DNA from: Dictyostelium discoideum
Lineage: Eukaryota
Assembly: GCA_000004695.1 (NCBI GenBank)
Contig: CM000150.2
Span: forward strand, 128,001-192,000
Reading direction: 5' to 3'
Length of the DNA stretch: 64,000 nt
How positions within the stretch are numbered: position 1 is the stretch's first letter; each line of letters starts with the position of its first letter. Below the pieces are notes generated by a model. The model was not told the origin of the DNA, ran no database searches, and saw only the letters and a list, made by a program, of their open reading frames with translations. This document shows, piece after piece, positions 1 to 64,000 of this stretch. Made by a program: the position numbers and the translations under genes.

Positions 1-117
1 ACTGGACCTTTGATTGAGTCAGGAGTAATAATGAGACATTTGAACGACCACTTCACCAAGTCTGATGATCTTGCTAAACCAAACATTTTACAGAGAACAA
101 GTGTCTTGTTTAATAGC
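1..117 (-). mobile_element. DIRS-1 fragment (ORF2 tyrosine-recombinase region, element coords ~3947-4068): left half of an older minus-oriented DIRS-1 copy split by nested insertion of copy 1
   Basis: Reverse complement of 3947-4068 of copy 1; abuts left ITR of copy 1 at 118; contiguous in element coordinates with fragment starting at 4935. Confidence 0.8.
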
Positions 118-450
118 GCATTTATATTATCATATATATATATATATTATGAATAACATTTATTTATTTGAATTTCCCAAATATTTAAGATAATTTTTTA
201 GAATGTTCTAGAACAATTGAAGAATAAAAAATTTTCGAAAGAAAAGTAAAAATTTCGAACCGGCACAATGACGCGATCATTGCGCAAGGTCGAAAAACTG
301 AAAAATTCCGAACCGACACTATGCACAAAGTTGTGAAGGGTCGAAAACTCTTATTTTTTTGAGTTTTGCGAAATTTTTGAGAAAATAAAAACGTATAAAT
401 AGTGGCACTAAAAACTAAAACAATTTGATTTATTTTATTTGGGAATTCCT
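118..450. repeat. DIRS-1 left inverted terminal repeat
   Basis: Inverted copy of 4596-4934; same sequence recurs at 8430-8752(rc), 10850-11180, 16990-17330. Confidence 0.8.
203..224. promoter_or_regulatory. Heat-shock-element-like GAAnnTTCnnGAA array in the DIRS-1 ITR (this copy has a degenerate 4th unit)
   Basis: gaatgttctagaacaattgaag; DIRS-1 ITR is a known heat-shock promoter (established knowledge). Confidence 0.5.
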
Positions 451-569
451 CCTATATATATTTAAGATACACACACATACAAATTTTATACAAATAATTA
501 TTTCTCTTTATTAATTTTTAATATTATTATTTTTTCTCATATTATAATTTTAGATATCAACAATAAAAT

Positions 570-1577
570 ATGTCTACCACTGTTAATAATAACGAAGCCT
601 CTAGTAGTAGTACCTCTGCCTCTAATAGCGCTGAATCCTTTGATTTAAGAATGAAATCAATGGAGGATCAAATCAACAACCTTTCCTTAGCCTTTACAAG
701 ATTCATGAAAGAACCTATGTTCTCTTCTAATACCAACTCACGTAGCCAACCTTCTCATGATAACTCTGACACCGAGAATGAACAAAGTGAAGATGAATCA
801 AGTAACAATGTCGATGTTCCAACCGATTATCAATTATCCGATACCTTACTTGGTCAGTACAAACATATGGTTAACAATCAAGGTTTACTCGTCGAAGAAG
901 AATGTATCCTCAAGAAAGATGAGATATCCGAATTGAATAAAGTATTCAACTTTCCATCTAACTTCCAAGTGAATGTCGCTCCATTCGGTACACCTGAAGG
1001 TATTACTGTATCATCCAACGTCAAGAACAATGATACTGACTTGTTGATTGTCGAAAAGCGAATCAACGATAGCTTAAAACCTTTGCTTCTCATGTCAAGT
1101 ATGTTATCATCTGATAGCTCCAATGTCGATGTAGAACTTATTAGTTACTTAACTCAGAGTGCAATCGTCTTAGCAGTTAATGCTCAAGCATCGCTTAGTC
1201 GTGTCCGTCGTAACAACATCGCTAAAGAAATCTATGGTTCTGAAGTACTCTTACCAATTAAGATCAAGGATACACCAAAGATGTTTGATGAAACTGAAAC
1301 TGAACGTGTAAGAAAGCTAGCCAAGTCAATCAGAAAGAACAACGAAGCAAAACAATCATTGTTAAAATTAAATTATCATTCCAAGACCAATGCAAAGAAA
1401 TTAGTTAACTCAAGTGGTAATAACACTACAGGAAACAGTAGTAATAGTAAATCCAGTAGTGGGAGTAATGGCCGATCTAACAACTTCAATGGATCACCAA
1501 GTAGTGTTGCATCAGGTAGCAACAATACCAAGTCTGCAAACGGTACCAACAACCGTTTTCAGAAGAACAAGAAGTAA
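570..1577 (+). CDS. DIRS-1 ORF1 (putative Gag-like, Ser/Asn-rich)
   Basis: 335-aa ORF directly downstream of left ITR; same protein in four other copies. Confidence 0.85.
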   Translation: MSTTVNNNEASSSSTSASNSAESFDLRMKSMEDQINNLSLAFTRFMKEPMFSSNTNSRSQPSHDNSDTENEQSEDESSNNVDVPTDYQLSDTLLGQYKHMVNNQGLLVEEECILKKDEISELNKVFNFPSNFQVNVAPFGTPEGITVSSNVKNNDTDLLIVEKRINDSLKPLLLMSSMLSSDSSNVDVELISYLTQSAIVLAVNAQASLSRVRRNNIAKEIYGSEVLLPIKIKDTPKMFDETETERVRKLAKSIRKNNEAKQSLLKLNYHSKTNAKKLVNSSGNNTTGNSSNSKSSSGSNGRSNNFNGSPSSVASGSNNTKSANGTNNRFQKNKK

Positions 1578-4491
1578 ACTTACCAGTAGGTGGACGTCTG
1601 TTCCACCACAAACAAGTTTGGAAAGAATTGGGTCTTCCAAACTTTTGTCAAGAGGTCGTAAATGGATTAAAAGTTCATCTACTTCCAAACTTCAAGCCGA
1701 TGCCAAACCCAATTCCGATTTCAATTCCAGAGGGTCCGAAATCAGATTGCATCACAAAGGAAGTACAAGACTTGTTATTAGACGATGCCATCGAACAAGT
1801 ACTTCCAAACCGTTATTCAAAGCGCGTTTTTTACTCCAACGTGTTTACGGTTCCAAAACCTGGAACGAATCTACATCGTCCAGTTCTCGATCTAAAAAGG
1901 TTAAACACTTACATCAACAACCAATCATTCAAGATGGAAGGAATCAAGAATCTACCATCAATGGTCAAACAAGGTTATTACATGGTAAAACTCGATATCA
2001 AGAAAGCTTACCTACACGTGTTAGTAGATCCACAATACAGAGACTTATTCCGCTTCGTGTGGAAAGGTTCGCACTACCGTTGGAAAACAATGCCGTTCGG
2101 GTTATCGACAGCTCCTCGTATCTTTACAATGCTGTTAAGACCTGCACTTCGAATGTTGAGAGATATCAACGTATCCGTCATCGCTTACTTGGACGATCTA
2201 TTAATCGTAGGTTCAACAAAAGAAGAATGTTTATCCAACCTCAAAAAGACAATGAACTTACTTGTCAAACTAGGTTTCAAGTTAAATCTAGAAAAGAGTG
2301 TTCTCGAACCAACTCAATCAATTACGTTTCTCGGATTACAAATCGATTCGGTATCAATGAAACTTCTTGTTCCCAAAGAAAAGAAGAAAAGTGTAATCAA
2401 GGAAATAAGAAACTTTTTAAAACTAGATTGTTGCTCCCCAAGAAAGCTTGCTGGTTTAAAAGGAAAGCTAATCGCACTGAAAGATGCAGTCATCCCATTC
2501 AGACTTTACACTCGTCGAACAAACAAGTTTCACTCTCAGTGTCTGACTCTAGCCAACGGAGATTGGGATCAATCATTCCCCATTCCTCAAGAGGTCAAGT
2601 CAGAGATTTCACATTGGTTAACAGTTCTAAACCAATGGAATGGAAAAGAAATCAGTCTGTTTCCAAGTTACGACTATGTTCTTACAACCGATGCCTCGGA
2701 ATCAGGTGCAGGTGCCACACTCAAGAAAGGAAACAAGGTAATCAAAACTTGGTCATTCCAGTGGTCAATAACTCAATCAAACATGTCGTCAAATCGTCGA
2801 GAAATGCTCGCGCTGCTAATGGCTTATCAAGCGCTATGTCGGAAACTGAACAACTGCAAGCTGAAGATTCAAACCGACAACACTACCACTCTCTCTTACA
2901 TCAATCGCCAGGGTGGTCAAATACAAGATCTCTCAGTTCTATTCGAACAACTTTGGAAACAATGCCTCAAGAAGAAAGTGAACTTAATTGGAGAGCATAT
3001 TCCAGGATTCTTCAATGTAAAAGCCGACCACCTCAGTCGTCTTTCAGAGATGAATCACAAATCATCGACCAGAGTAATCAAGAGTTACAACTGGCAACTG
3101 AAGAAGGAAGTGTTCAATCGCATTCAACTTCAATTCGGTCAAATACAGATGGATCTGTTCGCATCTCACCTGAACCATCAAACGAACAACTACTCAACAA
3201 TCAGAATGAATGCACTCCACCTCGATTGGAGTCAATGGAAGCAATGTCTGGCCTTCCCACCACCCATTCTTTTGCCTTCTATCCTGGAGAAGATGAACTC
3301 ATCCAGTTCGAAAAAGGTTTCTATAATACTGATCTTCCCAATCTGGAGATCAGCAACTTGGTATCCGATGATTCAAGCACAAGTTCCTCGTCATCATCGT
3401 CACATGTTTCCTCAAGTACTGGGAACATTCCAAGAAGTATTGACCAAACAATCAGTAGAGTCGATACCAATCCAGATTCAACAACGTTGGAAACTGGGGA
3501 TTATTCAACTTTCCAATCTCATGTAATGTCCTTCGCTCGTACAACAAATATAAAAACAGCTGAGCTGTTAATGAAGTCTTGGGAACCTTCCACTCTCAAA
3601 GTATATAGCTCCAGTTATACAAGATTCCGCAATTTCTGTACTTTGAACTCTTTGAATCCAGCAAACATTACCTTAGTTGTTTTCATGGATTATCTTACAC
3701 ATCTGTTCAAACACAAACCTCCGTTAGCCTTCTCAACAATTAACGGTCATCGCTCTATGTTGAACCAGTTGTTACTCCTTAGGAATCAAACTGATATTGT
3801 TAATGATCCATTCATCACAAGAATTATGACTGGTATTCACAAGTTGCGTCCTTCATCTGCAAAGTATAAAGAGATATGGGATGCAAACCAAGTATTCAAG
3901 CACTTATCTACTATCAAAGTTATCCCTAAGTACACATACACTGCGCTATTAAACAAGACACTTGTACTCTGTAAAATGTTTGGTTTAGCAAGATCATCAG
4001 ACTTGGTGAAGTGGTCGTTCAAAGGTCTCATTATTACTCCTGACTCAATCAAAGGTCCAGTTATCAATGCTAAAGAACAAAGAAGTGGTGTTGTTTCAAT
4101 CTTAGAATTAACATCGTTAGATGATACAAACTCTCAAGTATGCCCTGTTCGCCACCTTGCAACATACCTTAGAGCCTCAAAAGGAAGAAGAAAGCCCCAT
4201 TCGGGTGACTCTGTCTTTATTAAGAATGAGGGTGAACCACTCCAAGTTAATGATATTAACTCAATTGTATTATCAACGCTCTCAAAGTCAGGCATTGATA
4301 TTGTCAAGTTCAAATCTCACTCTACCCGTTCCGCTATGGCTTCTCTGCTGTTGTCCAATAACGTTCCGTTCCACGTTGTCAAGAAGATGGGTCGTTGGAA
4401 ATCAAACGATACTGTAGATACCTTCTACGATAAGAGAATCATTGGTGAAAAATCTGGTGGTTTCTTAAATACTGTCGTCCAAATTTCATAA
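1414..4491 (+). CDS. DIRS-1 long ORF2; C-terminal ~320 aa is the tyrosine recombinase (HSTRSA box ~4317-4328, catalytic Tyr in GRWKSNDTVDTFY ~4417-4431); N-terminal part overlaps RT frame and is probably not a globular domain
   Basis: lambda-integrase-like H-x-x-R and terminal Y motifs; established DIRS architecture. Confidence 0.75.
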   Translation: MVITLQETVVIVNPVVGVMADLTTSMDHQVVLHQVATIPSLQTVPTTVFRRTRSKLTSRWTSVPPQTSLERIGSSKLLSRGRKWIKSSSTSKLQADAKPNSDFNSRGSEIRLHHKGSTRLVIRRCHRTSTSKPLFKARFLLQRVYGSKTWNESTSSSSRSKKVKHLHQQPIIQDGRNQESTINGQTRLLHGKTRYQESLPTRVSRSTIQRLIPLRVERFALPLENNAVRVIDSSSYLYNAVKTCTSNVERYQRIRHRLLGRSINRRFNKRRMFIQPQKDNELTCQTRFQVKSRKECSRTNSINYVSRITNRFGINETSCSQRKEEKCNQGNKKLFKTRLLLPKKACWFKRKANRTERCSHPIQTLHSSNKQVSLSVSDSSQRRLGSIIPHSSRGQVRDFTLVNSSKPMEWKRNQSVSKLRLCSYNRCLGIRCRCHTQERKQGNQNLVIPVVNNSIKHVVKSSRNARAANGLSSAMSETEQLQAEDSNRQHYHSLLHQSPGWSNTRSLSSIRTTLETMPQEESELNWRAYSRILQCKSRPPQSSFRDESQIIDQSNQELQLATEEGSVQSHSTSIRSNTDGSVRISPEPSNEQLLNNQNECTPPRLESMEAMSGLPTTHSFAFYPGEDELIQFEKGFYNTDLPNLEISNLVSDDSSTSSSSSSSHVSSSTGNIPRSIDQTISRVDTNPDSTTLETGDYSTFQSHVMSFARTTNIKTAELLMKSWEPSTLKVYSSSYTRFRNFCTLNSLNPANITLVVFMDYLTHLFKHKPPLAFSTINGHRSMLNQLLLLRNQTDIVNDPFITRIMTGIHKLRPSSAKYKEIWDANQVFKHLSTIKVIPKYTYTALLNKTLVLCKMFGLARSSDLVKWSFKGLIITPDSIKGPVINAKEQRSGVVSILELTSLDDTNSQVCPVRHLATYLRASKGRRKPHSGDSVFIKNEGEPLQVNDINSIVLSTLSKSGIDIVKFKSHSTRSAMASLLLSNNVPFHVVKKMGRWKSNDTVDTFYDKRIIGEKSGGFLNTVVQIS
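1628..3526 (+). CDS. DIRS-1 RT/RNase H ORF (reverse transcriptase YLDD motif ~2187-2198; RNase H TTDASESGAG)
   Basis: IAYLDDLLIVG motif; FGLSTAPRIF box; overlaps the long ORF2 in another frame as described for DIRS-1. Confidence 0.85.
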   Translation: MGLPNFCQEVVNGLKVHLLPNFKPMPNPIPISIPEGPKSDCITKEVQDLLLDDAIEQVLPNRYSKRVFYSNVFTVPKPGTNLHRPVLDLKRLNTYINNQSFKMEGIKNLPSMVKQGYYMVKLDIKKAYLHVLVDPQYRDLFRFVWKGSHYRWKTMPFGLSTAPRIFTMLLRPALRMLRDINVSVIAYLDDLLIVGSTKEECLSNLKKTMNLLVKLGFKLNLEKSVLEPTQSITFLGLQIDSVSMKLLVPKEKKKSVIKEIRNFLKLDCCSPRKLAGLKGKLIALKDAVIPFRLYTRRTNKFHSQCLTLANGDWDQSFPIPQEVKSEISHWLTVLNQWNGKEISLFPSYDYVLTTDASESGAGATLKKGNKVIKTWSFQWSITQSNMSSNRREMLALLMAYQALCRKLNNCKLKIQTDNTTTLSYINRQGGQIQDLSVLFEQLWKQCLKKKVNLIGEHIPGFFNVKADHLSRLSEMNHKSSTRVIKSYNWQLKKEVFNRIQLQFGQIQMDLFASHLNHQTNNYSTIRMNALHLDWSQWKQCLAFPPPILLPSILEKMNSSSSKKVSIILIFPIWRSATWYPMIQAQVPRHHRHMFPQVLGTFQEVLTKQSVESIPIQIQQRWKLGIIQLSNLM

Positions 4492-4595
4492 TATATATAT
4501 ATATATGATAATATAAATTAAAAATTTAATTTATTAAATTATATTTTATATTAAATATATATATATATATTGGTCCCATCCCACCCGCCCTTAGT

Positions 4596-4934
4596 CGGAA
4601 TTCCATAAATCAAATTGTTTTAGTTTTTAGTGCCACTATTTATACGTTTTTATTTTCTCAAAAATTTCGCAAAACTCAAAAAAATAAGAGTTTTCGACCC
4701 TTCACAACTTTGTGCATAGTGTCGGTTCGGAATTTTTCAGTTTTTCGACCTTGCGCAATGATCGCGTCATTGTGCCGGTTCGAAATTTTTACTTTTCTTT
4801 CGAAAATTTTTTATTCTTCAATTGTTCTAGAACATTCTAAAAAATTATTTTAAATATTTGGGAAATTCAAATAAATAAATGTTATTCATAATATATATAT
4901 ATATATTTAATATAAAATATAATTTAATAAATTA
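4596..4934. repeat. DIRS-1 right inverted terminal repeat
   Basis: Reverse complement of left ITR core; ends ...aaatttttaa immediately before the host DIRS fragment. Confidence 0.8.
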
Positions 4935-4939
4935 AATTT

Positions 4940-7495
4940 TTAAGTGTATGTGTACTTAGGGATGACTTTGATAGTAGATAAGTGCTTGAATACTTGATTT
5001 GCATCCCATATCTCTTTATACTTTGCTGATGAAGGGCGCAACTTGTGAATACCAGTCATAATTCTTGTAATGAATGGATCATTAACAATATCAGTTTGAT
5101 TCCTAAGGAGTAACAACTGATTCAACATAGAGCGATGACCGTTAATTGTTGAGAAGGCTAACGGAGGTTTGTGCTTGAACAGATGTGTAAGATAATCCAT
5201 GAAAACAACTAAGGTAATGTTTGCTGGATTCAAAGAGTTCAAAGTACAGAAATTGCGGAATCTTGTATAACTGGAGCTATATACTTTGAGAGTTGAAGGT
5301 TCCCAAGACTTCATTAACAGCTCAGCTGTTTTTGTATTTGTTGTACGAGCGAATGACATTACATGAGATTGGAAAGTTGAATAATCCCCAGCTTCCAACG
5401 TTGTTGAATCTGGATTGGTATCGACTCTACTGATTGTTTGGTCAATACTTCTTGGAATGTTCCCAGTATTTGAGGAAACATGTGACGATGATGACGAGGA
5501 ACTTGAGCTTGAATCATCGGATACCAAGTTGCTGATCTCCAGATTGGGAAGATCAGTATTATAGAAACCTTCTTCGAACTGGATGAATTCATCTTCTCCA
5601 GGATAGAAGGCAAAAGAATGGGTGGTGGGAAGGCTAGACATTGCTTCCATTGACTCCAATCGAGGTGGAGTGCATTCATTCTGATTGTTGAGTAGTTGTT
5701 CGTTTGATGGTTGAGATGAGATGCGAACAGATCCATCTGTATTTGACCGAATTGGAGTTGGATGCGATTGAACACTTCCTTCTTCAGTTGCCAGTTGTAA
5801 CTCTTGATTACTCTGGTCGATGATTTGTGATTCATCTCTGAAAGACGACTGAGGTAGTCGGCTTTTACATTGAAGAATCCTGGAATATGCTCTCCAATCA
5901 AGTTCACTTTCTTCTTGAGGCATTGTTTCCATAGTTGTTCGAATAGAACTGAGAGATCCTGTATCTGACCACCCTGGCGATTGATGTAAGAGAGAGTGGT
6001 AGTGTTGTCGGTTTGAATCTTCAGCTTGCAGTTGTTCAGTTTCCGACATAGCGCTTGATAGGCCATTAGCAGCGCGAGCATTTCTCGACGATTTGACGAC
6101 ATGTTTGATTGAGTTGTTGACCACTGGAATGACCAAGTTTTGATTACCTTGTTTCCTTTCTTGAGTGTGGCACCTGCACCTGATTCCGAGGCATCGGTTG
6201 TAAGAACATAGTCGTAACTTGGAAACAGACTGATTTCTTTTCCATTCCATTGGTTTAGAACTGTTAACCAATGTGAAATCTCTGACTTGACCTCTTGAGG
6301 AATGGGGAATGATTGATCCCAATCTCCATTGGCTAGAGTCAGACACTGAGAGTGAAACTTGTTTGTTCGACGAGTGTAAAGTCTGAATGGGATGACTGCA
6401 TCTTTCAGTGCGATTAACTTTCCTTTTAAACCAGCAAGCTTTCTTGGGGAGCAACAATCTAGTTTTAAAAAGTTTCTTATTTCTTTGATGACACTTTTCT
6501 TCTTTTCTTTGGGAACAAGAAGCTTCATTGATACCGAATCGATTTGTAATCCGAGAAAAGTAATTGATTGAGTTGGTTCGAGAACACTCTTTTCTAGATT
6601 TAACTTGAAGCCTAGTTTGACAAGTAAGTCCATAGTCTTTTTGAGGTTGGATAAACATTCTTCTTTTGTTGAACCGACGATTAATAGATCGTCCAAGTAA
6701 GCGATGACGGATACGTTGATATCTCTCAACATTCGAAGTACAGGTCTTAGCAGCATTGTAAAGATACGAGGAGCTGTCGATAACCCGAATGGCATTGTTT
6801 TCCAACGGTAGTGCGAACCTTTCCACACGAAGCGGAATAAGTCTCTGTATTGTGGGTCTACTAACACGTGGAGGTAGGCTTTCTTGATATCGAGTTTTAC
6901 CATGTAATAACCTTGTTTGACCATTGACGGTAGATTCTTGATTCCTTCCATCTTGAATGATTGGTTGTTGATGAAGGTGTTTAACCTTTTTAAATCTAGA
7001 ACTGGACGATGTAGATTCGTTCCAGGTTTTGGAACCGTAAACACGTTGGAGTAAAAAACGCGCTTTGAATAACGGTTTGGAAGTACTTGTTCGATAGCAT
7101 CGTCTAATAACAAGTCTTGTACTTCCTTTGTGATGCAATCTGATTTGGGACCCTCTGGAATTGAAATCGGAATTGGGTTTAGCATCGGCTTGAAATTTGG
7201 AAGCAGATGGACTTTTAATCCATTTACGACCTCTTGACAAAAGTTTGGAAGACCCAATTCTTTCCAAACTTGTTTGTGGTTGAACAGACGTCCACCTACT
7301 GGTAAGTTTACTTCTTGTTCTTCTGAAAACGGTTGTTGGTACCGTTGGCAGACTTGGTATTGTTGCTACCTGATGCAACATTACTTGGTGATCCATTGAA
7401 GTTGTTAGATCGGCCATTACTCCCACTACTGGATTTACTATTGCTACTGTTTCCTGTAGTGTTATTACCACTTGAGTTAACTGATTTCTTGACAT
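4940..7495 (-). pseudogene. DIRS-1 ORF2, interrupted (C-terminal ~190 aa of the recombinase separated to 1-117 and beyond window)
   Basis: 851-aa ORF ends at ...VIPKYTYT, exactly the nested-insertion breakpoint. Confidence 0.7.
5359..7257 (-). CDS. DIRS-1 RT/RNase H ORF (copy 2)
   Basis: 632 aa, ~99% identical to 1628..3526 product. Confidence 0.8.
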   Translation of the reverse strand: MGLPNFCQEVVNGLKVHLLPNFKPMLNPIPISIPEGPKSDCITKEVQDLLLDDAIEQVLPNRYSKRVFYSNVFTVPKPGTNLHRPVLDLKRLNTFINNQSFKMEGIKNLPSMVKQGYYMVKLDIKKAYLHVLVDPQYRDLFRFVWKGSHYRWKTMPFGLSTAPRIFTMLLRPVLRMLRDINVSVIAYLDDLLIVGSTKEECLSNLKKTMDLLVKLGFKLNLEKSVLEPTQSITFLGLQIDSVSMKLLVPKEKKKSVIKEIRNFLKLDCCSPRKLAGLKGKLIALKDAVIPFRLYTRRTNKFHSQCLTLANGDWDQSFPIPQEVKSEISHWLTVLNQWNGKEISLFPSYDYVLTTDASESGAGATLKKGNKVIKTWSFQWSTTQSNMSSNRREMLALLMAYQALCRKLNNCKLKIQTDNTTTLSYINRQGGQIQDLSVLFEQLWKQCLKKKVNLIGEHIPGFFNVKADYLSRLSEMNHKSSTRVIKSYNWQLKKEVFNRIQLQFGQIQMDLFASHLNHQTNNYSTIRMNALHLDWSQWKQCLAFPPPILLPSILEKMNSSSSKKVSIILIFPIWRSATWYPMIQAQVPRHHRHMFPQILGTFQEVLTKQSVESIPIQIQQRWKLGIIQLSNLM

Positions 7496-8312
7496 TGGAC
7501 TTGGAATGATAATTCAATTTTAACAATGATTGTTTAGCTTCGTTGTTCTTTCTGATTGACTTGGCTAGCTTTCTTACACGTTCAGTTTCAGTTTCATCAA
7601 ACATCTTTGGTGTATCCTTGATCTTAATTGGTAAGAGTACTTCAGAACCATAGATTTCTTTAGCGATGTTGTTACGACGGACACGACTAAGCGATGCTTG
7701 AGCATTAACGGCTAAGACGATTGCACTCTGAGTTAAATAACTAATAAGTTCTACATCGACATTAGAGCTATCAGATGATAACATACTTGACATGAGAAGC
7801 AAAGGTTTTAAGCTATCGTTGATTCGCTTTTCGACAATCAACAAGTCAGTATCATTGTTCTTGACGTTGGATGATACAGTAATACCTTCAGGTGTACCGA
7901 ATGGAGCGACATTCACTTGGAAGTTAGATGGAAAGTTGAATACTTTATTCAATTCGGATATCTCATCTTTCTTGAGGATACATTCTTCGACAAGTAAACC
8001 TTGATTGTTTACCATATGTTTGTACTGACCAAGTAAAGTATCGGATAATTGATAATCGGTTGGAACATCGACATTGTTACTTGATTCATCTTCACTTTGT
8101 TCATTCTCGGTGTCAGAGTTATCATGAGAAGGTTGGCTACGTGAATTGGTATTAGATGAGAACATAGGTTCTTTCATGAATCTAGTAAAGGCTAAGGAAA
8201 GGTTGTTGATTTGATCCTCCATTGATTTCATTCTTAAATCAAAGGATTCAGCGCTATTAGAGGCAGAGGTATTGCTACTAGAGGCTTCATTATTATTATC
8301 AGTGGTAGACAT
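7308..8312 (-). CDS. DIRS-1 ORF1 (copy 2)
   Basis: 334 aa, near-identical to 570..1577 product. Confidence 0.8.
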   Translation of the reverse strand: MSTTDNNNEASSSNTSASNSAESFDLRMKSMEDQINNLSLAFTRFMKEPMFSSNTNSRSQPSHDNSDTENEQSEDESSNNVDVPTDYQLSDTLLGQYKHMVNNQGLLVEECILKKDEISELNKVFNFPSNFQVNVAPFGTPEGITVSSNVKNNDTDLLIVEKRINDSLKPLLLMSSMLSSDSSNVDVELISYLTQSAIVLAVNAQASLSRVRRNNIAKEIYGSEVLLPIKIKDTPKMFDETETERVRKLAKSIRKNNEAKQSLLKLNYHSKSNVKKSVNSSGNNTTGNSSNSKSSSGSNGRSNNFNGSPSNVASGSNNTKSANGTNNRFQKNKK

Positions 8313-8429
8313 ATTTTATTGTTGATATCTAAAATTATAATATGAGAAAAATAATAATATTAAAAATTTATAAAGAGAAATAATTATTTGTATAAAATTT
8401 GTGTGTGTGTGTATCTTAAATATATATAG

Positions 8430-8752
8430 GAGGAATTCCCAAATAAAAATTGTTTTTAGTTTTTAGTGCTACTATTTATACGTTTTTATTTTCTTAAAAA
8501 TTTCGCAAAACTCAAAAAAATAAGAGTTTTCGACCCTTCACAACTTTGTGCATAGTGTCGGTTCGGAATTTTTCAGTTTTTCGACCTTGCGCAATGATCG
8601 CGTCATTGTGCCGGTTCGAAATTTTTACTTTTCTTTCGAAAATTTTTTATTCTTCGAATGTTCTAGAACATTCTAAAAAATTATCTTAAATATTTGGGAA
8701 ATTCAAATAAATAAATGTTATTCATAATATATATATATATATGATAATATAA
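8430..8752. repeat. DIRS-1 left ITR (inverted orientation) with HSE-like site at ~8653-8676
   Basis: cgaatgttctagaacattctaaaa; terminus ...gataatataaaa at 8752. Confidence 0.75.
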
Positions 8753-8773
8753 AAGACTGATCAATACCCATCA

Positions 8774-9034
8774 CTAATTTACCATTAGGGCAGGGGATCT
8801 CACGGATACTAGATTGCGCAAAACTTCCCGTATTCTCATCAATAAGAAGATATGTGGTGATTGTATCCACAGTGGGGGCTGGGATGGTCCCAATGCCGTG
8901 TTCCAGGCCTGATAAAACTTATCAGAATTAGAACCGCCATCTTGCACAACTATCGCTGGTGTTAATGTAGCAGCCGCAACAAACAACCCTTGATCAAATT
9001 TTAATCTATTTCCTGCCTTCGCACTAATACGCAC
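8774..9034 (-). CDS. Hypothetical ORF, possibly the frameshifted continuation of the upstream tail-fibre-like gene
   Basis: Same strand, 100 bp downstream, GC-normal codon usage. Confidence 0.2.
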   Translation of the reverse strand: MRISAKAGNRLKFDQGLFVAAATLTPAIVVQDGGSNSDKFYQAWNTALGPSQPPLWIQSPHIFLLMRIREVLRNLVSVRSPALMVN

Positions 9035-9135
9035 ATCTCAACTATCGGAAGCAGGACCCGCCATCATATTTAAAATGATAGGTGTGCCGCCATCTTCCAT
9101 GTACGCTATGAGTGTTGCGTTCTGAATTGTAGGAC

Positions 9136-9519
9136 CTAGTGCACCATTACCGTAAGCTTGAATGAACTGGCCCTTAGGGGTAGGAATACCGTTATCGCGC
9201 CTGGAGCTGATAATATTTCGTTGTCCGTAACATCCTGTTTCGTGTAAGCCGTGTGAGTAGCCACTGATACTTTGGGTGCTGTAAAGACGTCTTTCACAAT
9301 GTCATTAATCTCTGCAGCGGTCACAACACCGCCCTGGATAACTTCCTCTATGTCTGGTAATCCTCCGTTACCACCACCACCGCCCGCTAATGCGATTATA
9401 TCGCCTAACGTTGCTTTCCTTAAGGCTAATCGTCCATCTTCATTTAGTTGGGAAATCGCAACAATCTCCTGACCCGTTATAGTTTGAGCTGCTGGTAATG
9501 TAGAAAATTTAACAGCCAT
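9136..9519 (-). CDS. Hypothetical protein with phage tail-fibre N-terminal-like sequence (MAVKFSTLPAAQTITGQEIVAISQ...GGGGGNGGLPD); likely a truncated gene
   Basis: GGAG Shine-Dalgarno 7 nt upstream of the internal ATG (ttatGGAGcgttattATG); resemblance to P2-gpH/lambda-Stf-type N-termini is from memory, not searched. Confidence 0.35.
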   Translation of the reverse strand: MAVKFSTLPAAQTITGQEIVAISQLNEDGRLALRKATLGDIIALAGGGGGNGGLPDIEEVIQGGVVTAAEINDIVKDVFTAPKVSVATHTAYTKQDVTDNEILSAPGAITVFLPLRASSFKLTVMVH

Positions 9520-10281
9520 AATAACGCTCCATAATTCAACCGATTTAAATGCTAAAATATCAATATATTGCAATGGTCAAAGCATGGGGTTTTATAGGAG
9601 CCCTACTAGACTCTCTCGTTTAAACTTTATACACTACTTATTATTATTGATTTAAAAATGAGTGCAGGACTCATTAAGGCTTGCACAGGGAATTGAACCC
9701 CAATCCACGTTATCGTTGGTGGCTCTAGGCCGCTGTGAGCTACATACATTCTGTCAGAAAGGTAACCTACGTCCCTCCAACTTTAACGCACTCTATTGTT
9801 GAGCTATACAAGCATAACATAAATGACCCAGCCTCGCAGTATTTATTACATTCGCAGCGGCGATGCACGCCTAACCACACAGTTTATGAACCCACTAGAT
9901 TATCAGATCCCGACTGGAAGTTTTGTCACGAACTCTATTGTAGGGTAATTAATCCTACGGTCAAGCCGTCTACCAATTAGTTAAGTACCTAGTAAATGTT
10001 CAACGATTAAGACATCATCCTCTGGACTCAGTCCGTATCTGTTCTTTGCGTGTCTGGCTATTACTGGCTTATTTGTTTGCAGTGGGTCTTTGCTATCATC
10101 GCTGAGACTTGGATGATAAAAATACCAACCAAGTCTTGTTCACCGCTCCACGTATAAGGGGAAAATATTGTCTCCTCAAGACAGCCCGAAGGTAGTCGGT
10201 GGCTAACCACAGCCCAACTCACCTTTTGCTCAGGATTTACCCTAAAAGGCTATTAACTTTATAACCTCATCTTTGAGTGCG

Positions 10282-10849
10282 ATTAGCTTTCCTTTTAAAC
10301 CAGCAAGCTTTCTTGGGGAGCAACAATCTAGTTTTAAAAGTTTCTTATTTCCTTGATGACACTTTTCTTCTTTTCTTTGGGAACAAGAAGCTTCATTGAT
10401 TTTGAATCGATTTGTAATCCGAGAAATGTAATTGATTGAGTTGGTTCAAGAACAATCTTTTCTAGATTCAGCTTGAAACCTAGTTTGACAAGTAAGTCCA
10501 TTGTCTTTTTGAGGTTGGATAAACATTCTTCTTTTGTTGAACCGACGATTAATAGATCGTCCAAGTAAGCGATTACGGACACGTTGATATCTCTCAACAT
10601 TCGAAGTACATGTCTTAACAACATTGTAAAGATACGAGGAGCTGTCGATAACCCGAACGGCATTGTTTTCCAACGGTAGTGCGAACCTTTCCACACGAAG
10701 CGGAATAAGTCTCTGTATTGCGGATCTACTAAAACGTGGAGGTAGGCTTTCTTGATATCGAGTTTTACCATGTAATAACCTTGTTTGACCATTGACGGTA
10801 GATTCTTGATTCCTTCCATCTTGAATGATTGGTTGTTGATGTAAGTGTT
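10282..10849 (-). pseudogene. DIRS-1 RT-region fragment (element coords ~1912-2480), target of another nested DIRS insertion
   Basis: 161-aa ORF 10334..10819 is identical to the RT core; abuts a plus-oriented left ITR at 10850. Confidence 0.8.
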
Positions 10850-11762
10850 TATTTATATTATCATATATATATATATTATGAATAACATTTATTTATTTGA
10901 ATTTCCCAAATATTTAAGATAATTTTTTAGAATGTTCTAGAACATTTGAAGAATAAAAAATTTTCAAAAGAAAAGTAAAAATTTCGAACAGGCACAATGA
11001 CGAGATAATTGCGCAAGGTCGAAAAACATAAAAATACCGAACCGACACAATGCACAAATTTGTGAAGGGTCGAAAACACTTATTTTTTTGAGTTTTGCGA
11101 AATTTTTAAGAAAATAAAAACGTATAAATAGTAGCACTAAAAACTAAAACAATTTGATTTATTTTATTTGGGAATTCCTCCTATATATATTTAAGATATA
11201 CACACACACAAATTTTATACAAATAATTATTTCTCTTTATTAATTTTTAATATTATTATTTTTCTCATATTATAATTTTAGATATCAAAAATAAAATATG
11301 TCTACAACTGTTAATAATAATTATACCTCTAGTAGTAGTACCTCTGCCTCTAATAGCGCTGAATCCTTTGATTTAAGAATGAAATCAATGGAGGATCAAA
11401 TCAACAACCTTTCTTTAGACTTTACAAGATTCATGAAAGAACCTATGTTCTCATCTAATACCAATTCACGTAGCCAACCTTCTCATGATGATTCTGACAC
11501 TGAGAATGAACAAAGTGAAGATGAATCAAGTAACAATGTCGATGTTCCAACCGATTATAAATTATCCGATACCTTACTTGGTCAGTACAAACATATGGTA
11601 AACAATCAAGGTTTACTCGTCGAAGAAGAATGTATCCTCAAGAAAGATGAGATATCCGAATTGAATAAAGTATTCAACTTTCCATCCAACTTCCAAGTCA
11701 ACGTCGCTCCATTCGGTACACCTGAAGGTATTACTGTATCATCCAACGTCAAGAACAATGAT
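10850..11762 (+). mobile_element. DIRS-1 5' fragment: left ITR plus first 155 codons of ORF1, then truncated
   Basis: ITR 10850-11180, HSE at ~10930, ORF1 11298..11765 ends in stop where homology is lost. Confidence 0.8.
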
Positions 11763-11765
11763 TAA
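11298..11765 (+). pseudogene. DIRS-1 ORF1, 3'-truncated
   Basis: 155 aa identical in register to ORF1 N-terminus. Confidence 0.75.
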
Positions 11766-12419
11766 TGTAAAAAAATAAAAAAAAATAATAAAAAAAATGA
11801 AACCATAAAACATAAATAAAATGATATGTTTTATTTTTTAATTTAATTTTGTATAAATATTTGTGAATACAATGAGAAATAATATACCGGGTTACACTGA
11901 ATTATATAAATAATAACATAATCTTTCTGAAAAACTTATTAATTTTTTTTTTTTTTTTTTTTTATTTTTTTATTTTTTTTTTTTTTAGTAATTGTTGACT
12001 AAAACCTATAAATATTTTCATTTATGTAACTACTGTATTCTAAACTTAACTATAATTATATATTTGATATGTGTTTATTAATAATTTACCATTATAAATT
12101 GTAAAATAATTTTTAATTTTTTTTTTTTTTACCTTTTTTTTTATCTTTAATTTTTTTTTATCTTTTTTTTTTAACCTTTTTTTTTTATCTTTTTTTAACC
12201 TTTTTTTTATCTTTTTTTTTTTTTTTCTAAAATATTATTGCTACATTTGTTGTTAAAAAAAAATAGGAATTTTATTTTTTTTTTATATTTTTTTTCATCA
12301 CACATTCACAAACATGCTTTATTTTTTAAAAAAAAAATATTTAAATTAAAAAAACATGCTTTATTTTTTTTTACAAAAATAAATTTTTTTTTTTTTATTT
12401 TTTTTTTTAAACCTATAAA

Positions 12420-13121
12420 CACAGCAAAGAAAAATGCACCTTTAAAGCAAATTTAAAGTAAAGTTGATTTAAATTGGATTTAAATTGAATTTAAAGCCGC
12501 GTTTAAAAAATTCATTTTTAAGGTAATTTTTAAGGTAATTTTTAAGATATTTAAAAATGCCTTTAAAATTTGCTTAAAAATTTATTTTAAAGGTAATTTT
12601 AAAGGTGATTTTTAAGGTAATTTTTAAAATGATTTTTAAGATATTTAAAAATACCTTTAAAATTTATTTTAAATTAATTTTAAATAGGATTTAAAGTAGA
12701 TTTAAAGTAGATTTAAAGTGAATTTAAATTTCCTTAATATATAAATTTAAGGTTTTTAATAAAAAAGATCTAATTATAGATAAAAAAAATGGGGATAAAA
12801 TATTCTATCATTTTTAAATTTTCATCAAAGCAATCAAATGGTCGGGGGATCGAATCCCTTTTGGTAATTTTTGAAAAAATTAAAAAAAAAAAATTTAAAA
12901 AATTTATCCGTTAAATAACGGCTTCGAACTCAGGACCTCGCTTTTAAAGCGATTAAAAAGGTAATTTTAAAGGTAATTTTAAAGGTAATTTTAAAGGTGA
13001 TTTTAAAGTAACCTTAAAAATTACCTTTCAAATTACCTTTAAAATTGCTTTAATTCAGGACTTTAAAGCAAATTTAAATTTAATTTAAAGCGAATTTAAA
13101 GGTGGTTTTTTCTTTGCTGTG
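12420..13121. mobile_element. MITE-like non-coding TIR element (termini cacagcRaagaaaaa...ttttcttYgctgtg), DDT/thug-like Dictyostelium DNA-transposon derivative; family assignment uncertain
   Basis: ~28-bp imperfect terminal inverted repeats, subterminal ggtaattttaaagg repeats, internal T-arm-like motifs. Confidence 0.6.
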
Positions 13122-13473
13122 AAATATTTTGCTTTTTTTTTTTTTTTTTTTTTTTTATTATTTTTTTTTACCAACACATAACGACTCTTCCTTACTTATA
13201 ATATATAAGCAAATAACATTAAAAAAATTGTTAAATTATTTACATAACTTTTACGTAAAAACGAACGGATTTTTATTTTTATTTTTATTTTTTTTCAATT
13301 TTTTTTTTTTTTGTTTCGGTTATTATTTTTCAGACTTAAATTATTATTTATAAATTAAATATAAAAAATAATATTGCATCATCTGGAAATGGTAATTATT
13401 TAAATTGATATTATCCAACTTCGCTTATTTTAAATAAAAATGAAACTGCACTAAATCAAAACTGGTAAGGTAA

Positions 13474-14027
13474 GATGATTTTTAAGGTAATTTTTAAGAT
13501 AATTTTTAAGATATTTAAAAAATACCTTTAAAATTTATTTTAAATTAATTTTAAATAGGATTTAAAGTAGATTTAAAGTATATTTAAAGTGAATTTAAAT
13601 TTCCTTTAAGTATAAATTTAAGGTTTTTAATTAAAAAGATCCATTTTTAGATCAAAAAAATGGGGATAAAATATTCTACCATATTTAAATTTTCATCAAA
13701 GCAATCAAATGGTGTAATGGTTGATGAGACTATCCTTTGATAGAGGGTCGGGGGATCGAATCCCTTTTGGTAATTTTTGAGAAATTAAAAAAAAAAATTT
13801 TAAAAAATTTATCCGTTAAATAACGGCTTCGAACCCAGGACCTCGCTTTTAAAGCGATTAAAAAGGTAATTTTAAAGGTAATTTTAAAGGTAATTTTTAA
13901 GGTGATTTTAAAGTAACCTTAAAAATTACCTTTAAAATTACCTTAAAAATTGCTTTAATTCAGGACTTTAAATTCGCTTTAAATTAAATTTAAATTTGCT
14001 TTAAAGGTGGTTTTTTCTTCGCTGTGT
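13474..14027. mobile_element. MITE-like TIR element, 5'-truncated copy
   Basis: Matches internal and right-terminal parts of 12420-13121; ends ...ggtggttttttcttcgctgtg. Confidence 0.55.
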
Positions 14028-14735
14028 TAATGCCGATTTTTTTCATTTTTTGTTTTGTTTCTAATTTTATTTTGAGGATTTGAAAAATCTTGTTTATTTG
14101 GTTTTGAATTGTGAAAGTCAATAATATCTTTTTGATTTCTAAAATTTCCTTCTTTTAATAAATAATCGACACCTCTTGGTTTATCACATGTATGACATGA
14201 GAAATCATTGCAATTATAATGGTTAATCCTACAAGATGATCTAAATTCTGTTATATGCATTGTTAATCCATATGGTATAATTTCATAATCATTTTCATTA
14301 TTATCTTTAATTTTTAATTTATTATTAAATTGCGCTGAAAATAATTTTTTAATTGTTTGATGTATATTGTGAAACCATTCTTTTGGAACAATAAAAAAAA
14401 CAATTTTATTATTTTTAAAAAATGGACCAACATAATTTTCAAAATCTACCAATAATGTATAATCTGATCTACCTTGATGACTCATTCCTTCACTAAATAT
14501 TCTTAATAAAATAAATTTATATAAAATTGAATTTTTTATTTTATTAAACTGTTCTCCAGATTTATAATTTTTATAAATACCTTGCTCATAGTCTTTTGAG
14601 AAATCTAAATATTCTAAAAAATTTTTTTTTTCAATTAATAATTTAACAACTGAATAAATTTCAAAATAAAAAATTGACTCTTCATTTGTAACTCAAAAAG
14701 TGACCATCGATAGGTAAATTTGCTAAAAATATAGA
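14027..14735 (-). pseudogene. Fragment of a divergent paralogue of the 30505..33024 transposase (covers ~aa 255-485), truncated where the MITE terminus at 14027 begins
   Basis: ...SIFYFEI...LLRIFSEGM...GLTMHITEFRSSCRINHYNCNDFSCHTCDKPRG aligns to the full-length protein; stop codon directly abuts cacagcg. Confidence 0.55.
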
Positions 14736-14743
14736 ATCCATAC

Positions 14744-14783
14744 ACAGCGAAGAAAAAACCACCTTAAAAGCAAATTTAATCTA
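14744..14783. repeat. Solo TIR of the MITE-like family
   Basis: cacagcgaagaaaaaaccaccttaaaagcaaattt, no matching partner nearby. Confidence 0.5.
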
Positions 14784-15410
14784 AAAAAAAAACAAAAAAA
14801 GTATTATTTTAGATTTCTTCAACTTCATCAATAATATCAATGCTTTCAAAACCAATCACCAGTTCTTTTAAAATAAATTGATACTACAATTAAATAATAG
14901 CTGGTAAGTTAATATAATTTTTTTTTAAAAAAAAAAAAAATTAAAAAAAAAAAAAAAATAAATAATAATAATAAAATAAAATAGATAGACTAATTTGAAA
15001 AATAATAATTATATTTTAGGTTACCTTTCTTATTATACCAACAACCACTTCTTTTCAATCAAATTGATACTTCACTTATATAATAACTGGTAAGTCAATA
15101 TAATTTTTTTTTTTTAAAAAAAAAATAATAATATAAAATAAAGAGATTAATATAATTTAAACAATTATATTTTAGGTTGTTTCTTCTTTTATTAGAACCT
15201 GTAAAGTAAATGCTTTTGGTACAAATTATAATGGAAATAAAGTTCTGCTTTTCAAATTAGTCAATTATAAATGTTGTATTACCATTAAATAAAAAAAATT
15301 TCTGATTTCAAATACTTTTACTTTTTAATTAATTCTTTTTTTTTTTTTTTTTTTTTTAAATTTATTTTAAATTATTATTATAAAATGTTATTTTTAATTT
15401 TTATTTTTAA

Positions 15411-15715
15411 GTATTCTTATTAAGTGAACTTTATAATTACCCTTAATAATTACCCTTATTAATTATAATTAATAATTCCACTTAATAGTTATACTTAATA
15501 ATTATACTTAATAATTTTAATTATTAATTATATTTTATTATTATACTTAATAATTATGCTTAATAAATATACTTTTTAATTATACTTAATAAATATACTT
15601 AATAAATATACTTTTTAATTATACTTATTAATTATACTTAATAAATATACTTAATAATTATACTTAATAATTATACTTAATAAATATACTTATTAAGTAT
15701 ACTTAATAATAGTAC
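15411..15715. repeat. AT-rich tandem satellite (unit ~ATACTTAATAAATATAC / TTATACTTAATAA)
   Basis: ~18 imperfect tandem units visible by eye. Confidence 0.6.
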
Positions 15716-15719
15716 TATT

Positions 15720-16989
15720 TACGTTCCTACTTTAAAGATGCTTTTAAGTATTTTTTTTCGCCCCTGTGGAGATTAACACCCTCATTTAGGGGATGTCTTG
15801 ACCAGAACACAGGTTATCCCCTTATTTTTTCTTTTAATTCAATGGAGGAATGTCATGCCATGTAAACCTTTTGATTTTGGTAACAGGACAAAACGCACTG
15901 CAGCGGTCGATAAAGCCAAGCGAGTTGCTAATCCAATTCGTCGTACTCAGTTACTGAAGAAGATTCGTTAATGACTGATCGGAAAGTCAGCATCGCTAGA
16001 ATGGTAGATTGTCGTTGAGATGCAGGGCGTAAAGCCCAGCTATTGGCAAAGATGTAAGCGGCTTAAGAGCCCCTAATTAGTATCCGCGGTCACGGCCGCA
16101 CATCCTAGCCTATGGGCTCACACCAATGCGTAATATGGTAGCAAAAATCATGTCAGATGAAGACATCCCAGATCATGATACCCGTACATGGTATTGTCTC
16201 CAGTATCCAATAACCTCAATCTGCCATCAAACCAAATTATAATATTTAAAAAAAAAAATTTGAATCTCAAAAATCATTTTCTAGATCTGAAAAAACCCAC
16301 TTAAATTATTATTAAATTACTATTTTTTTTAATAATTTAGTAAATAGATATTTTAAGTCATAAATTAAGCGATAAAATCTATTTTTTTGGTTAACCAGCA
16401 TAGTCTAGGTGTTTATCTATTTAATATGTTTTTTGTGGATAATAAAGCATATTTCAATCACTAATGATATTTATTAAATTTATTAAATTTGTTTATTTTT
16501 TTTTTCCGTGATGGAAAATGGTAAGACCATTAGTTCGTTCTGCATTGCCCATTACATCACCACTTCTTACATGTCAGCGTCTGGTGAAGTTACGCTGGGT
16601 GATGCAGCCGATAAAGAGACACAGTTCGCTATTAACTCGACTGGATCGATTAATATGTAAGCGCCACGTTTTGTTCTGAAGGGTATTCGGGATGAGAGAA
16701 CACCTGTTTTTGAATGCTCATGAATTATCCAGCATAGTATGTGGAATTCTATAGACCCTATTACCAGAAATACGACCACGGAAGATCTTGGTTCGCAACG
16801 CGTTTGCTGAAGTGGTTCACACACAACTATCCAACAGCGGTGATTGATGTGGTTAAGTCCGTGGCCCTGGTTCTTGTTAAACATCGCGATTTGATTGGTA
16901 ACCCATCATTCATTGACACAGAGTGGTTTTTGGATGGTGAGTGTTTGCGTCATCTTAATAACGCACTGGTCATGGAAAACGAACCGGTT
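15720..16989. other. GC-normal island B, prokaryote-like
   Basis: Ends exactly at DIRS left-ITR terminus 16990; contains SD-preceded small ORF. Confidence 0.55.
15856..15972 (+). CDS. Small basic ORF (MPCKPFDFGNRTKRTAAVDKAKRVANPIRRTQLLKKIR)
   Basis: GGAGG 6 nt upstream of ATG (caatGGAGGaatgtcATG). Confidence 0.3.
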
Positions 16990-17025
16990 TATTTATATTA
17001 TCATATATATATATATATATTATGA
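16741..17025 (+). CDS. Hypothetical ORF in island B, runs into the DIRS ITR, probably truncated
   Basis: GC-normal codon usage; no recognisable motif. Confidence 0.2.
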   Translation: MEFYRPYYQKYDHGRSWFATRLLKWFTHNYPTAVIDVVKSVALVLVKHRDLIGNPSFIDTEWFLDGECLRHLNNALVMENEPVYLYYHIYIYIL

Positions 17026-17079
17026 ATAACATTTATTTATTTGAATTTCCCAAATATTTAAGATAATTTTTTAGAATGT

Positions 17080-17101
17080 TCTAGAACATTCGAAGAATAA
17101 A
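17080..17101. promoter_or_regulatory. Perfect 4-unit heat-shock element in DIRS ITR (GAAtgTTCtaGAAcaTTCgaag)
   Basis: Alternating GAA/TTC at 5-bp spacing. Confidence 0.55.
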
Positions 17102-17443
17102 AAAAATTTTCCAAAGAAAAGTAAAAATTTCGACCCGGCACAATGATGCGATAATTGTGCAAGGTCGAAAAACTGAAAAATTCGGAACCGACACTATGTA
17201 CAAAGTTGTGAAGGGTCGAAAACTCTTATTTTTTTGAGTTTTGCGAAATTTTTAAGAAAATAAAAACGTATAAATAGTGGCACTAAAAACTAAAACAATT
17301 TGATTTATTTTATTTGGGAATTCCTCCTATATATATTTAAGATACACACACACACAAATTTTATACAAATATTTATTTCTCTTTATTAATTTTTTATATT
17401 ATTATTTTTCTCATATTATAATTTTAGATATCAACAATAAAAT

Positions 17444-19357
17444 ATGTCTACCACTGTTAATAATAATGATGCCTCTAGTAGTAGTGCCTCTGCCTCTAAT
17501 AGCGCTGAATCCTTTGATTTAAGAATAAAATCAATGGAGGATCAAATCAACAACCTTTCTTTAGCCTTTACAAGATTCATGAAAGAACCTATTTTCTCAT
17601 CTAATTCCAATTCACGTAGCCAACCTTCTCATGATAACTCTGACACCGAGAATGAACAAAGTGAAGATGAATCAAGTAACAATGTCGATGTTCCAACCGA
17701 TTATCAATTATCCGATACCTTACTTGGTCAGTACAAACATATGGTAAACAATCAAGGTTTACTCGTCGAAGGAATCAAGAATCTACCATCAATGGTCAAA
17801 CAAGGTTATTACATGGTAAAACTCGATATCAAGAAAGCCTACCTCCACGTTTTAGTAGATCCGCAATACAGAGACTTATTCCGCTTCGTGTGGAAAGGTT
17901 CGCACTACCGTTGGAAAACAATGCCGTTCGGGTTATCGACAGCTCATCGTATCTTTACAATGTTGTTAAGACCTGTACTTCGAATGTTGAGAGATATCAA
18001 CGTATCCGTCATCGCTTACTTGGACGATCTATTAATCGTCGGTTCAACAAAAGAAGAATGTTTATCCAACCTCAAAAAGACGATGGACTTACTTATCAAA
18101 CTAGGTTTCAAGTTAAATCTAGAAAAGAGTGTTCTCGAACCAACTCAATCAATTACGTTTCTCGGATTACAAATCGATTCAAAATCAATGAAGCTTCTTG
18201 TTCCCAAAGAAAAGAAGAAAAGTGTCATCAAGGAAATAAGAAACTTTTTAAAACTAGATTGTTGCTCCCCAAGAAAGCTTGCTGGTTTAAAAGGAAAGCT
18301 AATTGCACTGAAAGATGCAGTTATCCCATTCAGACTTTACACTCGTCGAACAAACAAGTTTCACTCTCAGTGTCTGACTCTAGCCAATGGAGATTGGGAT
18401 CAATCATTCCACATTCCTCAAGATGTCAAGTCAGAGATTTCACATTGGTTAACAGTTCTAAACCAATGGAATGGAAAAGAAATCAGTCTGTTTCCAAGTT
18501 ACGACTATGTTCTTACAACCGATGCCTCGGAATCAGGTGCAGGTGCCACACTCAAGAAAGGAAGCAAAGTAATCAAAACTTGGTCATTCCAGTGGTCAAT
18601 AACTCAATCAAACATGTCGTCAAATCGTCGAGAAATGCTCGCGCTGCTGATGGCCTATCAAGCGCTATGTCAGAAACTGAACAACTGCAAGCTGAAGATT
18701 CAAACCGACAACACTACCACTCTCTCTTACATCAATCGCCAGGGTGGTCAGATACAGGATCTCTCAGTTCTGTTCGAACAACTTTGGAAACAATGCCTCA
18801 AGAAGAAAGTGAACTTGATTGGAGAGCATATTCCAGGATTCTTCAATGTAAAAGCCGACCACCTCAGTCGTCTTTCAGAGATGAATCACAAATCATCGTC
18901 CAGAGTAATCAAGAGTTACAACTGGCAACTGAAGAAGGAAGTGTTCAATCGCATCCAACTTCAATTCGGTCAAATACAGATGGATCTGTTCGCATCTCAC
19001 TTCAACCATCAAACGAACAACTACTCAACAATCAGAATGAATGCACTCCACCTCGATTGGAGTCAATGGAAGCAATGTCTGGCCTTTCCACCACCCATTC
19101 TTTTGCCTTCTATCCTGGAGAAGATGAACTCATCCAGTTCGAAGAAGGTTTCTATAATACTGATCTTCCCAATCTGGAGATCAGCAACTTGGTATCCGAT
19201 GATTCAAGCTCAAGTTCCTCGTCATCATCGTCACATGTTTCCTCAAGTACTGGGAACATTCCAAGAAGTATTGACCAAACAATCAGTAGAGTCGATACCA
19301 ATCCAGATTCAACAACGTTGGAAGCTGGGGATTATTCAACTTTCCAATCTCATGTAA
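17444..19357 (+). CDS. DIRS-1 ORF1(N-terminal 108 aa)-RT/RNase H fusion ORF created by the deletion
   Basis: ...NNQGLLVE|GIKNLPSMVKQGYYM...; 637 aa open. Confidence 0.8.
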   Translation: MSTTVNNNDASSSSASASNSAESFDLRIKSMEDQINNLSLAFTRFMKEPIFSSNSNSRSQPSHDNSDTENEQSEDESSNNVDVPTDYQLSDTLLGQYKHMVNNQGLLVEGIKNLPSMVKQGYYMVKLDIKKAYLHVLVDPQYRDLFRFVWKGSHYRWKTMPFGLSTAHRIFTMLLRPVLRMLRDINVSVIAYLDDLLIVGSTKEECLSNLKKTMDLLIKLGFKLNLEKSVLEPTQSITFLGLQIDSKSMKLLVPKEKKKSVIKEIRNFLKLDCCSPRKLAGLKGKLIALKDAVIPFRLYTRRTNKFHSQCLTLANGDWDQSFHIPQDVKSEISHWLTVLNQWNGKEISLFPSYDYVLTTDASESGAGATLKKGSKVIKTWSFQWSITQSNMSSNRREMLALLMAYQALCQKLNNCKLKIQTDNTTTLSYINRQGGQIQDLSVLFEQLWKQCLKKKVNLIGEHIPGFFNVKADHLSRLSEMNHKSSSRVIKSYNWQLKKEVFNRIQLQFGQIQMDLFASHFNHQTNNYSTIRMNALHLDWSQWKQCLAFPPPILLPSILEKMNSSSSKKVSIILIFPIWRSATWYPMIQAQVPRHHRHMFPQVLGTFQEVLTKQSVESIPIQIQQRWKLGIIQLSNLM

Positions 19358-20322
19358 TGTCCTTCGCTCGTACTACAAATACAAAAACAGCTGAGCTGTT
19401 AATGAAGTCATGGGAACCTTCAACTCTCAAAGTATATAGCTCCAGTTATACAAGATTCCGCAATTTCTGTACGTTGAACTCTTTGAATCCAGCAAACATA
19501 ACCTTAGTTGTTTTCATGGATTATCTTACACATCTGTTCAAGCACAAACCTCCGTTAGCCTTCTCAACAATTAACGGTCATCGCTCTATGTTGAATCAGT
19601 TGTTACTCCTTAGGAATCAAACTGATATTGTTAATGATCCATTCATCACAAGAATTATGACTGGTATTCACAAGTTGCGTCCTTCATCTGCAAAGTATAA
19701 AGAGATATGGGATGCAAATCAAGTATTCAAGCACTTATCTACTGTCAAAGTCATCCCTAAGTACACATACACTGCGCTATTAAACAAGACACTTGTACTC
19801 TGTAAAATGTTTGGTTTAGCAAGATCATCAGACTTGGTGAAGTGGTCGTTCAAAGGTCTCATTATTACTACTGACTCAATCAAAGGTCCAGTCATTAATG
19901 CTAAAGAACAAAGAAGTGGTGTTGTTTCAATATTAGAATTAACTTCGTTAGATGATACAAACTCTCAAGTGTGCCCTGTTCGCCACCTTGCAACATACCT
20001 TAGAGCCTCTAAAGGAAGAAGAAAGCCCCATTCGGGTGACCCTGTCTTTATTAAGAATGAGGGTGAACCGCTCCAAGTTAATGATATTAACTCAATTGTA
20101 CTATCAACGCTCTCAAAGTCAGGCATTGATATTGTCAAGTTCAAATCTCACTCTACCCGTTCCGCTATGGCTTCTCTGCTGTTGTCCAATAACGTTCCGT
20201 TCCACGTTGTCAAGAAGATGGGTCGTTGGAAATCAAACGATACTGTAGATTCCTTCTACGATAAAAGAATCATTGGTGAAAAATCTGGTGGTTTCTTAAA
20301 TACTGTCGTCCAAATTTCATAA
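17890..20322 (+). CDS. DIRS-1 ORF2 (tyrosine recombinase C-terminal domain intact)
   Basis: HSTRSAMAS and GRWKSNDTVDSFY motifs present. Confidence 0.75.
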   Translation: MERFALPLENNAVRVIDSSSYLYNVVKTCTSNVERYQRIRHRLLGRSINRRFNKRRMFIQPQKDDGLTYQTRFQVKSRKECSRTNSINYVSRITNRFKINEASCSQRKEEKCHQGNKKLFKTRLLLPKKACWFKRKANCTERCSYPIQTLHSSNKQVSLSVSDSSQWRLGSIIPHSSRCQVRDFTLVNSSKPMEWKRNQSVSKLRLCSYNRCLGIRCRCHTQERKQSNQNLVIPVVNNSIKHVVKSSRNARAADGLSSAMSETEQLQAEDSNRQHYHSLLHQSPGWSDTGSLSSVRTTLETMPQEESELDWRAYSRILQCKSRPPQSSFRDESQIIVQSNQELQLATEEGSVQSHPTSIRSNTDGSVRISLQPSNEQLLNNQNECTPPRLESMEAMSGLSTTHSFAFYPGEDELIQFEEGFYNTDLPNLEISNLVSDDSSSSSSSSSSHVSSSTGNIPRSIDQTISRVDTNPDSTTLEAGDYSTFQSHVMSFARTTNTKTAELLMKSWEPSTLKVYSSSYTRFRNFCTLNSLNPANITLVVFMDYLTHLFKHKPPLAFSTINGHRSMLNQLLLLRNQTDIVNDPFITRIMTGIHKLRPSSAKYKEIWDANQVFKHLSTVKVIPKYTYTALLNKTLVLCKMFGLARSSDLVKWSFKGLIITTDSIKGPVINAKEQRSGVVSILELTSLDDTNSQVCPVRHLATYLRASKGRRKPHSGDPVFIKNEGEPLQVNDINSIVLSTLSKSGIDIVKFKSHSTRSAMASLLLSNNVPFHVVKKMGRWKSNDTVDSFYDKRIIGEKSGGFLNTVVQIS

Positions 20323-21313
20323 TATATATATATATATGATAATATAAATTAAAAATTTAATTTATTAAATTATATTTTATATTAAATATATATATATATA
20401 TTAGTCCCATCCCACCCGCCCTTAGTCGGAATTCCATAAATCAAATTGTTTTAGTTTTTATTGCCACTATTTATACGTTTTTATTTTCTTAAAAATTTCG
20501 CAAAACTCAAAAAAATAAGTGTTTTCGACCCTTCACAACTTTGTGCATAGTTTCGGTTCAGAATTTTTCAGTTTTTCGACCTTGTGCAATGATCGCGTCA
20601 TTGTGCCGGTTCGAAATTTTTACTTTTCTTTCGAAAATTTTTTTTATTCTTCGAATGTTCTAGAACATTCTAAAAAATTATCTTAAATATTTGGGAAATT
20701 CAAATAAATAAATGTTATTCATAATATATATATATATATTTAATATAAAATATAATTTAATAAATTAAATTTGTAATTAAACAGAACCCTGAGACGTATG
20801 TGGTCTACCAGAAGGTATCAAATGTAGCAAATCGCGTGCTTTAGAACAATCGCATGTATTCGGTGTGTTATGTATTCCAACGTACCATACCCGTAATCAT
20901 TCGTTTGGTTTCAAATATGTGTTGGTATCGAAGAACCTACAGCGTCTTCAACCAGGTGAGCACCTTGCGGCGGGGGACAATTTTTGCACACTCCCCTAAT
21001 TTGACAGAGGGCGGTGACTAAATACGGGTGTGAAACTAACGTGTGTTTCATGTCACTACCAGAAGTCGAACAGGATGGAATGATTGCTACGGAATCATTC
21101 GTTAATGCCATGGCGTGTGATAAGATGGAGAGTCGTTTATTGCAATGGGGTGAGAACAATGTACTTGTTAAACAACTACAAACCTTATCCAGTGATCGGG
21201 GAACAAATTCGGGATGATGGTTTTTTATTCGCAATGCGCAATATCGAATCTGATGTTGGTCTGGTCAACATGACTGCGAAAGCATTGATGGAAGTGGATG
21301 TCATCTTGGATAA

Positions 21314-21835
21314 ATGCGTGTACGGCGACCTAGTGCAACGGTAATCAACATTACCATCAAGTCCAACCGCCTGCGTACAGGTCGTTCAGAAGTTCAGTTC
21401 TATGATAAACAATCCGACCCCTATGAAAAAGCAGACCGTGACTTTCCTATCAATCTGCGTGGTGTGTATGAAACATTATTGAGTCGTCACCCACATACCT
21501 TAATGTTAGAGCCTAGTCTGAACACTTTGGTCAATAATGCCATATCTGATACCGGTGGTTTGGATCGTCGAATGAATGCCCAAACTGGTGCAATCTTGGC
21601 GATGGATAAAGGTGTTCAGATCTATAACAAGTTCCTATCGGCTACTGGCGTGCTTAGATCTCTTTTGTTAAATGCATTGTGGCAGGTGTGCGTTTCAAGA
21701 TCTCTGACAGTCATGAGGGTAAAGGTGTTATCGTTCATGTCTTTAAAGATGAAGATGCACCGACATGGCGTGCGTACAGATGTCATCGTGGATAACGCCT
21801 CTATCACTAAAACTCTATTGAACAGTTTGAGTTGA
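21314..21835 (+). CDS. Hypothetical protein (173 aa)
   Basis: GC-normal ORF, stop overlaps next start. Confidence 0.3.
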   Translation: MRVRRPSATVINITIKSNRLRTGRSEVQFYDKQSDPYEKADRDFPINLRGVYETLLSRHPHTLMLEPSLNTLVNNAISDTGGLDRRMNAQTGAILAMDKGVQIYNKFLSATGVLRSLLLNALWQVCVSRSLTVMRVKVLSFMSLKMKMHRHGVRTDVIVDNASITKTLLNSLS

Positions 21836-22452
21836 TGTCCAACAGTCCTATCTATCAGTCCAAAGCAAACCGTGATCATCATGTGAGCTGGGTGATTGAA
21901 CATGAAGTAGAGCTGCTAGCGTTAACTGATCGCTTGTATTATGGGGCAGAGCAGATTCTTCGCATTAAGAAGAACCATGACTTCCCAACATATCCTGCTC
22001 GTTATCGAGCACCTTATGGGAGGTTTGTGATAACTCGTGATCCAGTAATGATTGTACCAGTGTATATCATCCTGTTGGAAAAGATGAGGGAATATTTGGT
22101 TTCCTATGCAGTGCCTAAGTTAATGCACTTCGGTACTTTATCTATTATTACTCAAGTAGACAAGTACGCCCTCCCTTGGCGTAATGTACCAACTCGTTTG
22201 GCTGGTGAGTCAGACATTCGTCTGTTCTGGCGGCTGGTACACAAACCGTCTATTATCATTGCCAATACACCGGCAATGCAGAAAGCAGTAGGTAAGTTAT
22301 TGCGTCATGAGAATCCAATGCGTATTGACAATTTGATGGATGAAAGTGTATCTCCACTAGGTCGTAATCGACCAGTGCAGATGTATAAACACATGCAAGC
22401 TTGTCGTGGTATTCGCTTTGAACGTCAATTGTTAACTGAAGGGGCCGCTTAA
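21832..22452 (+). CDS. Hypothetical protein (206 aa)
   Basis: ATGA/TGATG translational-coupling junction with upstream ORF. Confidence 0.3.
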   Translation: MMSNSPIYQSKANRDHHVSWVIEHEVELLALTDRLYYGAEQILRIKKNHDFPTYPARYRAPYGRFVITRDPVMIVPVYIILLEKMREYLVSYAVPKLMHFGTLSIITQVDKYALPWRNVPTRLAGESDIRLFWRLVHKPSIIIANTPAMQKAVGKLLRHENPMRIDNLMDESVSPLGRNRPVQMYKHMQACRGIRFERQLLTEGAA

Positions 22453-22468
22453 AGCAGATCGGCAAGAT

Positions 22469-23059
22469 TTGCTAATGAATGGAGAGCAGATCTGGTCGTT
22501 AGATCCTCAGTGTAATAATCCTAAAGTTCAGGTTCTCGCTGAGGATAAAACTTTTGAGATGTTGGTGCGTCCTCTGATAGCCAGCTGGCCAATTCAGAAG
22601 TTCCAAGAAGGGATGGCTCTGGGTAAGCGGCATTTCTTAACAGGGTTCCGCATTTCAAACAAAGGTATCCGTAACATACTGACCGAAGGGTATCGTGACT
22701 ACGATATGATCATTGTACAACTAATGGGCACTGATCTGACCGGTGGGTTCATCGATGTAGTGAAATTTAACTCATTACAAGCCCGTACCATTAACCATAT
22801 CAACAACGCCTTTGTTGCAAGAATTCCTGAATATGTCACTACTGCAAGTATGGTTGACTATTTAGAGATTCTATTATTCGTCAAGTTCGAGCAGGTCTGG
22901 TTTAGTTCCAGAAATCTATCGGCTAGGCTTATAAGAAAGGACTGGGCCATATCAAAAACCCTGATAAATTTCCAAAGAATCAAATCGCTGAGGATATCAA
23001 ACAAGGCGGTGTTTCCGATGGCCAGACTGCTCAGGTGTTTATCTCATGTGGTTACCTAA
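22469..23059 (+). CDS. Hypothetical protein (196 aa)
   Basis: 16 bp after previous stop, same strand. Confidence 0.3.
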   Translation: MLMNGEQIWSLDPQCNNPKVQVLAEDKTFEMLVRPLIASWPIQKFQEGMALGKRHFLTGFRISNKGIRNILTEGYRDYDMIIVQLMGTDLTGGFIDVVKFNSLQARTINHINNAFVARIPEYVTTASMVDYLEILLFVKFEQVWFSSRNLSARLIRKDWAISKTLINFQRIKSLRISNKAVFPMARLLRCLSHVVT

Positions 23060-23718
23060 CCGACCATAACTCCAGGATCTTTGTTCGTCCTGTTACGGTC
23101 AAGGTATTGGTAGCTTCTATGAAGCCTTTGTTGAATCACATTCTGCTACTGAGGCCATGATCTTTACCAAGAAACCATTGGAGGATTCAGAATGGTTTAA
23201 CCGTAAGTTACAATTGGTCGGTTAGGCCATACAGCGCGTCCATCTTGGTGAGGATTGAGGTACTCAAATTACAGTACCGGTAATAATGCGTCCAGGCTGG
23301 TCCGGTGTAATGGCGGGTAAGTATTACGTAGACGACAGTGGTCAGATGTAAGCCATTCATGAGAAAGATGAAGGTAAACTGCTGCGTATAAGGTCACTAA
23401 TGTATTGTCAGCATAAATATCGTTCGGGTGTTTATGAGCGCTGTTATGGTAAGTTGGCTATGTCGATCCCGTATTTCAACGTACTGGGCAAGATAGGGAA
23501 AAACGAAGCCATTGCTGGGCACGTGTCCGCAACAGAATTTGATGCTGCTTTATAACAGAAGATGTTGTCCACTAAACACCTGGATACTTCTTCTACGGTG
23601 GATCCGTTTATCATTCATCGTGAAGATGCAATTTATATAACGTGTGGTATTCGTGATAATACTGCTGGTTTAAACCTACGACTGAAAGGGCAGAATGTAG
23701 CCAGATGACGTAGGGATT

Positions 23719-24099
23719 GTGCTTGATCAGTTCTTAGAGTTACTTAACCGACTTCTACAGGTGAATATCGTTCATGCTGAAATGATTCTGTACTCGGTAA
23801 TGGTGCGTGACCCAAGCAAGTTGGATCATTGCTTACCGCGCGCTAACGAACAACGGCAGTTTAGTTCTTATCACGAATGTATCGAATTCCCCAGTCTTTT
23901 GGTGCAGTTGCTGTATCAAGAGCAAGCGGATGTTATGATGAAACCCATGACGTTCTTAATTGATAACCGTCAGTCACATCGGCAGATAGATTATATTACC
24001 CATCTGTTCAAGCACAAACCTCCGTTAGCCTTCTCAACAATTAACGGTCATCGATCAATGTTGAATCAGTTGTTACTCCTTAGTATCTTTGCAGACTAA
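23719..24099 (+). CDS. Hypothetical ORF whose C-terminus is encoded by an embedded DIRS-1 ORF2 fragment
   Basis: ...ITHLFKHKPPLAFSTINGHRSMLNQLLLL is DIRS ORF2 sequence. Confidence 0.25.
   Translation: MLDQFLELLNRLLQVNIVHAEMILYSVMVRDPSKLDHCLPRANEQRQFSSYHECIEFPSLLVQLLYQEQADVMMKPMTFLIDNRQSHRQIDYITHLFKHKPPLAFSTINGHRSMLNQLLLLSIFAD
23994..24083 (+). mobile_element. 90-bp DIRS-1 ORF2 fragment embedded inside island C
   Basis: ~97% identical to 19534-19620 (copy-3 variant); flanks on both sides are GC-normal non-DIRS sequence. Confidence 0.8.
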
Positions 24100-24110
24100 G
24101 GGGTAGGGCG

Positions 24111-24506
24111 ATGCGCACTACGGCAACGCTTATCATTGGTAATCATGGATTTACGGTTAAAGACTACAATGATGAGTTCTACAGTAAGGCAAGGGCGTAC
24201 TGCGCACGTTTCGTTAAATACCGGATTGAATCTAAGGTCGTCCAAGGACGGAGATCTTTTGTCAAGGTACCAGATCGTGTATTCGGCTCAGCTTCGAAGG
24301 ACCGTAAAGAGCTACACATTAACTGTTTAGCTGAATTTAAACAATTTATGTTGAATAGTGGTTGGAACCCTGAACGGTTCAAAGAAATCACCAGGGAATT
24401 ACCTGAGGGACGAGATGTCAATTCCAATGACCACCAGGTTGCAGTACCAGTTAGAGAAAGATCCTTCTGGTATCACGACCCGAATCAATACATTGCAAAC
24501 GGGTAA
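24111..24506 (+). CDS. Hypothetical protein (131 aa)
   Basis: taAGGGGtagggcgATG SD-like context. Confidence 0.3.
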   Translation: MRTTATLIIGNHGFTVKDYNDEFYSKARAYCARFVKYRIESKVVQGRRSFVKVPDRVFGSASKDRKELHINCLAEFKQFMLNSGWNPERFKEITRELPEGRDVNSNDHQVAVPVRERSFWYHDPNQYIANG

Positions 24507-24615
24507 AGGAAAGACATTCTATGCCATATACAACATGTTCAAACTGCAGAAGCTCACTGGCATTATGTTAATGCCGAAGTACATCACGACTTGGCATACT
24601 GGCTTACATGACTTT

Positions 24616-25334
24616 CACAGCGAAGAAAAAACCACCTTTAAAGCAAATTTAAAGCAAATTTGATTTAAATTGGATTTAAATTGAATTTAAAGCCGCGTTT
24701 AAAAAATTCATTTTTAAGGTAATTTTTAAGGTAATTTTTAAGATATTTAAAAATGCCTTTAAAATTTGCTTTAAATTAAATTTTTAAGCAATTTTTAAGG
24801 TAATTTTTAAGGTGATTTTTAAGATAATTTTAAGATATTTTAAAAATACCTTTAAAATTTATTTTAAAGTAATTTTAAAGAAGATTAAAAGTAGATTTAA
24901 AGTGAATTTAAATTTCCTTTAAACATAAATTTAAGGTTTTTAATAAAAAAGATCTAGTTTTAGAACAAAAAAATGGTGATAAAATATTCTATCATTTTTA
25001 AATTTTTCATCAAAGCAATCAAATGGTGTAATGGTTGATGAGACTATCCTTTGATAGAGGGTCGGGGGATCGAATCCCTTTTGGTAATTTTTGAAAAAAT
25101 TAAAAAAAAAATTTAAAAAATTTATCCGTTAAATAACGGCTTCGAACTCAGGACCTCGCTTTTAAAGCGATTAAAAAGGTAATTTTAAAGGTAATTTTAA
25201 AGGTAATTTTAAAGGTAATTTTAAAGTAACCTTAAAAATTACCTTTAAAATTACCTTTAAAATTGCTTTAATTCAGGACTTTAAAGCAAATTTAAATTTA
25301 AAGCGAATTTAAAGGTGGTTTTTTCTTCGCTGTG
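24616..25334. mobile_element. MITE-like TIR element copy
   Basis: cacagcgaag... to ...cttcgctgtg. Confidence 0.6.
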
Positions 25335-25469
25335 AAAAGATAATAATTTAATAAACTTTAAATGTTTTTTGAAAAAACACATTTAGGGTCAGTGATTTTT
25401 TTTTTCACTGCGCTACTGTAGTGAAATTAAATAATAAAATTAACTACGCTACTGTAGTGAAATTTTATT

Positions 25470-26825
25470 GAAAATTCCCTACAACAATTTGGTTTGGTTG
25501 AGTGAAAATTTGTAATATCATCTTGTTTTCATAATGTACCTGATTGGCAAATAAATAAACCATCTCTTGGCTTGTCACATGTGTGACATGAATATTCATT
25601 TGAATTATGTCCATTAAGTTTACACGATGCTCTAAATTCTGGAATATCCATTGTCAGTCCCAACGGTACAACATCTATTTGTTCGTTTTCAATAATTAAA
25701 TTAAAGCCAATACCAATAAAAGATGAAAACAATGTCATAATGGTTTGATGAAAATTAAGTAACCAATCATTTGGTACTACAAATAATAATAATTTATTGT
25801 TTTTAAATTCATTTCCAATATAATTTTCTATATCCAGCATTATAGAATAATCTTTCTTGTATTGACACCGCATACTATCAGTGAATATTCTAAGTAAAAC
25901 AATTTTATTTTTATTTTTATTTTTCGAATCTTTAAATTGTTGACCACTTTTATAATTTGTATAAATTCCAGTTTCAAAATGTGTATCAAAATCAATTCTA
26001 TTAAAAAATTGCTTTTTATTCAATAAAGTTTCTAATACTTTTTTAATTTCAAAATAAAAAATTGAGTGATCATAATTTTTATTTATAAATGTTTCTCCTT
26101 TTATTTGAAAATTTTCCATAAATAATTTATCCATATATAGAGGTGTGTATCTTATTAGATTTAAATTAGTTTATTTTTGTCAATAAAACTTTTAAATTTT
26201 TCAAGTAGCTTTAAACTTATTGAGTTTTCAATTCCCAACATTAAAAATTCAATTTCAGTTTCATTTAATTTTTTTTTGATTTTTTATTATCTAAATTATT
26301 ATTTTGATTATTATTTATTGGTTCATTTTGACCATTTTCATTATTTTCATTATTTTCATTATTTTTTGCTCCATTTTGATCTATTATATTTTCATCATCA
26401 CTATGTCGCAACCTAATTGTATCATGATTTTCTTCATTATCAATTGTTTGATTGTTTTCATTATTTTCATTATTTTCTTGATAAATAATTTCATCTTGGT
26501 TTTGGTTACATAAATGTTTACATGGGTCATCTATATCATTTGTTGGATATTTTATTTTTTCACCAGTAATATCCATTGATTTTTTATAAAAGCTATCTCT
26601 TTTTGGATTATTTGTAATAATTTTACTTTGTTCATTTTTACATTTTTTGGTGTTGAAATGTCCATTTCCATCATAAAATTGTTTATAAGAACGGTAATAT
26701 GAAAGACAAAATGGACATATATTTTTATGCATAATATAATGAATAATAATATTTTTAAAATTCTTTAATTTTTCTCTGCAATTAATGCATGATATGTTAT
26801 TTAAATTCATTTTGTTTGCAGTCAA
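25470..26825 (-). pseudogene. Degenerate copy of the zinc-finger transposase gene (frameshift between 26134 and 26265, nonsense TGA at 25529, 3' truncated)
   Basis: ORFs 26265..26825 and 25529..26134 match aa 1-180 and 230-430 of the 839-aa protein; homology continues past the stop (KQDDITNFHS). Confidence 0.65.
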
Positions 26826-26902
26826 ATGACCTATCAGTGAATAATTGAATTAATTATAATTAACTCAGCATATTTTAAAAAAGATGGAGTTATCCTAGAA
26901 AT

Positions 26903-27472
26903 CACAGCGAAGAAAAAACCACCTTTAAATTCGCTTTAAATTAAATTTAAATTTGCTTTAAAGTCCTGAATTAAAGCAATTTTAAAGGTAATTTTAAAGG
27001 TAATTTTTAAGGTTACTTTAAAATTACCTTTAAAATTACCTTTAAAATTACCTTTTTAATCGCTTTAAAAGCGAGGTCCTGAGTTCGAAGCCGTTATTTA
27101 ACGGATAAATTTTTTAAATTTTTTTTTTTAATTTTTCAAAAATTACCAAAAGGGATTCGATCCCCCGACCCTCTATTAAAGGATACTCTCATCAACCATT
27201 ACACCATTTGATTGCTTTGATGAAAAATTTAAAAATGATAGAATATTTTATCCCCATTTTTTTGTCTAAAATTAGATCTTTTTTTATTAAAAACCTTAAA
27301 TTTATTTTAAAGCGATTAAAAAGGTAATTTTAAAGGTAATTTTTAAGGTGATTTTAAAGTAACCTTAAAAATTACCTTTAAAATTACCTTAAAAATTGCT
27401 TTAATTCAGGACTTTAAATTCGCTTTAAATTAAATTTAAATTTGCTTTAAAGGTGGTTTTTTCTTCGCCGTG
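26903..27472. mobile_element. MITE-like TIR element copy, inverted orientation, terminus ~90 bp upstream of the minus transposase pseudogene
   Basis: cacagcgaagaaaaaaccacctttaaattcgc ... cttcgccgtg. Confidence 0.6.
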
Positions 27473-27725
27473 CTTAAAAATCACCTTTAAAATAAACTTT
27501 AAAATGACCTTGAAAATTACCTTTAAAATTATCTTTAAAATGACCTTTAAAATTACCTTTAAAATGCTCTTTAAAATTAAGTTTAAAATGCCCTTTAAAA
27601 TTAACTTTATAATGCTCTTTAAAATTACTTAAAAATATGATTAAAAATTATATTAATAATTACATTTTAAAGTTCCTTAAAAATTGAATTTTAAAGTTTA
27701 TTAATAATTACATTAAAGCACCTTA
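27473..27725. repeat. Fragment of a second MITE family (C-family), reverse complement of 34259-34507
   Basis: Direct comparison of the two stretches. Confidence 0.5.
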
Positions 27726-28865
27726 CACAGCAAAGAAAAATGCACCTTTAAAGCCAATTTCAAGCAAATACAATTTAAATTTGCTTTAAATTGGCTTTAA
27801 ATTTGCTTTTTAAAAAGGTAATTTTAAGGATATTTTTAAGGTCATTTAAAATTACATTAAAAATGACCTTTTAAATTTATTATAAAGCGGTTTTTAAATA
27901 ATGTTTTAATCACTTTATAATAAATTTAAAAAAGTTATTTTTAATGTAATTTAAAATAACTTATCAATCCTTTTTTAAGCTTTTATTACACAGCAAAGAA
28001 AAAACCACCTTTAAATTCGCTTTAAATTAAATTTAAATTTGCTTTAAAGTCCTGAATTAAAGCAATTTTAAAGGTAATTTTAAAGCGAATTTAAAGGTGG
28101 TTTTTTCTTTGCTGTGTAATAAAAGCTTAAAAAAGGATTGATAAGTTATTTTAAATTACATTAAAAATAACTTTTTTAAATTTATTATAAAGTGATTAAA
28201 ACATTATTAAAACCGCTTATAATAATTAAAAGGCATTTTATGTAATTTAAGACCTAAAAATCCTAAATACCTTTTTAATGGCTTTAAAAGCGAGGTCCTG
28301 AGTTCGAATCCGTTATTTACGAATAATTTTTTAAATTTTTTTTTTATTTTTCAAAAATTACCCAAAAGGGATTCGATCCCCCGACCCTCTATCAAAGGGT
28401 AGTCTCATCAACCATTACACCATTTGATTGCTTTGATGAAAAATTTAAAAATGATAGAATATTTTATCCCCATTTTTTTGTGCTAAAATTAGATCTTTTT
28501 TATTAAAAACCTTAAATTTATGTTTAAAGGAAATTTAAATTCACTTTAAATCTACTTTTAATCTACTTTAAATCCTATTTAAAATTAATTTAAAATAAAT
28601 TTTAAAGGTATTTTTAAATATCTTAAAAATTATCTTAAAAATTACCTTAAAAATCACCTTTAAAATCACCTTTAAAATCACCTTTAAAATTGCTTAAAAA
28701 TTTATTTTAAAGCAAATTTTAAAGGCATTTTTAAATATCTTAAAAATTACCTTAAAAATTACCTTAAAAATGAATTTTTTAAACGCGGCTTTAAATTCAA
28801 TTTAAATCCAATTTAAATCAACTTTTCTTTAAATTTGCTTTAAAGGTGCATTTTTCTTTGCTGTG
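27726..28865. mobile_element. Nested cluster of MITE-like copies including a 128-bp mini-element (27989-28116) flanked by inverted repeats
   Basis: Multiple cacagcaaag / ctttgctgtg termini; 27900-27996 is inverse of 28127-28225. Confidence 0.5.
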
Positions 28866-29471
28866 TAATTATATTTTTTAAAATACATTTTAAATGCATT
28901 TTAAATACATTTCAAATCAATTTTTACACTATTTATTCCAAATTTATTAAAAAAAAAAAAAAAAAATAAGAAAATAAAAAAAAAAAAAAAAATTAAGAAA
29001 ATTAAAAAAAAAAAAAACTAAAAAGATAACCAAATTAATTTTAATTCTTTATTTATTTGTTTCAGTGGCAATTGAATTCTATTATTATTATTTTTATTAA
29101 TTAATAAAAAATAAGTGTTTCAGTTGCCTTGGGTTTTATATTATTTTATTTTAAATTTTACTTCTCATTTCAAAAAGCGAAAAATATCAAAAAAAAAAAA
29201 AAAAAAATTTAATTATTTGTTTTGCATATTTATATTATAAGTATAAACATACATATAAAAAAAGATTTTTTATTTTTTATTTTTAATAATTAATAAACAA
29301 TTAACGAGTGCACAGGTATATTATTGCATTAGTGTAGTTTTACAATAAATTGGGCAGATTTTATAGTTTTTTTTTTAATATTTTAAAAAGAAAAAGGTAT
29401 AGACAGGGTCATAGGTTCCCCGTCATTTTTTGAAAATGGGGTATATCCCTCTAAATATAAAATTCTAAGTA

Positions 29472-30373
29472 CACAGCAAAGAAAAATGCACCTTTAAAGC
29501 AAATTTAAAGAAAAGTTGATTTAAATTAGATTTAAATTGAATTTAAAGCCGCGTTTAAAAAATTCATTTTTAAGGTAATTTTTAAGGTAATTTTTAAGAT
29601 ATTTAAAAATGCCTTTAAAATTTGCTTTAAAATAAATTTTTAAGCAATTTTAAAGGTGATTTTAAAGGTGATTTTAAAGGTAATTTTTAAGGTAATTTTT
29701 AAGATAATTTTTAAGATATTTAAAAATACCTTTAAAATTTATTTTAAATTAATTTTAAATAGGATTTAAAGTAGATTTAAAGTAGATTTAAAGTGAATTT
29801 AAATTTCCTTTAAACATAAATTTAAGGTTTTTAATAAAAAAGATCTAATTTTAGAACAAAAAAATGGTGATAAAATATTCTATCATTTTTAAATTTTTCA
29901 TCAAAGCAATCAAATGGTGTAATGGTTGATGAGAATACCCTTTGATAGAGGGTCGGGGGGATCGAATCCCTTTTGGTAATTTTAGAACAAAAAAATGGTG
30001 ATAAAATATTCTATCATTTTTAAATTTTTCATCAAAGCAATCAAATGGTGTAATGGTTGATGAGACTATCCTTTGATAGAGGGTCGGGGGATCGAATCCC
30101 TTTTGGTAATTTTTGAAAAATTAAAAAAAAAAATTTAAAAAATTTATCCGTTAAATAACGGCTTCGAACTCAGGACCTCGCTTTTAAAGCGATTAAAAAG
30201 GTAATTTTAAAGGTAATTTTAAAGGTAATTTTAAAGGTAATTTTAAAGGTAATTTTAAAGTAACCTTAAAAATCACCTTTAAAATTACCTTTAAAATTGC
30301 TTTAATTCAGGACTTTAAAGCAAATTTAAATTTAATTAAAAGCGAATTTAAAGGTGGTTTTTTCTTCGCTGTG
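29472..30373. mobile_element. MITE-like TIR element (with ~100-bp internal tandem duplication at 29900-30090) ending 131 bp upstream of the transposase ATG
   Basis: TIRs at both ends; duplication of the ...ggtgtaatggttgatgag...gggtcggggggatcgaatccc segment. Confidence 0.6.
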
Positions 30374-30504
30374 TACTAAATCATATATCTACTTTCTATA
30401 ATGCTAAAATTTGAATAAAATGAAAAAAAAAAAAAAAAAAACGTAAAAACTCGAGGAAAAAAAAAAAAAAAAATATTATTTTTAATTTCCAGCCAGCAAA
30501 CAAA

Positions 30505-33024
30505 ATGAATTTAAATAACATATCATGCATTAATTGCAGAGAAAAATTAAAGAATTTTAAAAATATTATTATTCATTATATTATGCATAAAAATATATGT
30601 CCATTTTGTCTTGCATATTACCGTTCTTATAAACAATTTTATGATGTAAATGGACATTTCAACACCAAAAAATGTAAAAATGAACAAAATAAAATTATTA
30701 CAAATAATCAAAAAAGAGATAGCTTTTATAAAAAATTAATGGATATTACTGGTGAAAAAATAAAATATCCAACAAATGATCCAGATGACCCATGTAAACA
30801 TTTATGTAACCAAAACCAAGATGAAATTTTTTATCAAGAAAATAATGAAAATAATGAAAATAATCAAACAATTGATAATGAAGAAAATCATGATATAATT
30901 GGGTTGGTACATAGTGAAGATGAAAACAATGAAATTAGAATAGATGAAAATGAAGCAAACATTAATAATGAAAATAATGAAAATAATGAAAATGAAAATG
31001 CTCAAAACGAACCAATAAATAATAATCTAAATAATAATTTAGATAATGAAAAATCAAAAAAAAAATTAAATGAAACTGAAATTGAATTTTTAATGTTGGG
31101 AATTGAAAACTCAATAAGTTTAAAGCTACTTGAAAAATTTAAAAGTTTTATTGACAAAAATAAAACCAATTTAAATCAAATAAGATACACACCTCAATAT
31201 ATGGATAAATTATTTATGGAAGATTTTCAAATAAAAGGAGAAACATTTATAAATAAAAATTATGATCACTCAATTTTTTATTTTGAAATTAAAAAAGTAT
31301 TAGAAACTTTATTAAATAAAAAGCAATTTTTTGAAAGAATAGATTTTGATACAGATTTTGAAACTGGAATTTATACAAATTATAAAAGTGGTCAACAATT
31401 TAAAGATTTAAAAAATAAAAATAAAAATAAAATTGTTTTACTTAGAATATTCACTGATAGTATGCAGTGTCAAAACAAGAAAGATTATACTATAATGCTG
31501 GATATAGAAAATTATATTGGAAATGAATTTAAAAATAATAAATTATTATTATTTGTAGTACCAAATGATTGGTTACTTAATTTTCATCAAACAATTAGGG
31601 CATTGTTTTCATCTTTTATTGGTAATGGCTTTAATTTAATTATTGAAAATGAACAAATAGATGTTGTACCGTTTGGACTGACAATGGATATTCCAGAATT
31701 TAGAGCATCGTGTAAACTTAATGGACATAATTCAAATGAATATGCATGTCACACATGTGACAAACCAAGAGATGGTTTATTTATTTGCAAATCAGGTACA
31801 TTAAGAAAACAAGAAGATATTACAAATTTTCACTCCAACAAACCAAATTATGCTGAATTAAATGCTGATATAGAATTAAAAAAAGTATGGGAAAAAAAAG
31901 CAAAAGATATTGGTATCAAAGGTGTGGACAGAGGGTGGGTCGAACCCTTGTCCATTAATTATTTAAAAACACAACCAGACATATTACATAATATTTTATT
32001 AGGTGTCGCACAAAGATGTTTAAATTACATTTTTGATAAATATAAAAATAAAATTGCAAATTTTTTAAATAATTTAAAAAATGCAAAAATAATAGATAAC
32101 AAACCAAAACCTTCAATTTCACTATTTGCAAATAAAACAAGGAAAGGAAGAGAGAATAGATCAATATTATATTACCTTTTAATATCAATTAAAAATCAAA
32201 TATCAAATGATGATTTTTTAATTATGGAACAATTAGTAACTATATGTTTTAAATTATATAGTGACTCTTTTGATGAAAATGATTTAAATTCACTTCAAGT
32301 ATTAATTGAATCGTTTAATGCAAAAGTAAATTTAATTATTGAAACAGAAATAATGAATTTCCACTTGTTGTTACATTATCCAATTTATATAAAAAATTGG
32401 GGTGCACCAAAATACACTTCAGCTGAAACTTTTGAAGCACAATTATCAAGAATTAAAAATTATTTAAAAAATAATACAAATAATAGGGATGAACAATATG
32501 AAAGGGTTACCAAATTAAACATGGTGAAATTTTTTAATTCAGTAGATAAATTAAAAAGTATTGAACCTGAAAGTACAGCATTAATTATTGGTAACAAAAT
32601 AAAAAATCCAGATAATTTAGATAACATAAAAATTAAATTAGATTCATTATTTCAAAATTATAAAAATATAACTTTTCACTCATCAATTAAAAATAATAAA
32701 GAAATATACAATGTTGGTGATGCAGTTGAAGTTGCATCAGATAATGAACTTTCAGGTAGATGGTCAGGTATTATCAATTCAATATCAATGATTGAAATGG
32801 ATGATAACATAATAAAACATGCAATATTATTAAATTATTTTGACAAATATGTTGGTGACCAATTTAATAAATACCATTTTCTTTCAAATGAATTAAATTA
32901 TATTACATATGATAATATTCTAAATAATGTTATACCAATTCAAATTGATGATACCAATTACCTTATTATTTACAAGTGCCACGATAAATTCTCGGCTTCA
33001 AAAAATAAAAAATCAAAAAATTAA
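30505..33024 (+). CDS. Putative DNA transposase (839 aa): N-terminal C2H2-like zinc finger (CINC...HYIMHKNICPFC), Asn/Glu-rich linker, DDE-type core with FGLTMDIPEF and ACHTCDKPRD motifs reminiscent of CACTA/En-Spm (CMC) superfamily; likely the DDT-type autonomous partner of the MITE-like units
   Basis: Long intact ORF in AT-rich background; two degenerate paralogues in window; superfamily assignment is inference from motif similarity, not searched. Confidence 0.6.
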   Translation: MNLNNISCINCREKLKNFKNIIIHYIMHKNICPFCLAYYRSYKQFYDVNGHFNTKKCKNEQNKIITNNQKRDSFYKKLMDITGEKIKYPTNDPDDPCKHLCNQNQDEIFYQENNENNENNQTIDNEENHDIIGLVHSEDENNEIRIDENEANINNENNENNENENAQNEPINNNLNNNLDNEKSKKKLNETEIEFLMLGIENSISLKLLEKFKSFIDKNKTNLNQIRYTPQYMDKLFMEDFQIKGETFINKNYDHSIFYFEIKKVLETLLNKKQFFERIDFDTDFETGIYTNYKSGQQFKDLKNKNKNKIVLLRIFTDSMQCQNKKDYTIMLDIENYIGNEFKNNKLLLFVVPNDWLLNFHQTIRALFSSFIGNGFNLIIENEQIDVVPFGLTMDIPEFRASCKLNGHNSNEYACHTCDKPRDGLFICKSGTLRKQEDITNFHSNKPNYAELNADIELKKVWEKKAKDIGIKGVDRGWVEPLSINYLKTQPDILHNILLGVAQRCLNYIFDKYKNKIANFLNNLKNAKIIDNKPKPSISLFANKTRKGRENRSILYYLLISIKNQISNDDFLIMEQLVTICFKLYSDSFDENDLNSLQVLIESFNAKVNLIIETEIMNFHLLLHYPIYIKNWGAPKYTSAETFEAQLSRIKNYLKNNTNNRDEQYERVTKLNMVKFFNSVDKLKSIEPESTALIIGNKIKNPDNLDNIKIKLDSLFQNYKNITFHSSIKNNKEIYNVGDAVEVASDNELSGRWSGIINSISMIEMDDNIIKHAILLNYFDKYVGDQFNKYHFLSNELNYITYDNILNNVIPIQIDDTNYLIIYKCHDKFSASKNKKSKN

Positions 33025-33142
33025 AAACTTTTTTACATAATTTTTACATTGTTATGTAAATAATGATTTTTTTTTTTTAATTTTTTTTCATTTTCGGGCA
33101 GACTGAAAAAGCGAAAATGATTTCAATACATATTTTTTTAAA

Positions 33143-33448
33143 ATGAATTCATCTGCAAATTTTATAGCACCAAATGGTAATGTACCTGATTTTAATCAAT
33201 CACCAATCCAAAGAAGAACAAACAATAATATTTCTATCGGAGATGAATCATTTAATAATTTGTCAATAGGTAATGTATTAGGAAATGCAAATGTTCCAAA
33301 CCCAATGGAAAACCAGAGAATAATAATTAGAAGAGTTCCAAGGCCAACTGTTCCACCAATCCAAGAAACAGTGCAAATAGCCACAAACCCACGTGTAACA
33401 TACATATTGGAATACGAAAGTCTTCAGAAAGTTTGTCAAAGTAAATAA
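33143..33448 (+). CDS. Hypothetical ORF (host gene exon or transposon accessory ORF), Asn/Pro-rich
   Basis: 101-aa ORF; possible GTAAAT donor at ~33444 and exon 33535-33777. Confidence 0.25.
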   Translation: MNSSANFIAPNGNVPDFNQSPIQRRTNNNISIGDESFNNLSIGNVLGNANVPNPMENQRIIIRRVPRPTVPPIQETVQIATNPRVTYILEYESLQKVCQSK

Positions 33449-33481
33449 TATTCAGATGGCGATGTATGTTACCAGATTAAT

Positions 33482-33516
<35 letters not shown>

Positions 33517-33797
33517 AAATAATTTATATAAATAGGTTTCAAATTTCTTTATTACTGGAATAATTAAACAAGCTGGTGGTAGTAACGAAGATTGTACCAG
33601 TCAAAATATTTTTGCAAGGTTAACGAAATGGGTAAGTAATAAGGAAAGTAACACAAGAACAAAAGTAGCTGACAGTTTAGCCATTTATTCAAAAGGTGAA
33701 AAAAACCACAATCTTAAAGTTTATATTTCCGATAGCCAAGTATTTTTTGGTAATGAAATTGTGTGTATAAATTAATATAATCAAAATTTACAAAATA

Positions 33798-33836
<39 letters not shown>

Positions 33837-33892
33837 GAAATATAGTTTTCCCCTGCTTTACTTTCTCTTTTTCTCAGCCACATTAATTATGA

Positions 33893-34112
33893 AAATTATC
33901 AAAATGATATTTTCATAAAAGAGTTTGTTGACTCTTGTAAAACAGGTGAAGAGAAACACTGGTACCCAGATTCAGTTCCTTTAATAAAGAGATTAATTTC
34001 AATATTAAATGATTTTAGTAGTAAATTTGACTCTAAGGCTAAAATGAGAAAAGATGCACAAGAAGCTTTTCAATTTCCTCATTCTGCACTTTACTTAAAT
34101 TCTTCCCAATAA
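33893..34112 (+). CDS. Terminal exon of a host gene (...HINYENYQNDIFIKEFVDSCKTGEEKHWYPDSVPLIKRLISILNDFSSKFDSKAKMRKDAQEAFQFPHSALYLNSSQ*)
   Basis: Preceded by pyrimidine tract and AG (ttctcag|), Dictyostelium codon usage; same exon recurs inverted at 63840-64000. Confidence 0.4.
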
Positions 34113-34258
34113 AAGTTTTAAATTAATTTTTAAAATTTAAAAATAAATTTTATTATTAAAAAATAATATATCTGTGTATTTTATTGTTCACATAAAATTT
34201 TATTTCATACTATAGTTTTAAAATAATTTTTAAATTTTTTTTATTTATTTTTGTAGCA

Positions 34259-34507
34259 TTATAAATAAGGTGCTTTTAAATGTAATTATTAATAAACTTT
34301 AAAATTCAATTTTTAAGGAGCTTTAAAATGTAATTATTAATATAATTTTTAATCATATTTTTAAGTAATTTTAAAGAGCATTATAAAGTTAATTTTAAAG
34401 GGCATTTTAAAGGTAATTTTAAAGGTAATTTTAAAGGTCATTTTAAAGGTAATTTTCAAGGTCATTTTAAAGTTAATTTTAAAGGTAAGTTTAAAGGTGA
34501 TTTTAAA
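34259..34507. repeat. C-family MITE part, interrupted by the Skipper insertion
   Basis: Other half at 63518-63667 ends with TIR cacagcgatgaaaattacacc(rc); TTAAA at both junctions. Confidence 0.5.
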
Positions 34508-34897
34508 TGTAAAAGTCACTCACACTAATCTTCAATCCATTGTCACATTTGTTCAATCTTAAATCAAACAGTCCAATCTTTAAAGTAATGTATTTTAATA
34601 TGAAGGATAGAAAGAGTGAAAGACTAATATCATAAAAGTAAACATACATAAAAGAGATAATTAAAAGTAAGGGCGTTATGAAACTAAACCGAAAATCAGA
34701 ATTTTTATTATTTTTTTTAAATTTTAATTTAATTTAATTTTTTTTAATTTAATTTTTTATTTTTTTGACTGAAAAAATAAAAAATTAAAAAATAAAAATA
34801 AAAATTAAATGAAATATTTTTACATGGAGATGCGCGAATTTGTTACGTTGTTGAGCTCATACTAACTTTAAATTAATTTAGTTTTGAGTCTCTAACA
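34508..34897 (-). repeat. Skipper 3' LTR (390 bp) followed by polypurine tract GAAGGAAGGGGAAGG at 34898-34912 (minus sense)
   Basis: Identical to 41115-41504; boundary defined by divergence from flank and by copy-3 LTR. Confidence 0.85.
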
Positions 34898-34940
34898 CCT
34901 TCCCCTTCCTTCTTTAGGCTAGCTATGGCTCAGAGGTGGA

Positions 34941-37900
34941 CTATAAACTCTTGGGTGTAACTTTTCTTCCTGATCTAGTTGTTTTAATTTGTAAACTAAG
35001 ATCAAGTTCATCATCCTCACTTGAAGTATTTTGATTTCTTGATTTTCTTTTCTTTGATTGGTTTCTTTGATTTGAGATGGAGTTTTGTTGTCTTGGAGTA
35101 ATTGGTTGCAATGTTTGAGAACTTTGAACTTCTTGGGAGAGTGGAGGTGACACAATTGGCTCAACGGCTTCTGTAGTTACATTCTCTCTTTCTCTTCTTG
35201 AGTTCAATTGTTTCTTCTGCACGTTATTCCAATACTCTCTGACTAACTCTTCACAGTCTGTATCGACTTCTTTGATCCATTCAGGTTCTGGGTAACCTTT
35301 GAACTTCACTAGGTACATCTTTTTGACTTTATCGTGATTGAGAATACTTTCAACTTCGTAACTTGCTTCGTCCATCTCCTCAGGTTCGGGCATCGATATC
35401 TCTTCTCTTAACCACTCACTGTCCTCGTATAGTTTTACGATTTGATCCTTGTTGAACACATTGTGTTTCTTTGGATAACCTACTAAATCGAGTGTTACAT
35501 TATTACCATGAACGGCAGTGATTATGAATGGTCCACAATTCTTGGATTCAAGTTTGTGAGAGATTAGATCTTTTGAAAGATTAGTTTGGAAGAATTTTCT
35601 TTTAACCATCACCTTTTCTCCGACTACGAAGATAACATCACCACGACCTCGGTTGTAATACTTTTGAGCATTGATTTGAGCATCTAGTATATTATCACGG
35701 ACAATCTTTTTGATGTTGCTCATTGGTATACGAGTCTTTGTTAATGAATTGAAATGATTAACGGGAGTTGGTGGATTGAATCCATATACGATTTGGAATG
35801 GTGACATCTTTGTAGACTTGCTCATTGATGAGTTCATTGCAAATTCAATAAGTGGAATGATATCTGACCAATTCTCCCCATACTCTGTTGAGGCTTTAGT
35901 TAATATTCTAATAATTTCTCTATTCATTCTTTCAGTTTGACCATCAGCTTGTGCTCTGTGTGCCACAGTCATCTTGAGTTTAGAATCCATCGTCTTTGCC
36001 CATCTCTCCCATATTTCTGAAAGGAATCTTGGATCTCTATCGGAGACGATTGTTCTTGGATAACCATGGAGTCTGAACACATGATTCAACAATAATTGAG
36101 CAGTATGTTGGGCATCTATTGTCTTATGACATGGAACTATATGAACCATTTTAGATAATCTACAAACAATGACACAAACTTGATCGACTTCAACTGTAAA
36201 TCCGTTTATTGCATACATTGTTTTTGGTAGCGATAAGAAATCGATTGATATATCTCTCCAAACTTCAAAGGGAATTTCTAAACTTTGGAGTATACCATTA
36301 TCTTTACGGTTAATGTTCAATTGACATGTTGCACAAGACTTTATGTACCTCTTGATAATAGAAAACATTTCTTTGAAATAGTAATCTTGTCTTATATTAT
36401 TGTATGTGATATCTAAAGCGTGATGACCACTATATTTGGTATCGTGATATTCTCTAATGACGGTATGAATAGTTTCTTTATCTATGATGATTAATTTCTT
36501 GAACCCATCTTCACTAAGGTAACAGATATCATTAATTTCTTCAATGCATAAATTTGGATTCTTTTTCATCTCTAATAGCCATTGAGAATTGATTTGTTCT
36601 TCCTTAATTTTATTTAAAAACGATTCATCCCATTGGAAATTATCATATTTACGAGATAAGAAATCAGCTATACCATTCTTTTTACCACTTATATGTCTTA
36701 ATTCATAATCAAATTCTTTAATATATTTCATATAATTATCTTGTCTCTTTGTGAACGGTTTATCGTTTGACTTATTGATAATATATGTAAGATTTTGGTG
36801 ATCAGTGTAGATTGAAACCTTTTTACCAATTAATAAATGTTGAAACTTCTTTAGAGAATCAATGATTGAAAGGAACTCTCTATCACCTATGCTGTACCTC
36901 TTTTGAGTATCAGTAAGTTTTCTACTATGAAACCAAATGACTTTGAATTTATTACCTTGAATTTGATATAATACACCTGATAATGCTTTATCACTAACAT
37001 CACAATACAAGTGAAAACTACCATTGTTTAGATTATTATTATCTGAATGGATTGGCATGTCTGTTGATGCTTTAACCTTTTCGATATCTATTGGTATGGA
37101 GTTATCTTGTTCAATTGGAATAGCGACAATATTTTCACCTTCAAACTCTTTCTTTAGATTATTGAATTCTTTGAGTGATTCATCAGAAAGTGTTTTCTTG
37201 TTTTTTCCTTTTGATTCTTTGGAAAGGTGATAGGTTTTTTCAGCGTAATTTTCAATGTGTCTCCTGAAGAATCCAAAAAGACCTAATGCAGCTTCAGCTT
37301 CTTTGGCGTTTCTTGGTTCAGGTAACTCAGAGATAGCTCTAACCTTTGCAGCTCTTGGAGATATACCATCTTTATGAATGTGGAAACCAAGGAAATCTAC
37401 TTCAGTCTTTAACATTTCACTCTTTTCTCTTGAAATGAATAATAGGTACTTTCTACAATATAGAAGCATTCTAATGATTTCAATGAAATGTACCATGTAG
37501 TCGAGTTTTGAATGAACCAAAAGATCATCAAAGTATTGTAATAAACTTTTGATTTTTCCAAATATTTCGACCATCAATCTGGCGAATGTGGATGGAGAGT
37601 TGACTAAACCTTGTGGCATTCTAGTATATTCAAATTTACCAATATGTGTAATGAAAGCGGTGTACTTTGCGTGTTCTGGATTAATTAACACTTGGAAATA
37701 ACCCATAATCATGTCAAACTTTGAGAAAAGCTTTGAATCTTTACATTGATTTAAAAGACTATCAACCGGAGTGAATGGATGATCGTCTCTAACAGTGACT
37801 TTATTTAGTTGACGATAGTCGTGGACTACACGCCATGAATCTCTCTTCTTTAATAACATGATTGGAGATGAGTAATTTGATTCTGATCTTTTGATAATAC

Positions 37901-39224
37901 CTAAATCTATAAATTTGAGAACCATTTCTTCGACATGTCTCTTATGATCATCTGTTGAATAATAGATTTGTTTCTTTGTTGGTTCAACATCTTGATCTTT
38001 CTTTAATATGATATTATGTATGATATTACCTCTTCTGGAATTGTTAATCTGATCTGGAATATCAGGAAGTTTATCTACTATAACATCTTCGAATGAATCA
38101 TTAATGAAATCACGTACTGCTTGTATCTCTTCTTCTTCTGGATTAGTTTTAACCAGTATATCACAAAGTTGTGATGGGATGCTTTCAACAAACTTTGTAA
38201 CTTGTTCTTTGATATCTTCATCATCATCTAGTAGATTATGTGACTGTGACTGATTATCATTGGATACGGTAACATGTTTTCTTGGAGCTTTTACATTACA
38301 ATGTAATTGATTCGACTGTTGATAATTAATTTTGTATGTACTGTTATTCAACTTGATTATTTTATCTTTTTGGTTAATGATAGAGTCCTTAAGGATATCA
38401 TTACCGAAAAGTACATCAATGATATCCAATTCTATAATAAAGAAGTTATGAATTTCATTGTTAACTTGTATATTGATTTGTTCAACAAACTCTTCTTTGA
38501 CGTCTAGTAGCGGGAAGTTAATCTTGGCTTTCGTTTTGTGAACGTGGTTCTTCATATCTTTTGAAATCAACCTCTTATTGATTAAACTAACATTACTTCC
38601 AGTATCGAGAATTAATTTGAATTGTTTTTCTTTGGAATGAGAGTTAATTATAATCTTGGGTTTATCCATGTTTTCTCTGTTTGGAACGATTAAACATTTT
38701 AGAGTCGGAATGAGAGCAGTATCACTTGTACCAGTACTATGTAATAATGAGATGATTGGTTTGTTTGTTTCTTTATCGAATTTAATTGTGTAAAGCAATT
38801 CATCTTCTTCATCATTAATTAATTCTTTACTAGAATTTAATATCTTTGGACGATTGAATATGTTAACAGTATAGTTTTTATCTTGAACATTTGTTAACTC
38901 TGTTGGAGTATTAAATTCAATCTTCTGTGGTTTATACTTCATCTCTGATTCAACAGCTTTTGGAATTGGAACGGTTGTATCAGGAACTAGTTTTATACCA
39001 TATGAGTCTTTGACGTATTCTTTAAGTTTGTTGATGTTTTTATGAACATCATGTTGCTGGCTTTGTTGATGTAACTGTTTAACAATGTTTTGATTATAAA
39101 AAGAGTTAAGAGTATAAAGTGAATCTTTGTTCACTGGGTAATCATTATCCTCAAGGTGATGATATTGTGAAATTTTATAATTTTTATTTAAAATCTTTGA
39201 CTTGGACTCATCACCTTCATCGAG
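34941..39224 (-). CDS. pol: Skipper Pol polyprotein: protease (DTGS ~38596), RT (YFDD ~37520), RNase H, integrase (HHCC 36320-36450, DDE), C-terminal chromodomain (~35240-35350); in frame with gag through a single UGA
   Basis: LILDTGSNVSLI, QYFDDLLVHS, HHALD...CATCQ, YEVESILNHDKVKKMYLVKFKGYPEPEWIKEV. Confidence 0.85.
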   Translation of the reverse strand, partial: LDEGDESKSKILNKNYKISQYHHLEDNDYPVNKDSLYTLNSFYNQNIVKQLHQQSQQHDVHKNINKLKEYVKDSYGIKLVPDTTVPIPKAVESEMKYKPQKIEFNTPTELTNVQDKNYTVNIFNRPKILNSSKELINDEEDELLYTIKFDKETNKPIISLLHSTGTSDTALIPTLKCLIVPNRENMDKPKIIINSHSKEKQFKLILDTGSNVSLINKRLISKDMKNHVHKTKAKINFPLLDVKEEFVEQINIQVNNEIHNFFIIELDIIDVLFGNDILKDSIINQKDKIIKLNNSTYKINYQQSNQLHCNVKAPRKHVTVSNDNQSQSHNLLDDDEDIKEQVTKFVESIPSQLCDILVKTNPEEEEIQAVRDFINDSFEDVIVDKLPDIPDQINNSRRGNIIHNIILKKDQDVEPTKKQIYYSTDDHKRHVEEMVLKFIDLGIIKRSESNYSSPIMLLKKRDSWRVVHDYRQLNKVTVRDDHPFTPVDSLLNQCKDSKLFSKFDMIMGYFQVLINPEHAKYTAFITHIGKFEYTRMPQGLVNSPSTFARLMVEIFGKIKSLLQYFDDLLVHSKLDYMVHFIEIIRMLLYCRKYLLFISREKSEMLKTEVDFLGFHIHKDGISPRAAKVRAISELPEPRNAKEAEAALGLFGFFRRHIENYAEKTYHLSKESKGKNKKTLSDESLKEFNNLKKEFEGENIVAIPIEQDNSIPIDIEKVKASTDMPIHSDNNNLNNGSFHLYCDVSDKALSGVLYQIQGNKFKVIWFHSRKLTDTQKRYSIGDREFLSIIDSLKKFQHLLIGKKVSIYTDHQNLTYIINKSNDKPFTKRQDNYMKYIKEFDYELRHISGKKNGIADFLSRKYDNFQWDESFLNKIKEEQINSQWLLEMKKNPNLCIEEINDICYLSEDGFKKLIIIDKETIHTVIREYHDTKYSGHHALDITYNNIRQDYYFKEMFSIIKRYIKSCATCQLNINRKDNGILQSLEIPFEVWRDISIDFLSLPKTMYAINGFTVEVDQVCVIVCRLSKMVHIVPCHKTIDAQHTAQLLLNHVFRLHGYPRTIVSDRDPRFLSEIWERWAKTMDSKLKMTVAHRAQADGQTERMNREIIRILTKASTEYGENWSDIIPLIEFAMNSSMSKSTKMSPFQIVYGFNPPTPVNHFNSLTKTRIPMSNIKKIVRDNILDAQINAQKYYNRGRGDVIFVVGEKVMVKRKFFQTNLSKDLISHKLESKNCGPFIITAVHGNNVTLDLVGYPKKHNVFNKDQIVKLYEDSEWLREEISMPEPEEMDEASYEVESILNHDKVKKMYLVKFKGYPEPEWIKEVDTDCEELVREYWNNVQKKQLNSRRERENVTTEAVEPIVSPPLSQEVQSSQTLQPITPRQQNSISNQRNQSKKRKSRNQNTSSEDDELDLSLQIKTTRSGRKVTPKSL

Positions 39225-40388
39225 TCATTGTTGCTTTTTGGCTGATGGACCTGGATTGGCTTTGGCATCGACCGGATCAATTCTACATGTAGATGTGGAG
39301 TGATTTGATTTACCACAATTGAGACAGTAGCCTTTGTTTTGACGGTAAACGATGAAACTGCTTCTTATCTTTTTGAGGTCTACCTTAGAGTCTTTTCTTA
39401 TTTCGGGTAATATTGCAGCTCTAATCTTATCAGCTTGAGCATCAAAGGAATTCCTGTTATGAGAGTTATGATTTGGAGTAGCATGATTCTTTTTTAATAG
39501 AAACTTCTCATCAGTATTCGATGCAGAATCGGAAGGTCTTCTTCTCGAGAACTTATCAGCATTGTTAAGAACCAACTCGGTGATGGCTTCACGACACTCG
39601 GTGATATCGGTTTGAGTGTTGAGTTTGATTGCAACATCAGTTTGTAACCAGTCTGGTACGACCATCTTTAACAAAGCAAGGATATTATTATCTAAAATTG
39701 ATCTTAGATACTCTAATTGAACTTCAGCAGTACCATGGATGAGATACACCGGATTAATTACATTGTGGTAACTCATAATGGCTTCGATGTTTTTTATAAC
39801 ATCTTGGGCTGAGTAGCAGTTACGATGGTTAATAGCTTCGACTACTTTAGTGTTGGCAGCTTCGTAGTCAGTTTTGAATGGAACCAAAGTCTTGGATCTA
39901 AAGTTACGGTGGATTAGCTTCTTTAATGTTTCACCTTCAATTTTATCGTTGTTCTTAACTGATTCATTGTGGGTAGGTTGAAGCAATTGAAATAATTCAT
40001 TTGATGCAGCACCATTGTCCATAATGGTCTTCAAGGTTGGTTCAACACCATTCTGGGAGCAGTGGATGGTAAAGAGATTCATGAAGATGACAGCAGTGGC
40101 AGCATTTTTTAAAGCGTCAATGGTTTTAGCTTCAATCGAATTGGTCTTTGATTTCTTTGGCACTTTCTCTCTGACTTCGACGTCGGATACATCAGTGCTT
40201 TCAGTTGAATAAATTTCATCATCAACTTCAGTGGGACGAAGAGTCTTTTTTGATTTTACTTGAACAGTAATAGCATCATCGGAGGCAGTTGTCACTTCAG
40301 CGGCACGTTTGGCGGTGGAAGACACTTTGGCTTTACGGATGGCTTTCTTTGAATGAGTAGTAGTTGATGACATGACTTTCACCAACAA
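39225..40388 (-). CDS. gag: Skipper Gag (387 aa) with CCHC zinc knuckle CLNCGKSNHSTSTC
   Basis: C-x2-C-x4-H-x4-C near C-terminus at ~39290-39335. Confidence 0.85.
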   Translation of the reverse strand: MLVKVMSSTTTHSKKAIRKAKVSSTAKRAAEVTTASDDAITVQVKSKKTLRPTEVDDEIYSTESTDVSDVEVREKVPKKSKTNSIEAKTIDALKNAATAVIFMNLFTIHCSQNGVEPTLKTIMDNGAASNELFQLLQPTHNESVKNNDKIEGETLKKLIHRNFRSKTLVPFKTDYEAANTKVVEAINHRNCYSAQDVIKNIEAIMSYHNVINPVYLIHGTAEVQLEYLRSILDNNILALLKMVVPDWLQTDVAIKLNTQTDITECREAITELVLNNADKFSRRRPSDSASNTDEKFLLKKNHATPNHNSHNRNSFDAQADKIRAAILPEIRKDSKVDLKKIRSSFIVYRQNKGYCLNCGKSNHSTSTCRIDPVDAKANPGPSAKKQQ

Positions 40389-40631
40389 TTATATATAAAA
40401 TTTATTAAATATAATTTAATTTTATAATTTAATTTTTTTATTTAATTTACATAATTTAATTATATAATTTAATTTAATTTATTTAATTTAATTTAATTTA
40501 ATTTTTAATTAAATAATTAAATATAAGTATTAATATATGTTAACTGTTATTCCACTAATATATTTTTATTGTGGTGTCTTTATATTATTTAATTGATAAT
40601 AAATATTATCTTAAATTATTTTAATTATAAC

Positions 40632-40818
40632 AATGCATCAATATAACTGTTATTCCACTAATAATTTATATTGTGGTGTCTTTATTTAACTGTTATTCCA
40701 CTAATAATTTATATTGTGGTGTCTTTATTTAACTGTTATTCCACTAATAATTTATATTGTGGTGTCTTTGTTTAACTGTTATTCCACTAATAATTTATAT
40801 TGTGGTGTCTTTGTATTT
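40632..40818. repeat. 43-bp tandem repeat x4 in Skipper 5' leader (AACTGTTATTCCACTAATAATTTATATTGTGGTGTCTTTATTT)
   Basis: Direct head-to-tail copies between LTR and gag ATG. Confidence 0.8.
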
Positions 40819-41114
40819 GAGCATTATTATTAAATTAATTGATACAATCTTGTTTTATATTACTTTATAAAAGATGCATGTTTACAATGTGAGTAGGAAG
40901 TGTCGTTGTACCGCCTAAGCAGTACAGCGTTAATCTTGCAAACAGAAGGGCCATTGTAATGCATTTTTATTTTGTTTTAAATACTACTGTTATTCCTCTA
41001 ATCTGAAGAGTCGACTTCTTCATCATGAGGTGTCATTGTATACGAAATATAAGGATTGTATCTAATTATTTGTTTTAATGTATTTGTTTTATGTTAAAAT
41101 TAGAAAAAAAAAAG

Positions 41115-41504
41115 TGTAAAAGTCACTCACACTAATCTTCAATCCATTGTCACATTTGTTCAATCTTTTATCAAACAGTCCAATCTTTAAAGTAATGTTT
41201 TTTAATATGAAGGATAGAAAGAGTGAAAGACTAATATCATAAAAGTAAACATACATAAAAGAGATAATTAAAAGTAAGGGCGTTATTCCAACTAAACCGA
41301 AAAATCAGAATTTTTATTATTTTTTTAAATTTTAATTTAATTTAATTTTTTTTAATTTAATTTTTTATTTTTTGACTGAAAAAATAAAAAATTAAAAAAT
41401 AAAAATAAAAATTAAATGAAATATTTTTACATGGAGATGCGCGAATTTGTTACGTTGTTGAGCTCATACTAACTTTAAATTAATTTAGTTTTGAGTCTCT
41501 AACA
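41115..41504 (-). repeat. Skipper LTR shared between copy 1 (as 5' LTR) and copy 2 (as 3' LTR)
   Basis: Single LTR separates two complete internal regions. Confidence 0.85.
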
Positions 41505-41547
41505 CCTTCCCCTTCCTTCTTTAGGCTAGCTATGGCTCAGAGGTGGA

Positions 41548-44500
41548 CTATAAACTCTTGGGTGTAACTTTTCTTCCTGATCTAGTTGTTTTAATTTGTA
41601 AACTAAGATCAAGTTCATCATCATCACTTGAAGTATTTTGATTTCTTGATTTTCTTTTCTTTGATTGGTTTCTTTGATTTGAGATGGAGTTTTGTTGTCT
41701 TGGAGTAATTGGTTGCAATGTTTGAGAACTTTGAACTTCTTGGGAGAGTGGAGGTGACACAATTGGCTCAACGGCTTCTGTAGTTACATTCTCTCTTTCT
41801 CTTCTTGAGTTCAATTGTTTCTTCTGCACGTTATTCCAATACTCTCTGACTAACTCTTCACAGTCTGTATCGACTTCTTTGATCCATTCAGGTTCTGGGT
41901 AACCTTTGAACTTCACTAGGTACATCTTTTTGACTTTATCGTGATTGAGAATACTTTCAACTTCGTAACTTGCTTCGTCCATCTCCTCAGGTTCCGGCAT
42001 CGATATCTCTTCTCTTAACCACTCACTGTCCTCGTATAGTTTTACGATTTGATCTTTGTTGAACACATTGTGTTTCTTTGGATAACCTACTAAATCGAGT
42101 GTTACATTATTACCATGAACGGCAGTGATTATGAATGGTCCACAATTCTTGGATTCAAGTTTGTGAGAGATTAGATCTTTTGAAAGATTAGTTTGGAAGA
42201 ATTTTCTTTTAACCATCACCTTTTCTCCGACTACGAAGATAACATCACCACGACCTCGGTTGTAATACTTTTGAGCATTGATTTGAGCATCTAGTATATT
42301 ATCACGGACAATCTTTTTGATGTTGCTCATTGGTATACGAGTCTTTGTTAATGAATTGAAATGATTAACGGGAGTTGGTGGATTGAATCCATAAACGATT
42401 TGGAATGGTGACATCTTTGTAGACTTGCTCATTGATGAGTTCATTGCAAATTCAATAAGTGGAATGATATCTGACCAATTCTCCCCATACTCTGTTGAGG
42501 CTTTAGTTAATATTCTAATAATTTCTCTATTCATTCTTTCAGTTTGACCATCAGCTTGTGCTCTGTGTGCCACAGTCATCTTGAGTTTAGAATCCATCGT
42601 CTTTGCCCATCTCTCCCATATTTCTGAAAGGAATCTTGGATCTCTATCGGAGACGATTGTTCTTGGATAACCATGGAGTCTGAACACATGATTCAACAAT
42701 AATTGAGCGGTATGTTGGGCATCTATTGTCTTATGACATGGAACTATATGAACCATTTTAGATAATCTACAAACAATGACACAAACTTGATCGACTTCAA
42801 CTGTAAATCCGTTTATTGCATACATTGTTTTTGGTAGCGATAAGAAATCGATTGATATATCTCTCCAAACTTCAAAGGGAATTTCTAAACTTTGGAGTAT
42901 ACCATTATCTTTACGGTTAATGTTCAATTGACATGTTGCACAAGACTTTATGTACCTCTTGATAATAGAAAACATTTCTTTGAAATAGTAATCTTGTCTT
43001 ATATTATTGTATGTGATATCTAAAGCGTGATGACCACTATATTTGGTATCGTGATATTCTCTAATGACGGTATGAATAGTTTCTTTATCTATGATGATTA
43101 ATTTCTTGAACCCATCTTCACTAAGGTAACAGATATCATTAATTTCTTCAATGCATAAATTTGGATTCTTTTTCATCTCTAATAGCCATTGAGAATTGAT
43201 TTGTTCTTCCTTAATTTTATTTAAAAACGATTCATCCCATTGGAAATTATCATATTTACGAGATAAAAAATCAGCTATACCATTCTTTTTACCACTTATA
43301 TGTCTTAATTCATAATCAAATTCTTTAATATATTTCATATAATTATCTTGTCTCTTTGTGAACGGTTTATCGTTTGACTTATTGATAATATATGTAAGAT
43401 TTTGGTGATCAGTGTAGATTGAAACCTTTTTACCAATTAATAAATGTTGAAACTTCTTTAGAGAATCAATGATTGAAAGGAACTCTCTATCACCTATGCT
43501 GTACCTCTTTTGAGTATCAGTAAGTTTTCTACTGTGAAACCAAATGACTTTGAATTTATTACCTTGAATTTGATATAATACACCTGATAATGCTTTATCA
43601 CTAACATCACAATACAAGTGAAAACTACCATTGTTTAGATTATTATTATCTGAATGGATTGGCATGTCTGTTGATGCTTTAACCTTTTCGATATCTATTG
43701 GTATGGAGTTATCTTGTTCAATTGGAATAGCGACAATATTTTCACCTTCAAACTCTTTCTTTAGATTATTGAATTCTTTGAGTGATTCATCAGAAAGTGT
43801 TTTCTTGTTTTTTCCTTTTGATTCTTTGGAAAGGTGATAGGTTTTTTCAGCGTAATTTTCAATGTGTCTCCTGAAGAATCCAAAAAGACCTAATGCAGCT
43901 TCAGCTTCTTTGGCGTTTCTTGGTTCAGGTAACTCAGAGATAGCTCTAACCTTTGCAGCTCTTGGAGATATACCATCTTTATGAATGTGGAAACCAAGGA
44001 AATCTACTTCAGTCTTTAACATTTCACTCTTTTCTCTTGAAATGAATAATAGGTACTTTCTACAATATAGAAGCATTCTAATTATTTCAATGAAATGTAC
44101 CATGTAGTCGAGTTTTGAATGAACCAAAAGATCATCAAAGTATTGTAATAAACTTTTGATTTTTCCAAATATTTCGACCATCAATCTGGCGAATGTGGAT
44201 GGAGAGTTGACTAAACCTTGTGGCATTCTAGTATATTCAAATTTACCAATATGTGTAATGAAAGCGGTGTACTTTGCGTGTTCTGGATTAATTAACACTT
44301 GGAAATAACCCATAATCATGTCAAACTTTGAGAAAAGCTTTGAATCTTTACATTGATTTAAAAGACTATCAACCGGAGTGAATGGATGATCGTCTCTAAC
44401 AGTGACTTTATTTAGTTGACGATAGTCGTGGACTACACACCATGAATCTCTCTTCTTTAATAACATGATTGGAGATGAGTAATTTGATTCTGATCTTTTG

Positions 44501-45831
44501 ATAATACCTAAATCTATAAATTTGATAACCATTTCTTCGACATGTCTCTTATGATCATCTGTTGAATAATAGATTTGTTTCTTTGTTGGTTCAACATCTT
44601 GATCTTTCTTTATTATGATATTATGTATGATATTACCTCTTCTGGAATTGTTAATCTGATCTGGAATATCAGGAAGTTTATCTACTATAACATCTTCGAA
44701 TGAATCATTAATGAAATCACGTACTGCTTGTATCTCTTCTTCTTCTGGATTAGTTTTAACCAGTATATCACAAAGTTGTGATGGGATGCTTTCAACAAAC
44801 TTTGTAACTTGTTCTTTGATATCTTCATCATCATCTAGTAGATTATGTGACTGTGACTGATTATCATTGGATACGGTAACATGTTTTCTTGGAGCTTTTA
44901 CATTACAATGTAATTGATTCGACTGTTGATAATTAATTTTGTATGTACTGTTATTCAACTTGATTATTTTATCTTTTTGGTTAATGATAGAGTCCTTAAG
45001 GATATCATTACCGAAAAGTACATCAATGATATCCAATTCTATAATAAAGAAGTTATGAATTTCATTGTTAACTTGTATATTGATTTGTTCAACAAACTCT
45101 TCTTTGACGTCTAGTAGCGGGAAGTTAATCTTGGCTTTCGTTTTGTGAACGTGGTTCTTCATATCTTTTGAAATCAACCTCTTATTGATTAAACTAACAT
45201 TACTTCCAGTATCGAGAATTAATTTGAATTGTTTTTCTTTGGAATGAGAGTTAATTATAATCTTGGGTTTATCCATGTTTTCTCTGTTTGGAACGATTAA
45301 ACATTTTAGAGTCGGAATGAGAGCAGTATCACTTGTACCAGTACTATGTAATAATGAGATGATTGGTTTGTTTGTTTCTTTATCGAATTTAATTGTGTAA
45401 AGCAATTCATCTTCTTCATCATTAATTAATTCTTTACTAGAATTTAATATCTTTGGACGATTGAATATGTTAACAGTATAGTTTTTATCTTGAACATTTG
45501 TTAACTCTGTTGGAGTATTAAATTCAATCTTCTGTGGTTTATACTTCATCTCTGATTCAACAGCTTTTGGAATTGGAACGGTTGTATCAGGAACTAGTTT
45601 TATACCATATGAGTCTTTGACGTATTCTTTAAGTTTGTTGATGTTTTTATGAACATCATGTTGCTGGCTTTGTTGATGTAACTGTTTAACAATGTTTTGA
45701 TTATAAAAAGAGTTAAGAGTATAAAGTGAATCTTTGTTCACTGGGTAATCATTATCCTCAAGGTGATGATATTGTGAAATTTTATAATTTTTATTTAAAA
45801 TCTTTGACTTGGACTCATCACCTTCATCGAG
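41548..45831 (-). CDS. pol: Skipper Pol, copy 2 (3 aa substitutions vs copy 1)
   Basis: 1397-aa ORF plus upstream in-frame extension to gag stop. Confidence 0.85.
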   Translation of the reverse strand, partial: LDEGDESKSKILNKNYKISQYHHLEDNDYPVNKDSLYTLNSFYNQNIVKQLHQQSQQHDVHKNINKLKEYVKDSYGIKLVPDTTVPIPKAVESEMKYKPQKIEFNTPTELTNVQDKNYTVNIFNRPKILNSSKELINDEEDELLYTIKFDKETNKPIISLLHSTGTSDTALIPTLKCLIVPNRENMDKPKIIINSHSKEKQFKLILDTGSNVSLINKRLISKDMKNHVHKTKAKINFPLLDVKEEFVEQINIQVNNEIHNFFIIELDIIDVLFGNDILKDSIINQKDKIIKLNNSTYKINYQQSNQLHCNVKAPRKHVTVSNDNQSQSHNLLDDDEDIKEQVTKFVESIPSQLCDILVKTNPEEEEIQAVRDFINDSFEDVIVDKLPDIPDQINNSRRGNIIHNIIIKKDQDVEPTKKQIYYSTDDHKRHVEEMVIKFIDLGIIKRSESNYSSPIMLLKKRDSWCVVHDYRQLNKVTVRDDHPFTPVDSLLNQCKDSKLFSKFDMIMGYFQVLINPEHAKYTAFITHIGKFEYTRMPQGLVNSPSTFARLMVEIFGKIKSLLQYFDDLLVHSKLDYMVHFIEIIRMLLYCRKYLLFISREKSEMLKTEVDFLGFHIHKDGISPRAAKVRAISELPEPRNAKEAEAALGLFGFFRRHIENYAEKTYHLSKESKGKNKKTLSDESLKEFNNLKKEFEGENIVAIPIEQDNSIPIDIEKVKASTDMPIHSDNNNLNNGSFHLYCDVSDKALSGVLYQIQGNKFKVIWFHSRKLTDTQKRYSIGDREFLSIIDSLKKFQHLLIGKKVSIYTDHQNLTYIINKSNDKPFTKRQDNYMKYIKEFDYELRHISGKKNGIADFLSRKYDNFQWDESFLNKIKEEQINSQWLLEMKKNPNLCIEEINDICYLSEDGFKKLIIIDKETIHTVIREYHDTKYSGHHALDITYNNIRQDYYFKEMFSIIKRYIKSCATCQLNINRKDNGILQSLEIPFEVWRDISIDFLSLPKTMYAINGFTVEVDQVCVIVCRLSKMVHIVPCHKTIDAQHTAQLLLNHVFRLHGYPRTIVSDRDPRFLSEIWERWAKTMDSKLKMTVAHRAQADGQTERMNREIIRILTKASTEYGENWSDIIPLIEFAMNSSMSKSTKMSPFQIVYGFNPPTPVNHFNSLTKTRIPMSNIKKIVRDNILDAQINAQKYYNRGRGDVIFVVGEKVMVKRKFFQTNLSKDLISHKLESKNCGPFIITAVHGNNVTLDLVGYPKKHNVFNKDQIVKLYEDSEWLREEISMPEPEEMDEASYEVESILNHDKVKKMYLVKFKGYPEPEWIKEVDTDCEELVREYWNNVQKKQLNSRRERENVTTEAVEPIVSPPLSQEVQSSQTLQPITPRQQNSISNQRNQSKKRKSRNQNTSSDDDELDLSLQIKTTRSGRKVTPKSL

Positions 45832-46493
45832 TCATTGTTGCTTTTTGGCTGATGGACCTGGATTGGCTTTGGCATCGACCGGATCAATTCTACATGTAGA
45901 TGTGGAGTGATTTGATTTACCACAATTGAGACAGTAGCCTTTGTTTTGACGGTAAACGATGAAACTGCTTCTTATCTTTTTGAGGTCTACCTTAGAGTCT
46001 TTTCTTATTTCGGGTAATATTGCAGCTCTAATCTTATCAGCTTGAGCATCAAAGGAATTCCTGTTATGAGAGTTATGATTTGGAGTAGCATGATTCTTTT
46101 TTAATAGAAACTTCTCATCAGTATTCGATGCAGAATCGGAAGGTCTTCTTCTCGAGAACTTATCAGCATTGTTAAGAACCAACTCGGTGATGGCTTCACG
46201 ACACTCGGTGATATCGGTTTGAGTGTTGAGTTTGATTGCAACATCAGTTTGTAACCAGTCTGGTACGACCATCTTTAACAAAGCAAGGATATTATTATCT
46301 AAAATTGATCTTAGATACTCTAATTGAACTTCAGCAGTACCATGGATGAGATACACCGGATTAATTACATTGTGGTAACTCATAATGGCTTCGATGTTTT
46401 TTATAACATCTTGGGCTGAGTAGCAGTTACGATGGTTAATAGCTTCGACTACTTTAGTGTTGGCAGCTTCGTAGTCAGTTTTGAATGGAACCA
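45832..46493 (-). CDS. gag: Skipper Gag, copy 2, 5' part lost in assembly gap
   Basis: Identical to copy-1 gag C-terminal 220 aa; runs into N-run. Confidence 0.7.
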
Positions 46494-46593
46494 NNNNNNN
46501 NNNNNNNNNNNNNNNNNNNNNNNNNNNNNNNNNNNNNNNNNNNNNNNNNNNNNNNNNNNNNNNNNNNNNNNNNNNNNNNNNNNNNNNNNNNNN
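46494..46593. other. 100-N scaffold gap
   Basis: Run of n. Confidence 1.
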
Positions 46594-47916
46594 TGGCATT
46601 ACTATTGCTACTGTTTCCTGTAGTGTTATTACCACTTGAGTTAACTGATTTCTTGACATTGGACTTGGAATGATAATTCAATTTTAACAATGATTGTTTA
46701 GCTTCGTTGTTCTTTCTGATTGACTTGGCTAGCTTTCTTACACGTTCAGTTTCAGTTTCATCAAACATCTTTGGTGTATCCTTGATCTTAATTGGTAAGA
46801 GTACTTCAGAACCATAGATTTCTTTAGCGATGTTGTTACGACGGACACGACTAAGCGATGCTTGAGCATTAACGGCTAAGACGATTGCACTCTGAGTTAA
46901 ATAACTAATAAGTTCTACATCGACATTAGAGCTATCAGATGATAACATACTTGACATGAGAAGCAAAGGTTTTAAGCTATCGTTGATTCGCTTTTCGACA
47001 ATCAACAAGTCAGTATCATTGTTCTTGACGTTGGATGATACAGAAATACCTTCAGGTGTACCGAATGGAGCGACATTCACTTGGATGTGAGATGGAAAGT
47101 TGAATACTTTATTCAATGCGGATATCTTATCTTTCTTGAGTACATTCTTCGACAAGTGAAAACCTATTGTTTACCATATGTTTGTACTGACCAAGTAAAG
47201 TATCGGATAATTGATAATCGGTTGGAACATCGACATTGTTACTTGATTCATCTTCACTTTGTTCATTCTCGGTGTCAGAGTTATCATGAGAAGGTTGGCT
47301 ACGTGAATTGGTATTATATGAGAACATAGGTTCTTTCATGAATCTAGTAAAGGCTAAGGAAAGGTTGTTGATTTGATCCTCCATTGATTTCATTCTTAAA
47401 TCAAAGGATTCAGCGCTATTAAAGGCAGAGGTATTGCTACTAAAGGCTTCATATTATTATTATCAGTGGTAGACATATTTTATTGTTGATATCTAAAATT
47501 ATAATATGAGAAAAATAATAATATTAAAAATTTATAAAGAGAAATAATTATTTGTATAAAATTTGTGTGTGTGTGTATCTTAAATATATATAGGAGGAAT
47601 TCCCAAATAAAAATTGTTTTTAGTTTTTAGTGCTACTATTTATACGTTTTTATTTTCTTAAAAATTTCGCAAAACTCAAAAAAATAAGAGTTTTCGACCC
47701 TTCACAACTTTGTGCATAGTGTCGGTTCGGAATTTTTCAGTTTTTCGACCTTGCGCAATGATCGCGTCATTGTGCCGGTTCGAAATTTTTACTTTTCTTT
47801 CGAAAATTTTTTATTCTTCGAATGTTCTAGAACATTCTAAAAAATTATCTTAAATATTTGGGAAATTCAAATAAATAAATGTTATTCATAATATATATAT
47901 ATATATGATAATATAA

Positions 47917-49445
47917 AAGACTGATCAATACCCATCACTAATTTACCATTAGGGCAGGGGATCTCACGGATACTAGATTGCGCAAAACTTCCCGTATTCT
48001 CATCAATAAGAAGATATGTGGTGATTGTATCCACAGTGGGGGCTGGGATGGTCCCAATGCCGTGTTCCAGGCCTGATAAAACTTATCAGAATTAGAACCG
48101 CCATCTTGCACAACTATCGCTGGTGTTAATGTAGCAGCCGCAACAAACAACCCTTGATCAAATTTTAATCTATTTCCTGCCTTCGCACTAATACGCACAT
48201 CTCAACTATCGGAAGCAGGACCCGCCATCATATTTAAAATGATAGGTGTGCCGCCATCTTCCATGTACGCTATGAGTGTTGCGTTCTGAATTGTAGGACC
48301 TAGTGCACCATTACCGTAAGCTTGAATGAACTGGCCCTTAGGGGTAGGAATACCGTTATCGCGCCTGGAGCTGATAATATTTCGTTGTCCGTAACATCCT
48401 GTTTCGTGTAAGCCGTGTGAGTAGCCACTGATACTTTGGGTGCTGTAAAGACGTCTTTCACAATGTCATTAATCTCTGCAGCGGTCACAACACCGCCCTG
48501 GATAACTTCCTCTATGTCTGGTAATCCTCCGTTACCACCACCACCGCCCGCTAATGCGATTATATCGCCTAACGTTGCTTTCCTTAAGGCTAATCGTCCA
48601 TCTTCATTTAGTTGGGAAATCGCAACAATCTCCTGACCCGTTATAGTTTGAGCTGCTGGTAATGTAGAAAATTTAACAGCCATAATAACGCTCCATAATT
48701 CAACCGATTTAAATGCTAAAATATCAATATATTGCAATGGTCAAAGCATGGGGTTTTATAGGAGCCCTACTAGACTCTCTCGTTTAAACTTTATACACTA
48801 CTTATTATTATTGATTTAAAAATGAGTGCAGGACTCATTAAGGCTTGCACAGGGAATTGAACCCCAATCCACGTTATCGTTGGTGGCTCTAGGCCGCTGT
48901 GAGCTACATACATTCTGTCAGAAAGGTAACCTACGTCCCTCCAACTTTAACGCACTCTATTGTTGAGCTATACAAGCATAACATAAATGACCCAGCCTCG
49001 CAGTATTTATTACATTCGCAGCGGCGATGCACGCCTAACCACACAGTTTATGAACCCACTAGATTATCAGATCCCGACTGGAAGTTTTGTCACGAACTCT
49101 ATTGTAGGGTAATTAATCCTACGGTCAAGCCGTCTACCAATTAGTTAAGTACCTAGTAAATGTTCAACGATTAAGACATCATCCTCTGGACTCAGTCCGT
49201 ATCTGTTCTTTGCGTGTCTGGCTATTACTGGCTTATTTGTTTGCAGTGGGTCTTTGCTATCATCGCTGAGACTTGGATGATAAAAATACCAACCAAGTCT
49301 TGTTCACCGCTCCACGTATAAGGGGAAAATATTGTCTCCTCAAGACAGCCCGAAGGTAGTCGGTGGCTAACCACAGCCCAACTCACCTTTTGCTCAGGAT
49401 TTACCCTAAAAGGCTATTAACTTTATAACCTCATCTTTGAGTGCG
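47917..49445. other. GC-normal island A' (duplicate of 8753-10281) including tail-fibre-like CDS 48300..48683 (-)
   Basis: Identical translation products. Confidence 0.6.
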
Positions 49446-50926
49446 ATTAGCTTTCCTTTTAAACCAGCAAGCTTTCTTGGGGAGCAACAATCTAGTTTTA
49501 AAAGTTTCTTATTTCCTTGATGACACTTTTCTTCTTTTCTTTGGGAACAAGAAGCTTCATTGATTTTGAATCGATTTGTAATCCGAGAAATGTAATTGAT
49601 TGAGTTGGTTCAAGAACAATCTTTTCTAGATTCAGCTTGAAACCTAGTTTGACAAGTAAGTCCATTGTCTTTTTGAGGTTGGATAAACATTCTTCTTTTG
49701 TTGAACCGACGATTAATAGATCGTCCAAGTAAGCGATTACGGACACGTTGATATCTCTCAACATTCGAAGTACATGTCTTAACAACATTGTAAAGATACG
49801 AGGAGCTGTCGATAACCCGAACGGCATTGTTTTCCAACGGTAGTGCGAACCTTTCCACACGAAGCGGAATAAGTCTCTGTATTGCGGATCTACTAAAACG
49901 TGGAGGTAGGCTTTCTTGATATCGAGTTTTACCATGTAATAACCTTGTTTGACCATTGACGGTAGATTCTTGATTCCTTCCATCTTGAATGATTGGTTGT
50001 TGATGTAAGTGTTTATTTATATTATCATATATATATATATTATGAATAACATTTATTTATTTGAATTTCCCAAATATTTAAGATAATTTTTTAGAATGTT
50101 CTAGAACATTTGAAGAATAAAAAATTTTCAAAAGAAAAGTAAAAATTTCGAACAGGCACAATGACGAGATAATTGCGCAAGGTCGAAAAACATAAAAATA
50201 CCGAACCGACACAATGCACAAATTTGTGAAGGGTCGAAAACACTTATTTTTTTGAGTTTTGCGAAATTTTTAAGAAAATAAAAACGTATAAATAGTAGCA
50301 CTAAAAACTAAAACAATTTGATTTATTTTATTTGGGAATTCCTCCTATATATATTTAAGATATACACACACACAAATTTTATACAAATAATTATTTCTCT
50401 TTATTAATTTTTAATATTATTATTTTTCTCATATTATAATTTTAGATATCAAAAATAAAATATGTCTACAACTGTTAATAATAATTATACCTCTAGTAGT
50501 AGTACCTCTGCCTCTAATAGCGCTGAATCCTTTGATTTAAGAATGAAATCAATGGAGGATCAAATCAACAACCTTTCTTTAGACTTTACAAGATTCATGA
50601 AAGAACCTATGTTCTCATCTAATACCAATTCACGTAGCCAACCTTCTCATGATGATTCTGACACTGAGAATGAACAAAGTGAAGATGAATCAAGTAACAA
50701 TGTCGATGTTCCAACCGATTATAAATTATCCGATACCTTACTTGGTCAGTACAAACATATGGTAAACAATCAAGGTTTACTCGTCGAAGAAGAATGTATC
50801 CTCAAGAAAGATGAGATATCCGAATTGAATAAAGTATTCAACTTTCCATCCAACTTCCAAGTCAACGTCGCTCCATTCGGTACACCTGAAGGTATTACTG
50901 TATCATCCAACGTCAAGAACAATGAT
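49446..50926. mobile_element. Duplicate of DIRS RT fragment (-) plus ITR/ORF1 5' fragment (+)
   Basis: Offset +39164 from 10282-11762. Confidence 0.75.
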
Positions 50927-51583
50927 TAATGTAAAAAAATAAAAAAAAATAATAAAAAAAATGAAACCATAAAACATAAATAAAATGATATGTTTTATTT
51001 TTTAATTTAATTTTGTATAAATATTTGTGAATACAATGAGAAATAATATACCGGGTTACACTGAATTATATAAATAATAACATAATCTTTCTGAAAAACT
51101 TATTAATTTTTTTTTTTTTTTTTTTTTATTTTTTTATTTTTTTTTTTTTTAGTAATTGTTGACTAAAACCTATAAATATTTTCATTTATGTAACTACTGT
51201 ATTCTAAACTTAACTATAATTATATATTTGATATGTGTTTATTAATAATTTACCATTATAAATTGTAAAATAATTTTTAATTTTTTTTTTTTTTACCTTT
51301 TTTTTTATCTTTAATTTTTTTTTATCTTTTTTTTTTAACCTTTTTTTTTTATCTTTTTTTAACCTTTTTTTTATCTTTTTTTTTTTTTTTCTAAAATATT
51401 ATTGCTACATTTGTTGTTAAAAAAAAATAGGAATTTTATTTTTTTTTTATATTTTTTTTCATCACACATTCACAAACATGCTTTATTTTTTAAAAAAAAA
51501 ATATTTAAATTAAAAAAACATGCTTTATTTTTTTTTACAAAAATAAATTTTTTTTTTTTTATTTTTTTTTTTAAACCTATAAA

Positions 51584-53899
51584 CACAGCAAAGAAAAATG
51601 CACCTTTAAAGCAAATTTAAAGTAAAGTTGATTTAAATTGGATTTAAATTGAATTTAAAGCCGCGTTTAAAAAATTCATTTTTAAGGTAATTTTTAAGGT
51701 AATTTTTAAGATATTTAAAAATGCCTTTAAAATTTGCTTAAAAATTTATTTTAAAGGTAATTTTAAAGGTGATTTTTAAGGTAATTTTTAAAATGATTTT
51801 TAAGATATTTAAAAATACCTTTAAAATTTATTTTAAATTAATTTTAAATAGGATTTAAAGTAGATTTAAAGTAGATTTAAAGTGAATTTAAATTTCCTTA
51901 ATATATAAATTTAAGGTTTTTAATAAAAAAGATCTAATTATAGATAAAAAAAATGGGGATAAAATATTCTATCATTTTTAAATTTTCATCAAAGCAATCA
52001 AATGGTCGGGGGATCGAATCCCTTTTGGTAATTTTTGAAAAAATTAAAAAAAAAAAATTTAAAAAATTTATCCGTTAAATAACGGCTTCGAACTCAGGAC
52101 CTCGCTTTTAAAGCGATTAAAAAGGTAATTTTAAAGGTAATTTTAAAGGTAATTTTAAAGGTGATTTTAAAGTAACCTTAAAAATTACCTTTCAAATTAC
52201 CTTTAAAATTGCTTTAATTCAGGACTTTAAAGCAAATTTAAATTTAATTTAAAGCGAATTTAAAGGTGGTTTTTTCTTTGCTGTGAAATATTTTGCTTTT
52301 TTTTTTTTTTTTTTTTTTTTATTATTTTTTTTTACCAACACATAACGACTCTTCCTTACTTATAATATATAAGCAAATAACATTAAAAAAATTGTTAAAT
52401 TATTTACATAACTTTTACGTAAAAACGAACGGATTTTTATTTTTATTTTTATTTTTTTTCAATTTTTTTTTTTTTTGTTTCGGTTATTATTTTTCAGACT
52501 TAAATTATTATTTATAAATTAAATATAAAAAATAATATTGCATCATCTGGAAATGGTAATTATTTAAATTGATATTATCCAACTTCGCTTATTTTAAATA
52601 AAAATGAAACTGCACTAAATCAAAACTGGTAAGGTAAGATGATTTTTAAGGTAATTTTTAAGATAATTTTTAAGATATTTAAAAAATACCTTTAAAATTT
52701 ATTTTAAATTAATTTTAAATAGGATTTAAAGTAGATTTAAAGTATATTTAAAGTGAATTTAAATTTCCTTTAAGTATAAATTTAAGGTTTTTAATTAAAA
52801 AGATCCATTTTTAGATCAAAAAAATGGGGATAAAATATTCTACCATATTTAAATTTTCATCAAAGCAATCAAATGGTGTAATGGTTGATGAGACTATCCT
52901 TTGATAGAGGGTCGGGGGATCGAATCCCTTTTGGTAATTTTTGAGAAATTAAAAAAAAAAATTTTAAAAAATTTATCCGTTAAATAACGGCTTCGAACCC
53001 AGGACCTCGCTTTTAAAGCGATTAAAAAGGTAATTTTAAAGGTAATTTTAAAGGTAATTTTTAAGGTGATTTTAAAGTAACCTTAAAAATTACCTTTAAA
53101 ATTACCTTAAAAATTGCTTTAATTCAGGACTTTAAATTCGCTTTAAATTAAATTTAAATTTGCTTTAAAGGTGGTTTTTTCTTCGCTGTGTTAATGCCGA
53201 TTTTTTTCATTTTTTGTTTTGTTTCTAATTTTATTTTGAGGATTTGAAAAATCTTGTTTATTTGGTTTTGAATTGTGAAAGTCAATAATATCTTTTTGAT
53301 TTCTAAAATTTCCTTCTTTTAATAAATAATCGACACCTCTTGGTTTATCACATGTATGACATGAGAAATCATTGCAATTATAATGGTTAATCCTACAAGA
53401 TGATCTAAATTCTGTTATATGCATTGTTAATCCATATGGTATAATTTCATAATCATTTTCATTATTATCTTTAATTTTTAATTTATTATTAAATTGCGCT
53501 GAAAATAATTTTTTAATTGTTTGATGTATATTGTGAAACCATTCTTTTGGAACAATAAAAAAAACAATTTTATTATTTTTAAAAAATGGACCAACATAAT
53601 TTTCAAAATCTACCAATAATGTATAATCTGATCTACCTTGATGACTCATTCCTTCACTAAATATTCTTAATAAAATAAATTTATATAAAATTGAATTTTT
53701 TATTTTATTAAACTGTTCTCCAGATTTATAATTTTTATAAATACCTTGCTCATAGTCTTTTGAGAAATCTAAATATTCTAAAAAATTTTTTTTTTCAATT
53801 AATAATTTAACAACTGAATAAATTTCAAAATAAAAAATTGACTCTTCATTTGTAACTCAAAAAGTGACCATCGATAGGTAAATTTGCTAAAAATATAGA
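51584..53899. mobile_element. Duplicates of MITE-like copies (51584-52285; 52638-53191) and transposase fragment (53191-53899, minus)
   Basis: Offset +39164. Confidence 0.55.
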
Positions 53900-54883
53900 A
53901 TCCATACACAGCGAAGAAAAAACCACCTTAAAAGCAAATTTAATCTAAAAAAAAAACAAAAAAAGTATTATTTTAGATTTCTTCAACTTCATCAATAATA
54001 TCAATGCTTTCAAAACCAATCACCAGTTCTTTTAAAATAAATTGATACTACAATTAAATAATAGCTGGTAAGTTAATATAATTTTTTTTTAAAAAAAAAA
54101 AAAATTAAAAAAAAAAAAAAAATAAATAATAATAATAAAATAAAATAGATAGACTAATTTGAAAAATAATAATTATATTTTAGGTTACCTTTCTTATTAT
54201 ACCAACAACCACTTCTTTTCAATCAAATTGATACTTCACTTATATAATAACTGGTAAGTCAATATAATTTTTTTTTTTTAAAAAAAAAATAATAATATAA
54301 AATAAAGAGATTAATATAATTTAAACAATTATATTTTAGGTTGTTTCTTCTTTTATTAGAACCTGTAAAGTAAATGCTTTTGGTACAAATTATAATGGAA
54401 ATAAAGTTCTGCTTTTCAAATTAGTCAATTATAAATGTTGTATTACCATTAAATAAAAAAAATTTCTGATTTCAAATACTTTTACTTTTTAATTAATTCT
54501 TTTTTTTTTTTTTTTTTTTTTAAATTTATTTTAAATTATTATTATAAAATGTTATTTTTAATTTTTATTTTTAAGTATTCTTATTAAGTGAACTTTATAA
54601 TTACCCTTAATAATTACCCTTATTAATTATAATTAATAATTCCACTTAATAGTTATACTTAATAATTATACTTAATAATTTTAATTATTAATTATATTTT
54701 ATTATTATACTTAATAATTATGCTTAATAAATATACTTTTTAATTATACTTAATAAATATACTTAATAAATATACTTTTTAATTATACTTATTAATTATA
54801 CTTAATAAATATACTTAATAATTATACTTAATAATTATACTTAATAAATATACTTATTAAGTATACTTAATAATAGTACTATT

Positions 54884-56153
54884 TACGTTCCTACTTTAAA
54901 GATGCTTTTAAGTATTTTTTTTCGCCCCTGTGGAGATTAACACCCTCATTTAGGGGATGTCTTGACCAGAACACAGGTTATCCCCTTATTTTTTCTTTTA
55001 ATTCAATGGAGGAATGTCATGCCATGTAAACCTTTTGATTTTGGTAACAGGACAAAACGCACTGCAGCGGTCGATAAAGCCAAGCGAGTTGCTAATCCAA
55101 TTCGTCGTACTCAGTTACTGAAGAAGATTCGTTAATGACTGATCGGAAAGTCAGCATCGCTAGAATGGTAGATTGTCGTTGAGATGCAGGGCGTAAAGCC
55201 CAGCTATTGGCAAAGATGTAAGCGGCTTAAGAGCCCCTAATTAGTATCCGCGGTCACGGCCGCACATCCTAGCCTATGGGCTCACACCAATGCGTAATAT
55301 GGTAGCAAAAATCATGTCAGATGAAGACATCCCAGATCATGATACCCGTACATGGTATTGTCTCCAGTATCCAATAACCTCAATCTGCCATCAAACCAAA
55401 TTATAATATTTAAAAAAAAAAATTTGAATCTCAAAAATCATTTTCTAGATCTGAAAAAACCCACTTAAATTATTATTAAATTACTATTTTTTTTAATAAT
55501 TTAGTAAATAGATATTTTAAGTCATAAATTAAGCGATAAAATCTATTTTTTTGGTTAACCAGCATAGTCTAGGTGTTTATCTATTTAATATGTTTTTTGT
55601 GGATAATAAAGCATATTTCAATCACTAATGATATTTATTAAATTTATTAAATTTGTTTATTTTTTTTTTCCGTGATGGAAAATGGTAAGACCATTAGTTC
55701 GTTCTGCATTGCCCATTACATCACCACTTCTTACATGTCAGCGTCTGGTGAAGTTACGCTGGGTGATGCAGCCGATAAAGAGACACAGTTCGCTATTAAC
55801 TCGACTGGATCGATTAATATGTAAGCGCCACGTTTTGTTCTGAAGGGTATTCGGGATGAGAGAACACCTGTTTTTGAATGCTCATGAATTATCCAGCATA
55901 GTATGTGGAATTCTATAGACCCTATTACCAGAAATACGACCACGGAAGATCTTGGTTCGCAACGCGTTTGCTGAAGTGGTTCACACACAACTATCCAACA
56001 GCGGTGATTGATGTGGTTAAGTCCGTGGCCCTGGTTCTTGTTAAACATCGCGATTTGATTGGTAACCCATCATTCATTGACACAGAGTGGTTTTTGGATG
56101 GTGAGTGTTTGCGTCATCTTAATAACGCACTGGTCATGGAAAACGAACCGGTT
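54884..56153. other. GC-normal island B' (duplicate of 15720-16989)
   Basis: Offset +39164. Confidence 0.55.
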
Positions 56154-58469
56154 TATTTATATTATCATATATATATATATATATTATGAATAACATTTAT
56201 TTATTTGAATTTCCCAAATATTTAAGATAATTTTTTAGAATGTTCTAGAACATTCGAAGAATAAAAAAAATTTTCCAAAGAAAAGTAAAAATTTCGACCC
56301 GGCACAATGATGCGATAATTGTGCAAGGTCGAAAAACTGAAAAATTCGGAACCGACACTATGTACAAAGTTGTGAAGGGTCGAAAACTCTTATTTTTTTG
56401 AGTTTTGCGAAATTTTTAAGAAAATAAAAACGTATAAATAGTGGCACTAAAAACTAAAACAATTTGATTTATTTTATTTGGGAATTCCTCCTATATATAT
56501 TTAAGATACACACACACACAAATTTTATACAAATATTTATTTCTCTTTATTAATTTTTTATATTATTATTTTTCTCATATTATAATTTTAGATATCAACA
56601 ATAAAATATGTCTACCACTGTTAATAATAATGATGCCTCTAGTAGTAGTGCCTCTGCCTCTAATAGCGCTGAATCCTTTGATTTAAGAATAAAATCAATG
56701 GAGGATCAAATCAACAACCTTTCTTTAGCCTTTACAAGATTCATGAAAGAACCTATTTTCTCATCTAATTCCAATTCACGTAGCCAACCTTCTCATGATA
56801 ACTCTGACACCGAGAATGAACAAAGTGAAGATGAATCAAGTAACAATGTCGATGTTCCAACCGATTATCAATTATCCGATACCTTACTTGGTCAGTACAA
56901 ACATATGGTAAACAATCAAGGTTTACTCGTCGAAGGAATCAAGAATCTACCATCAATGGTCAAACAAGGTTATTACATGGTAAAACTCGATATCAAGAAA
57001 GCCTACCTCCACGTTTTAGTAGATCCGCAATACAGAGACTTATTCCGCTTCGTGTGGAAAGGTTCGCACTACCGTTGGAAAACAATGCCGTTGGGGTTAT
57101 CGACAGCTCATGGTATCTTTACAATGTTGTTAAGACCTGTACTTGGAATGTTGAGAGATATCAACGTATCCGTCATCGCTTACTTGGACGATCTATTAAT
57201 CGTCGGTTCAACAAAAGAAGAATGTTTATCCAACCTCAAAAAGACGATGGACTTACTTATCAAACTAGGTTTCAAGTTAAATCTAGAAAAGAGTGTTCTC
57301 GAACCAACTCAATCAATTACGTTTCTCGGATTACAAATCGATTCAAAATCAATGAAGCTTCTTGTTCCCAAAGAAAAGAAGAAAAGTGTCATCAAGGAAA
57401 TAAGAAACTTTTTAAAACTAGATTGTTGCTCCCCAAGAAAGCTTGCTGGTTTAAAAGGAAAGCTAATTGCACTGAAAGATGCAGTTATCCCATTCAGACT
57501 TTACACTCGTAGAACAAACAAGTTTCACTCTCAGTGTCTGACTCTAGCCAATGGAGATTGGGATCAATCATTCCCCATTCCTCAAGAGGTCAAGTCAGAG
57601 ATTTCACATTGGTTAACAGTTCTAAACCAATGGAATGGAAAAGAAATCAGTCTGTTTCCAAGTTACGACTATGTTCTTACAACCGATGCCTCGGAATCAG
57701 GTGCAGGTGCCACTCTCAAGAAAGGAAACAAGGTAATCAAAACTTGGTCATTCCAGTGGTCAACAACTCAATCAAACATGTCGTCAAATCGTCGAGAAAT
57801 GCTCGCGCTGCTAATGGCCTATCAAGCGCTATGTCAGAAACTGAACAACTGCAAGCTGAAGATTCAAACCGACAACACTACCACTCTCTCTTACATCAAT
57901 CGCCAGGGTGGTCAGATACAGGATCTCTCAGTTCTGTTCGAACAACTTTGGAAACAATGCCTCAAGAAGAAAGTGAACTTGATTGGAGAGCATATTCCAG
58001 GATTCTTCAATGTAAAAGCCGACCACCTCAGTCGTCTTTCAGAGATGAATCACAAATCATCGTCCAGAGTAATCAAGAGTTACAACTGGCAACTGAAGAA
58101 GGAAGTGTTCAATCGCATCCAACTTCAATTCGGTCAAATACAGATGGATCTGTTCGCATCTCACTTCAACCATCAAACGAACAACTACTCAACAATCAGA
58201 ATGAATGCACTCCACCTCGATTGGAGTCAATGGAAGCAATGTCTGGCCTTTCCACCACCCATTCTTTTGCCTTCTATCCTGGAGAAGATGAACTCATCCA
58301 GTTCGAAGAAGGTTTCTATAATACTGATCTTCCCAATCTGGAGATCAGCAACTTGGTATCCGATGATTCAAGCTCAAGTTCCTCGTCATCATCGTCACAT
58401 GTTTCCTCAAGTACTGGGAACATTCCAAGAAGTATTGACCAAACAATCAGTAGAGTCGATACCAATCCA
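56154..58469 (+). mobile_element. DIRS-1 copy 3' (same 1041-bp deletion), truncated by N-gap; ORF1-RT fusion 56608..58469
   Basis: Same junction ctcgtcgaaggaatcaag; differs from copy 3 at several sites including a C-to-G cluster 57090-57150. Confidence 0.85.
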
Positions 58470-58569
58470 NNNNNNNNNNNNNNNNNNNNNNNNNNNNNNN
58501 NNNNNNNNNNNNNNNNNNNNNNNNNNNNNNNNNNNNNNNNNNNNNNNNNNNNNNNNNNNNNNNNNNNNN
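58470..58569. other. 100-N scaffold gap
   Basis: Run of n. Confidence 1.
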
Positions 58570-61221
58570 TAATAGCCATTGAGAATTGATTTGTTCTTCC
58601 TTAATTTTATTTAAAAACGATTCATCCCATTGGAAATTATCATATTTACGAGATAAGAAATCAGCTATACCATTCTTTTTACCACTTATATGTCTTAATT
58701 CATAATCAAATTCTTTAATATATTTCATATAATTATCTTGTCTCTTTGTGAACGGTTTATCGTTTGACTTATTGATAATATATGTAAGATTTTGGTGATC
58801 AGTGTAGATTGAAACCTTTTTACCAATTAATAAATGTTGAAACTTCTTTAGAGAATCAATGATTGAAAGGAACTCTCTATCACCTATGCTGTACCTCTTT
58901 TGAGTATCAGTAAGTTTTCTACTATGAAACCAAATGACTTTGAATTTATTACCTTGAATTTGATATAATACACCTGATAATGCTTTATCACTAACATCAC
59001 AATACAAGTGAAAACTACCATTGTTTAGATTATTATTATCTGAATGGATTGGCATGTCTGTTGATGCTTTAACCTTTTCGATATCTATTGGTATGGAGTT
59101 ATCTTGTTCAATTGGAATAGCGACAATATTTTCACCTTCAAACTCTTTCTTTAGATTATTGAATTCTTTGAGTGATTCATCAGAAAGTGTTTTCTTGTTT
59201 TTTCCTTTTGATTCTTTGGAAAGGTGATAGGTTTTTTCAGCGTAATTTTCAATGTGTCTCCTGAAGAATCCAAAAAGACCTAATGCAGCTTCAGCTTCTT
59301 TGGCGTTTCTTGGTTCAGGTAACTCAGAGATAGCTCTAACCTTTGCAGCTCTTGGAGATATACCATCTTTATGAATGTGGAAACCAAGGAAATCTACTTC
59401 AGTCTTTAACATTTCACTCTTTTCTCTTGAAATGAATAATAGGTACTTTCTACAATATAGAAGCATTCTAATGATTTCAATGAAATGTACCATGTAGTCG
59501 AGTTTTGAATGAACCAAAAGATCATCAAAGTATTGTAATAAACTTTTGATTTTTCCAAATATTTCGACCATCAATCTGGCGAATGTGGATGGAGAGTTGA
59601 CTAAACCTTGTGGCATTCTAGTATATTCAAATTTACCAATATGTGTAATGAAAGCGGTGTACTTTGCGTGTTCTGGATTAATTAACACTTGGAAATAACC
59701 CATAATCATGTCAAACTTTGAGAAAAGCTTTGAATCTTTACATTGATTTAAAAGACTATCAACCGGAGTGAATGGATGATCGTCTCTAACAGTGACTTTA
59801 TTTAGTTGACGATAGTCGTGGACTACACGCCATGAATCTCTCTTCTTTAATAACATGATTGGAGATGAGTAATTTGATTCTGATCTTTTGATAATACCTA
59901 AATCTATAAATTTGAGAACCATTTCTTCGACATGTCTCTTATGATCATCTGTTGAATAATAGATTTGTTTCTTTGTTGGTTCAACATCTTGATCTTTCTT
60001 TAATATGATATTATGTATGATATTACCTCTTCTGGAATTGTTAATCTGATCTGGAATATCAGGAAGTTTATCTACTATAACATCTTCGAATGAATCATTA
60101 ATGAAATCACGTACTGCTTGTATCTCTTCTTCTTCTGGATTAGTTTTAACCAGTATATCACAAAGTTGTGATGGGATGCTTTCAACAAACTTTGTAACTT
60201 GTTCTTTGATATCTTCATCATCATCTAGTAGATTATGTGACTGTGACTGATTATCATTGGATACGGTAACATGTTTTCTTGGAGCTTTTACATTACAATG
60301 TAATTGATTCGACTGTTGATAATTAATTTTGTATGTACTGTTATTCAACTTGATTATTTTATCTTTTTGGTTAATGATAGAGTCCTTAAGGATATCATTA
60401 CCGAAAAGTACATCAATGATATCCAATTCTATAATAAAGAAGTTATGAATTTCATTGTTAACTTGTATATTGATTTGTTCAACAAACTCTTCTTTGACGT
60501 CTAGTAGCGGGAAGTTAATCTTGGCTTTCGTTTTGTGAACGTGGTTCTTCATATCTTTTGAAATCAACCTCTTATTGATTAAACTAACATTACTTCCAGT
60601 ATCGAGAATTAATTTGAATTGTTTTTCTTTGGAATGAGAGTTAATTATAATCTTGGGTTTATCCATGTTTTCTCTGTTTGGAACGATTAAACATTTGAGA
60701 GTCGGAATGAGAGCAGTATCACTTGTACCAGTACTATGTAATAATGAGATGATTGGTTTGTTTGTTTCTTTATCGAATTTAATTGTGTAAAGCAATTCAT
60801 CTTCTTCATCGTTAATTAATTCTTTACTAGAATTCAATATCTTTGGACGATTGAATATGTTTACAGTATAGTTTTTATCTTGAACATTTGTTAACTCTGT
60901 TGGAGTATTAAATTCAATCTTCTGTGGTTTATACTTCATCTCTGATTCAACAGCTTTTGGAATTGGAACGGTTGTATCAGGAACTAGTTTTATACCATAT
61001 GAGTCTTTGACGTATTCTTTAAGTTTGTTGATGTTTTTATGAACATCATGTTGCTGGCTTTGTTGATGTAACTGTTTAACAATGTTTTGATTATAAAAAG
61101 AGTTAAGAGTATAAAGTGAATCTTTGTTCACTGGGTAATCATTATCCTCAAGGTGATGATATTGTGAAATTTTATAATTTTTATTTAAAATCTTTGACTT
61201 GGACTCATCACCTTCATCGAG
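58570..61221 (-). CDS. pol: Skipper Pol, copy 3, C-terminal integrase/chromodomain part missing (gap)
   Basis: Identical to copy-1 Pol over PR-RT-RH. Confidence 0.75.
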
Positions 61222-62385
61222 TCATTGTTGCTTTTTGGCTGATGGACCTGGATTGGCTTTGGCATCGACCGGATCAATTCTACATGTAGATGTGGAGTGA
61301 TTTGATTTACCACAATTGAGACAGTAGCCTTTGCTCTGACGGTAAACGATGAAACTGCTTCTTATCTTTTTGAGGTCTACCTTAGAGTCTTTTCTTATTT
61401 CAGGTAATATTGCAGCTCTAATCTTATCAGCTTGTGCATCAAAGGAATTCCTGTTATGAGAGTTATGATTTGGAGTAGCATGATTCTTTTTTAATGGAAA
61501 CTTCTCATCATTATTCGATGCGGAATCGGAAGGTCTTCTTCTCGAGAACTTATCAGCATTGTTAAGAACCAACTCGGTGATGGCTTCACGACACTCGGTG
61601 ATATCGGTTTGAGTGTTGAGTTTGATTGCAACATCAGTTTGTAACCAGTCTGGTACGACCATCTTTAACAAAGCAAGGATATTATTATCTAAAATTGATC
61701 TTAGATACTCTAATTGAACTTCAGCAGTACCATGGATTAGATACACCGGATTAATTACATTGTGGTAACTCATAATGGCTTCGATGTTTTTTATAACATC
61801 TTGGGCTGAGTAGCAGTTACGATGGTTAATAGCTTCGACTACTTTAGTGTTGGCAGCTTCGTAGTCAGTTTTGAATGGAACCAAAGTCTTGGATCTAAAG
61901 TTACGGTGTATTAGCTTCTTCAATGTTTCACCTTCAATTTTATCGTTGTTCTTAACTGATTCATTGTGGGTAGGTTGAAGCAATTGAAATAATTCATTTG
62001 ATGCAGCACCATTGTCCATAATGGTCTTCAAGGTTGGTTCAACACCATTCTGGGAGCAGTGGATGGTAAAGAGATTCATGAAGATGACAGCAGTGGCAGC
62101 ATTTTTTAAAGCGTCAATGGTTTTAGCTTCAATGGAATTGGTCTTTGATTTCTTTGGCACTTTCTCTCTGACTTCGACGTCGGATACATCAGTGCTTTCA
62201 GTTGAATAAATTTCATCATCGACTTCAGTGGGACGAAGAGTCTTTTTTGATTTTACTTGAACAGTAATAGCATCATCGGAGGCGGTTGTCACTTCAGTGG
62301 CACGTTTGGCGGTGGAAGACACTTTGGCTTTACGGATGGCTTTCTTTGAAGGAGTAGTAGTTGATGACATGACTTTCACCAACAA
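61222..62385 (-). CDS. gag: Skipper Gag, copy 3
   Basis: 387 aa, CCHC knuckle conserved. Confidence 0.85.
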   Translation of the reverse strand: MLVKVMSSTTTPSKKAIRKAKVSSTAKRATEVTTASDDAITVQVKSKKTLRPTEVDDEIYSTESTDVSDVEVREKVPKKSKTNSIEAKTIDALKNAATAVIFMNLFTIHCSQNGVEPTLKTIMDNGAASNELFQLLQPTHNESVKNNDKIEGETLKKLIHRNFRSKTLVPFKTDYEAANTKVVEAINHRNCYSAQDVIKNIEAIMSYHNVINPVYLIHGTAEVQLEYLRSILDNNILALLKMVVPDWLQTDVAIKLNTQTDITECREAITELVLNNADKFSRRRPSDSASNNDEKFPLKKNHATPNHNSHNRNSFDAQADKIRAAILPEIRKDSKVDLKKIRSSFIVYRQSKGYCLNCGKSNHSTSTCRIDPVDAKANPGPSAKKQQ

Positions 62386-62642
62386 TTATATATAAAATTT
62401 ATTAAATATAATTTAATTTTATAATTTAATTTTATAATTTAAATTATATAATTTAATTATATAATTTAATTTAATTTATTTAATTTAATTTAATTTAATT
62501 TTTAATTGAATAATTAAATATAAGTATTAATATATGTTAACTGTTATTCCACTAATATATTTTTTTTGTGGTGTCTTTATATTATTTAATTGATAATAAA
62601 TATTATCTTAAATTATTTTAATTATAACAATGGCATCAATAT

Positions 62643-62900
62643 AACTGTTATTCCACTAATAATTTATATTGTGGTGTCTTTATTTAACTGTTATTCCACT
62701 AATAATTTATATTGTGGTGTCTTTGTTTAACTGTTATTCCACTAATAATTTATATTGTGGTGTCTTTGTTTAACTGTTATTCCACTAATAATTTATATTG
62801 TGGTGTCTTTGTTTAACTGTTATTCCACTAATAATTTATATTGTGGTGTCTTTGTTTAACTGTTATTCCACTAATAATTTATATTGTGGTGTCTTTGTAT
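62643..62900. repeat. 43-bp Skipper leader tandem repeat x6
   Basis: Two more units than copies 1/2. Confidence 0.8.
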
Positions 62901-63189
62901 TTGAGCATTATTATTAAATTAATTGATACAATCTTGTTTTATATTACTTTATAAAAGATGCATGTTTACAATGTGAGTAGGAAGTGTCGTTGTACCGCCT
63001 AAGCAGTACAGCGTTAATCTTGCAAACAGAAGGGCCATTGTAATGCATTTTTATTTTGTTTTAAATACTACTGTTATTCCTCTAATCTGAAGAGTCGACT
63101 TCTTCATCATGAGGTGTCATTGTATACGAAATATAAGGATTGTATCTAATTATTTGTTTTAATGTATTTGTTTTATGTTAAAATTAGAA

Positions 63190-63517
63190 AAAAAAAGTGT
63201 AAAAGTCACTCACACTAATCTTCAATCCATTGTCACATTTGTTCAATCTTAAATCAAACAGTCCAATATAAAAGAGATAATTAAAAGTAAGGGCGTTATG
63301 AAACTAANCCGAAAATCAGAATTTTTATTATTTTTTTTAAATTTTAATTTAATTTAATTTTTTTTAATTTAATTTTTTATTTTTTTGACTGAAAAAATAA
63401 AAAATTAAAAAATAAAAATAAAAATTAAATGAAATATTTTTACATGGAGATGCGCGAATTTGTTACGTTGTTGAGCTCATACTAACTTTAAATTAATTTA
63501 GTTTTGAGTCTCTAACA
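63190..63517 (-). repeat. Skipper 5' LTR of copy 3 with ~70-bp internal deletion and one N (63308)
   Basis: Alignment to 34508-34897: segment ...ctttaaagtaatgtattttaatatgaaggatagaaagagtgaaagactaatatcataaaagtaaacatac missing. Confidence 0.8.
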
Positions 63518-63667
63518 TTAAAGGTGGTTTTAAAGGTGATTTTAAAGGTGATTTTAAAGGTCATTTAAAAAATTGCTTTTAAATTAATTTTTAAGTGACT
63601 TTTTTATAGGACTTTAAATCCACTTTTAATTTAATTTAAAGTTGCTTTAAAGGTGTAATTTTCATCG
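63518..63667. repeat. C-family MITE TIR half (other side of the Skipper insertion site)
   Basis: Ends ...gtgtaattttcatcgctgtg; begins with TTAAA matching 34503-34507. Confidence 0.5.
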
Positions 63668-64000
63668 CTGTGTATTAATAATGCTACAAAAATAAATAAA
63701 AAAAATTTAAAAATTATTTTAAAACTATAGTATTAAATAAAATTTTATGTGAACAATAAAATACACAGATATATTATTTTTTAATAATAAAATTTATTTT
63801 TAAAGTAGAAACTTTTATTGGGAAGAATTTAAGTAAAGTGCAGAATGAGGAAATTGAAAAGCTTCTTGTGCATCTTTTCTCATTTTAGCCTTAGAGTCAA
63901 ATTTACTACTAAAATCATTTAATATTGAAATTAATCTCTTTATTAAAGGAACTGAATCTGGGTACCAGTGTGACTCTTCACCTGTTTTACAAGAGTCAAC
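63668..64000 (-). other. Inverted copy of host gene 3' UTR and terminal exon (rc of ~33930-34258)
   Basis: Near-identical reverse complement; exon part 63840-64000. Confidence 0.7.

Follow-up and report, generated by a model that had tools for sequence, protein, structure and literature searches.

An 11.9-kb block occurs twice in the centromeric DIRS-1 and Skipper cluster of Dictyostelium discoideum AX4 chromosome 1, and its second copy (B) is most probably a redundant, separately built contig of lower quality that represents the locus of the first copy (A), an assembly artefact and not a biological duplication. The window, the whole stretch of 64,000 nucleotides that we analysed, is this cluster. 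Judged from the sequence, A and B appear to be one and the same sequence, with noise in B close to its ends, since the two share their transposon junctions, the columns specific to A, and an identical 9.6-kb core.

Table 1. Features of the window, with positions, strands, and remarks.
Feature	Position	Strand	Remark
Full DIRS-1, nested	121-4943	+	Inside minus-strand DIRS-1 copy
DIRS-1 copy, unit 1-3822	4943-8753	-	Outer 1.32 kb is the left end of the block
Copy A	7430-19305		From self-comparison
Left difference zone	7880-8289		450-857 bp from left end of B
Core, 0 differences between A and B	8290-17928		9,639 bp, 100% identical, 28% GC
GC-rich (43.5%) non-transposon segment	8754-10267	-	Frameshifted tail-fibre-like ORF and tRNA-like pseudogene
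Two adjoining DIRS-1 fragments	10268-11762		Unit 2366-1782 (-), then unit 1-914 (+); junctions identical in A and B
AT-rich segment, 22.6% GC	11763-16991		Repeat family also at 24616-30373, plus low-copy sequence
DIRS-1 copy, complete termini	16992-20776	+	Internal deletion of unit 778-1816, junction 17768-17771
Right difference zone	17929-18649		656-1376 bp from right end of B
Tandem Skipper copies 1 and 2, unit 6,606 bp	34505-46493	-	ORFs on minus strand
100-N gap	46494-46593		After Skipper copy 2, cut at unit position 5382 (gag ORF)
Copy B, entire contig between N-runs	46594-58469		99.77% identical to A
100-N gap	58470-58569		Before Skipper copy 3, starting at unit position 2069 (pol ORF)
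Skipper copy 3	58570-63267	-	3.3-kb overlap with copy 2

Extent of the repeated block

In a self-BLAST of the window, positions 7435-19305 (A) and 46599-58469 (B) aligned in one HSP of 11,874 columns with 99.773% identity, 21 mismatches, and 4 gap openings, and a match of this length cannot be due to chance. The left edge of B next to the N-run (46594-46598) had two further mismatches to A. Besides the two 100-N runs, the window contains one N at 63308; by convention, 100 N stand for a gap whose size is not known. The homology reaches the N-runs on both sides, and B therefore makes up the complete inter-gap contig of 11,876 bp. Copy A sits in an unbroken 46.5-kb contig (1-46493), which is colinear through both end points of B without a break. 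Both edges of A lie in the middle of DIRS-1 elements that run on colinearly: the left one reaches 4943, and the right one, inside which the block ends at 19305, reaches 20776.

In the self-comparison of the window, all sequence of B was also present in A, and B had no junction to Skipper or to another new flank; both ends of B meet the N-runs in mid-DIRS-1. B lies entirely within the sequence of another contig and adds nothing of its own, as expected for a redundant contig. A real and very recent duplication, in which a DIRS-1-bounded segment of at least 11.9 kb was copied ~39 kb away into the Skipper array, is unlikely, and the lack of a breakpoint, novel junction, or unique base in B speaks against it. 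A route for such an event, for example ectopic recombination between DIRS-1 copies or a switch of template from one copy to another, is an equally unlikely proposition. The contig was nevertheless placed here by someone, perhaps from clone links, which is a point in favour of a duplication.

The first-pass annotation had reported that the block recurs between two 100-N runs, and the self-BLAST bore this out at 99.77% identity. It had further described an exact periodicity of 39164 bp in which every ORF recurs. We found two copies only, with no other feature of the window at this offset. The offset is 39164 at both ends of the block, because four indels (-2, +1, -1, +2) sum to zero, but it is 39162-39163 between 7977 and 8289. 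The ORFs recur intact only in part: in B, DIRS ORF1 (7308-8312, 334 aa) is disrupted and an 810-aa ORF on the right side (17890-20322) is split. The annotation was correct that the copies are not identical and that ORF1 carries frameshifts in B, but the right-hand differences, which it had placed at 57090-57150, reach over 57093-57813.

Position and type of the differences

The differences between the copies are confined to their ends. The terminal DIRS-1 segments account for 24% of the block, and all 25 difference events fall in these two (P ~3e-16). In the core, ~20 differences would be expected at the mean rate of the block and none was seen (P ~1.5e-9); at the divergence between Skipper copies (0.5%), the probability of zero differences is ~1e-21. 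The core includes 23 homopolymer runs of at least 10 nt and a 13-bp array of 21.8 copies (15428-15710). All six transposon junctions are common to A and B (6/6), and the columns that set A apart from all other DIRS-1 copies in the window (40 on the left and 16 on the right) are all kept in B. The first-pass annotation had suggested either a separately assembled paralogous contig that was placed in the array or a genuine segmental duplication. A separate contig put in a gap agrees with our results, but the junctions, the A-specific columns, and the identical core do not agree with a paralogue.

In the left zone, every change is private to B, and A agrees there with the other DIRS copies. The changes private to B include a tight cluster at 7977-8003 (47141-47166 in B), and the four indels of this zone break DIRS ORF1 in B, while ORF1 of A is intact. 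In the right zone, five changes are private to B, three of them C>G at 57093, 57112, and 57145 of B; at five sites (18411-18649) B has the base of other DIRS copies, and a further site is mixed. The ratio of transitions to transversions is 4:11 among the B-private changes, whereas natural differences between DIRS copies show 103:55 (Fisher p = 0.005). In kind, the B-private changes resemble errors; error-like differences that lie near the contig ends and are absent from the rest are another mark of a redundant contig. For the five right-hand sites shared with other DIRS copies, gene conversion or errors in A could be alternatives to misplaced reads.

The identical core and the shared junctions would suit a recent duplication equally well, and duplications are frequent in Dictyostelium laboratory strains, some of them flanked by DIRS-1 (PMC2643946). 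A genuine duplication would have to be extremely recent, and it would still leave the end-restricted, error-like differences to poor sequence quality. Poor coverage of the second copy, leading to sequencing errors at its ends, is an improbable addition of this kind. However, shotgun assemblers of that era collapse 9.6-kb repeats that are 100% identical and do not build them twice, and the error-like differences are confined to the contig ends. A segmental duplication would be marked by a breakpoint junction to a new flank, which B lacks, and by divergence that is either spread along the copy or absent, whereas that of B is restricted to its ends.

An older paralogous duplication, whose core was homogenised by gene conversion with divergence left at the edges, is extremely unlikely. 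It would account for the confinement of the differences to the edges and for the tract of at most 350 bp in B (18323-18671) with bases typical of other DIRS copies. However, conversion would have to be perfect over 9.6 kb, including the homopolymer runs and the microsatellite-like array of 22 copies, while the edges keep frameshifts and transversion-rich changes without a counterpart in other DIRS copies, and the outermost 450-650 bp are identical again.

It is also very unlikely that the true locus is the position of B between the Skipper copies and that the contig of A is a chimeric mis-join, although assembly of the region is difficult and the order within it admittedly not certain (PMC2665215). 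Single HSPs with a uniform identity of ~97.5% span 4943-8753 and 17768-20776 and stay within the same two DIRS-1 copies, and A is the version of higher quality, with an intact ORF1 and consensus-like bases. 

Five Dictyostelium loci of the long-read assemblies GCA_054883475.1 and GCA_054859385.1, picked as homologues of an 839-aa transposon ORF and of a DIRS fusion ORF, gave no colinear match to the window, only transposon paralogues with 88-99% identity.

Transposons and phage-like DNA

The minus-strand DIRS-1 copy at the left end of the block resumes at positions 1-120 of the window, beyond the full DIRS-1 nested inside it. ORFs of the nested element matched Pfam PF00589, PF00078, PF17917, and PF05869. 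The element has the tyrosine recombinase, reverse transcriptase, RNase H, and Dam-like methyltransferase that characterize DIRS-1, together with inverted terminal repeats (121-433 vs 4605-4916, 99% identical).

The 6,606-bp unit is a Ty3/gypsy-type LTR retrotransposon: it encodes a reverse transcriptase, an RNase H, and an integrase with zinc-binding and core domains, and a gag ORF lies upstream. We take it to be Skipper and use this name here. ORF 34941-39134 matched PF00078, PF17917, PF17921, and PF00665 (rve), the last with 31.0 bits, just below the curated cut-off of 32.6 bits; the 387-aa ORF upstream of Skipper pol had no Pfam match. Consistent with the earlier annotation, the N-runs interrupt Skipper, the left one in the 387-aa upstream ORF (gag) and the right one in the ORF for reverse transcriptase, RNase H, and integrase (pol). 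Skipper copies 2 and 3 are distinct, since they differ at 18 sites in their 3.3-kb overlap. For this overlap and these differences, we rejected the possibility that a single Skipper, split by B, accounts for both stubs at the gaps. The broken ends of copies 2 and 3 would suit a simple Skipper-gap-Skipper join.

Apart from the transposons, the window holds GC-rich DNA at 8754-10267, inside the block, and at 20776-24615, and both represent degraded pieces of the genome of a phiKZ-like jumbo phage. In the first segment, the frameshifted tail-fibre-like ORF (9139-9519) corresponds to the spliced AX4 gene model DDB_G0267332, whose protein (XP_647697.1) exactly matches three reading-frame pieces of 8990-9760. 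An exhaustive HMMER search found this ORF to be homologous to a gene on a jumbo-phage contig; in the phage collection, the segment had no match by DNA search or tblastn, and homologues were found with HMMER only. The tRNA-like pseudogene (9678-9813), with a 71-nt insert, was detected in a permissive Rfam search only. Rfam at gathering thresholds gave nothing in the whole window, and ARAGORN identified no tRNA in it.

To the second segment, proteins 245, 246, and 247 of Erwinia phage Ea35-70 mapped in order (tblastn), and PHROG 3295 and 3015 matched with E-values down to 9e-45. The segment thus has colinear consecutive phage genes, with split subunits of a multisubunit RNA polymerase followed by a helicase. 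Gene order and orientation are those of the non-virion RNA polymerase/helicase block of phiKZ-like jumbo phages such as Ea35-70 (genes 245-247), with 35-68% amino-acid identity over the three consecutive genes. Unlike the phage block, the segment lies, as assembled, in a eukaryotic centromere, has at least seven frame changes and a 130-aa deletion, is truncated by transposons at both ends, and has a GC content of 43% compared with 49%. Complete DIRS-1 termini adjoin it, and a 98-bp DIRS scrap lies inside; together with the frame changes, these features of the AX4 record point towards a segment that would belong to the Dictyostelium genome itself and not to a contaminant or a chimera. We also asked whether 15763-16991 could be upstream sequence of phage gene 245 that the DIRS-1 insertion had separated from the rest of the gene. 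The idea was dropped, as comparisons of 15763-16991 with phage proteins, PHROGs, and the phage collection gave no similarity.

The phage-derived DNA is a more biologically interesting lead than the repeat and deserves its own follow-up. It would be one of the rare traces of DNA transfer from a phage to a eukaryote, here an amoeba that feeds on bacteria, kept in transposon-rich centromeric DNA.

Proposed assembly history and comparison with known systems

From these sequence facts we infer how a redundant contig may have arisen. A contig would have been seeded on the low-copy core, with its phage-like segment, unique AT-rich DNA, and diagnostic transposon junctions. Its extension into the flanking high-copy DIRS-1 would have been limited to ~1.3-1.5 kb, roughly the reach of short-insert mate pairs, and in its thinly covered outer zones wrong base calls and, over a short tract, reads derived from other DIRS-1 copies would have entered the consensus. 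B is free of differences in its outermost 450-650 bp, with the errors lying further inward, and redundancy needs a particular read layout to explain these clean ends. The same locus would also have been built into the long, manually extended contig that contains A. The short version, its redundancy missed, may then have been inserted, with no overlap in sequence, where two Skipper copies flank a gap that had not been closed, turning this single gap into two 100-N runs. Redundant contigs are usually ascribed to heterozygosity (haplotigs). Dictyostelium is haploid, so the likely cause here would be that the locus was entered twice, once as an automated contig and once as a manually built one.

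The published account of the centromeres is in line with redundancy. The centromere gaps were described as still open, with no read-pair support, and contigs were ordered by the match of adjoining contig ends to transposon consensus sequences (Glockner & Heidel 2009, PMC2665215). The Skipper-gap-DIRS arrangement does not satisfy this ordering rule. No identical integration/truncation patterns were observed across different centromere regions in the same study, and this, like the gaps lacking read-pair support, stands against a recent duplication.

If B is redundant, the reference chromosome 1 overstates the centromere by 11.9 kb, misplaced inside the Skipper array, and the apparent adjacency of Skipper and DIRS is spurious. 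Reads and small RNAs from the core would map ambiguously, the counts of DIRS-1 and other centromeric repeats would be inflated, and centromere growth by segmental duplication would be wrongly inferred from the record. In practical terms, the finding is of value as a specific and checkable correction to a reference that is in wide use. If the duplication were genuine, it would be the first documented repeated integration/truncation pattern in a Dictyostelium centromere, and the duplicated segment would include a relic of jumbo-phage DNA. Clusters could then expand when composite segments are duplicated through unequal or ectopic recombination between DIRS-1 copies, and not only by new retrotransposition.

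The segmental duplications of laboratory strains reported by Bloomfield et al. 2008 (PMC2643946) and that of AX3/AX4 chromosome 2 resemble A and B in being recent and near-identical, with repeats such as DIRS-1 near some breakpoints. However, these were detected by copy number, are at least 15 kb, and lie on gene-bearing chromosome arms, while the extent of the copy here is set by contig ends, with no breakpoint. False duplications in draft and scaffolded assemblies share several features with B, namely a contained contig, gaps of unknown size, ends in high-copy repeats, and differences restricted to low-coverage ends. The clusters of Glockner & Heidel 2009 (PMC2665215) likewise have nested DIRS-1, Skipper, and AT-rich DNA-transposon-like repeats (DIRS-1/Skipper/DDT), a tRNA pseudogene, and a few unresolved gaps, including on chromosome 1. 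Unlike their description, the deposited sequence holds one repeated integration/truncation pattern, which we ascribe to redundancy.

Extent of the repeated block and differences between its copies

Comparison of the window with itself gave one long high-scoring pair between block A (7435–19305) and its second copy, B (46599–58469), with 99.773% identity over 11,874 columns, 21 mismatches and 4 gap openings. This pair and the positions of the N-runs agreed with the first-pass annotation of a block present twice, with the second copy between 100-N gaps, and the repeat is a real property of the sequence record. The term periodicity used there was a misnomer, since the offset of 39164 was unique to this pair within the window; it was equal at both ends only because four indels (-2, +1, -1, +2) cancelled. 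The homology began at the first base past the left N-run, where two of the five opening bases mismatched, and ended at the final base preceding the right one. As it filled the whole stretch between the gaps, B is exactly the 11,876-bp contig placed there. The edges of A fell in mid-DIRS-1, at unit positions 1330 and 3354, and both DIRS-1 copies ran on colinearly outside, so the limits of the repeat were fixed by the ends of contig B and not by the structure of A.

Features of the window, with the parts of phage Ea35-70 proteins covered (tblastn)
Feature	Position	Strand	Remarks
Host DIRS-1	1-120 and 4943-8753	-	split by nested copy
Full-length DIRS-1	121-4943	+	nested at unit position 3822 of host DIRS-1
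Block A	7430-19305
First GC-rich segment	8754-10267	-	non-transposon
Two DIRS fragments	10268-11762
AT-rich DNA	11763-16991
DIRS-1	16992-20776		complete ends, internally deleted
Second GC-rich segment	20776-24615		non-transposon
Ea35-70 gene 245, RNA polymerase beta subunit	in 20776-24615		aa 94-703 covered
Ea35-70 gene 246, RNA polymerase beta subunit	in 20776-24615		aa 7-648 covered, aa 426-555 missing (130-aa deletion)
Ea35-70 gene 247, DNA helicase	in 20776-24615		aa 1-182 covered
AT-rich repeats	24616-34504		include 839-aa ORF
Skipper copy 1	34505-41110		6,606-bp unit
Skipper copy 2	41111-46493		ends at left gap
Left N-run	46494-46593		100 N
Contig B	46594-58469
Right N-run	58470-58569		100 N
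Skipper copy 3	58570-63267		starts after right gap

The A/B differences were confined to 7880–8289 and 17929–18649, at distances of 450–857 bp and 656–1376 bp from the ends of contig B. Between these zones, a core of 9,639 bp was identical throughout, including 23 homopolymer runs of at least 10 nt and an array with 21.8 copies of a 13-bp unit. Under uniform placement, the probability of all 25 events falling within the DIRS segments at either end, together 24% of the block, was ~3e-16, and that of a core empty of differences was ~1.5e-9. All left-zone differences were private to B, with A matching the other DIRS copies, and included a cluster at 7977–8003 (GAGGATACA to GAGTACA; AGTAAACCTTGATTG to AGTGAAAACCTATTG). 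The DIRS ORF1 was intact in A and broken by four indels in B. The right zone contained five B-private changes, three of them C>G inside 52 bp, and five sites (18411–18649) where B carried the base of other DIRS copies, in a tract of at most 350 bp flanked by variants common to A and B. Transitions and transversions stood at 4:11 among B-private substitutions, compared to 103:55 in the natural variation between DIRS copies (Fisher p = 0.005). The differences are unlike the product of mutation, and are what is expected from noisy base calling and the occasional misplaced repeat read at thinly covered contig ends.

Other DIRS-1 copies in the window diverged by 2.3–6%, and the Skipper copies by 0.4–0.6%. 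A and B together were set apart from every other DIRS copy compared at 40 alignment columns on the left and 16 on the right, and all six transposon junctions were common to both, suggesting that B is the same copy as A and not a paralogue. The separately assembled paralogous contig proposed earlier was thus most likely a separate contig, but the shared junctions and diagnostic columns spoke against its being paralogous. Old paralogues that had been homogenised would fit poorly, and we give this reading the least credence of all. Recent nanopore assemblies exist for D. discoideum strains (PMC12745789), with proteins among our database hits, and five loci from two of them gave only paralogous transposon matches to the window (88–99% identity, not colinear).

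The Skipper array and the placement of contig B

Skipper copies 2 and 3 overlapped at unit coordinates 2069–5382 and had 18 differing sites there, six private to copy 2 (alignment columns 2159–3505) and twelve to copy 3 (columns 4199–5240). The two copies are therefore distinct, and a single Skipper interrupted by B was rejected. The three tandem units formed a mosaic of variants. Beside the gap, ~1.9–2.1 kb of each of copies 2 and 3 was identical to copy 1 (unit positions 3506–5385 and 2071–4198, respectively), a pattern that may have arisen by recombination among the tandem units or because contig ends were extended at the consensus level. A short tandem repeat with units of ~43–86 bp was found near one unit end (40641–40814 and 62639–62898) and was 86 bp longer in copy 3 than in copy 1. 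A lone N was located at 63308, ~40 bp into a 250-bp Skipper fragment (63268–63517) that follows copy 3.

The D. discoideum centromeres were rebuilt from shotgun reads, leaving a few gaps without read-pair support; contigs were ordered by one transposon consensus matching both adjoining ends, and the actual order may differ from the published one (Glockner & Heidel, PMC2665215). This ordering rule is satisfied by Skipper-gap-Skipper and violated by Skipper-gap-DIRS...DIRS-gap-Skipper. Identical integration or truncation patterns were not seen across different centromere regions (PMC2665215), a statement contradicted by a repeat of 11.9 kb whose six junctions are identical, unless B lies outside that reconstruction.

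We consider it likely that B is a redundant contig of locus A. Such a contig would have been seeded on the low-copy core, and would have grown into DIRS-1 by 1.32 kb at one end and 1.54 kb at the other, roughly as far as short-insert mate pairs can reach. Later it would have been placed in an unsupported gap and flanked on either side by 100 N, the convention for a gap of unknown size. A very recent genuine duplication is the chief alternative. Duplications occur commonly in laboratory stocks, and DIRS-1 can take part in them (PMC2643946). This alternative appears unlikely, having no junction or breakpoint to show and demanding that the assembler produced two versions of a 9.6-kb repeat with 100% identity, while the differences would still need sequencing error as their cause. 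A mis-joined contig A is also a poor fit and very improbable. Biologically, the repeat is most likely a redundancy of the assembly, in a region where uncertainty had been recognised before.

Transposable elements of the window

The window belongs to the centromeric repeat cluster of AX4 chromosome 1. The DIRS-1 ORFs had tyrosine recombinase, reverse transcriptase, RNase H and Dam-like methyltransferase domains, while those of the Ty3/gypsy-type element, named Skipper in the first-pass annotation, had reverse transcriptase, RNase H and integrase. DIRS-1 prefers inserting into DIRS-1, and the nested full-length copy is a clean case. All relatives of the 839-aa ORF (30505–33024) were hypothetical proteins from Dictyostelium species, and no Pfam domain was found in it. 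An inverted repeat of 1.35 kb (25486–26819 and 30496–31849, 95% identity) represented oppositely oriented copies of the element carrying this ORF, which is probably a DDT/Tdd-type DNA transposon. Directly left of a complete DIRS-1 terminus, the low-copy, GC-rich (31–45%) stretch 15763–16991 had a detectable homologue in none of Pfam, PHROGs and the phage collection.

Phage-like segments

The putative jumbo-phage relics merit separate attention. The AX4 annotation lists the first GC-rich segment, duplicated in B at 47918–49431, as DDB_G0267332, an orphan spliced gene whose three exon pieces were each identical to a window reading frame. Its product (XP_647697.1) was the sole database relative of the conceptual protein at 8774–9760 (-). 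The N-terminal 115 residues of the frameshifted protein were 56% identical to P0147, encoded on the 118-kb Logan contig SRR13790903_41. Thymidylate synthase, a gyrase-like protein, a Peptidase_S74 protein and a member of the Peptidase_S80 family are further products of this contig, whose gene content appears jumbo-phage-like. More distant relatives matched PHROG tail-fibre and minor-tail families, and the DDB_G0267332 region is a frameshifted tail-fibre-like ORF. It adjoins a tRNA-like sequence (9678–9813, -; Rfam RF00005, 31.6 bits) in which 71 nt are inserted at the expected place of the anticodon loop, and where ARAGORN called no tRNA. This sequence probably represents either a tRNA pseudogene of the kind noted in the centromeres by Glockner & Heidel (PMC2665215) or a relic of a phage tRNA.

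The second GC-rich segment resembles a decayed piece of a phage genome within the chromosome-1 centromere, for which our literature search turned up no published report of phage-derived DNA. It contained at least 7 frame changes and was transposon-truncated on both sides, by a complete DIRS-1 terminus and an AT-rich repeat. A 98-bp DIRS-1 scrap (23986–24083; unit positions 3565–3662, 93% identity) lay between the phage-like genes 246 and 247; comparable scraps occurred in centromeric loci fetched from other Dictyostelium assemblies. The GC content of the segments was 43%, compared to 47–49% in phage loci. Judged from sequence, decay and transposon junctions argue for a putative real, old integration of phage-derived DNA over contamination.

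The second segment was colinear with three consecutive genes of Ea35-70, a phiKZ-like Erwinia jumbo phage, with order kept on one strand and 35–68% amino-acid identity (tblastn). Its ORFs matched PHROG 3295 and 3015 (E down to 9e-45), and ORF 21832–22452, aligned across 98% of its length, shared 60% identity with the corresponding gene of Ea35-70's phage group.

Follow-up and report, generated by a model that had tools for sequence, protein, structure and literature searches.

Three GC-normal islands (A, B and C) in the DIRS-1 centromere cluster of Dictyostelium discoideum AX4 chromosome 1 are very probably dead fragments of a lytic, phiKZ-like jumbo phage of Enterobacterales (Chimalliviridae-type, Agricanvirus-related), inherited within the cluster as neutral DNA without present function. 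In this case, a bacteria-eating amoeba would have incorporated phage DNA into one of its chromosomes, and our literature search found no published report of such a nuclear insertion of lytic jumbo-phage DNA. The window, i.e., the whole stretch of 64 kb that was analysed, lies within the DIRS-1 cluster, and an earlier note on the same DNA had read the islands as horizontally acquired, prokaryotic-virus-like sequence decaying there—a reading that is supported, with islands C and A homologous to jumbo-phage genes.

Composition of the islands and a duplicated contig

The islands had been described as GC-normal, at ~45%, and the composition bears this out. Island A (8753–10260) has a GC content of 43.5% and island C (20773–24615), the largest piece, 43.3%; island B reaches only 37.9% overall because it consists of two blocks of ~44%, B1 (~15745–16240, 43.3% GC) and B2 (16505–16989, 44.1% GC), kept apart by a 264-bp insert of 16.7% GC. 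All island blocks are uniform in this respect (42–45% GC), and the DNA between A and B, composed of native AT-rich sequence and Dictyostelium repeats, has a GC content of 17.7%. The proposed tetranucleotide check gave a concordant picture: a sliding likelihood scan of all 64 kb, in which a phage AH06 model was set against a Dictyostelium transposon model, flagged only A, B1, B2, C and the duplicates A′ and B′ (Table 1). Islands A and B occur twice because window positions 7435–19305 are repeated at 46599–58469 with 99.77% identity, the segment 8289–17928 being identical, and the second copy of this 11.9-kb stretch is a contig placed between two 100-N gaps. The duplication had been missed in the earlier note. 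Separately, protein P0002 corresponds to XP_647697.1 (DDB_G0267332) of AX4 chromosome 1.

Table 1. Features of the 64-kb window discussed in the text (window coordinates).
Feature	Position	Strand	Description
Tail-fibre-like gene, 5′ part (256 codons)	8766–9538	-	Colinear with P0003; cut at DIRS-1 left terminus 8752/8753
Non-coding phage-like stretch upstream of tail-fibre-like gene	9541–10260	-	Phage-like composition; holds tRNA-like remnant
Island B1, 43% GC	15745–16240	+	Hairpin and U-run, GGAGG then ATG, short ORFs
Island B2, 44% GC	16505–16989	+	Open frame running into DIRS-1 left terminus
DIRS-1 copy 3	16990–20772	+	Internal deletion of element positions 898–1936; complete termini adjoin B2 and C
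nvRNAP β pseudogene	20773–22452	+	Residues 92–701 of AH06 gp267; phrog_3295, E = 8.9e-45
nvRNAP β′ pseudogene	22460–23988	+	AH06 gp268; phrog_3015, E = 3.7e-23; tblastn HSPs of 46–72% identity
DIRS-1 ORF fragment, 95 bp (filler DNA)	23989–24083	+	Inserted in last codons of β′ pseudogene
SF2 helicase gene, 5′ part	24111–24615	+	Residues 1–182 of 515, AH06 gp269; tblastn 51–63% identity
CACAGC-terminated Dictyostelium repeat copy	24616–25337	+	Complete end truncates helicase pseudogene; junction also in contig L010
A′, second copy of island A	47917–49424	-	Inside duplicated contig between N-gaps; scan-positive
B′, second copy of island B (B1, AT-rich insert, B2)	54909–56153	+	Duplicated contig; scan-positive

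Phage genes and their decay

Island C is colinear with the genes for non-virion RNA polymerase (nvRNAP) β and β′ and for a helicase in Agricanvirus-like jumbo phages (genes 267–269 in AH06), at ~50–72% protein identity and 67% DNA identity. In tblastn searches it matched 175 jumbo-phage records, the best at ~60% identity, with the β pseudogene ~60% identical to its counterparts in Agricanvirus, SA002 and pEa_SNUABM_37. Agricanvirus and related jumbo phages (the Erwinia phages AH06, Ea35-70, RAY and pEa_SNUABM_37, Salmonella phage SA002 and Proteus phage 10) carry β, β′ and SF2 helicase in the same order and orientation—an order found in five phages, namely AH06, SA002, pEa_SNUABM_37, Proteus phage 10 and RAY—and likewise have the helicase start behind a Shine-Dalgarno sequence. 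Unlike in these phages, all three genes of island C are pseudogenes, truncated at both ends and located in a eukaryotic chromosome, and all known relatives, metagenomic ones included, stand at about the same distance (~60%) from the island C lineage.

The decay of island C is extensive. The β pseudogene, cut short on its 5′ side at the DIRS-1 right terminus, shifts between several frames and contains in-frame stops and an internal deletion; its β′ neighbour has three frame changes, six in-frame stops and a deletion of residues 425–555 (131 codons) at ~23700, and the helicase pseudogene, with one frameshift, is cut by the terminus of a CACAG repeat. Comparison with the phage proteins places stops in these genes at conserved positions. 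The 95-bp DIRS-1 filler within the island is 95.8% identical to window positions 19519–19613 and 5103–5197. With multiple frame changes, in-frame stops and large deletions, no intact, expressible phage gene was found in island C, which is phage DNA in a pseudogene state.

Island A contains the 5′ part of a tail-fibre-like gene, now read in three frames owing to two frameshifts and carrying one in-frame stop. Its counterpart is P0003, a protein of 453 aa encoded by a contig of an uncultured large phage (L009; Logan contig SRR13790903_41, 118 kb), at 46–65% protein and 65% DNA identity. The same contig encodes a phiKZ-type prohead protease (Pfam Peptidase_S80), a thymidylate synthase and a topoisomerase, and P0003 matches in part the tail fibre protein of PhiEaH1 and proteins of pEa_SNUABM_37 and PCH45, i.e., of Erwinia and Serratia jumbo phages. 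Island A shares with P0003 the N-terminal motif MxVK(F/Y)STLP...GGGG; unlike P0003, it is truncated and interrupted by the frameshifts and the nonsense codon. Judged from these alignments, island A is likewise a phage-derived pseudogene, with no match to a PHROG or Pfam family. Upstream of the gene, a possible tRNA remnant at 9678–9813 scored 31.6 bits with Rfam RF00005, for which the gathering score is 29, but its anticodon loop is expanded by a 71-nt insert, and gathering mode gave no match; ARAGORN was negative for this stretch at default settings and returned a different model at relaxed thresholds.

The BLAST check suggested earlier therefore succeeded for C and A and not for B, since no search returned a homologue of B1 or B2, and the foreign origin of B is accordingly argued from composition and gene-start signals. 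The composition log-likelihood ratio of B1 is +0.043 per base, close to that of C, and its hairpin has a folding energy of -18.6 kcal/mol (z = -1.5). On compositional grounds, island B most likely derives from the same donor as A and C, from a fast-evolving region. The Shine-Dalgarno motifs reported for the islands were all confirmed: GGAG has a spacing of 7 nt to the ATG at 9519 (minus strand), GGAGG one of 6 nt to the ATG at 15855, and AAGGGG one of 7 nt to the ATG at 24111, where residue 1 of the phage helicase aligns. A TGATG at 21832, previously taken for a stop/start overlap, results from a frameshift inside the phage β gene, near residue 480.

Transposon borders and recurrence of island C in independent data

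In a tblastx comparison of the whole window with the full AH06 genome and L009, matches were confined to 8766–9538, 20776–24615 and 47930–48702, so that only fragments are present; further hallmark genes of phiKZ-like phages (major capsid, chimallin shell protein, PhuZ tubulin and virion RNAP) were not found nearby in this search of the window. Of the borders said to coincide with complete element ends, three stand as described: a complete DIRS-1 left terminus (TTTATATTATCAT...) lies at both 8752/8753 and 16989/16990, and the CACAGC... terminus of a repeat family with at least four other copies in unrelated flanks falls exactly at position 24616. The fourth is displaced, since the last base of the DIRS-1 right terminus (...AATAAATTAAATTT) is 20772 and island C begins at 20773, not 20776. 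Similarly, the right border of A, formerly set at 10281, lies at 10260/10261, next to an internal DIRS-1 fragment.

These borders had been explained by transposons splitting one contiguous foreign segment, a model that fails in its one testable case because B2 lacks the conserved β N-terminus. Removal of DIRS-1 copy 3 in silico joins B2 to C in frame, and C begins at β residue 92; B2 is nonetheless without the preceding N-terminal part, in which 51 of 95 columns are invariant in five phages, and its alignment score with this part is 23 against a shuffle mean of 21.7. Moreover, the homologues of A and C lie ~140 kb apart in pEa_SNUABM_37, and in the tblastx comparison of the window no phage sequence resumes past any transposon border, including those of the CACAG repeat and DIRS copy 2.

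The host–phage junctions of C recur in independent data, and two alleles of C exist. Logan contigs L002 and L003 (SRR26869267 and SRR26869246) span 20733–24030, including the DIRS/C junction, with L002 present in eight samples and also containing the filler/C junction. The frameshifts of island C are found in these contigs from other sequencing runs as well. Relative to AX4, both contigs share eight differences, among them six SNPs and a 4-bp deletion, and L002 differs by additional SNPs and an insertion of 9 bp. That the Logan samples are of Dictyostelium origin is suggested by the DIRS-1 sequence found at either end of the contigs. Additionally, contig JBTAPE010000027.1 (L010) of an independent D. 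discoideum assembly, GCA_054883475.1, matches 20904–28098 at 99.93%, across the right junction of C. Members recovered in protein searches were from D. discoideum and Logan only, at identities of at least 99%. Island C is real inherited DNA, not contamination. Among the islands, C is the only one whose host–foreign junctions were reproduced; look-ups of A and B in independent data returned nothing, and the same control look-up for C was equally empty, which deprives the blank result for A and B of weight.

Origin of the fragments

From these features we infer an uptake route in which the amoeba would have engulfed phage-infected bacteria, or phage particles, of a phage with ~44% GC. Part of the DNA would have survived digestion, entered the nucleus and been end-joined into a chromosome break as several non-adjacent fragments, probably in one event, at a site in a gene-poor centromeric transposon cluster that would tolerate the insertion. 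Point mutations, indels and the DIRS-1 filler would have followed, and insertion of DIRS-1 and CACAG repeats, together with deletion or recombination among repeat copies, may then have cut and rearranged the segments; this would explain why colinearity is lost across the complete termini at which the fragments end. Searches of INPHARED, IMG/VR and JGI metagenomes yielded no relative of the donor closer than ~60% protein identity, and a single donor of A, B and C is for this reason beyond proof.

An assembly artefact, with chimeric clones or phage DNA carried over from the Klebsiella or E. coli food culture stitched into the chromosome 1 centromere, is very improbable as a general explanation and is refuted for C. 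The centromere was indeed reconstructed by hand from shotgun reads (PMC2665215), the window contains N-gaps as well as a contig placed twice, and the independent support extends to C and not to A and B. Nevertheless, C and both of its junctions turn up in separate sequencing runs and in a separate assembly, and allelic differences are shared; its frameshifts, stops and deletions are incompatible with a replicating phage, a DIRS-1 fragment is embedded within it, and A is frameshifted and carries a nonsense codon too. Megablast found no match in E. coli genomes or plasmids and no phage at high identity; contamination, which the earlier note had offered as its alternative, is rejected for C on this ground and on that of the junctions. 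Extremely improbable is a source other than a phage, such as a eukaryotic giant virus or the chromosome of a bacterial endosymbiont. Giant-virus insertions are frequent in amoebae, and B lacks a match to any known source, both of which would favour this origin, as would the Chlamydia-like endosymbionts harboured by wild Dictyostelium isolates (PMC12745789). Against it, the best and only matches are to jumbo phages, the nvRNAP subunits are split in the manner specific to phages and stand in phage gene order, and Shine-Dalgarno sequences precede true gene starts. PhiKZ-like phages are lytic, with no prophages known among them, which makes passage through a bacterial chromosome unlikely.

Two further explanations accept foreign DNA and differ in how it arrived. 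Three or more independent captures of unrelated DNA, from different phages or bacteria, in the same centromeric safe haven are unlikely: A, B and C are mutually non-colinear, the relatives keep the A and C homologues far apart, B matches nothing, and native DNA and repeats separate A from B, whereas the uniform GC content and tetranucleotide signature of all blocks, the location of all three islands within 16 kb in a ~34-Mb genome, and the common indication of Enterobacterales jumbo phages by A and C speak against separate origins. End-joined foreign DNA typically takes the form of scrambled concatemers, which also counts against independent captures. Quite unlikely, in turn, is the extrachromosomal ligation of phage fragments to linear DIRS-1 or other transposon DNA followed by integration of the mosaic, in which case the complete termini at the borders would reflect end-to-end ligation rather than later insertion. 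Four borders are complete termini, none has colinear phage sequence beyond it, and the DIRS-1 filler inside C would suit such a ligation; yet the internal deletion of DIRS copy 3, with its 4-bp microhomology, fits a recombinant of two inserted copies and explains the non-colinearity equally well. Moreover, DIRS-1 presumably integrates by means of a tyrosine recombinase acting on a circular intermediate, so linear full-length DIRS-1 ends are not an obvious substrate.

As remains of a jumbo phage, the islands resemble NUMTs, NUPTs and Wolbachia-to-insect transfers in being non-functional, vertically inherited, strain-polymorphic, decaying and interrupted by transposons; unlike in those cases, the donor would be a lytic jumbo phage without intracellular residence in the amoeba, and the presumed source is food. 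Glockner and Heidel (2009; PMC2665215), in their description of the centromeres, characterise the largest unique stretch, which lies on chromosome 2, as AT-rich and non-coding, and mention no foreign DNA. The window shares with the DIRS-1 clusters described there the nested DIRS-1 copies with complete inverted terminal repeats, the repeat fragments and the few 'unique' stretches; unlike in those clusters, the unique stretches here appear to be of phage origin.

Composition and borders of the islands

The window lies in the DIRS-1 cluster acting as the centromere region of chromosome 1, a manual reconstruction from shotgun reads; transposons are described as making up 'most but not all' of it (PMC2665215). 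Against a background of ~18–25% GC that is dense in DIRS-1 copies, three GC-normal islands (A, B and C) stand out, as an earlier note on this DNA had observed; B, treated there as one island, does contain GC-normal DNA, but an AT-rich insert divides it into B1 and B2. The insert, which occurs nowhere else in the window, may be host filler or a small insertion, and B1 is bordered directly on its left by an AT-rich array in which TTATACTTAATAA-like units repeat in tandem. To characterize composition, 4-mer Markov models of the Erwinia jumbo phage AH06 and of transposons from the window itself (DIRS-1 and one further element) were compared in a 400-bp sliding window across all 64 kb. Phage-like scores were confined to A, B1, B2 and C and to the second copies of A and B, and DIRS-1 copies with a GC content similar to that of the islands received negative scores.

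Element termini were set by comparing several copies of each element. The left end of DIRS-1 (TTTATATTATCAT...) adjoins A at 8752/8753 and B2 at 16989/16990, and the repeat closing C begins with CACAGC exactly at 24616—the same start being found in four further copies, whose flanks are unrelated. These borders agree with the proposal that the islands end at element termini. The last base of the DIRS-1 right end (...AATAAATTAAATTT) is 20772, however, so that C starts at 20773 rather than at 20776, and the right edge of A lies at 10260/10261, against an internal DIRS-1 fragment, and not at 10281.

Both A and B occur twice in the window, as part of an 11.9-kb stretch that is present in two copies (99.77% identity) and is not mentioned in the earlier note. 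All differences between the copies lie in the flanking DIRS-1 sequence, 8289–17928 being identical. The second copy makes up the contig between two 100-N gaps, and the repeat is either a very recent duplication or a redundant contig placement in the manual centromere assembly.

Positions (in the window) and GC content of the islands, with matching sequences and neighboring elements
Feature	Position	GC	Remark
Island A	8753-10260	43.5%	second copy 47917-49424
Gene model DDB_G0267332	8766-9700		three 'exons'
tRNA-like sequence	9678-9813 (-)		within A
DNA between A and B		17.7%	
Island B, whole		37.9%	second copy 54909-56153
Tandem array	15354-15721		left of B1
B1	~15745-16240	43.3%	
Insert between B1 and B2	16241-16504	16.7%	264 bp
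B2	16505-16989	44.1%	
DIRS-1 copy 3	16990-20772		3783 bp
Island C	20773-24615	43.3%	
C, AH06 gp267 (nvRNAP beta)			residues 92-701
C, AH06 gp268 (nvRNAP beta')			residues 7-648
C, AH06 gp269 (SF2 helicase)			residues 1-182
Protein KAM9950918.1	21270-22452		assembly GCA_054883475.1
DIRS-1 piece in beta'	23989-24083		95 bp
Logan contig L002	20733-24030		SRR26869267, seen in 8 samples
Logan contig L003	20794-22590		SRR26869246
GCA_054883475.1 contig	20904-28098		7.7 kb
Stretch present twice	7435-19305; 46599-58469		11.9 kb
100-N gaps	46494-46593; 58470-58569		
~5.4-kb element	34505-39886; 41111-46493; 58570-62812	~32%	three copies
CACAGC-terminated repeats	24616-25337; 12404-13169; 13471-14073; 26902-30374		and others

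Decayed jumbo-phage genes in islands C and A

A tblastn search with C matched 175 jumbo-phage records, the top relatives (~60% identity) being Agricanvirus phages of Erwinia, Salmonella phage SA002, Erwinia phage pEa_SNUABM_37 and Proteus phage 10. A stretch of ~4.2 kb in these phage genomes aligns colinearly with C at 67% DNA identity, and C covers the genes for the beta and beta' subunits of the non-virion RNA polymerase (nvRNAP) and an SF2 helicase, in an order common to five phages. Five ORF fragments of C also matched PHROG families for phage RNA polymerase beta subunits and DNA helicase, and no island ORF had a match in Pfam. Shine-Dalgarno motifs had been read correctly in the earlier note, and the helicase homologue does begin at the ATG at 24111; the TGATG stop/start overlap reported at 21832, on the other hand, falls within the beta gene and owes its appearance to a frameshift.

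The genes of C are dead. They show repeated changes of reading frame and stops at conserved positions (e.g., LGED*GT vs. LGEDCGS), one stretch is missing from the beta pseudogene, and residues 425–555 of beta' are deleted. The last beta' codons are moreover interrupted by a piece of DIRS-1 ORF, 95.8% identical to 19519–19613, which is also found in an independent Logan contig and resembles filler DNA captured in break repair. As a measure of neutral decay, agreement with columns that do not vary among five phages was counted: the beta' pseudogene matches 228 of 273, and the most divergent phage, when left out in turn, reaches 85%. This figure gives no date, since decay and lineage divergence would be separable only with a closer donor; the beta part of this analysis is confounded by alignment pieces that are out of frame. 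A scan of JGI metagenomes yielded five loci, all ~55–61% identical and none nearer the donor, and a scan of IMG/VR with the C ORF gave no match. The donor lineage is ~60% identical to every relative found, JGI metagenome contigs included.

The gene in island A was traced by an exhaustive HMMER search with a 127-residue ORF, which retrieved a tail-fibre-like protein of 453 aa (P0003, 56% identical). P0003 is carried by an uncultured large phage contig (L009, contig 41 of Logan SRR13790903; 118 kb, ~47% GC), which encodes the closest known relative of the A gene. Over the 21 kb examined, L009 carries genes for a phiKZ-type prohead protease of family Peptidase_S80, thymidylate synthase, topoisomerase and a Peptidase_S74 fibre; it has RNA 2'-phosphotransferase and thymidylate synthase in common with AH06 (35–60% identity). 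Codons 1–256 of P0003 align colinearly with island A, which follows them in three frames (46–65% protein and 65% DNA identity) and contains one nonsense codon. Since P0003 itself has partial matches in Erwinia phage PhiEaH1 (a protein annotated as tail fibre), pEa_SNUABM_37 and Serratia phage PCH45, A is, as judged from these alignments, a truncated and decayed tail-fibre-like gene of an Enterobacterales jumbo phage. Other searches were negative: megablast and blastn of A, and tblastn of its ORF, found no match in phages; in tblastx, only L009 was matched, with nothing in the complete AH06 genome or in nine beta-containing loci with 5–10 kb flanks; and IMG/VR held no match to P0003.

The upstream stretch of A (9541–10260) gave no coding signal. 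It contains one tRNA-like sequence, scoring 31.6 bits with the Rfam tRNA model (gathering score 29), in which the acceptor, D and T arms match and the anticodon loop carries a 71-nt insert; ARAGORN made no call here. Run on the whole window, Rfam in gathering mode and ARAGORN found nothing. Possibly the tRNA-like sequence is what remains of a phage tRNA cluster.

Eukaryotic gene models have been built over pseudogenes of both islands. A protein search with the A ORF returned XP_647697.1 (DDB_G0267332 of strain AX4), whose three 'exons' lie in three frames and skip the frameshifts; this gene model is an annotation artefact, and the idea that the protein represents a divergent allele of A was rejected. 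Together with KAM9950918.1 over C, this 'hypothetical protein' is a phage pseudogene spliced by a eukaryotic gene finder, and both entries are annotation errors.

Chromosomal residence and the relationship between fragments

Contamination of a draft assembly had been raised as the alternative to a resident foreign segment. A protein search with C identified a 99% identical ORF (P0001) from Logan assemblies of public runs, which falls in the same protein cluster as KAM9950918.1 from the D. discoideum assembly GCA_054883475.1. The Logan contig L002 starts in a DIRS-1 terminus, spans the same DIRS-1/C junction at 20772/20773 (...AAATTT/GTAATTAAACAG) and ends inside the DIRS-1 filler, and the DIRS-1 sequence at the contig ends points to a Dictyostelium source. 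The other border, 24615/24616, is spanned in a GCA_054883475.1 contig that matches the window at 99.93% and continues 3.5 kb further. L002 and L003 retain the fragmented ORF pattern of C and share six SNPs and a 4-bp deletion relative to AX4, with additional SNPs and a 9-bp insertion in L002—differences that look allelic rather than like random error. No match to C was found in E. coli genomes and plasmids, and none of high identity in phages. These contigs and negative searches exclude contamination or chimerism for C, and the independent junctions, allelic variation and heavy pseudogenisation exclude an artefact. Island C resides in the host chromosome, with two alleles.

As genomic insertions, A and B are putative. 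Exact-protein look-ups with their ORFs returned nothing, but carry no weight, because a control C ORF identical to AX4 was likewise absent. For B, no match was found in phages by megablast or blastn, or by tblastn with the B2 ORF; tblastx against the complete AH06 genome, L009 and nine beta-containing loci with 5–10 kb flanks was equally negative, PHROGs gave nothing significant at E up to 10, and a word-indexed protein search with B2 produced no candidate. A foreign origin is supported by a composition signal as strong as that of C, by a GC content equal to that of A and C, and by prokaryote-style signals (a hairpin with U-run, a GGAGG ahead of an ATG, and a TAATG stop/start) that are individually weak. 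The hairpin and U-run in B1 is not exceptional (z = -1.5). A promoter/terminator scan gave no signal above shuffle level and was uninformative.

The earlier note had envisaged one contiguous segment split by later transposon insertions. When DIRS-1 copy 3 is removed in silico, B2 does join C in frame, but C opens with VIKQNPETYVVYQ, corresponding to residues 92–104 of AH06 beta, and the missing N-terminus is absent from B2 (alignment score 23 vs. a shuffle mean of 21.7). Among five phages, these 92 N-terminal residues show strong conservation, 51 of 95 columns being invariant. Phage sequence does not resume beyond DIRS-1 copy 2 or the CACAG repeat either, and the pEa_SNUABM_37 genome has its P0003-like gene at 82 kb and its beta gene at 224 kb. 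All three observations argue that the fragments are non-adjacent pieces rather than parts of one interrupted segment. Copy 3 itself lacks element positions 898–1936, with a 4-bp overlap at the joint (17768–17771), and may have arisen by recombination between two copies, in which case the non-colinear flanks would be explained; alternatively, fragments may have been ligated before integration. A further effect of the deletion in copy 3 is a 637-residue frame in which the first ORF continues into that of the reverse transcriptase.

Possible history and significance

The phage identity and decay of A and C have been shown, and their probable history can be sketched. Feeding on infected bacteria, the amoeba would have taken up several fragments of a single jumbo phage of ~44% GC, and these would have been end-joined into a break within the centromeric DIRS-1 cluster, where the scarcity of genes would have allowed them to be tolerated. 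They would later have been eroded as mutations accumulated, filler and transposons inserted, and repeats mediated rearrangements. We consider the chances evenly balanced that this is the first documented fossil of a nucleus-forming-type jumbo phage genome in a eukaryotic chromosome—a phage of ~250–300 kb that entered by feeding and was eroded to A, B and C. If so, one large piece of that genome, or more than one piece, reached the germ line of D. discoideum and lodged in the chromosome 1 centromere; further remnants would be expected in other centromeres or strains; and the 'you are what you eat' ratchet of gene transfer that operates in phagotrophs would draw on phage DNA as well as on bacterial DNA. 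The literature searched contained no report of phage DNA in Dictyostelium chromosomes; the 2005 genome paper may mention it.

Nuclear fossils of organelles, endosymbionts and eukaryotic viruses are well known in eukaryotes. To our knowledge, integrated DNA of lytic bacteriophages is rarely documented, such sequence usually being dismissed as contamination. The islands resemble NUMTs and Wolbachia insertions in being dead-on-arrival foreign DNA, but differ in their unusual donor class. The finding is surprising, and well supported for C; no function is expected for the islands, so the biological impact is limited. It offers a concrete, testable example of a bacterivorous amoeba able to fix DNA of its prey's phages in the germ line and presents centromeric transposon clusters as refuges where phage DNA can persist; the fragments preserve an unsampled jumbo-phage lineage only ~60% identical to anything known.

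Two other repeat families occur in the window. The copies of the ~5.4-kb element are 99.4–99.6% identical to one another, far above the DIRS-1 copies (94–97.7%). The short CACAGC-terminated repeats are numerous, lie in both orientations and are nested, and one of them includes, near 25020–25080, a stretch resembling a tRNA fragment (GGGGGATCGAATCCC).

Follow-up and report, generated by a model that had tools for sequence, protein, structure and literature searches.

A probable fossil of lytic jumbo-phage DNA, cut by DIRS-1, in the nuclear genome of Dictyostelium discoideum

A short minus-strand reading frame in the nuclear genome of Dictyostelium discoideum very probably belongs to a dead fossil of lytic jumbo-phage DNA that has no function in the amoeba. 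It lies in a stretch of 64,000 nucleotides (GCA_000004695.1, contig CM000150.2, positions 128,001 to 192,000 of the forward strand), called the window here and used for all coordinates. Homology to a jumbo-phage protein, the pseudogene state, the junctions with DIRS-1 and a second phage fragment in the same window are each shown. Chromosomal integration, as it appears in the assembled sequence, would be backed indirectly by precise DIRS-1 termini at three junctions and by heavy decay.

The relic gene and its closest homologue

The only real homologue recovered by an exhaustive HMMER search is P0002, a 453-aa protein encoded on a 118-kb jumbo-phage contig (Logan SRR13790903_41). This phmmer search, against 1.84 billion representative proteins, gave E-values of 3.5e-27 for P0002, 3.6e-7 for P0004 and 7.7e-4 for P0006, and the phage origin proposed for the ORF in the preliminary description is borne out by these and the pairwise matches. 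That description had also reported an ORF of 127 aa opening at an ATG, a GGAG 7 nt upstream of it and a second same-strand ORF downstream, and had suggested a frameshifted relic. Direct reading of the minus strand places the ATG at 9519-9517, the GGAG at 9530-9527 with a 7-nt spacer (cgttatt), the stop codon closing the 127-aa ORF at 9138-9136, and the downstream ORF at 8774-9034; the program-listed ORF 9136-9573 opens at a TTG upstream of the ATG and has 145 aa. The relic ORF translates as MAVKFSTLPAAQ...GGGGGNGGLPDIEEV..., and alignment to the intact P0002 draws on all three frames and crosses one TGA, as a frameshifted relic would. The gene is distributed as follows.

9527-9530, minus strand: Shine-Dalgarno GGAG, read directly; the 19 nt upstream of the ATG align with phage contig L003
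9173-9519, minus strand: relic part 1, first frame; tblastn pairs P0002 residues 1-120 with 9519-9160
9041-9172, minus strand: relic part 2, second frame, GQFIQAYGNGALGPT...AGPASDS, placed by alignment to P0002
8766-9037, minus strand: relic part 3, covered by tblastn HSPs at 9184-8852 and 8876-8766

Part 1 holds an N-terminal module of ~45 aa, a Gly-rich hinge and the beginning of a domain designated A (ancestral residues ~1-115), and breaks off near 9176, where a C-run has lost 1 nt (TTCCCT to TTCCT). Part 2 gives way to an in-frame TGA (9040-9038) at a position where P0002 has Ser. Part 3, equivalent to P0002 residues ~161-250 and with a possible second copy of domain A, stays in the second frame to ~8866, changes frame at a C-run indel and continues to ~8766, where the homology stops ~12 nt short of a DIRS-1 terminus. 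The lesions of the relic thus amount to two 1-nt indels, one TGA and a truncation at ~residue 250 by that terminus. Both frameshifts fall in C-runs, where sequencing errors classically arise.

When the frameshift-corrected translation was compared with P0002, residues 1-248 of P0002 aligned at 51% identity over 251 aa (pairwise E 2e-70), the alignment crossing the two 1-nt indels and the TGA. At the DNA level the relic and contig L003 are 65% identical over 572 nt, the Shine-Dalgarno site included (E 5.5e-30). The counterpart site reads TATGGAGAGTTATCATGG in the phage and TATGGAGCGTTATTATGG in the amoeba; the signal is authentic and was inherited from the phage gene, and a promoter and terminator scan scored no better than shuffles. 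P0002 shares with the relic the N-terminal module, the Gly hinge, domain A and the ribosome-binding-site region but is intact and has an extra C-terminal part of ~200 aa, whereas the amoeba copy is frameshifted, bears a stop codon and is cut by DIRS-1.

The genes of the P0002 contig are densely packed on one strand and include a phiKZ-type prohead protease (Peptidase_S80), GyrA, ThyA, Peptidase_S74 and PHROG phage families. The best relatives of a neighbour gene are jumbo phages of 280-307 kb, the contig as a whole is RP12/FBKp24-like, and the AAA gene adjoining P0002 is without an Erwinia-phage homologue. Weaker relatives of the relic come only from Erwinia and Serratia jumbo phages, and every significant relative either lies in the genome or a contig of a jumbo phage or lacks a recorded context.

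Broader searches added little. A word-indexed search of 5.8 billion proteins matched only the amoeba's own gene model, DDB_G0267332 (D. discoideum AX4), and with a five-sequence profile it added pEa_SNUABM_37-like proteins alone. Blastn of the insert against GenBank phages gave no match and tblastn borderline matches only; Pfam and PHROGs found nothing in the corrected product, their profiles missing the part kept in the amoeba. Pattern scans yielded no relatives in IMG/VR, JGI metagenomes or GTDB genomes, and a combined pattern and tblastn scan that covered 185,579 species genomes of bacteria and archaea found no relative.

The insert and its centromeric surroundings

The window is rich in DIRS-1 (RT, RNase H, Dam) and Ty3/gypsy elements separated by spacers of ~20% GC, a make-up that agrees with the published composition of the chromosome 1 centromere (PMC2665215), and is DIRS-1-rich centromeric DNA, probably of that chromosome. 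Within it, the relic forms part of a unique insert (fragment A) with a GC content of 43-45%, against ~15-22% in D. discoideum neutral DNA.

4940-8753, minus strand: DIRS-1 copy with complete 5' terminus (...GATAATATAAA), adjoining and truncating the relic at 8753/8754
9678-9813, minus strand: tRNA-like element (Rfam tRNA model) with a 71-nt anticodon-loop region
9814-10267, minus strand: remaining part of the unique GC-rich insert, 454 bp, GC 44%; the in-window duplicate is its only other copy
10268-10816, minus strand: DIRS-1 reverse-transcriptase fragment, truncated and internal, the other border of the insert
47918-49431, minus strand: second copy of the whole insert (relic ORF 48300-48683), 100% identical, inside the duplication 46599-58469

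In the DIRS-1 copy at 1628-3523, Pfam identifies RVT_1, RNase H and Dam domains in the ORF whose counterpart, in the copy that cuts the relic, is the 632-aa ORF 5359-7257. The same DIRS-1 terminal sequence occurs at three DIRS-1 ends with a different flank each time.

The tRNA-like element, on the same strand as the relic and 158 nt upstream of its ATG, is degenerate or insertion-bearing. Rfam with lax filters, the one method that backs it, scores it at 31.6 bits over the full model length (gathering score 29, E 1.4e-4). ARAGORN called no tRNA there at default settings and noise at relaxed ones, the predicted fold was not better than that of shuffles (z -1.1), and the exact 23-nt tRNA 3' end had 0 matches in IMG/VR. 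Two tRNA genes, mostly flagged as pseudogenes, have been reported from the chromosome 1 centromere (Glöckner & Heidel 2009, PMC2665215), and the element would be one of them. For 9814-10267, DNA, protein and PHROG searches returned zero matches; 9539-10267 gave no phage match, and six-frame concatenate tblastn and PHROG scans of 9535-10275 were equally empty.

The recurrence of the gene at 48300-48683, noted in the preliminary description, is real, with 100% identity over 8700-10320. It reflects a segmental duplication and not an independent gene copy, because the 11.9-kb segment 7435-19305 is repeated at 46599-58469 with 99.77% identity.

A second fragment with RNA polymerase genes

Two further GC-rich or phage-like segments of the window adjoin DIRS-1 termini.

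20779-24615, plus strand: fragment B, jumbo-phage pseudogenes, beginning at a DIRS-1 3' terminus
15722-16986, strand unassigned: segment C, the third unique GC-rich segment (GC 38%), ending at a DIRS-1 5' terminus; duplicate at 54886-56150

Fragment B, 11 kb from the relic, retains residues ~94-700 of non-virion RNA polymerase (nvRNAP) beta, 7-423 and 555-647 of beta' and 1-182 of an SF2 helicase, with the genes arranged as in the phage. Its DNA is ~67% identical to, and syntenic with, the nvRNAP beta, beta' and helicase genes of Agricanvirus, SA002 and pEa_SNUABM_37. Agricanvirus phages form a nucleus. Fragment B has the phiKZ-like hallmark of a split multisubunit nvRNAP (beta/beta') with an adjacent SF2 helicase in conserved order; for the relic itself, a phiKZ-like assignment would draw on its homologues with known context, all of which are in jumbo phages. 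When the neighbour genes of phage loci L001, L003 and L004 and the ±10 kb around the RNAP genes of L008 were compared with the window, matches were confined to the fibre gene and the RNAP-helicase block. RNAP-based IMG/VR scans gave nothing with one query and five relatives with the other, none closer than 69%. Segment C holds a prokaryote-style GGAGG-N6-ATG 38-codon ORF and may be further phage DNA; six-frame concatenate tblastn and PHROG scans of it returned no match.

Fragment B carries at least 7 frame switches, ~12 in-frame stops and an internal deletion of ~130 aa, and a ~100-bp DIRS-derived patch lies between two of its phage genes. These lesions bear on an unlikely explanation of the locus, namely that contaminating phage DNA was stitched into a repeat-rich centromere assembly or introduced by cloning. 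Such an error is made conceivable by the difficulty of assembling centromeric DIRS arrays (PMC2665215), by insert copies that are 100% identical within a duplication otherwise at 99.77%, so that the two relic copies may not be independent, and by the location of both relic frameshifts in homopolymer C-runs. The GC content, far above the amoeba background, points the same way, and values of 43-45% in a genome whose neutral DNA has ~15-22% are hard to reconcile with long residence. The exact ORFs were also not found in any other public assembly, a weak point given an exact-match look-up, in which four window ORFs and P0001 had nothing on record. A live contaminating phage would, however, have intact DNA, and essential RNA polymerase genes riddled with frame switches, stops and a ~130-aa deletion therefore argue against the artefact. 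So do the DIRS-derived patch between two phage genes, the precise DIRS-1 terminus at each of three foreign segments, which is what transposition into resident DNA should leave, and the derivation of the fragments from non-adjacent parts of a phage genome (at 80 kb and at 224 kb in pEa_SNUABM_37). Residence in vivo is likewise suggested by complete DIRS-1 termini adjoining fragments A, B and C, with flanks that differ from one terminus to the next.

Less likely still is an indirect arrival, for example with a giant virus or other amoebal mobile element that had captured phage genes, or the derivation of fragments A and B from different donors or times. The lack of a phage match for 9539-10267 and segment C would suit it, as would the phage affinities, the best homologue of A being on an RP12/FBKp24-like contig and the nearest relatives of B being Agricanvirus and pEa_SNUABM_37; these may represent different phage lineages. 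Against it, pEa_SNUABM_37 has homologues of both A and B, lesion density is alike in insert A and fragment B at ~4-5 per kb, bacterial-type Shine-Dalgarno sites are kept, and no protein search returned a eukaryotic-virus homologue.

The gene model DDB_G0267332

The relic ORF is annotated by RefSeq/dictyBase as DDB_G0267332 (176 aa), assembled via predicted introns. With this model on record, and with GT...AG ends on the predicted second intron, the locus could be taken for a functional, spliced amoeba gene acquired by horizontal transfer, a reading that is very improbable. 'Intron 2' (9270-9173, 98 nt, ~50% GC) is homologous to P0002 codons 84-116 and so matches coding residues of the phage protein. 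Dictyostelium introns are very AT-rich. Exon 1 is an ORF that overlaps the tRNA-like element, the model stops at the very TGA that breaks the P0002 homology, and the gene is truncated by DIRS-1 among centromeric repeats. The locus lacks the unbroken frame, host-like composition and introns of a functional gene, its GC content being 45% against a background of ~20%. DDB_G0267332 is an annotation artefact, its predicted introns patching over a frameshift.

Protein family and proposed fibre role

The relic retains an N-terminal module with the pattern M-x-V/T-K-x-S-x-L...G.E/D(I/L)V...K.T..D(I/L)..L.G followed by the Gly-rich hinge, and in a five-sequence alignment (A1) residues M1, K4, S6, L8, A11, G29, D40 and G46 are invariant. 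The motifs of domain A, ITV(F/Y)PT-x-G-x-(F/Y)-x(3)-G-x(2)-ALG ... AYMxDGG, are also present and straddle the first frameshift, pinpointing the 1-nt deletion there. A C-terminal domain (...VQY(D/E)P.Y..(T/S)YWY) is found in P0002, gp105, P0009 and PCH45 and is absent from the amoeba copy because DIRS-1 truncates it at ~P0002 residue 250.

The similarity to tail-fibre proteins claimed in the preliminary description is weak for the relic directly (database E 3, pairwise E 5e-7) and becomes significant only via P0002 (E 3e-10). Residues 20-156 of P0002 are 38% identical over 138 aa to the tail fiber protein of Erwinia jumbo phage PhiEaH1 (phrog_3904; pairwise E 6e-18, database E 3e-10). PhiEaH1 AGX01802 (1292 aa), for which "tail fiber" is an annotation label, shares domain A with the relic (ITxYPT..G+y..FG.nALG...AYMPDGGSP, 31% identity over 67 aa), and its gene adjoins tail sheath and virion-structural genes; it differs in an internal position of domain A (~98-231), a much longer fibre and the absence of a shared N-terminal module. 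In the Erwinia jumbo phage pEa_SNUABM_37, gp104 resembles the relic in its N-terminal module and in domain A (29% identity, pairwise E 4e-12, across the relic frameshift) and gp105 has the C-terminal domain of P0002, in a cluster with collagen-like genes, tail-fibre PHROG genes and virion-structural paralogues. There the protein is split over two genes, the kinship is distant, the annotation is 'hypothetical protein' and the gp104/gp105 proteins have collagen-like Gly-X-Y repeats, which the relic lacks. P0009 is a natural fusion of gp104 and gp105 with the architecture of P0002. Sequence search of the PDB gave non-significant matches only, including baseplate proteins of phages (E 0.14 and 0.56), and an AlphaFold2 model of P0002 from an 8-row alignment was unusable at a pLDDT of 32.5. 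The ancestral product was presumably a virion fibre-like protein, with annotations, shared modules and gene neighbourhood pointing to a tail-fibre role. A small, unnamed family of fibre-like proteins, confined to jumbo phages, is now defined.

What stands of the tail-fibre reading is that the gene's relatives either contain tail-fibre modules or belong to clusters of virion-structural genes; the P2-H/lambda-Stf type assigned to the N-terminus fails, since Pfam-A reports no family at E<=1 and the type proteins give no N-terminal match. Lambda orf-401 (MAVKIS) and P2 H (MSIKFR) resemble the relic (MAVKFS) in the first 4-6 residues only. P2 gpH and lambda Stf share with it the general plan of a virion-attachment part at the N-terminus with a flexible region behind it, but a sequence relationship is undetectable. 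That the relic stems from such a fibre of a temperate phage or prophage, arriving for example with bacterial symbiont DNA, is highly implausible, as the resemblance of MAVKFS to MAVKIS and MSIKFR and a weak internal likeness to P2 H residues 348-380 (best BLASTP pairwise E 0.026, with no N-terminal HSP) are outweighed by a best E of 60 against lambda orf-401, by significant relatives that are all of jumbo-phage origin or without recorded context, and by zero relatives among the bacterial and archaeal species genomes scanned.

Origin and implications

The donor of the fossil would be a lytic, phiKZ-like (nucleus-forming) jumbo phage infecting Enterobacterales-type prey. It would have supplied a fibre-like virion protein gene, of which the 5' ~55% and the ribosome-binding site are left, the protein of ~450 aa being composed of a ~45-aa N-terminal module, a Gly-rich hinge, one or two beta-rich copies of domain A and a C-terminal domain lost in the amoeba. 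The N-terminal module also occurs in proteins otherwise made of tail-fibre modules. In a series of events reconstructed from sequence, and in an order only partly recoverable from it, phage DNA fragments would have been joined to a centromeric repeat array, DIRS-1 would then have inserted into the foreign DNA, in one case cutting the gene at ~codon 250, neutral decay may have left two 1-nt indels and one nonsense codon in the relic and many more lesions in the RNA-polymerase fragment, and an 11.9-kb segmental duplication would have doubled the relic. Entry was probably through phagocytosed phage-infected bacteria, and a single donor probably accounts for all fragments. The fullest version of this account, in which the chromosome 1 centromere keeps a fragmented genome fossil of a lytic nucleus-forming jumbo phage (fibre gene, nvRNAP beta/beta', helicase, perhaps segment C and 9539-10267) that came from phage-infected prey and then served as a DIRS-1 landing pad, is held with moderate confidence.

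Searches of the literature for Dictyostelium together with jumbo phage, phiKZ, phage HGT or DDB_G0267332 returned no earlier report. Known fossils of foreign DNA include the bacterial HGT genes of D. discoideum, endogenous viral elements, and Wolbachia and phage WO inserts in arthropods. These share with the present locus the nuclear integration of foreign DNA, pseudogene decay and a setting among repeats, but the donor here is a strictly lytic bacterial jumbo phage and not a virus or endosymbiont of the eukaryote. To our knowledge, bacteriophage DNA in eukaryotic nuclear genomes is rarely documented and usually consists of single domesticated enzymes or endosymbiont-carried DNA. The unusual feature in this case is that several kb of a strictly lytic jumbo phage, with structural and transcription genes, lie as pseudogenes in a centromere of an amoeba that feeds on bacteria. 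If true, no endogenous jumbo-phage element would have been documented in a eukaryote before this one, and it would be direct evidence that prey viruses enter the germ line of a predator, extending 'you are what you eat' to phages. If confirmed in independent DNA, the locus would correct the spurious model DDB_G0267332 and serve as a warning about 'orphan' eukaryotic proteins, provide a marker by which centromere evolution and the dynamics of DIRS-1 insertion could be dated, and offer a concrete case in which phages are the cargo of the feeding-driven gene-transfer ratchet.

The relic gene and its lesions

The relic opens on the minus strand with an ATG at 9519-9517, preceded across a 7-nt spacer by GGAG at 9530-9527, and its frame of 127 codons (MAVKFSTLPAAQ...) runs to a stop at 9138-9136; a further ORF lies downstream on the same strand (8774-9034). 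These signals are all as the preliminary description gave them, and its reading of the locus as a frameshifted remnant of a phage gene is borne out, as the DNA read through its lesions yields a 256-aa product that aligns to residues 1-248 of P0002, a 453-aa jumbo-phage protein, at 51% identity (pairwise E 2e-70). The lesions are the following:

near 9176: 1-nt deletion in a C-run, falling between VF and PTPKGQFIQ
9040-9038: TGA, with Ser at the equivalent P0002 position
near 8866: second C-run indel

As points of caution, both indels lie in homopolymers, and the GC content of the relic DNA has not moved toward that of the amoeba. Against the P0002 gene, DNA identity is 65% over 572 nt including 19 nt upstream of the start; because these 19 nt align with the phage, the Shine-Dalgarno region (TATGGAGAGTTATCATGG in the phage versus TATGGAGCGTTATTATGG in the amoeba) is inherited rather than coincidental. 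Homology to P0002 ends at about 8766, some 12 nt short of a complete DIRS-1 5′ terminus at 8753, and thus about 45% of the gene has been lost. The host is a eukaryote and the window is not bacterial; the relic is a non-functional fossil.

A fibre-like protein of jumbo phages

Run exhaustively against 1.84 billion representatives, phmmer returns P0002 as the single strong relative (E 3.5e-27, 56% identity over residues 1-115). The short proteins P0004 and P0006 from the same search have only the N-terminal ~45 residues in common with the relic, and the rest of these proteins matches tail-fibre and minor-tail PHROGs. The relic itself has no match in Pfam, PHROGs, GenBank-phage blastn or PDB. In GenBank, only jumbo phages have relatives of either P0002 or the relic, among them proteins of Erwinia phage pEa_SNUABM_37 encoded within:

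pEa_SNUABM_37 74764-87132: region that includes gp104 and gp105

The gp104 protein of pEa_SNUABM_37/48 shares with the relic an N-terminal module and the beta-rich domain A (pairwise E 4e-12, crossing the frameshift), and the C-terminal domain of P0002 is also present in gp105 of these phages and in a Serratia PCH45 protein. Together, gp104 and gp105 head an array of virion-structural paralogues. P0009 (418 aa, from a related metagenomic contig) is a natural gp104-gp105 fusion, an architecture shared by P0002, which differs in having no collagen-like repeats. Domain A is likewise held by the 1292-aa PhiEaH1 'tail fiber protein' (38% identity over 138 aa to P0002, pairwise E 6e-18), a phrog_3904 member adjoining tail-sheath and virion-structural genes. 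The proteins gp104, gp105, P0009 and P0002 belong to a modular, fibre-like family that seems confined to jumbo phages. For the protein behind the relic, 'fibre-like virion protein' is a reasonable label, drawn from annotations and from the genes nearby; an AlphaFold model of P0002 (pLDDT 32.5) is of no use.

The tail-fibre likeness proposed earlier is retained as a fibre-associated architecture, but not as a P2-H or lambda-Stf type. Direct comparisons and a Pfam scan reject such an N-terminus: lambda orf-401 gives a best E of 60, P2 H has no N-terminal match, Pfam is empty, and only 'MAVK(I/F)S' is alike.

The gene model DDB_G0267332

Among 5.8 billion proteins, the corrected product matches just one, 'hypothetical protein DDB_G0267332 [Dictyostelium discoideum AX4]', encoded on a 4.92-Mb contig. 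It is a spliced model of the relic locus itself (P0001; 9038-9749 (-)) that includes:

9749-9636 (-): exon 1, an ORF placed over a tRNA-like element
9270-9173 (-): 'intron 2', 98 nt, GC-rich, excising the frameshift

This 'intron' takes out sequence homologous to phage codons 84-116, and the 3′ end of the model is the in-frame TGA of the relic. The gene model is an annotation artefact.

The tRNA-like element, at 9678-9813 (-) and 48842-48977 (-), scores 31.6 bits with the Rfam tRNA model under lax filters only, and ARAGORN is negative. It has a 71-nt anticodon-loop region, and the second D-arm-like motif inside this insertion (GTAGCTCACAGCGGCCTAGAGC) points to two tRNAs, fused or decayed. The two elements may be the chromosome-1 centromere tRNA (pseudo)genes of Glöckner & Heidel 2009 (PMC2665215). 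The stretch 9539-10267, which includes the element, has no phage match.

Centromeric setting and duplication

GC content in the window swings between about 20% and about 40%, and DIRS-1 (RT, RNase H, Dam-like methyltransferase and tyrosine-recombinase frame) and a Ty3/gypsy element account for the long ORFs. The make-up agrees with what has been published for the centromere of chromosome 1: DIRS 46.5%, DDT 22%, Skipper 11% and two tRNA genes (PMC2665215). The recurrence of the relic at 48300-48683 is real, with 100% identity over at least 8700-10320, and belongs to a direct 11.9-kb segmental duplication (7435-19305 = 46599-58469; 99.77% identity, 39.2 kb apart) whose copies carry a 100% identical phage insert. 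The second copy ends at 58469, cut by a Ty3/gypsy (Skipper-like) element.

The DIRS-1 RT/RNase H ORF (1628-3526 (+), 5359-7257 (-) and other copies) ends in an N6-adenine methyltransferase domain of the Dam kind (PF05869, E 1e-11). This domain is itself of a type belonging to prokaryotes or phages, and a 2026 preprint appears to take up the DIRS-1 methyltransferase theme (10.64898/2026.05.21.726589). Long ORFs at 30505-33024 (+), 25529-26134 (-) and 39225-40388 (-), in AT-rich or Ty3/gypsy-adjacent DNA, have no Pfam match; presumably they come from Dictyostelium elements, as DDT-type transposon genes and gag-like genes.

Further GC-rich segments and the proposed donor phage

With repeats masked, only three unique GC-rich segments are present in the window:

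8755-10260: segment A, the relic insert
20779-23985 and 24084-24611 (within 20779-24615, +): segment B, a jumbo-phage fragment
15722-16986, duplicated at 54886-56150: segment C, GC 38%

At DNA level, 60-70% of the length of segment B aligns at ~67% identity with Erwinia Agricanvirus phages, Erwinia phage AH06, Salmonella phage SA002 and pEa_SNUABM_37. The phage genes in these alignments are annotated as the two non-virion RNA polymerase subunits, beta and beta', and an SF2 helicase, and their order is conserved. PHROG and tblastn results agree: the segment spans aa ~94-700 of RNAP-beta, aa 7-423 and 555-647 of beta', and aa 1-182 of the helicase, at 40-68% identity. Its decay is heavy, with 7 or more frame switches, about a dozen in-frame stops and a deletion of ~130 aa. 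A ~100-bp patch (23986-24083) exactly fills the space from the beta' relic to the helicase relic, in place of a 10-nt gap in the phage. The patch is near-identical to the DIRS-1 tyrosine-recombinase frame (..THLFKHKPPLAFSTINGHRSMLNQLLLL) and has the look of a templated repair insertion or of gene conversion. Segment C contains a prokaryote-style GGAGG-N6-ATG 38-codon ORF at about 15862-15978 and coding-looking stretches broken by an AT-rich block (~16250-16500); searches of GenBank phages, PHROGs and Rfam give no match. A precise DIRS-1 terminus adjoins each segment (the 3′ terminus at the start of B, the 5′ terminus at the end of C) with all flanks different, as expected of transposition into resident DNA.

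The P0002 contig (Logan SRR13790903_41, 118 kb) is gene-dense with a shared strand, and its genes include a phiKZ-type prohead protease (Peptidase_S80), GyrA, ThyA, Tpt1, RlaP, an AAA protein and a Peptidase_S74 protein. Several match PHROG phage families, and the closest relatives of the AAA gene are in jumbo phages of Ralstonia and Klebsiella (280-307 kb). Segments A and B both have homologues in pEa_SNUABM_37, 144 kb apart there, and are alike in lesion density (roughly 4-5 per kb). We interpret the donor as a phiKZ-like jumbo phage infecting Enterobacterales-type bacteria, and infer a single donor for the fragments.

Origin and meaning

Fragments of such a phage would have joined the centromeric repeat array of the amoeba, most economically through phagocytosis of phage-infected prey, and would afterwards have been split by DIRS-1, decayed and been partially duplicated. 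Apart from transposons, the centromere paper names just small non-transposon repeats, pieces of rDNA and tRNA (pseudo)genes (PMC2665215). Literature searches on the gene ID, and on Dictyostelium combined with jumbo phage, phiKZ or phage HGT, turned up no earlier account. The interest of the relic lies in its probable record of lytic jumbo-phage DNA within a eukaryotic centromere.

Follow-up and report, generated by a model that had tools for sequence, protein, structure and literature searches.

Centromeric clusters of DIRS, DDT and Skipper elements have been described for Dictyostelium discoideum; DDT elements account for about 20 % and favour DDT-rich stretches within those clusters (PMC2665215). 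A 2017 review found the transposases of D. discoideum DNA transposons to be unlike any known (PMC5633606). The DNA analysed here, a 64,000-nucleotide stretch referred to as the window, is a DIRS-1/Skipper/DDT transposon cluster of D. discoideum, with DIRS-1 (reverse transcriptase, tyrosine recombinase and Dam domains) and Skipper (reverse transcriptase, integrase and chromodomain) nearby. Positions 12420-30373 hold seven copies or fragments of a noncoding element with a 759-bp consensus, and three further copies or fragments lie within an 11.9-kb segmental duplication elsewhere in the window. Adding at least six in three other loci to the seven, identities range from 81 to 99 %; copies in three other D. 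discoideum assemblies are 96-99 % identical to the consensus. The copies very probably represent one non-autonomous DNA transposon of the cut-and-paste type, derived by internal replacement from a ~5-kb autonomous DDT element present in the same window.

This is an ordinary repeat family that has most likely been catalogued before; the repeats of D. discoideum were reportedly catalogued by Glockner et al. in 2001. We take the names DDT-S, for the small element, and DDT-A, for the ~5-kb partner, to be those given there, and the small element is probably the catalogued DDT-S and its partner DDT-A. Here too a ~5-kb partner is accompanied by a short noncoding relative, whose size fits the length of DDT-S, said to be roughly 0.8 kb. 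The species is the same, as is the centromere-type DIRS/Skipper/DDT cluster (as in PMC2665215).

Copies were located by BLAST of copy 24616-25334 against the window and then aligned. The copies proposed in the first-pass annotation were recovered with coordinates within 1-3 bp, and its picture of a MITE-like family with inverted termini, subterminal arrays and shared core motifs held up in each respect. The terminal inverted repeats (TIRs) are ~27 bp long and begin with CACAGC, the two ends agree at 24 of the first 27 positions, and the terminus CACAGC[AG]AAGAAAAA[TA][GC]CACC was found at every intact end. A 12-bp motif, AAAGGTRATTTT, occurs 60 times in the window versus 0.18 expected; within the window it is confined to the small elements and the autonomous partner, and the arms carry it in either orientation. 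All copies in which the core survives contain GGTCGGGGGATCGAATCCC and GCGAGGTCCTGAGTTCGAAGCC (minus strand). The small element lacks coding capacity (longest ORF, 21 aa). Of 11 elements, 9 have a target duplication, which is 2 bp long and not bound to one sequence (AA, TA, TA, GG, TG, TA, TT, TT and TT); GG and TG occur despite the AT-rich DNA. Among these 11, copies D (24616-25334) and E (26903-27472) had no target duplication. The features are as follows, in window positions:

12420-13121, plus strand: full-length copy A, 702 bp; AA/AA duplication; 35-bp deletion within the tRNA-like segment
13471-14026, plus strand: copy B, 5'-truncated (about consensus 215-759); right terminus adjoins a transposase gene fragment
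14027-14742, minus strand: transposase gene fragment of a sister family, 91 % identical to P0018 and 50 % to ORF839; element termini at both borders
14743-14779, plus strand: left-end stub C, 37 bp, annotated at first pass as a solo TIR
24616-25334, plus strand: full-length copy D, 719 bp; no target duplication; junction of unrelated flanks
25017-25087, plus strand: copy D, tRNA-like segment; its A box, at +8, is TGGTGTAATGG and its B box, in which A replaces T54, is GGATCGAATCC
25140-25172, minus strand: second tRNA-like fragment, partial; anticodon-stem-like hairpin, variable region and T loop
25139-25147, minus strand: perfect B-box core GTTCGAAGC of the second tRNA-like fragment
25486-26818, minus strand: autonomous DDT-A-type fragment (positions 2158-776), in which the transposase ORF is represented by its 5' part
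26903-27472, minus strand: copy E, rearranged, 570 bp; two right-type arms around the core; no target duplication
27473-27725, minus strand: subterminal array from the right end of another DDT-A-type copy (about positions 4838-4544)
27726-27988, plus strand: left end (positions 1-258) of an autonomous DDT-A-type copy
27989-28865, minus strand: small-element insertion into DDT-A, 877 bp; TA/TA flanks; consensus 1-604 intact; right arm replaced by a fold-back with inverted DDT-A positions about 85-263
27897-28208, unstranded: perfect palindrome; arms 27897-28026 and 28079-28208 (130/130), spacer 52 nt; encloses 27989-28116
28866-29471, plus strand: DDT-A-type copy resumes (5' non-coding region)
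29472-30373, plus strand: copy G, 902 bp, inside DDT-A; TA/TA; tRNA-like module tandemly duplicated, 131 bp (29846-30117)
30374-34504, plus strand: remainder of the DDT-A-type copy, to position 4786, ended by a Skipper retrotransposon
30505-33024, plus strand: 839-aa ORF (ORF839), predicted CMC-type transposase, in the DDT-A-type copy
51584-53943, plus strand: second set of A, B, gene fragment and stub C (51584-52285, 52635-53190 and 53907-53943)
63483-63672, plus strand: right end of a DDT-A-type element inserted in a reverse-oriented DDT-A copy (63674-64000); TA on the flank

The copies accumulate within other DDT elements of the centromere-type cluster. Mutual insertion and interruption of a transposase gene had been proposed at first pass; copies were found nested in related elements, and they interrupt a transposase gene. 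Two details of that proposal need correction. The supposed composite copy at 27726-28865 was mis-parsed; 27726 is the left terminus of the autonomous DDT-A-type copy (27726-34504), and the real insertion runs from 27989 to 28865, with a TA duplication at its borders. The insertion at 14027 was also said to have created a stop codon, but the TAA (14027-14029) is entirely flanking sequence, in a frame already shifted relative to the conserved one. The conserved protein frame (...KKIGI) reads directly into the element terminus at 14027; the insertion thus truncates the gene and creates no stop. The set at 51584-53943 is carried by the segmental duplication, which is 99.8 % identical, and its copies are therefore not independent insertions.

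The autonomous partner is represented by a 5034-bp copy (L001:9218-14251) with a TG/TG target duplication; this copy and window positions 27726-34504 have TIRs and subterminal arrays in common with the small element. Consensus 1-289 aligns to DDT-A 1-301 and consensus 580-759 to DDT-A 4856-5034, and no match to consensus 344-579 was found in DDT-A. From the partner the small element retains ~290 bp at the left and ~180 bp at the right, stretches that take in the TIRs and the 12-bp arrays, around a core of ~235 bp that is foreign to the partner. Over 29 bp its left TIR is identical to that of the DDT-A copy at 27726. ORF839 matched only D. discoideum proteins in a sequence search, and a direct scan of ORF839 itself matched no Pfam family. 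A profile search from ORF839 recovered about 60 distant relatives, and Transposase_21 (the tnp2 DDE domain) scored above the Pfam cut-off in 6 of the 20 relatives scanned. Alignment by hhalign gave a probability of 99.3 % (E 2.6e-20) over 534 columns, with the D, D, CxxC, HxxxH and E motifs aligned. Judged from these sequence profiles, ORF839 is a predicted distant DDE transposase of the CACTA/Mirage/Chapaev (CMC) group; the assignment rests on profile-profile similarity through intermediates, since ORF839 has no Pfam match of its own and is poorly modelled by AlphaFold (pLDDT 41).

Elements of the CMC superfamily are defined by termini starting 5'-CAC and by target duplications of 2-3 bp (2 bp for Mirage, 3 bp for CACTA). 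The present element resembles CACTA, En/Spm and Mirage in the CAC start of its CACAGC termini, in the profile-level similarity of the partner's transposase to Transposase_21-bearing proteins and, for CACTA and Mirage, in a short target duplication, here 2 bp. As in En/Spm, a short motif, here of 12 bp, is repeated in subterminal arrays and occurs there in either orientation. In contrast to CACTA, the terminus is CACAG and the host is an amoebozoan, and ORF839 itself falls below every Pfam threshold. The link between the DDT transposase and the CMC group may be unreported so far, since the 2017 review found no resemblance to known transposases (PMC5633606).

These features suggest a mechanism in which the partner's transposase would mobilise the small element in trans, each insertion duplicating 2 bp of target of any sequence. 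Maize En/Spm provides the analogy by which the 12-bp arrays are putative binding sites for an element-encoded protein. The ~235-bp core would be captured passenger DNA, dispensable for transposition, and the long, internally palindromic arms would render copies unstable. Such instability would account for the rearrangements seen among the copies: the fold-back duplication at 27897-28208, a two-right-arm variant, a 131-bp tandem duplication, a 35-bp deletion and a 27-bp flip.

An alternative that is compatible with this explanation, although unlikely, is that the core has a function: its A and B boxes would recruit TFIIIC and Pol III, and the element would spread Pol III or TFIIIC sites that could serve as chromatin boundaries, as small-RNA units or as places for tRNA-targeting retrotransposons to land. 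The core contains a decayed full-length 71-nt tRNA-like sequence (consensus 437-507) that can be drawn as a cloverleaf. The first-pass annotation had noted T-arm strings here; the tRNA-like motifs are real, but they belong to this longer sequence rather than to an isolated T arm. Measured against D. discoideum box motifs (PMC5391098), the A box TGGTGTAATGG fits TRRYNNARYNG, is the element's only match to that stringent motif and sits exactly at +8, a point in favour of function. The B box GATCGAATC departs from GTTCRANNC at one position, and a perfect GTTCRANNC core is found on the opposite strand, where a second tRNA-like sequence is represented by its 3' half. A T5 run lies immediately 3' of the tRNA-like sequence. 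Comparison of two subfamilies gave 92 % conservation for the core versus 81-83 % for the arms, and this could mean that the core is more than a passenger.

Other results argue against function. The Rfam tRNA model (RF00005) scored 12.4 and 14.8 bits, below the threshold of 29, and ARAGORN found no tRNA in the element at default settings and one only at the relaxed -ps80, in agreement with the earlier statement that these are not full tRNAs. The tRNA-like fold is no better than that of shuffled sequence (z -0.3 to -0.5), the same-strand B box has A in place of T54, a T4 run falls within the 3' acceptor strand, and copy A has lost 35 bp of the segment. The rDNA palindrome of D. discoideum has A/B-box loci that offer a close comparison, for they and the present core both have tRNA-spaced boxes without a functional tRNA; those loci have a consensus B box and are proven TRE5-A targets and, in favour of function, they show that boxes outside a tRNA context can serve as targets (Spaller et al. 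2017, PMC5391098). Unlike them, the present core has a mismatched same-strand B box and no TRE insertion was seen: none of 14 copies examined had a retrotransposon ~48 bp upstream, and TRE elements are nearly missing from centromeres (PMC2665215). That the module is a working TFIIIC/Pol III assembly site, dispersed by the element through centromeric transposon clusters, is hardly probable.

An inverted repeat around 27989-28116 had been recognised at first pass and is larger than stated, its arms spanning 27876-28037 and 28068-28229 and including the perfect 130-nt portion. The same 128 bp had been described as a mini-element made of two TIRs, and we consider it improbable that an independent mini-MITE makes up 27989-28116, having landed precisely in the middle of a pre-existing palindrome. 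Its ends do match, TA is present on both sides, and Rfam hairpin models for MITE-derived microRNAs (mir-548 and mir-3938) score it weakly, below threshold. However, each perfect arm crosses the boundary between flank (92 nt) and element end (38 nt) without interruption. For 38 nt both ends belong to the same right-end type, in contrast to the two unlike ends of a normal copy. TA is self-complementary, and an inverted duplication would therefore yield flanking TA automatically. The inverted flank copies adjacent DDT-A positions 85-263 and joins the element at a common AAAAAGGTAATTTT stretch, and no second 128-bp unit was found in the window or in three loci. The unit is most likely the tip of the hairpin that a fold-back inverted duplication forms. 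Foldback-type elements also have long, mutually pairing arms of short tandem repeats, as in copy E (arms of 171 nt, 91 % complementary). Normal copies of the present element differ from them in having two unlike arms, a unique core and a 2-bp target duplication, which is 9 bp for Drosophila FB.

Were the element a Stowaway-like MITE that depends on a Tc1/mariner transposase, the TA/TA flanks on several copies would be explained, but this is very unlikely given AA, TT, GG and TG duplications on others, termini that begin with CACAG and an end-sharing partner whose predicted protein is CMC-type rather than mariner-type. A tRNA-derived SINE, a retroposon without inverted termini that the first-pass annotation had set against its own reading, has in its favour a tRNA-like segment with A and B boxes and is refuted by the element's structure, in which that segment is central (consensus 437-507) and not 5', ~27-bp inverted termini and long arms are homologous to a DNA transposon, and the duplication is fixed at 2 bp with no A-rich or LINE-like tail.

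The repeat family is itself of little importance; it fits the DDT family, which makes up about a fifth of centromeres. Placing the DDT transposase in the CMC group, with a 2-bp target duplication, would supply a mechanism for transposons listed as "unclassified". The copies also provide clean cases of palindrome-driven rearrangement in centromeric DNA, namely the fold-back with perfect 130-nt arms, the two-right-arm variant and the flip polymorphism. The tRNA-like module merits attention because several retrotransposon families in this genome home in on Pol III genes.

We defined the family by BLAST with copy 24616-25334 and by two multiple alignments, which gave one family of small elements with a 759-bp consensus. 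The first-pass annotation had described a family of related copies in 12420-30373, and its description was largely right. The members found in this interval were as follows.

12420-13121: small element, full length
13471-14026: small element, 5'-truncated
14743-14779: small element, 37-bp stub
24616-25334: small element, full length
26903-27472: small element, rearranged
27989-28865: small element, rearranged, reverse orientation
29472-30373: small element, full length plus 131-bp tandem duplication

The sequence CACAGC[AG]AAGAAAAA[TA][GC]CACC was found at all intact ends, in agreement with the common termini first noted. The subterminal arrays were likewise confirmed: the 12-bp motif AAAGGTRATTTT occurred 60 times in the window compared to 0.18 expected from shuffling, and every occurrence fell within small elements or within their partner, an autonomous element of approximately 5 kb with the same ends. 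Coding capacity of the small element was nil (longest ORF, 21 aa). Three further loci (L001, L002, and L003) from other D. discoideum assemblies were obtained via relatives of ORF839, the transposase ORF of the partner. Additional copies in these loci were 96-99% identical to the consensus; a single further copy, at 81% identity, represented a diverged subfamily.

The consensus and the target duplication, for which the first pass had proposed multiple alignment, were both defined. A 2-bp direct repeat flanked 9 of the 11 elements with both ends (AA, TA, TA, GG, TG, TA, TT, TT, and TT). By our own estimate, random dinucleotide pairs agree about 1 time in 9 in DNA of this composition, and the 2-bp duplication was therefore far beyond chance. 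Duplicated target sites are 2 bp long and may have any sequence, rather than being TA. Neither copy D (24616-25334), which lies between unrelated flanks, nor copy E (26903-27472), which is rearranged, had one. A 3-bp or 5-bp duplication was considered and rejected, and a Stowaway/mariner MITE was rejected because the duplications were not confined to TA. A tRNA-derived SINE was also considered and rejected. The small element is a real, well-behaved non-autonomous D. discoideum DNA transposon family.

A complete partner element of 5034 bp was present at L001:9218-14251, with termini CACAGCAATGAAAA..., TG/TG flanks, and two genes. Its first 301 bp aligned to small-element consensus 1-289 and its last 179 bp to consensus 580-759; consensus 344-579 had no counterpart in it. 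Given these common ends and the unmatched interior, the small element is a derivative of the partner with its interior replaced. The family is almost certainly already catalogued, and we take the partner to be the catalogued DDT-A and the small element to be the catalogued DDT-S. Published D. discoideum microRNA sequences, used as a marker of thug-S, had zero occurrences in the window, and our literature search found no descriptive account of DDT-S, or of MITE/EnSpm/CACTA elements in Dictyostelium. The window copy of the partner (27726-34504) spanned partner positions 1-4786 and was truncated at 34504 by one Skipper-type copy; over its initial 29 bp it was identical to the small element's left end. 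Mapping against the partner also placed small-element copies inside it, within a centromere-type cluster, which bore out the nested insertions that had been proposed. Further partner fragments were located as follows.

25486-26818: partner fragment
27473-27725: partner fragment
63483-63672: partner fragment
63674-64000: partner fragment

The transposases of D. discoideum DNA transposons were described in a 2017 review as unlike any known (PMC5633606). Pfam matched no family in ORF839 and 15 relatives, and the AlphaFold model of ORF839 (pLDDT 41) was inadequate for a fold search. A DDT-family profile searched against 1.8 billion representative proteins returned 82 matches, including approximately 60 distant relatives with E-values of 1e-8 to 1e-3; these covered the C-terminal catalytic half. 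When 20 of the distant matches were scanned with Pfam, Transposase_21 (tnp2/CACTA family) was above the curated cut-off in 6, DUF1258 was matched by 5 (one above cut-off), and DUF4218 was present sub-threshold in 2. One named match was from a thrips, and the others were from environmental assemblies. Profile-profile alignment (hhalign) of the DDT family with eight of these proteins had a probability of 99.3% and an E-value of 2.6e-20 over 534 columns. In ORF839, the aligned D, D, and E residues are D318, D395, and E641 or E644. The following motifs were aligned.

DDT LLRIFTD: relatives ..NTDG
DDT TMDIPEF: relatives ADAPAR
DDT CHTCDK: relatives CNTCEQ
DDT DILHN: relatives EYMHN
DDT NFHLLLHYP..WGAPKYTSAETFE: relatives NVHQLLHLP..WGPLWATSAFMFE

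Hallmarks of the CACTA/Mirage/Chapaev (CMC) group are CAC-initial termini, a short target duplication, and subterminal arrays. The hhalign result, considered alongside termini that begin with CAC, a target duplication of 2 bp, and subterminal arrays of the 12-bp motif, would place the DDT elements with this group.

The segment 14027-14742 (minus strand) was 91% identical to P0018, the sister-family relative of ORF839, and 50% identical to ORF839. This homology ended exactly at the element termini 14026 and 14743; therefore, two insertions interrupted a transposase gene, as the first pass had recognized in part. The stop codon it attributed to insertion was not created in this way, because TAA 14027-14029 falls entirely within flanking sequence, where its frame had already shifted from the conserved one, and the conserved frame runs ...KKIGI directly into the element terminus. 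A single element at 14743-15768 was rejected since its two flanks disagree. A terminus of a second, related family was observed at 15430-15768 (and 54600-54932), L001:22252, and L002:14807; it consisted of ...TTTTTTTTCGCCCCTGTG with TIR CACAGGGGCGAAAAAAA, and arrays of another 12-bp motif, TATACTTAATAA, came before it. This terminus probably belongs to the family whose transposase (P0018 group, approximately 50% identical to ORF839) is interrupted at 14027-14742. The miRNA-like_D4 small RNA (UCGAACUAGUCCAAUCUUUAAU, PMC4894637) had exact minus-strand matches at L002:22067-22088 and L003:19963-19984, and was absent from the window and the small element.

The palindrome region was parsed by mapping against the partner.

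27726-27988: DDT-A positions 1-258
27989-28081: small element, right arm, reversed (consensus 759-667)
28082-28116: terminal 35 bp of that right end again, now forward
28117-28264: DDT-A positions about 263-85, copied in inverted orientation
28265-28865: remainder of small element, reversed (consensus 604-1)
From 28866: DDT-A resumes

TA/TA flanked the whole 877 bp of 27989-28865, and the partner was otherwise continuous at that site. A composite copy had been proposed at 27726-28865; an element does occupy 27989-28865, but the first part is DDT-A. The 128-bp mini-element (27989-28116) had been described as two TIR regions at the center of an inverted repeat. The palindrome is real, with arms 27897-28026 and 28079-28208 that match at 130 of 130 positions and extend across the flank/element boundary, but both "TIRs" belong to one right-end type, a feature not shared by normal copies. 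In the simplest explanation, the small element inserted into DDT-A in the ordinary way; a fold-back event (template switch) then duplicated 38 bp of the element end and the adjacent flank in inverted orientation, and the product rejoined at a shared AAAAAGGTAATTTT stretch. Much less likely is an independent 128-bp MITE inserted at the exact center of a pre-existing perfect palindrome; a second copy of the 128-bp unit was not found.

Copy E had two right arms (171 nt, 91% complementary), copy G (29472-30373) had its tandem duplication of 131 bp, and a segment of approximately 27 bp (GCAAATTTAAATTTAATTTAAAGCGAA) near the right end was in either orientation among copies (e.g., 13972-13998 compared to 25285-25306). 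The GCAAATTTAAATTTAATTTAAAGCGAA orientation common to the diverged subfamily and DDT-A looks ancestral. All three rearrangements fit instability of palindromic arms. Permissive Rfam searching matched only arm hairpins, sub-threshold, to the MITE-derived microRNA families mir-3938, mir-548, and MIR5185; all were far below the cut-offs, and we interpret them as generic AT-rich hairpins.

Both T-arm-like strings that had been noted were found in all copies retaining the core, the central part of the element. They had been said not to fold into full tRNAs, which agrees with sub-threshold scores, but consensus 437-507 gave a full-length alignment to the Rfam tRNA model (positions 1-71). An old copy in the window scored 12.4 bits (E-value 6.6) and a young copy scored 14.8 bits (E-value 0.75), both below the threshold of 29; the E-values include multiplication by 4,227 families. 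The acceptor stem paired at 6 of 7 positions, and the anticodon arm of young copies had a perfect 5-bp stem (ACCCT/AGGGT) and a 7-nt loop (TTGATAG). The D arm, as we take it, looks Gln/Glu-like. The anticodon differed by parse, being GAU with Rfam versus UUGA in an 8-nt loop with ARAGORN. ARAGORN at default settings found zero tRNAs in the window or loci L001-L003, detecting the tRNA-like sequence only when the threshold was lowered to 80% of normal. Thermodynamic folding of the tRNA-like segments was not better than that of shuffled sequence, and the D-arm/anticodon stretch had no exact match among the metagenome contigs scanned.

Using D. discoideum A-box and B-box promoter motifs from PMC5391098, we found a single TRRYNNARYNG match in the small element, TGGTGTAATGG, which falls precisely at position +8 within the tRNA-like sequence. 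The same-strand B box, GATCGAATC, had one mismatch to GTTCRANNC. A perfect B-box core, GTTCGAAGC, was on the opposite strand approximately 60 bp downstream, inside a fragment that resembles part of a second tRNA (anticodon stem, variable region, and T loop), the remainder being absent. Comparison of the two subfamilies showed 92% identity in the core (positions 331-506) and 81-83% in the arms; because the arms consist of repeat arrays with poor alignment, this is weak evidence for constraint. A functional A/B-box module, or working Pol III unit, is a minority possibility; the tRNA-model scores were sub-threshold, the B box has A instead of T54, a T4 run lies within the 3' acceptor strand, copy A (12420-13121) has a 35-bp deletion, and 0 of 14 copies were adjoined by a tRNA-targeting retrotransposon. 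Most likely, the core is captured passenger DNA.

The window was AT-rich with interspersed blocks of higher G+C, in which the long ORFs were retrotransposon proteins. DIRS-1-type proteins (reverse transcriptase, RNase H, Dam methylase, and tyrosine recombinase) and Skipper-type proteins (reverse transcriptase, RNase H, integrase, and chromodomain) were present in the window; ORF839 (839 aa, 30505-33024) had protein matches only from Dictyostelium discoideum. Clusters of DIRS, DDT, and Skipper have been published for the centromeric chromosome tips, with DDT elements making up approximately 20% of the DNA and lying preferentially inside DDT-rich stretches (PMC2665215). Self-comparison of the window identified an 11.9-kb direct segmental duplication (7435-19305 = 46599-58469, 99.8% identity) containing DIRS-1 pieces and three small-element copies, which therefore occur twice without having transposed twice. 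The duplication could be real, or it could be a repeat cluster collapsed or expanded in assembly. Skipper-type sequence occurred 3 times (34505-46493 and 58570-63267; 99.4-99.6% identical), with 34505-39886 repeated at 41111-46493 and 36573-40814 at 58570-62812; position 63249 is an ambiguous base (n). A 3.8-kb block at 20776-24615 (38-43% G+C) had five consecutive plus-strand ORFs (126-206 aa) that matched no Pfam family. This block had no repeat within the window and was absent from loci L001-L003; copy D, which lacks a target duplication, adjoins it on the right. The 150 bp between copy D and a DDT-A fragment (25335-25485) had a repeated CTACGCTACTGTAGTGAAATT motif and matched neither element family. 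Rfam at gathering thresholds had no match in the whole window.

Overall, novelty is low, and the CMC placement, the 2-bp target duplication, and the candidate A/B-box module are modest points for specialists.

Follow-up and report, generated by a model that had tools for sequence, protein, structure and literature searches.

Phage-type genes at 20776–24615

A single-copy insert with a GC content of 43% lies at positions 20776–24615 of the analysed stretch of Dictyostelium discoideum DNA (64,000 nucleotides, called the window below), surrounded by a genome of about 22% GC, and its codon usage is foreign to that of the host. An earlier note had placed an operon-like string of six plus-strand ORFs within these limits, which match the borders of the insert exactly, and all six were found where it had put them (21084..21344, 21314..21835, 21832..22452, 22469..23059, 23719..24099 and 24111..24506). 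Open stretches of 100 codons or more occur five times on the plus strand of the island and once on the minus strand, the longest surviving ORFs reaching 206 aa. In 500 dinucleotide shuffles the plus-strand mean was 0.65 and the maximum 4, so the co-orientation is not due to chance. Codon-position structure, the loss of which would have spoken against the ORF string as coding DNA, is still visible in the frames after repair (GC1/GC2/GC3 = 0.51/0.35/0.44), and the phage homologues described below show the same pattern. The island is prokaryote-style coding DNA, on one strand and tightly packed, which is now decaying.

The island consists of frame fragments of three collinear jumbo-phage genes and not of six genes. 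Their order is nvRNAP beta subunit 2, nvRNAP beta' subunit 2 and non-virion SF2 helicase, with orthologues in Erwinia phages RAY (gp248–250) and AH06 (gp267–269). The products had been called unrecognisable, which is true with Pfam but not with phage-specific profiles, as the RNAP-beta families PHROG 3295 and 3015 and the helicase family PHROG 16 matched in profile order. Phage proteins aligned collinearly with the island in tblastn, and in blastn against 21 Agricanvirus-type phages 65–70% of the island was covered at about 67% nucleotide identity. After frameshift repair, the protein-level identity to AH06 was about 62% over the whole island. When the whole 275-kb AH06 genome was compared with the window by tblastx, all HSPs of at least 40 bits (44/44) fell inside the island, at phage coordinates 208965–213263, and the partner RNAP subunits (beta 1, beta' 1 and the fifth subunit) were absent from the window. 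In all, the island has suffered 14 frameshifts and 8 in-frame stops, has lost 46 codons in one deletion and 130 in another, and is truncated at both ends; the supposed six-gene operon is made of pieces of three phage genes split by these frameshifts and stops. A bacterial-type operon with intact, coupled genes was also rejected, because the ORFs are pseudogene fragments, the TGATG at 21832 does not couple genes and the host is eukaryotic; the common orientation of the ORFs and the single ribosome binding site are relics.

The nvRNAP beta subunit 2 pseudogene (20776..22452, plus strand; orthologous to RAY gp248, AH06 gp267 and PHIKZ071) holds the first three ORFs. It spans aa 94–701 and a near-native stop, the first 93 codons being gone, and carries 10 frameshifts, in-frame stops at 20842 and 21655 and the 46-codon deletion. 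PHROG 3295 matched the three ORFs in order at profile positions 224–692 (E = 4e-17, 8e-10 and, for the third, 9e-45), and tblastn combined with frameshift-aware alignment gave 548 aligned codons, 61.9% identical in aa to AH06 gp267. The pseudogene also matched the phiKZ nvRNAP chain 7ogp_C in the PDB (E = 6e-14). It is homologous to the C-terminal split subunit and has no intact full-length frame. The close packing of the ORFs was confirmed, but the limit of 16 bp proposed for their junctions fails at the first one, where the overlap is 31 nt. As for the ATGA/TGATG coupling site suspected at 21832, TGATG is present; it does not couple genes, since here codons for E-L-M inside the beta gene, conserved in the phages, run into a stop in another frame.

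The nvRNAP beta' subunit 2 pseudogene (22460..23991, plus strand; orthologous to RAY gp249, AH06 gp268 and PHIKZ074) spans aa 7 to about 651 and takes in ORF 22469..23059, the "ORF-free" stretch 23060–23718 and most of ORF 23719..24099. It is interrupted by three frameshifts (22879, 23094 and 23701), the 130-codon deletion and six in-frame stops (22903, 22924, 23223, 23256, 23349 and 23553). PHROG 3015 matched its ORFs with E = 1e-12 and 4e-23, the identity to the phage orthologue was 61.8% over 500 codons, and AH06 gp268 itself matched 7ogp_D (PHIKZ074) with E = 4e-79. Homology again extends to the C-terminal split subunit, and no intact full-length frame is left. The stretch 23060–23718 had been read as decayed; there are stops in every frame, but decay is spread across the island and not special to this part, which in frameshift-aware alignment proved to be among the better conserved portions of beta' (64% aa identity, with four in-frame stops).

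Four codons ahead of the beta' stop a 98-bp patch of DIRS-1 has been placed (23986..24083, plus strand), which equals window 19516–19613, in the DIRS-1 coding region, at 95% by self-BLAST. Its edges were defined by comparing the island with both DIRS-1 and phages AH06/RAY. A 6-bp microhomology marks the left edge (ATGGAT in phage and DIRS, now ATAGAT at 23986–23991) and one of 3–4 bp, A(A)TC, the right edge. The beta' tail and intergenic spacer follow at 24084..24110 (plus strand), reading ...I-F-A-D-stop with TAA at 24097–24099; here the island sequence TAAGGGGTAGGGCGATG is aligned with TAAGTAAGAGGTTGGCGATG of AH06/RAY. The SD-like AAGGGG that had been noticed at this place lies at 24098–24103 and is a true relic of a ribosome binding site, aligning with AAGAGG upstream of the helicase ATG in the phages.

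That ATG is kept at 24111, with its binding site in the phage position, and opens the non-virion SF2 helicase pseudogene (24111..24615, plus strand; orthologous to RAY gp250 and AH06 gp269), directly 3' of beta' subunit 2. The pseudogene takes in ORF 24111..24506, covers aa 1–182 of about 515 with one frameshift at 24439, and retains a Walker-A-like GKGKT. Its identity to the phage proteins was 51–63% in tblastn and 58% over 169 codons, and PHROG 16 matched with E = 4e-4. A complete helicase core with both RecA-like domains is missing, as a transposon terminus at 24616 cuts the gene at residue 182.

Flanking transposons, alleles and gene models

Both borders of the insert could be set to the base. 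On the left, DIRS-1 homology stops at about 20773–20776. The adjoining DIRS-1 retrotransposon copy (16992..20775, plus strand) encodes RT (Pfam RVT_1), RNase H (RT_RNaseH), a Dam-like methyltransferase (Dam) and a tyrosine recombinase (Phage_integrase), about 96% identical to the proteins of D. discoideum DIRS-1. The right-hand terminal repeat of this copy runs up to about 20773–20775, where phage DNA directly follows; its homology breaks off at the base at which it also does so in the copy at 4470–4943. On the right, a multi-copy repeat begins at 24616 with the terminal inverted repeat CACAGCGAAGAAAAAACCACCTTTAAAGC (24616..24644, plus strand) of an AT-rich DNA-transposon-like element. Eight copies of this motif were found in the window, on both strands (0 expected); they form inward-facing pairs, for example 12420(+)/14026(-), and the outside flank differs at every copy. 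The surrounding cluster is of the DIRS/gypsy type (Skipper-like), with a Ty3/gypsy element adjoining, and the setting of the insert is a DIRS-1/Skipper/DNA-transposon cluster of centromeric type. The missing 5' part of beta and the remainder of the helicase were not found past the flanking transposons within the window, so a simple insertion of transposons into a longer phage insert would need further rearrangement.

Phage DNA in such a place might be an assembly or library artefact, that is, phage DNA from a contaminated culture or a cloning host mis-joined to Dictyostelium repeats. Dictyostelium is commonly cultured on enterobacteria. The foreign GC content and codon usage would suit this explanation, and repeat-rich centromeres are difficult to assemble (PMC2665215). 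However, the same junctions and lesions occur in three independent sources: the AX4 gene model, the independent D. discoideum assembly GCA_054883475.1 and at least nine Logan runs. The 4.92-Mb AX4 chromosome 1 carries the insert, and contig JBTAPE010000027.1 of GCA_054883475.1 equals window 20904–28092 at 99.96%, including the right junction and the whole DIRS-1 patch. A second allele was found in at least nine sequencing runs (Logan contigs from SRR26869267, the same contig in eight samples, and from SRR26869246). It shares the left junction and the left edge of the patch, both seen in the contig common to eight samples; of the eight stops it has six, of the frameshifts all 13 that are covered, and the two large deletions are present as well. 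Each lesion private to one or the other allele is of a different sort: the stop at 23349, deletions of 4 bp and 9 bp and an inversion of 7 bp. DNA of a live contaminant would have remained intact, without the 14 frameshifts, 8 stops and two large deletions seen here, and the private mutations, the DIRS-1 patch set into phage DNA at microhomologies and the failure to find any closer relative than about 61% aa (see below) all argue against an artefact, which we regard as effectively refuted.

In AX4, the insert is mis-annotated as DDB_G0267346 (UniProt Q55GY4), the pieces of which map to 23286, 23737, 24165, 24471 and 24871. The spliced model joins pieces of two phage pseudogenes in different frames and finishes in AT-rich transposon sequence (NFKED at 24871). 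No homologues of it were found except the locus itself, and it is not a coherent conserved protein. As regards sister species, a protein search, the outcome of which depends on annotation, gave matches to D. discoideum proteins only. Models also exist here in a second annotation (ACTFIT_012350 and ACTFIT_012352). That two annotations contain gene models and that ORFs of up to 206 aa survive could be taken for a functional acquisition, with a useful product expressed from DDB_G0267346 or from a helicase or RNAP fragment, and DIRS-1 terminal repeats are reported to act as promoters (PMC4482531). Against this stand the composite nature of the AX4 model, the absence of the partner RNAP subunits from the window, the early end of the helicase and the alteration in the island of 19% of the residues that are invariant in eight phages. 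The pattern of allelic differences is neutral, comprising nonsynonymous changes as well as a new stop, a 4-bp frameshift and a 9-bp deletion. We therefore give a functional acquisition only a very slim chance and, from the sequence, expect the island to be without function, although a role at the RNA level is conceivable. DDB_G0267346 (Q55GY4), ACTFIT_012350 and ACTFIT_012352 are pseudogene debris and not genes, which corrects the annotation of a model organism. The 3.8 kb of single-copy, GC-richer DNA in a repetitive cluster of chromosome 1 could serve as a unique anchor for PCR, FISH and ChIP.

Mutational decay and the phage donor

The in-frame stops align with phage residues K, P, D, Q, C, K and S, which points to random damage and not to recoding. 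Net deletions account for 11 of the 14 frameshifts. At every codon position the GC content of the island is below that of all eight phage homologues, and at first and second codon positions invariant in the phages we counted 95 GC>AT against 56 AT>GC changes in the island (p = 0.002; ratios in the controls, 0.75–1.21). Nine differences between the alleles could be polarised: seven are GC>AT and none is AT>GC, and one of the nine makes a new stop. Substitutions since integration fall on all codon positions and are biased from GC to AT, as predicted from the host genome, although, with all relatives only 60–62% identical in aa, part of the AT shift could reflect a donor of lower GC content. The measured mutation spectrum of D. 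discoideum fits both the GC>AT and the deletion bias of the island (PMC7466956). The decay independently reproduces an AT-biased, deletion-prone spectrum measured in the laboratory, and the island may be used as a neutral clock for centromere evolution.

The Agricanvirus block (Erwinia phages RAY, AH06 and Ea35-70) resembles the island in its three genes, their order and orientation, spacers of 10–14 nt and the position of the helicase ribosome binding site, with identities of about 67% (nt) and 62% (aa); unlike it, the island copy is truncated, frameshifted, riddled with stops and located in a eukaryotic chromosome. The products of RAY gp248, gp249 and gp250, all three belonging to the core genes, are located in the phage nucleus (PMC10299810). 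The phiKZ nvRNAP (PDB 7OGP/7OGR; PHIKZ071 and PHIKZ074) has homologous split beta-C/beta'-C subunits but is distant (about 34% aa identity), and the Dictyostelium copy cannot encode either subunit. The island is 60–62% identical in aa to both deep sub-clades of the Agricanvirus group, which are 65–68% identical to each other. This equidistance makes the donor a third, unsampled lineage, on sequence grounds a relative of Agricanvirus; the island thereby documents a deep lineage of such jumbo phages. Nothing closer than about 61% aa was found among phages, a plasmid-free E. coli genome, bacterial genomes and metagenome contigs.

The block could have come indirectly, first residing in the genome of a bacterium (a prey species or else an endosymbiont, for example Paraburkholderia or Chlamydiae) and entering as bacterial DNA. 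Transfers of genes from bacteria to Dictyostelium are discussed in the literature (PMC10733785), and bacterial symbionts are reported from wild isolates (PMC12745789). On the other hand, no relative of the block was detected in 185,579 bacterial and archaeal species, represented by one genome each, and all 175 phage records with a match to the island are phiKZ-like jumbo phages. To our knowledge, these phages have a lytic life cycle and do not integrate into bacterial chromosomes. Bacterial flanks are lacking as well, both edges of the block lying inside phage genes, and we consider the indirect route very improbable. NCLDVs encode multisubunit RNAPs, and an NCLDV or another eukaryotic mobile element with such genes, instead of a bacteriophage, would be a further conceivable source; amoeba genomes are known to contain pieces of NCLDVs (PMC5203793). 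The split beta-C/beta'-C subunits are, however, specific to phiKZ-like phages, the gene order, short spacers and Shine-Dalgarno site are common to the island and Agricanvirus, and the nearest sequences outside the Agricanvirus clade are other jumbo phages (at most 37%). The probability of such a source is practically nil.

Origin of the insert and route of entry

The region 20776–24615 is thus very probably a non-functional, 3.8-kb fossil of a nucleus-forming jumbo phage (phiKZ-like, Chimalliviridae) in the nuclear genome of D. discoideum. As a bacteriophage cannot infect the amoeba, another entry route has to be assumed, most probably feeding. The amoeba feeds on bacteria, and a lytic jumbo phage could have been taken up either as virions or inside infected prey; its DNA may then have survived digestion, got into the nucleus and been captured by end joining at a break in a repeat-rich centromere. 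The insert would never have been under selection in the amoeba and would have drifted for about 10^9 cell generations under the AT-biased, deletion-prone spectrum of the host. The left truncation could be due to insertion of, or recombination with, DIRS-1, and the right one to the TIR transposon; a later break was probably mended through microhomology-mediated copying, with a DIRS-1 element as the template. Templated "filler DNA", or microhomology-mediated break repair, and the NUMT-like capture of stray DNA at double-strand breaks are known processes. The DIRS-1 patch, with its microhomologies of 6 and 3–4 bp, and foreign DNA at repeat-rich breakpoints are similar to them, the pathway in Dictyostelium being deduced from the scar only. 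Today the only effects of the insert would be to provide single-copy sequence in a repetitive region and to seed spurious gene models.

Viral DNA fixed in the nucleus and decaying neutrally is likewise known as NCLDV and other endogenous viral elements of protists (e.g. Acanthamoeba, PMC5203793), but these come from viruses of the eukaryote itself, whereas the donor here would be a bacteriophage. Functional gene transfers from phages or bacteria to eukaryotes, such as that of cdtB into insects (bioRxiv 10.1101/544197), likewise brought material derived from prokaryotic viruses into the nucleus; they involve single genes which are expressed, have gained introns and are selected, whereas the island comprises several genes and was never domesticated. 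The fossil is not described in the searchable literature. We favour, with some reserve, the view that this is the first recognised Chimalliviridae fossil in a eukaryotic nuclear genome and direct physical evidence that a bacterivorous amoeba can fix DNA of its prey's viruses in the germ line, and that it may be one remnant of a jumbo-phage integration that was once larger, with others scattered in D. discoideum centromeres. If the latter is true, these centromeres would act as sinks for foreign DNA. As a rare fossil of bacterial-virus DNA inside a eukaryote's nuclear genome, the island suggests by its junctions, alleles and repair scars that DNA from a lytic bacteriophage can enter a eukaryotic germ line and persist there, although such a phage is unable to infect eukaryotes. 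It would represent the raw material of "you are what you eat" gene transfer in phagotrophs, here in an unselected state.

Three decayed phage genes behind an operon-like string

The island at 20776-24615 of the window had been described in an earlier note as an operon-like string of six plus-strand genes. The coordinates of the six ORFs were exact (ORF1, 21084..21344; ORF2, 21314..21835; ORF3, 21832..22452; ORF4, 22469..23059; ORF5, 23719..24099; ORF6, 24111..24506), and 20776 and 24615 proved to be the true borders of the insert. The first junction is an overlap of 31 nt, which exceeds the 16 bp allowed for. The other three were as tight as claimed: ORF2 and ORF3 overlap by 4 nt, and gaps of 16 nt and 11 nt separate ORF3 from ORF4 and ORF5 from ORF6. 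We counted five open stretches of at least 100 codons on the plus strand of the island and one on the minus strand, against a mean of 0.65 and a maximum of 4 in 500 dinucleotide-preserving shuffles. The G+C content of the island was 43.3% against a window average of 30.7%, and it is single-copy within the window, save for 98 bp at 23986-24083. Structured RNA (rRNA, tRNA or other) was considered as a cause of the GC-rich island and rejected; an Rfam gathering search and ARAGORN found nothing in the whole window.

The products had been called unrecognisable, and a Pfam search of the six ORFs indeed gave no matches, but all six were identified by phage-specific PHROG profiles. ORFs 1-3 matched PHROG 3295 ('RNA polymerase beta subunit') at positions 224-276, 277-372 and 495-692 of 698, ORFs 4 and 5 matched PHROG 3015 at profile positions 13-137 and 556-642 of 653, and ORF6 matched PHROG 16 (helicase family). 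In a sensitive blastn search, 65-70% of the island aligned at ~67% nucleotide identity with 21 phage records, each of them Agricanvirus-type, and the alignments all fell on one set of three adjacent genes. In Erwinia phage RAY these are gp248 (beta subunit 2 of the non-virion RNA polymerase, nvRNAP), gp249 (nvRNAP beta' subunit 2) and gp250 (a non-virion SWI/SNF-type SF2 helicase); their counterparts in Erwinia phage AH06 are gp267-269. The RAY genes are core genes of the nucleus-forming Chimalliviridae and their products are found inside the phage nucleus (PMC10299810). Both polymerase genes also have homologues in the solved structure of the phiKZ non-virion enzyme, 7OGP: chain C (PHIKZ071) for beta and chain D (PHIKZ074) for beta'.

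The decay of these genes was mapped by tblastn and a purpose-written frameshift-aware protein-to-DNA alignment. The beta pseudogene occupies 20776-22440 on the plus strand and corresponds to amino acids 94-701 (548 codons, 61.9% identity); its reading frame shifts 10 times and meets stops at 20842 and 21655, and a deletion has removed 46 codons. On the same strand follows the beta' pseudogene at 22460-23979 (amino acids 7-648; 500 codons, 61.8% identity). Its frame is shifted at 22879, 23094 and 23701, in-frame stops lie at 22903, 22924, 23223, 23256, 23349 and 23553, and 130 codons have been lost in one deletion. The helicase pseudogene, likewise on the plus strand at 24111-24615, is truncated to amino acids 1-182 (169 codons, 58% identity) and carries a frameshift at 24439. 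Opposite the stops the phage has K, P, D, Q, C, K and S, so they are random nonsense mutations rather than a reassigned codon; stop-codon recoding, known from some large phages, was rejected on this ground and because 14 frameshifts accompany the stops.

The observation was therefore confirmed, while its interpretation was partly supported. The six ORFs are fragments of three decayed phage genes, not an operon of six. The supposed TGATG coupling site at 21832 lies inside the beta gene, where E-L-M codons conserved in the phages meet an out-of-frame TGA. The stretch at 23060-23718, taken as ORF-free and decayed, does contain four stops, but at 64% identity it ranks among the better preserved segments of beta'. 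The SD-like AAGGGG, on the other hand, is real: TAAGGGGTAGGGCGATG in the island and TAAGTAAGAGGTTGGCGATG in the phage represent the beta' stop, the ribosome-binding site and the helicase start. By descent the island is a Chimalliviridae nvRNAP beta-2 / beta'-2 / SF2-helicase block, although none of its genes is intact, as a functional Chimalliviridae locus would require.

Independent copies and chromosomal setting

Contamination or mis-assembly was considered as the source of the phage DNA, and specific results contradict it. When phages and E. coli genomes were searched by megablast as a contamination test, no near-identical DNA turned up. On the 4.92-Mb chromosome 1 of strain AX4, the helicase ORF has its match in XP_647703/Q55GY4, annotated as 'hypothetical protein DDB_G0267346'. 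The model, 206 aa long, splices together segments at window positions 23286, 23737, 24165, 24471 and 24871 (span 23286-24885), and so mixes parts of beta' and of the helicase gene with AT-rich transposon sequence. In an independent D. discoideum assembly (GCA_054883475.1), contig JBTAPE010000027.1 equals window 20904-28092 with 3 mismatches and 0 gaps over 7,189 bp, and spans the right junction as well as the 98-bp repeat. It carries three annotated 'genes', and we confirmed two as ACTFIT_012350 and ACTFIT_012352; like DDB_G0267346, these two are protein-coding calls on pseudogene debris and should be flagged as pseudogene-derived. Looking up exact sequences gave nothing, either for the window ORFs in a collection of 15 billion proteins or for the AX4 model in a contig index.

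A second allele was found in Logan contigs, where SRR26869267 (one contig, 8 samples) covers 20733-24030 and SRR26869246 covers 20794-22590. It has in common with the window the left junction, 6/8 stops, all 13 covered frameshift sites, the two large deletions and the left-hand end of the 98-bp patch, and differs by 11 substitutions (0.34%), a 4-bp deletion causing an extra frameshift, and 9 bp that are gone from the window. The two alleles also differ by a 7-bp micro-inversion at 22901-22907 (TTTAGTT/AACTAAA, with inverted arms CTGG/CCAG), which looks like a small quasi-palindrome template-switch event and gives the window allele its stop at 22903 (TAG). A living contaminant phage would be intact and without alleles, and hence the island is not an artefact.

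The element adjoining the island on the left (ORFs at 17444-20322) encodes a reverse transcriptase, RNase H, a Dam-like methyltransferase and a tyrosine recombinase according to Pfam, and is ~96% identical to D. discoideum DIRS-1 proteins. Three further DIRS-1 copies and Ty3/gypsy-type polyproteins lie elsewhere in the window. The chromosome 1 centromere is composed of ~47% DIRS, 22% DDT and 11% Skipper, and the make-up of the window matches that described for D. discoideum centromeres (PMC2665215). At the left border, homology to the DIRS-1 terminal repeat stops at ~20773-20775, the same base as in another copy (4943), and phage homology begins at 20776. At the right border, helicase homology extends to 24615 and is followed by CACAGCGAAGAAAAAACCACCTTTAAAGC from 24616. 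We counted 8 occurrences of this motif in the window (0 expected). They lie on both strands and form pairs that face inward, and the sequences outside them are unrelated, which identifies the motif as the terminal inverted repeat of a DNA-transposon-like element. No other phage pieces were detected in the 64-kb window using 12-kb phage neighbourhoods and the whole 275-kb AH06 genome.

The 98-bp repeat at 23986-24083 is a DIRS-1 fragment, 95% identical to its source in a DIRS-1 coding region (19516-19613), and is located four codons upstream of the beta' stop. The phage reads CCG ATG GAT/GAA ATC TTC AAA TAA at this site and DIRS-1 reads TTC ATG GAT/TAT CTT … CTC CTT AGG AAT C, so that the edges of the patch show microhomologies of 6 bp (ATGGAT) and 3-4 bp (A(A)TC). 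The scar suggests templated, microhomology-mediated break repair using a DIRS-1 copy or cDNA; such a repair would have been possible only inside the amoeba nucleus.

Taken together, the island is very probably a decayed jumbo-phage gene block fixed in a centromere-type repeat cluster of D. discoideum chromosome 1. We are less confident about the route: phage DNA may have entered the amoeba along with prey and been captured at a break within the centromeric repeat cluster, where it would never have been under selection and would then have been eroded, and trimmed by DIRS-1 and the TIR transposon. The island thus belongs to the same class of genomic object as endogenous viral elements and other horizontally acquired fossils, but differs in that the source virus is a lytic bacteriophage unable to infect the host. 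We found neither DDB_G0267346 nor a link between Dictyostelium and phiKZ-like phages in the literature searched, though earlier informal knowledge is possible. A detailed study of D. discoideum centromeres does not mention a phage segment (PMC2665215).

Donor lineage and change since integration

With ORF3 as the query, tblastn retrieved 175 phage records, and identities of ~60% were reached only by Agricanvirus-type Erwinia phages, other phiKZ-like jumbo phages being at most 36% identical; specific results contradict an NCLDV origin. HMMER, run exhaustively against 1.84 billion representative proteins, returned only the Dictyostelium allele (99%) and one cluster at 61%, the next hit being at 37%. 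Five loci were retrieved from IMG/VR and three from JGI metagenomes, all at 60-61%. Transfer through a bacterial intermediary is contradicted, since 185,579 bacterial and archaeal species, each represented by a single genome, gave no match and we saw no sign of such a carrier. In none of these collections did we find a donor closer than ~61% amino acid identity. The group has two deep sub-clades, 65-68% identical to each other, and the island is equally far from both (60-62% amino acid identity), indicating that the donor was a third, unsampled lineage of Agricanvirus-like jumbo phages.

An uncultured Agricanvirus-like sub-clade (L006, L007, L011 and L012; IMG/VR and JGI contigs of 64-282 kb) shares only 65-71% amino acid identity with the Erwinia phages in the nvRNAP/helicase block, with GC3 of up to 0.71 in L007. 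The group is thus far more diverse than the cultured isolates suggest.

Eight phages (AH06, RAY and six genomes from IMG/VR or metagenomes) were set against the island across the 1,212 codon columns common to them all. The codon periodicity proposed as a check had been retained: the repaired frames keep a codon-position GC pattern shaped as in phage genes, with the island lower than every one of the eight phages at all three positions (GC1, 0.512 versus 0.532-0.560; GC2, 0.351 versus 0.366-0.383; GC3, 0.436 versus 0.485-0.712). At codon positions 1+2 invariant in the eight phages, the island had 95 GC>AT and 56 AT>GC changes (ratio 1.7, binomial p = 0.002), whereas functional phage lineages tested against the other sub-clade gave ratios of 0.75-1.21. 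Residues invariant in the eight phages were altered at 133/699 (19%), and at clade-invariant residues the island had 6-8% more replacements than an equal-depth functional phage (289 vs 213/947; 339 vs 275/1,033).

Nine of the 11 allele differences could be polarised with the phages as outgroup; 7 were GC>AT, 2 A<>T and none AT>GC. They hit codon positions 1, 2 and 3, and one is the window-specific stop at 23349. Net base losses account for 11/14 frameshifts. These biases match the mutation spectrum measured in D. discoideum, where the rate per site per generation is 4.36e-11 for G/C>A/T and 0.44e-11 for A/T>G/C, there are two indels for every substitution, and deletions outnumber insertions 4.5-fold (PMC7466956). 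A functional domesticated gene is contradicted by specific results, and the block is functionally dead; a role at the RNA level, e.g. in centromeric transcripts or as small-RNA precursors, is hypothetical but could exist.

The excess replacements, together with 7-8 stops in ~1,217 codons, suggest a neutral divergence of roughly 3-5% since the end of phage-gene life. At 2.5-3.4e-11 per site per generation, this would put the age at the order of 10^9 cell generations, and the decay would be ~10-25x older than the split of the two alleles; these rough estimates presume that the composition of the donor resembled that of its relatives.

Other elements of the window

The short AT-rich elements carrying the right-border motif form a family at 12420-14026, 24616-?, 27726-28865, 29472-? 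and 51584-53190, with 8 termini in the window. The inverted termini are CACAGC(A/G)AAGAAAAA(TG/AC)CACCTTTAAAGC, and TAATTTTAAAGG-like tandem repeats lie inside. It is probably a non-autonomous DNA transposon, perhaps DDT-like.

A segmental duplication of 11.9 kb (7435-19305 and 46599-58469; 99.77% identity, offset 39,164 bp) terminates within the DIRS-1 copy adjoining the island, and the DIRS-1 of its second copy is cut at 58469 by a gypsy-type element; the island consequently lies just outside the duplicated unit. An 839-aa ORF at 30505-33024 on the plus strand had no Pfam match. Rich in Cys/His motifs, it may encode a transposase belonging to a DNA transposon of Dictyostelium. Its partial inverted copy at 25486-26819 on the minus strand (94.8% identical) holds the 201-aa and 186-aa ORFs immediately to the right of the island.

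Two full-length Ty3/gypsy polyprotein ORFs, both of 1,397 aa, are arranged in tandem 6.6 kb apart on the minus strand (34941-39134 and 41548-45741), and a third, truncated copy was found at 58447-61131 on the same strand. Each has a gag-like ORF of 387 aa or 275 aa upstream, and they are presumably Skipper-type elements. At 25015-25160 we also noticed tRNA-like fragments (…GGTGTAATGGTTGATGAGAC…GGGTCGGGGGATCGAATCCC… and …GGCTTCGAACTCAGGACCTCGC…) that gave no ARAGORN gene call; tRNA pseudogenes have been reported from the chromosome 1 centromere (PMC2665215), and these fragments may be among them.
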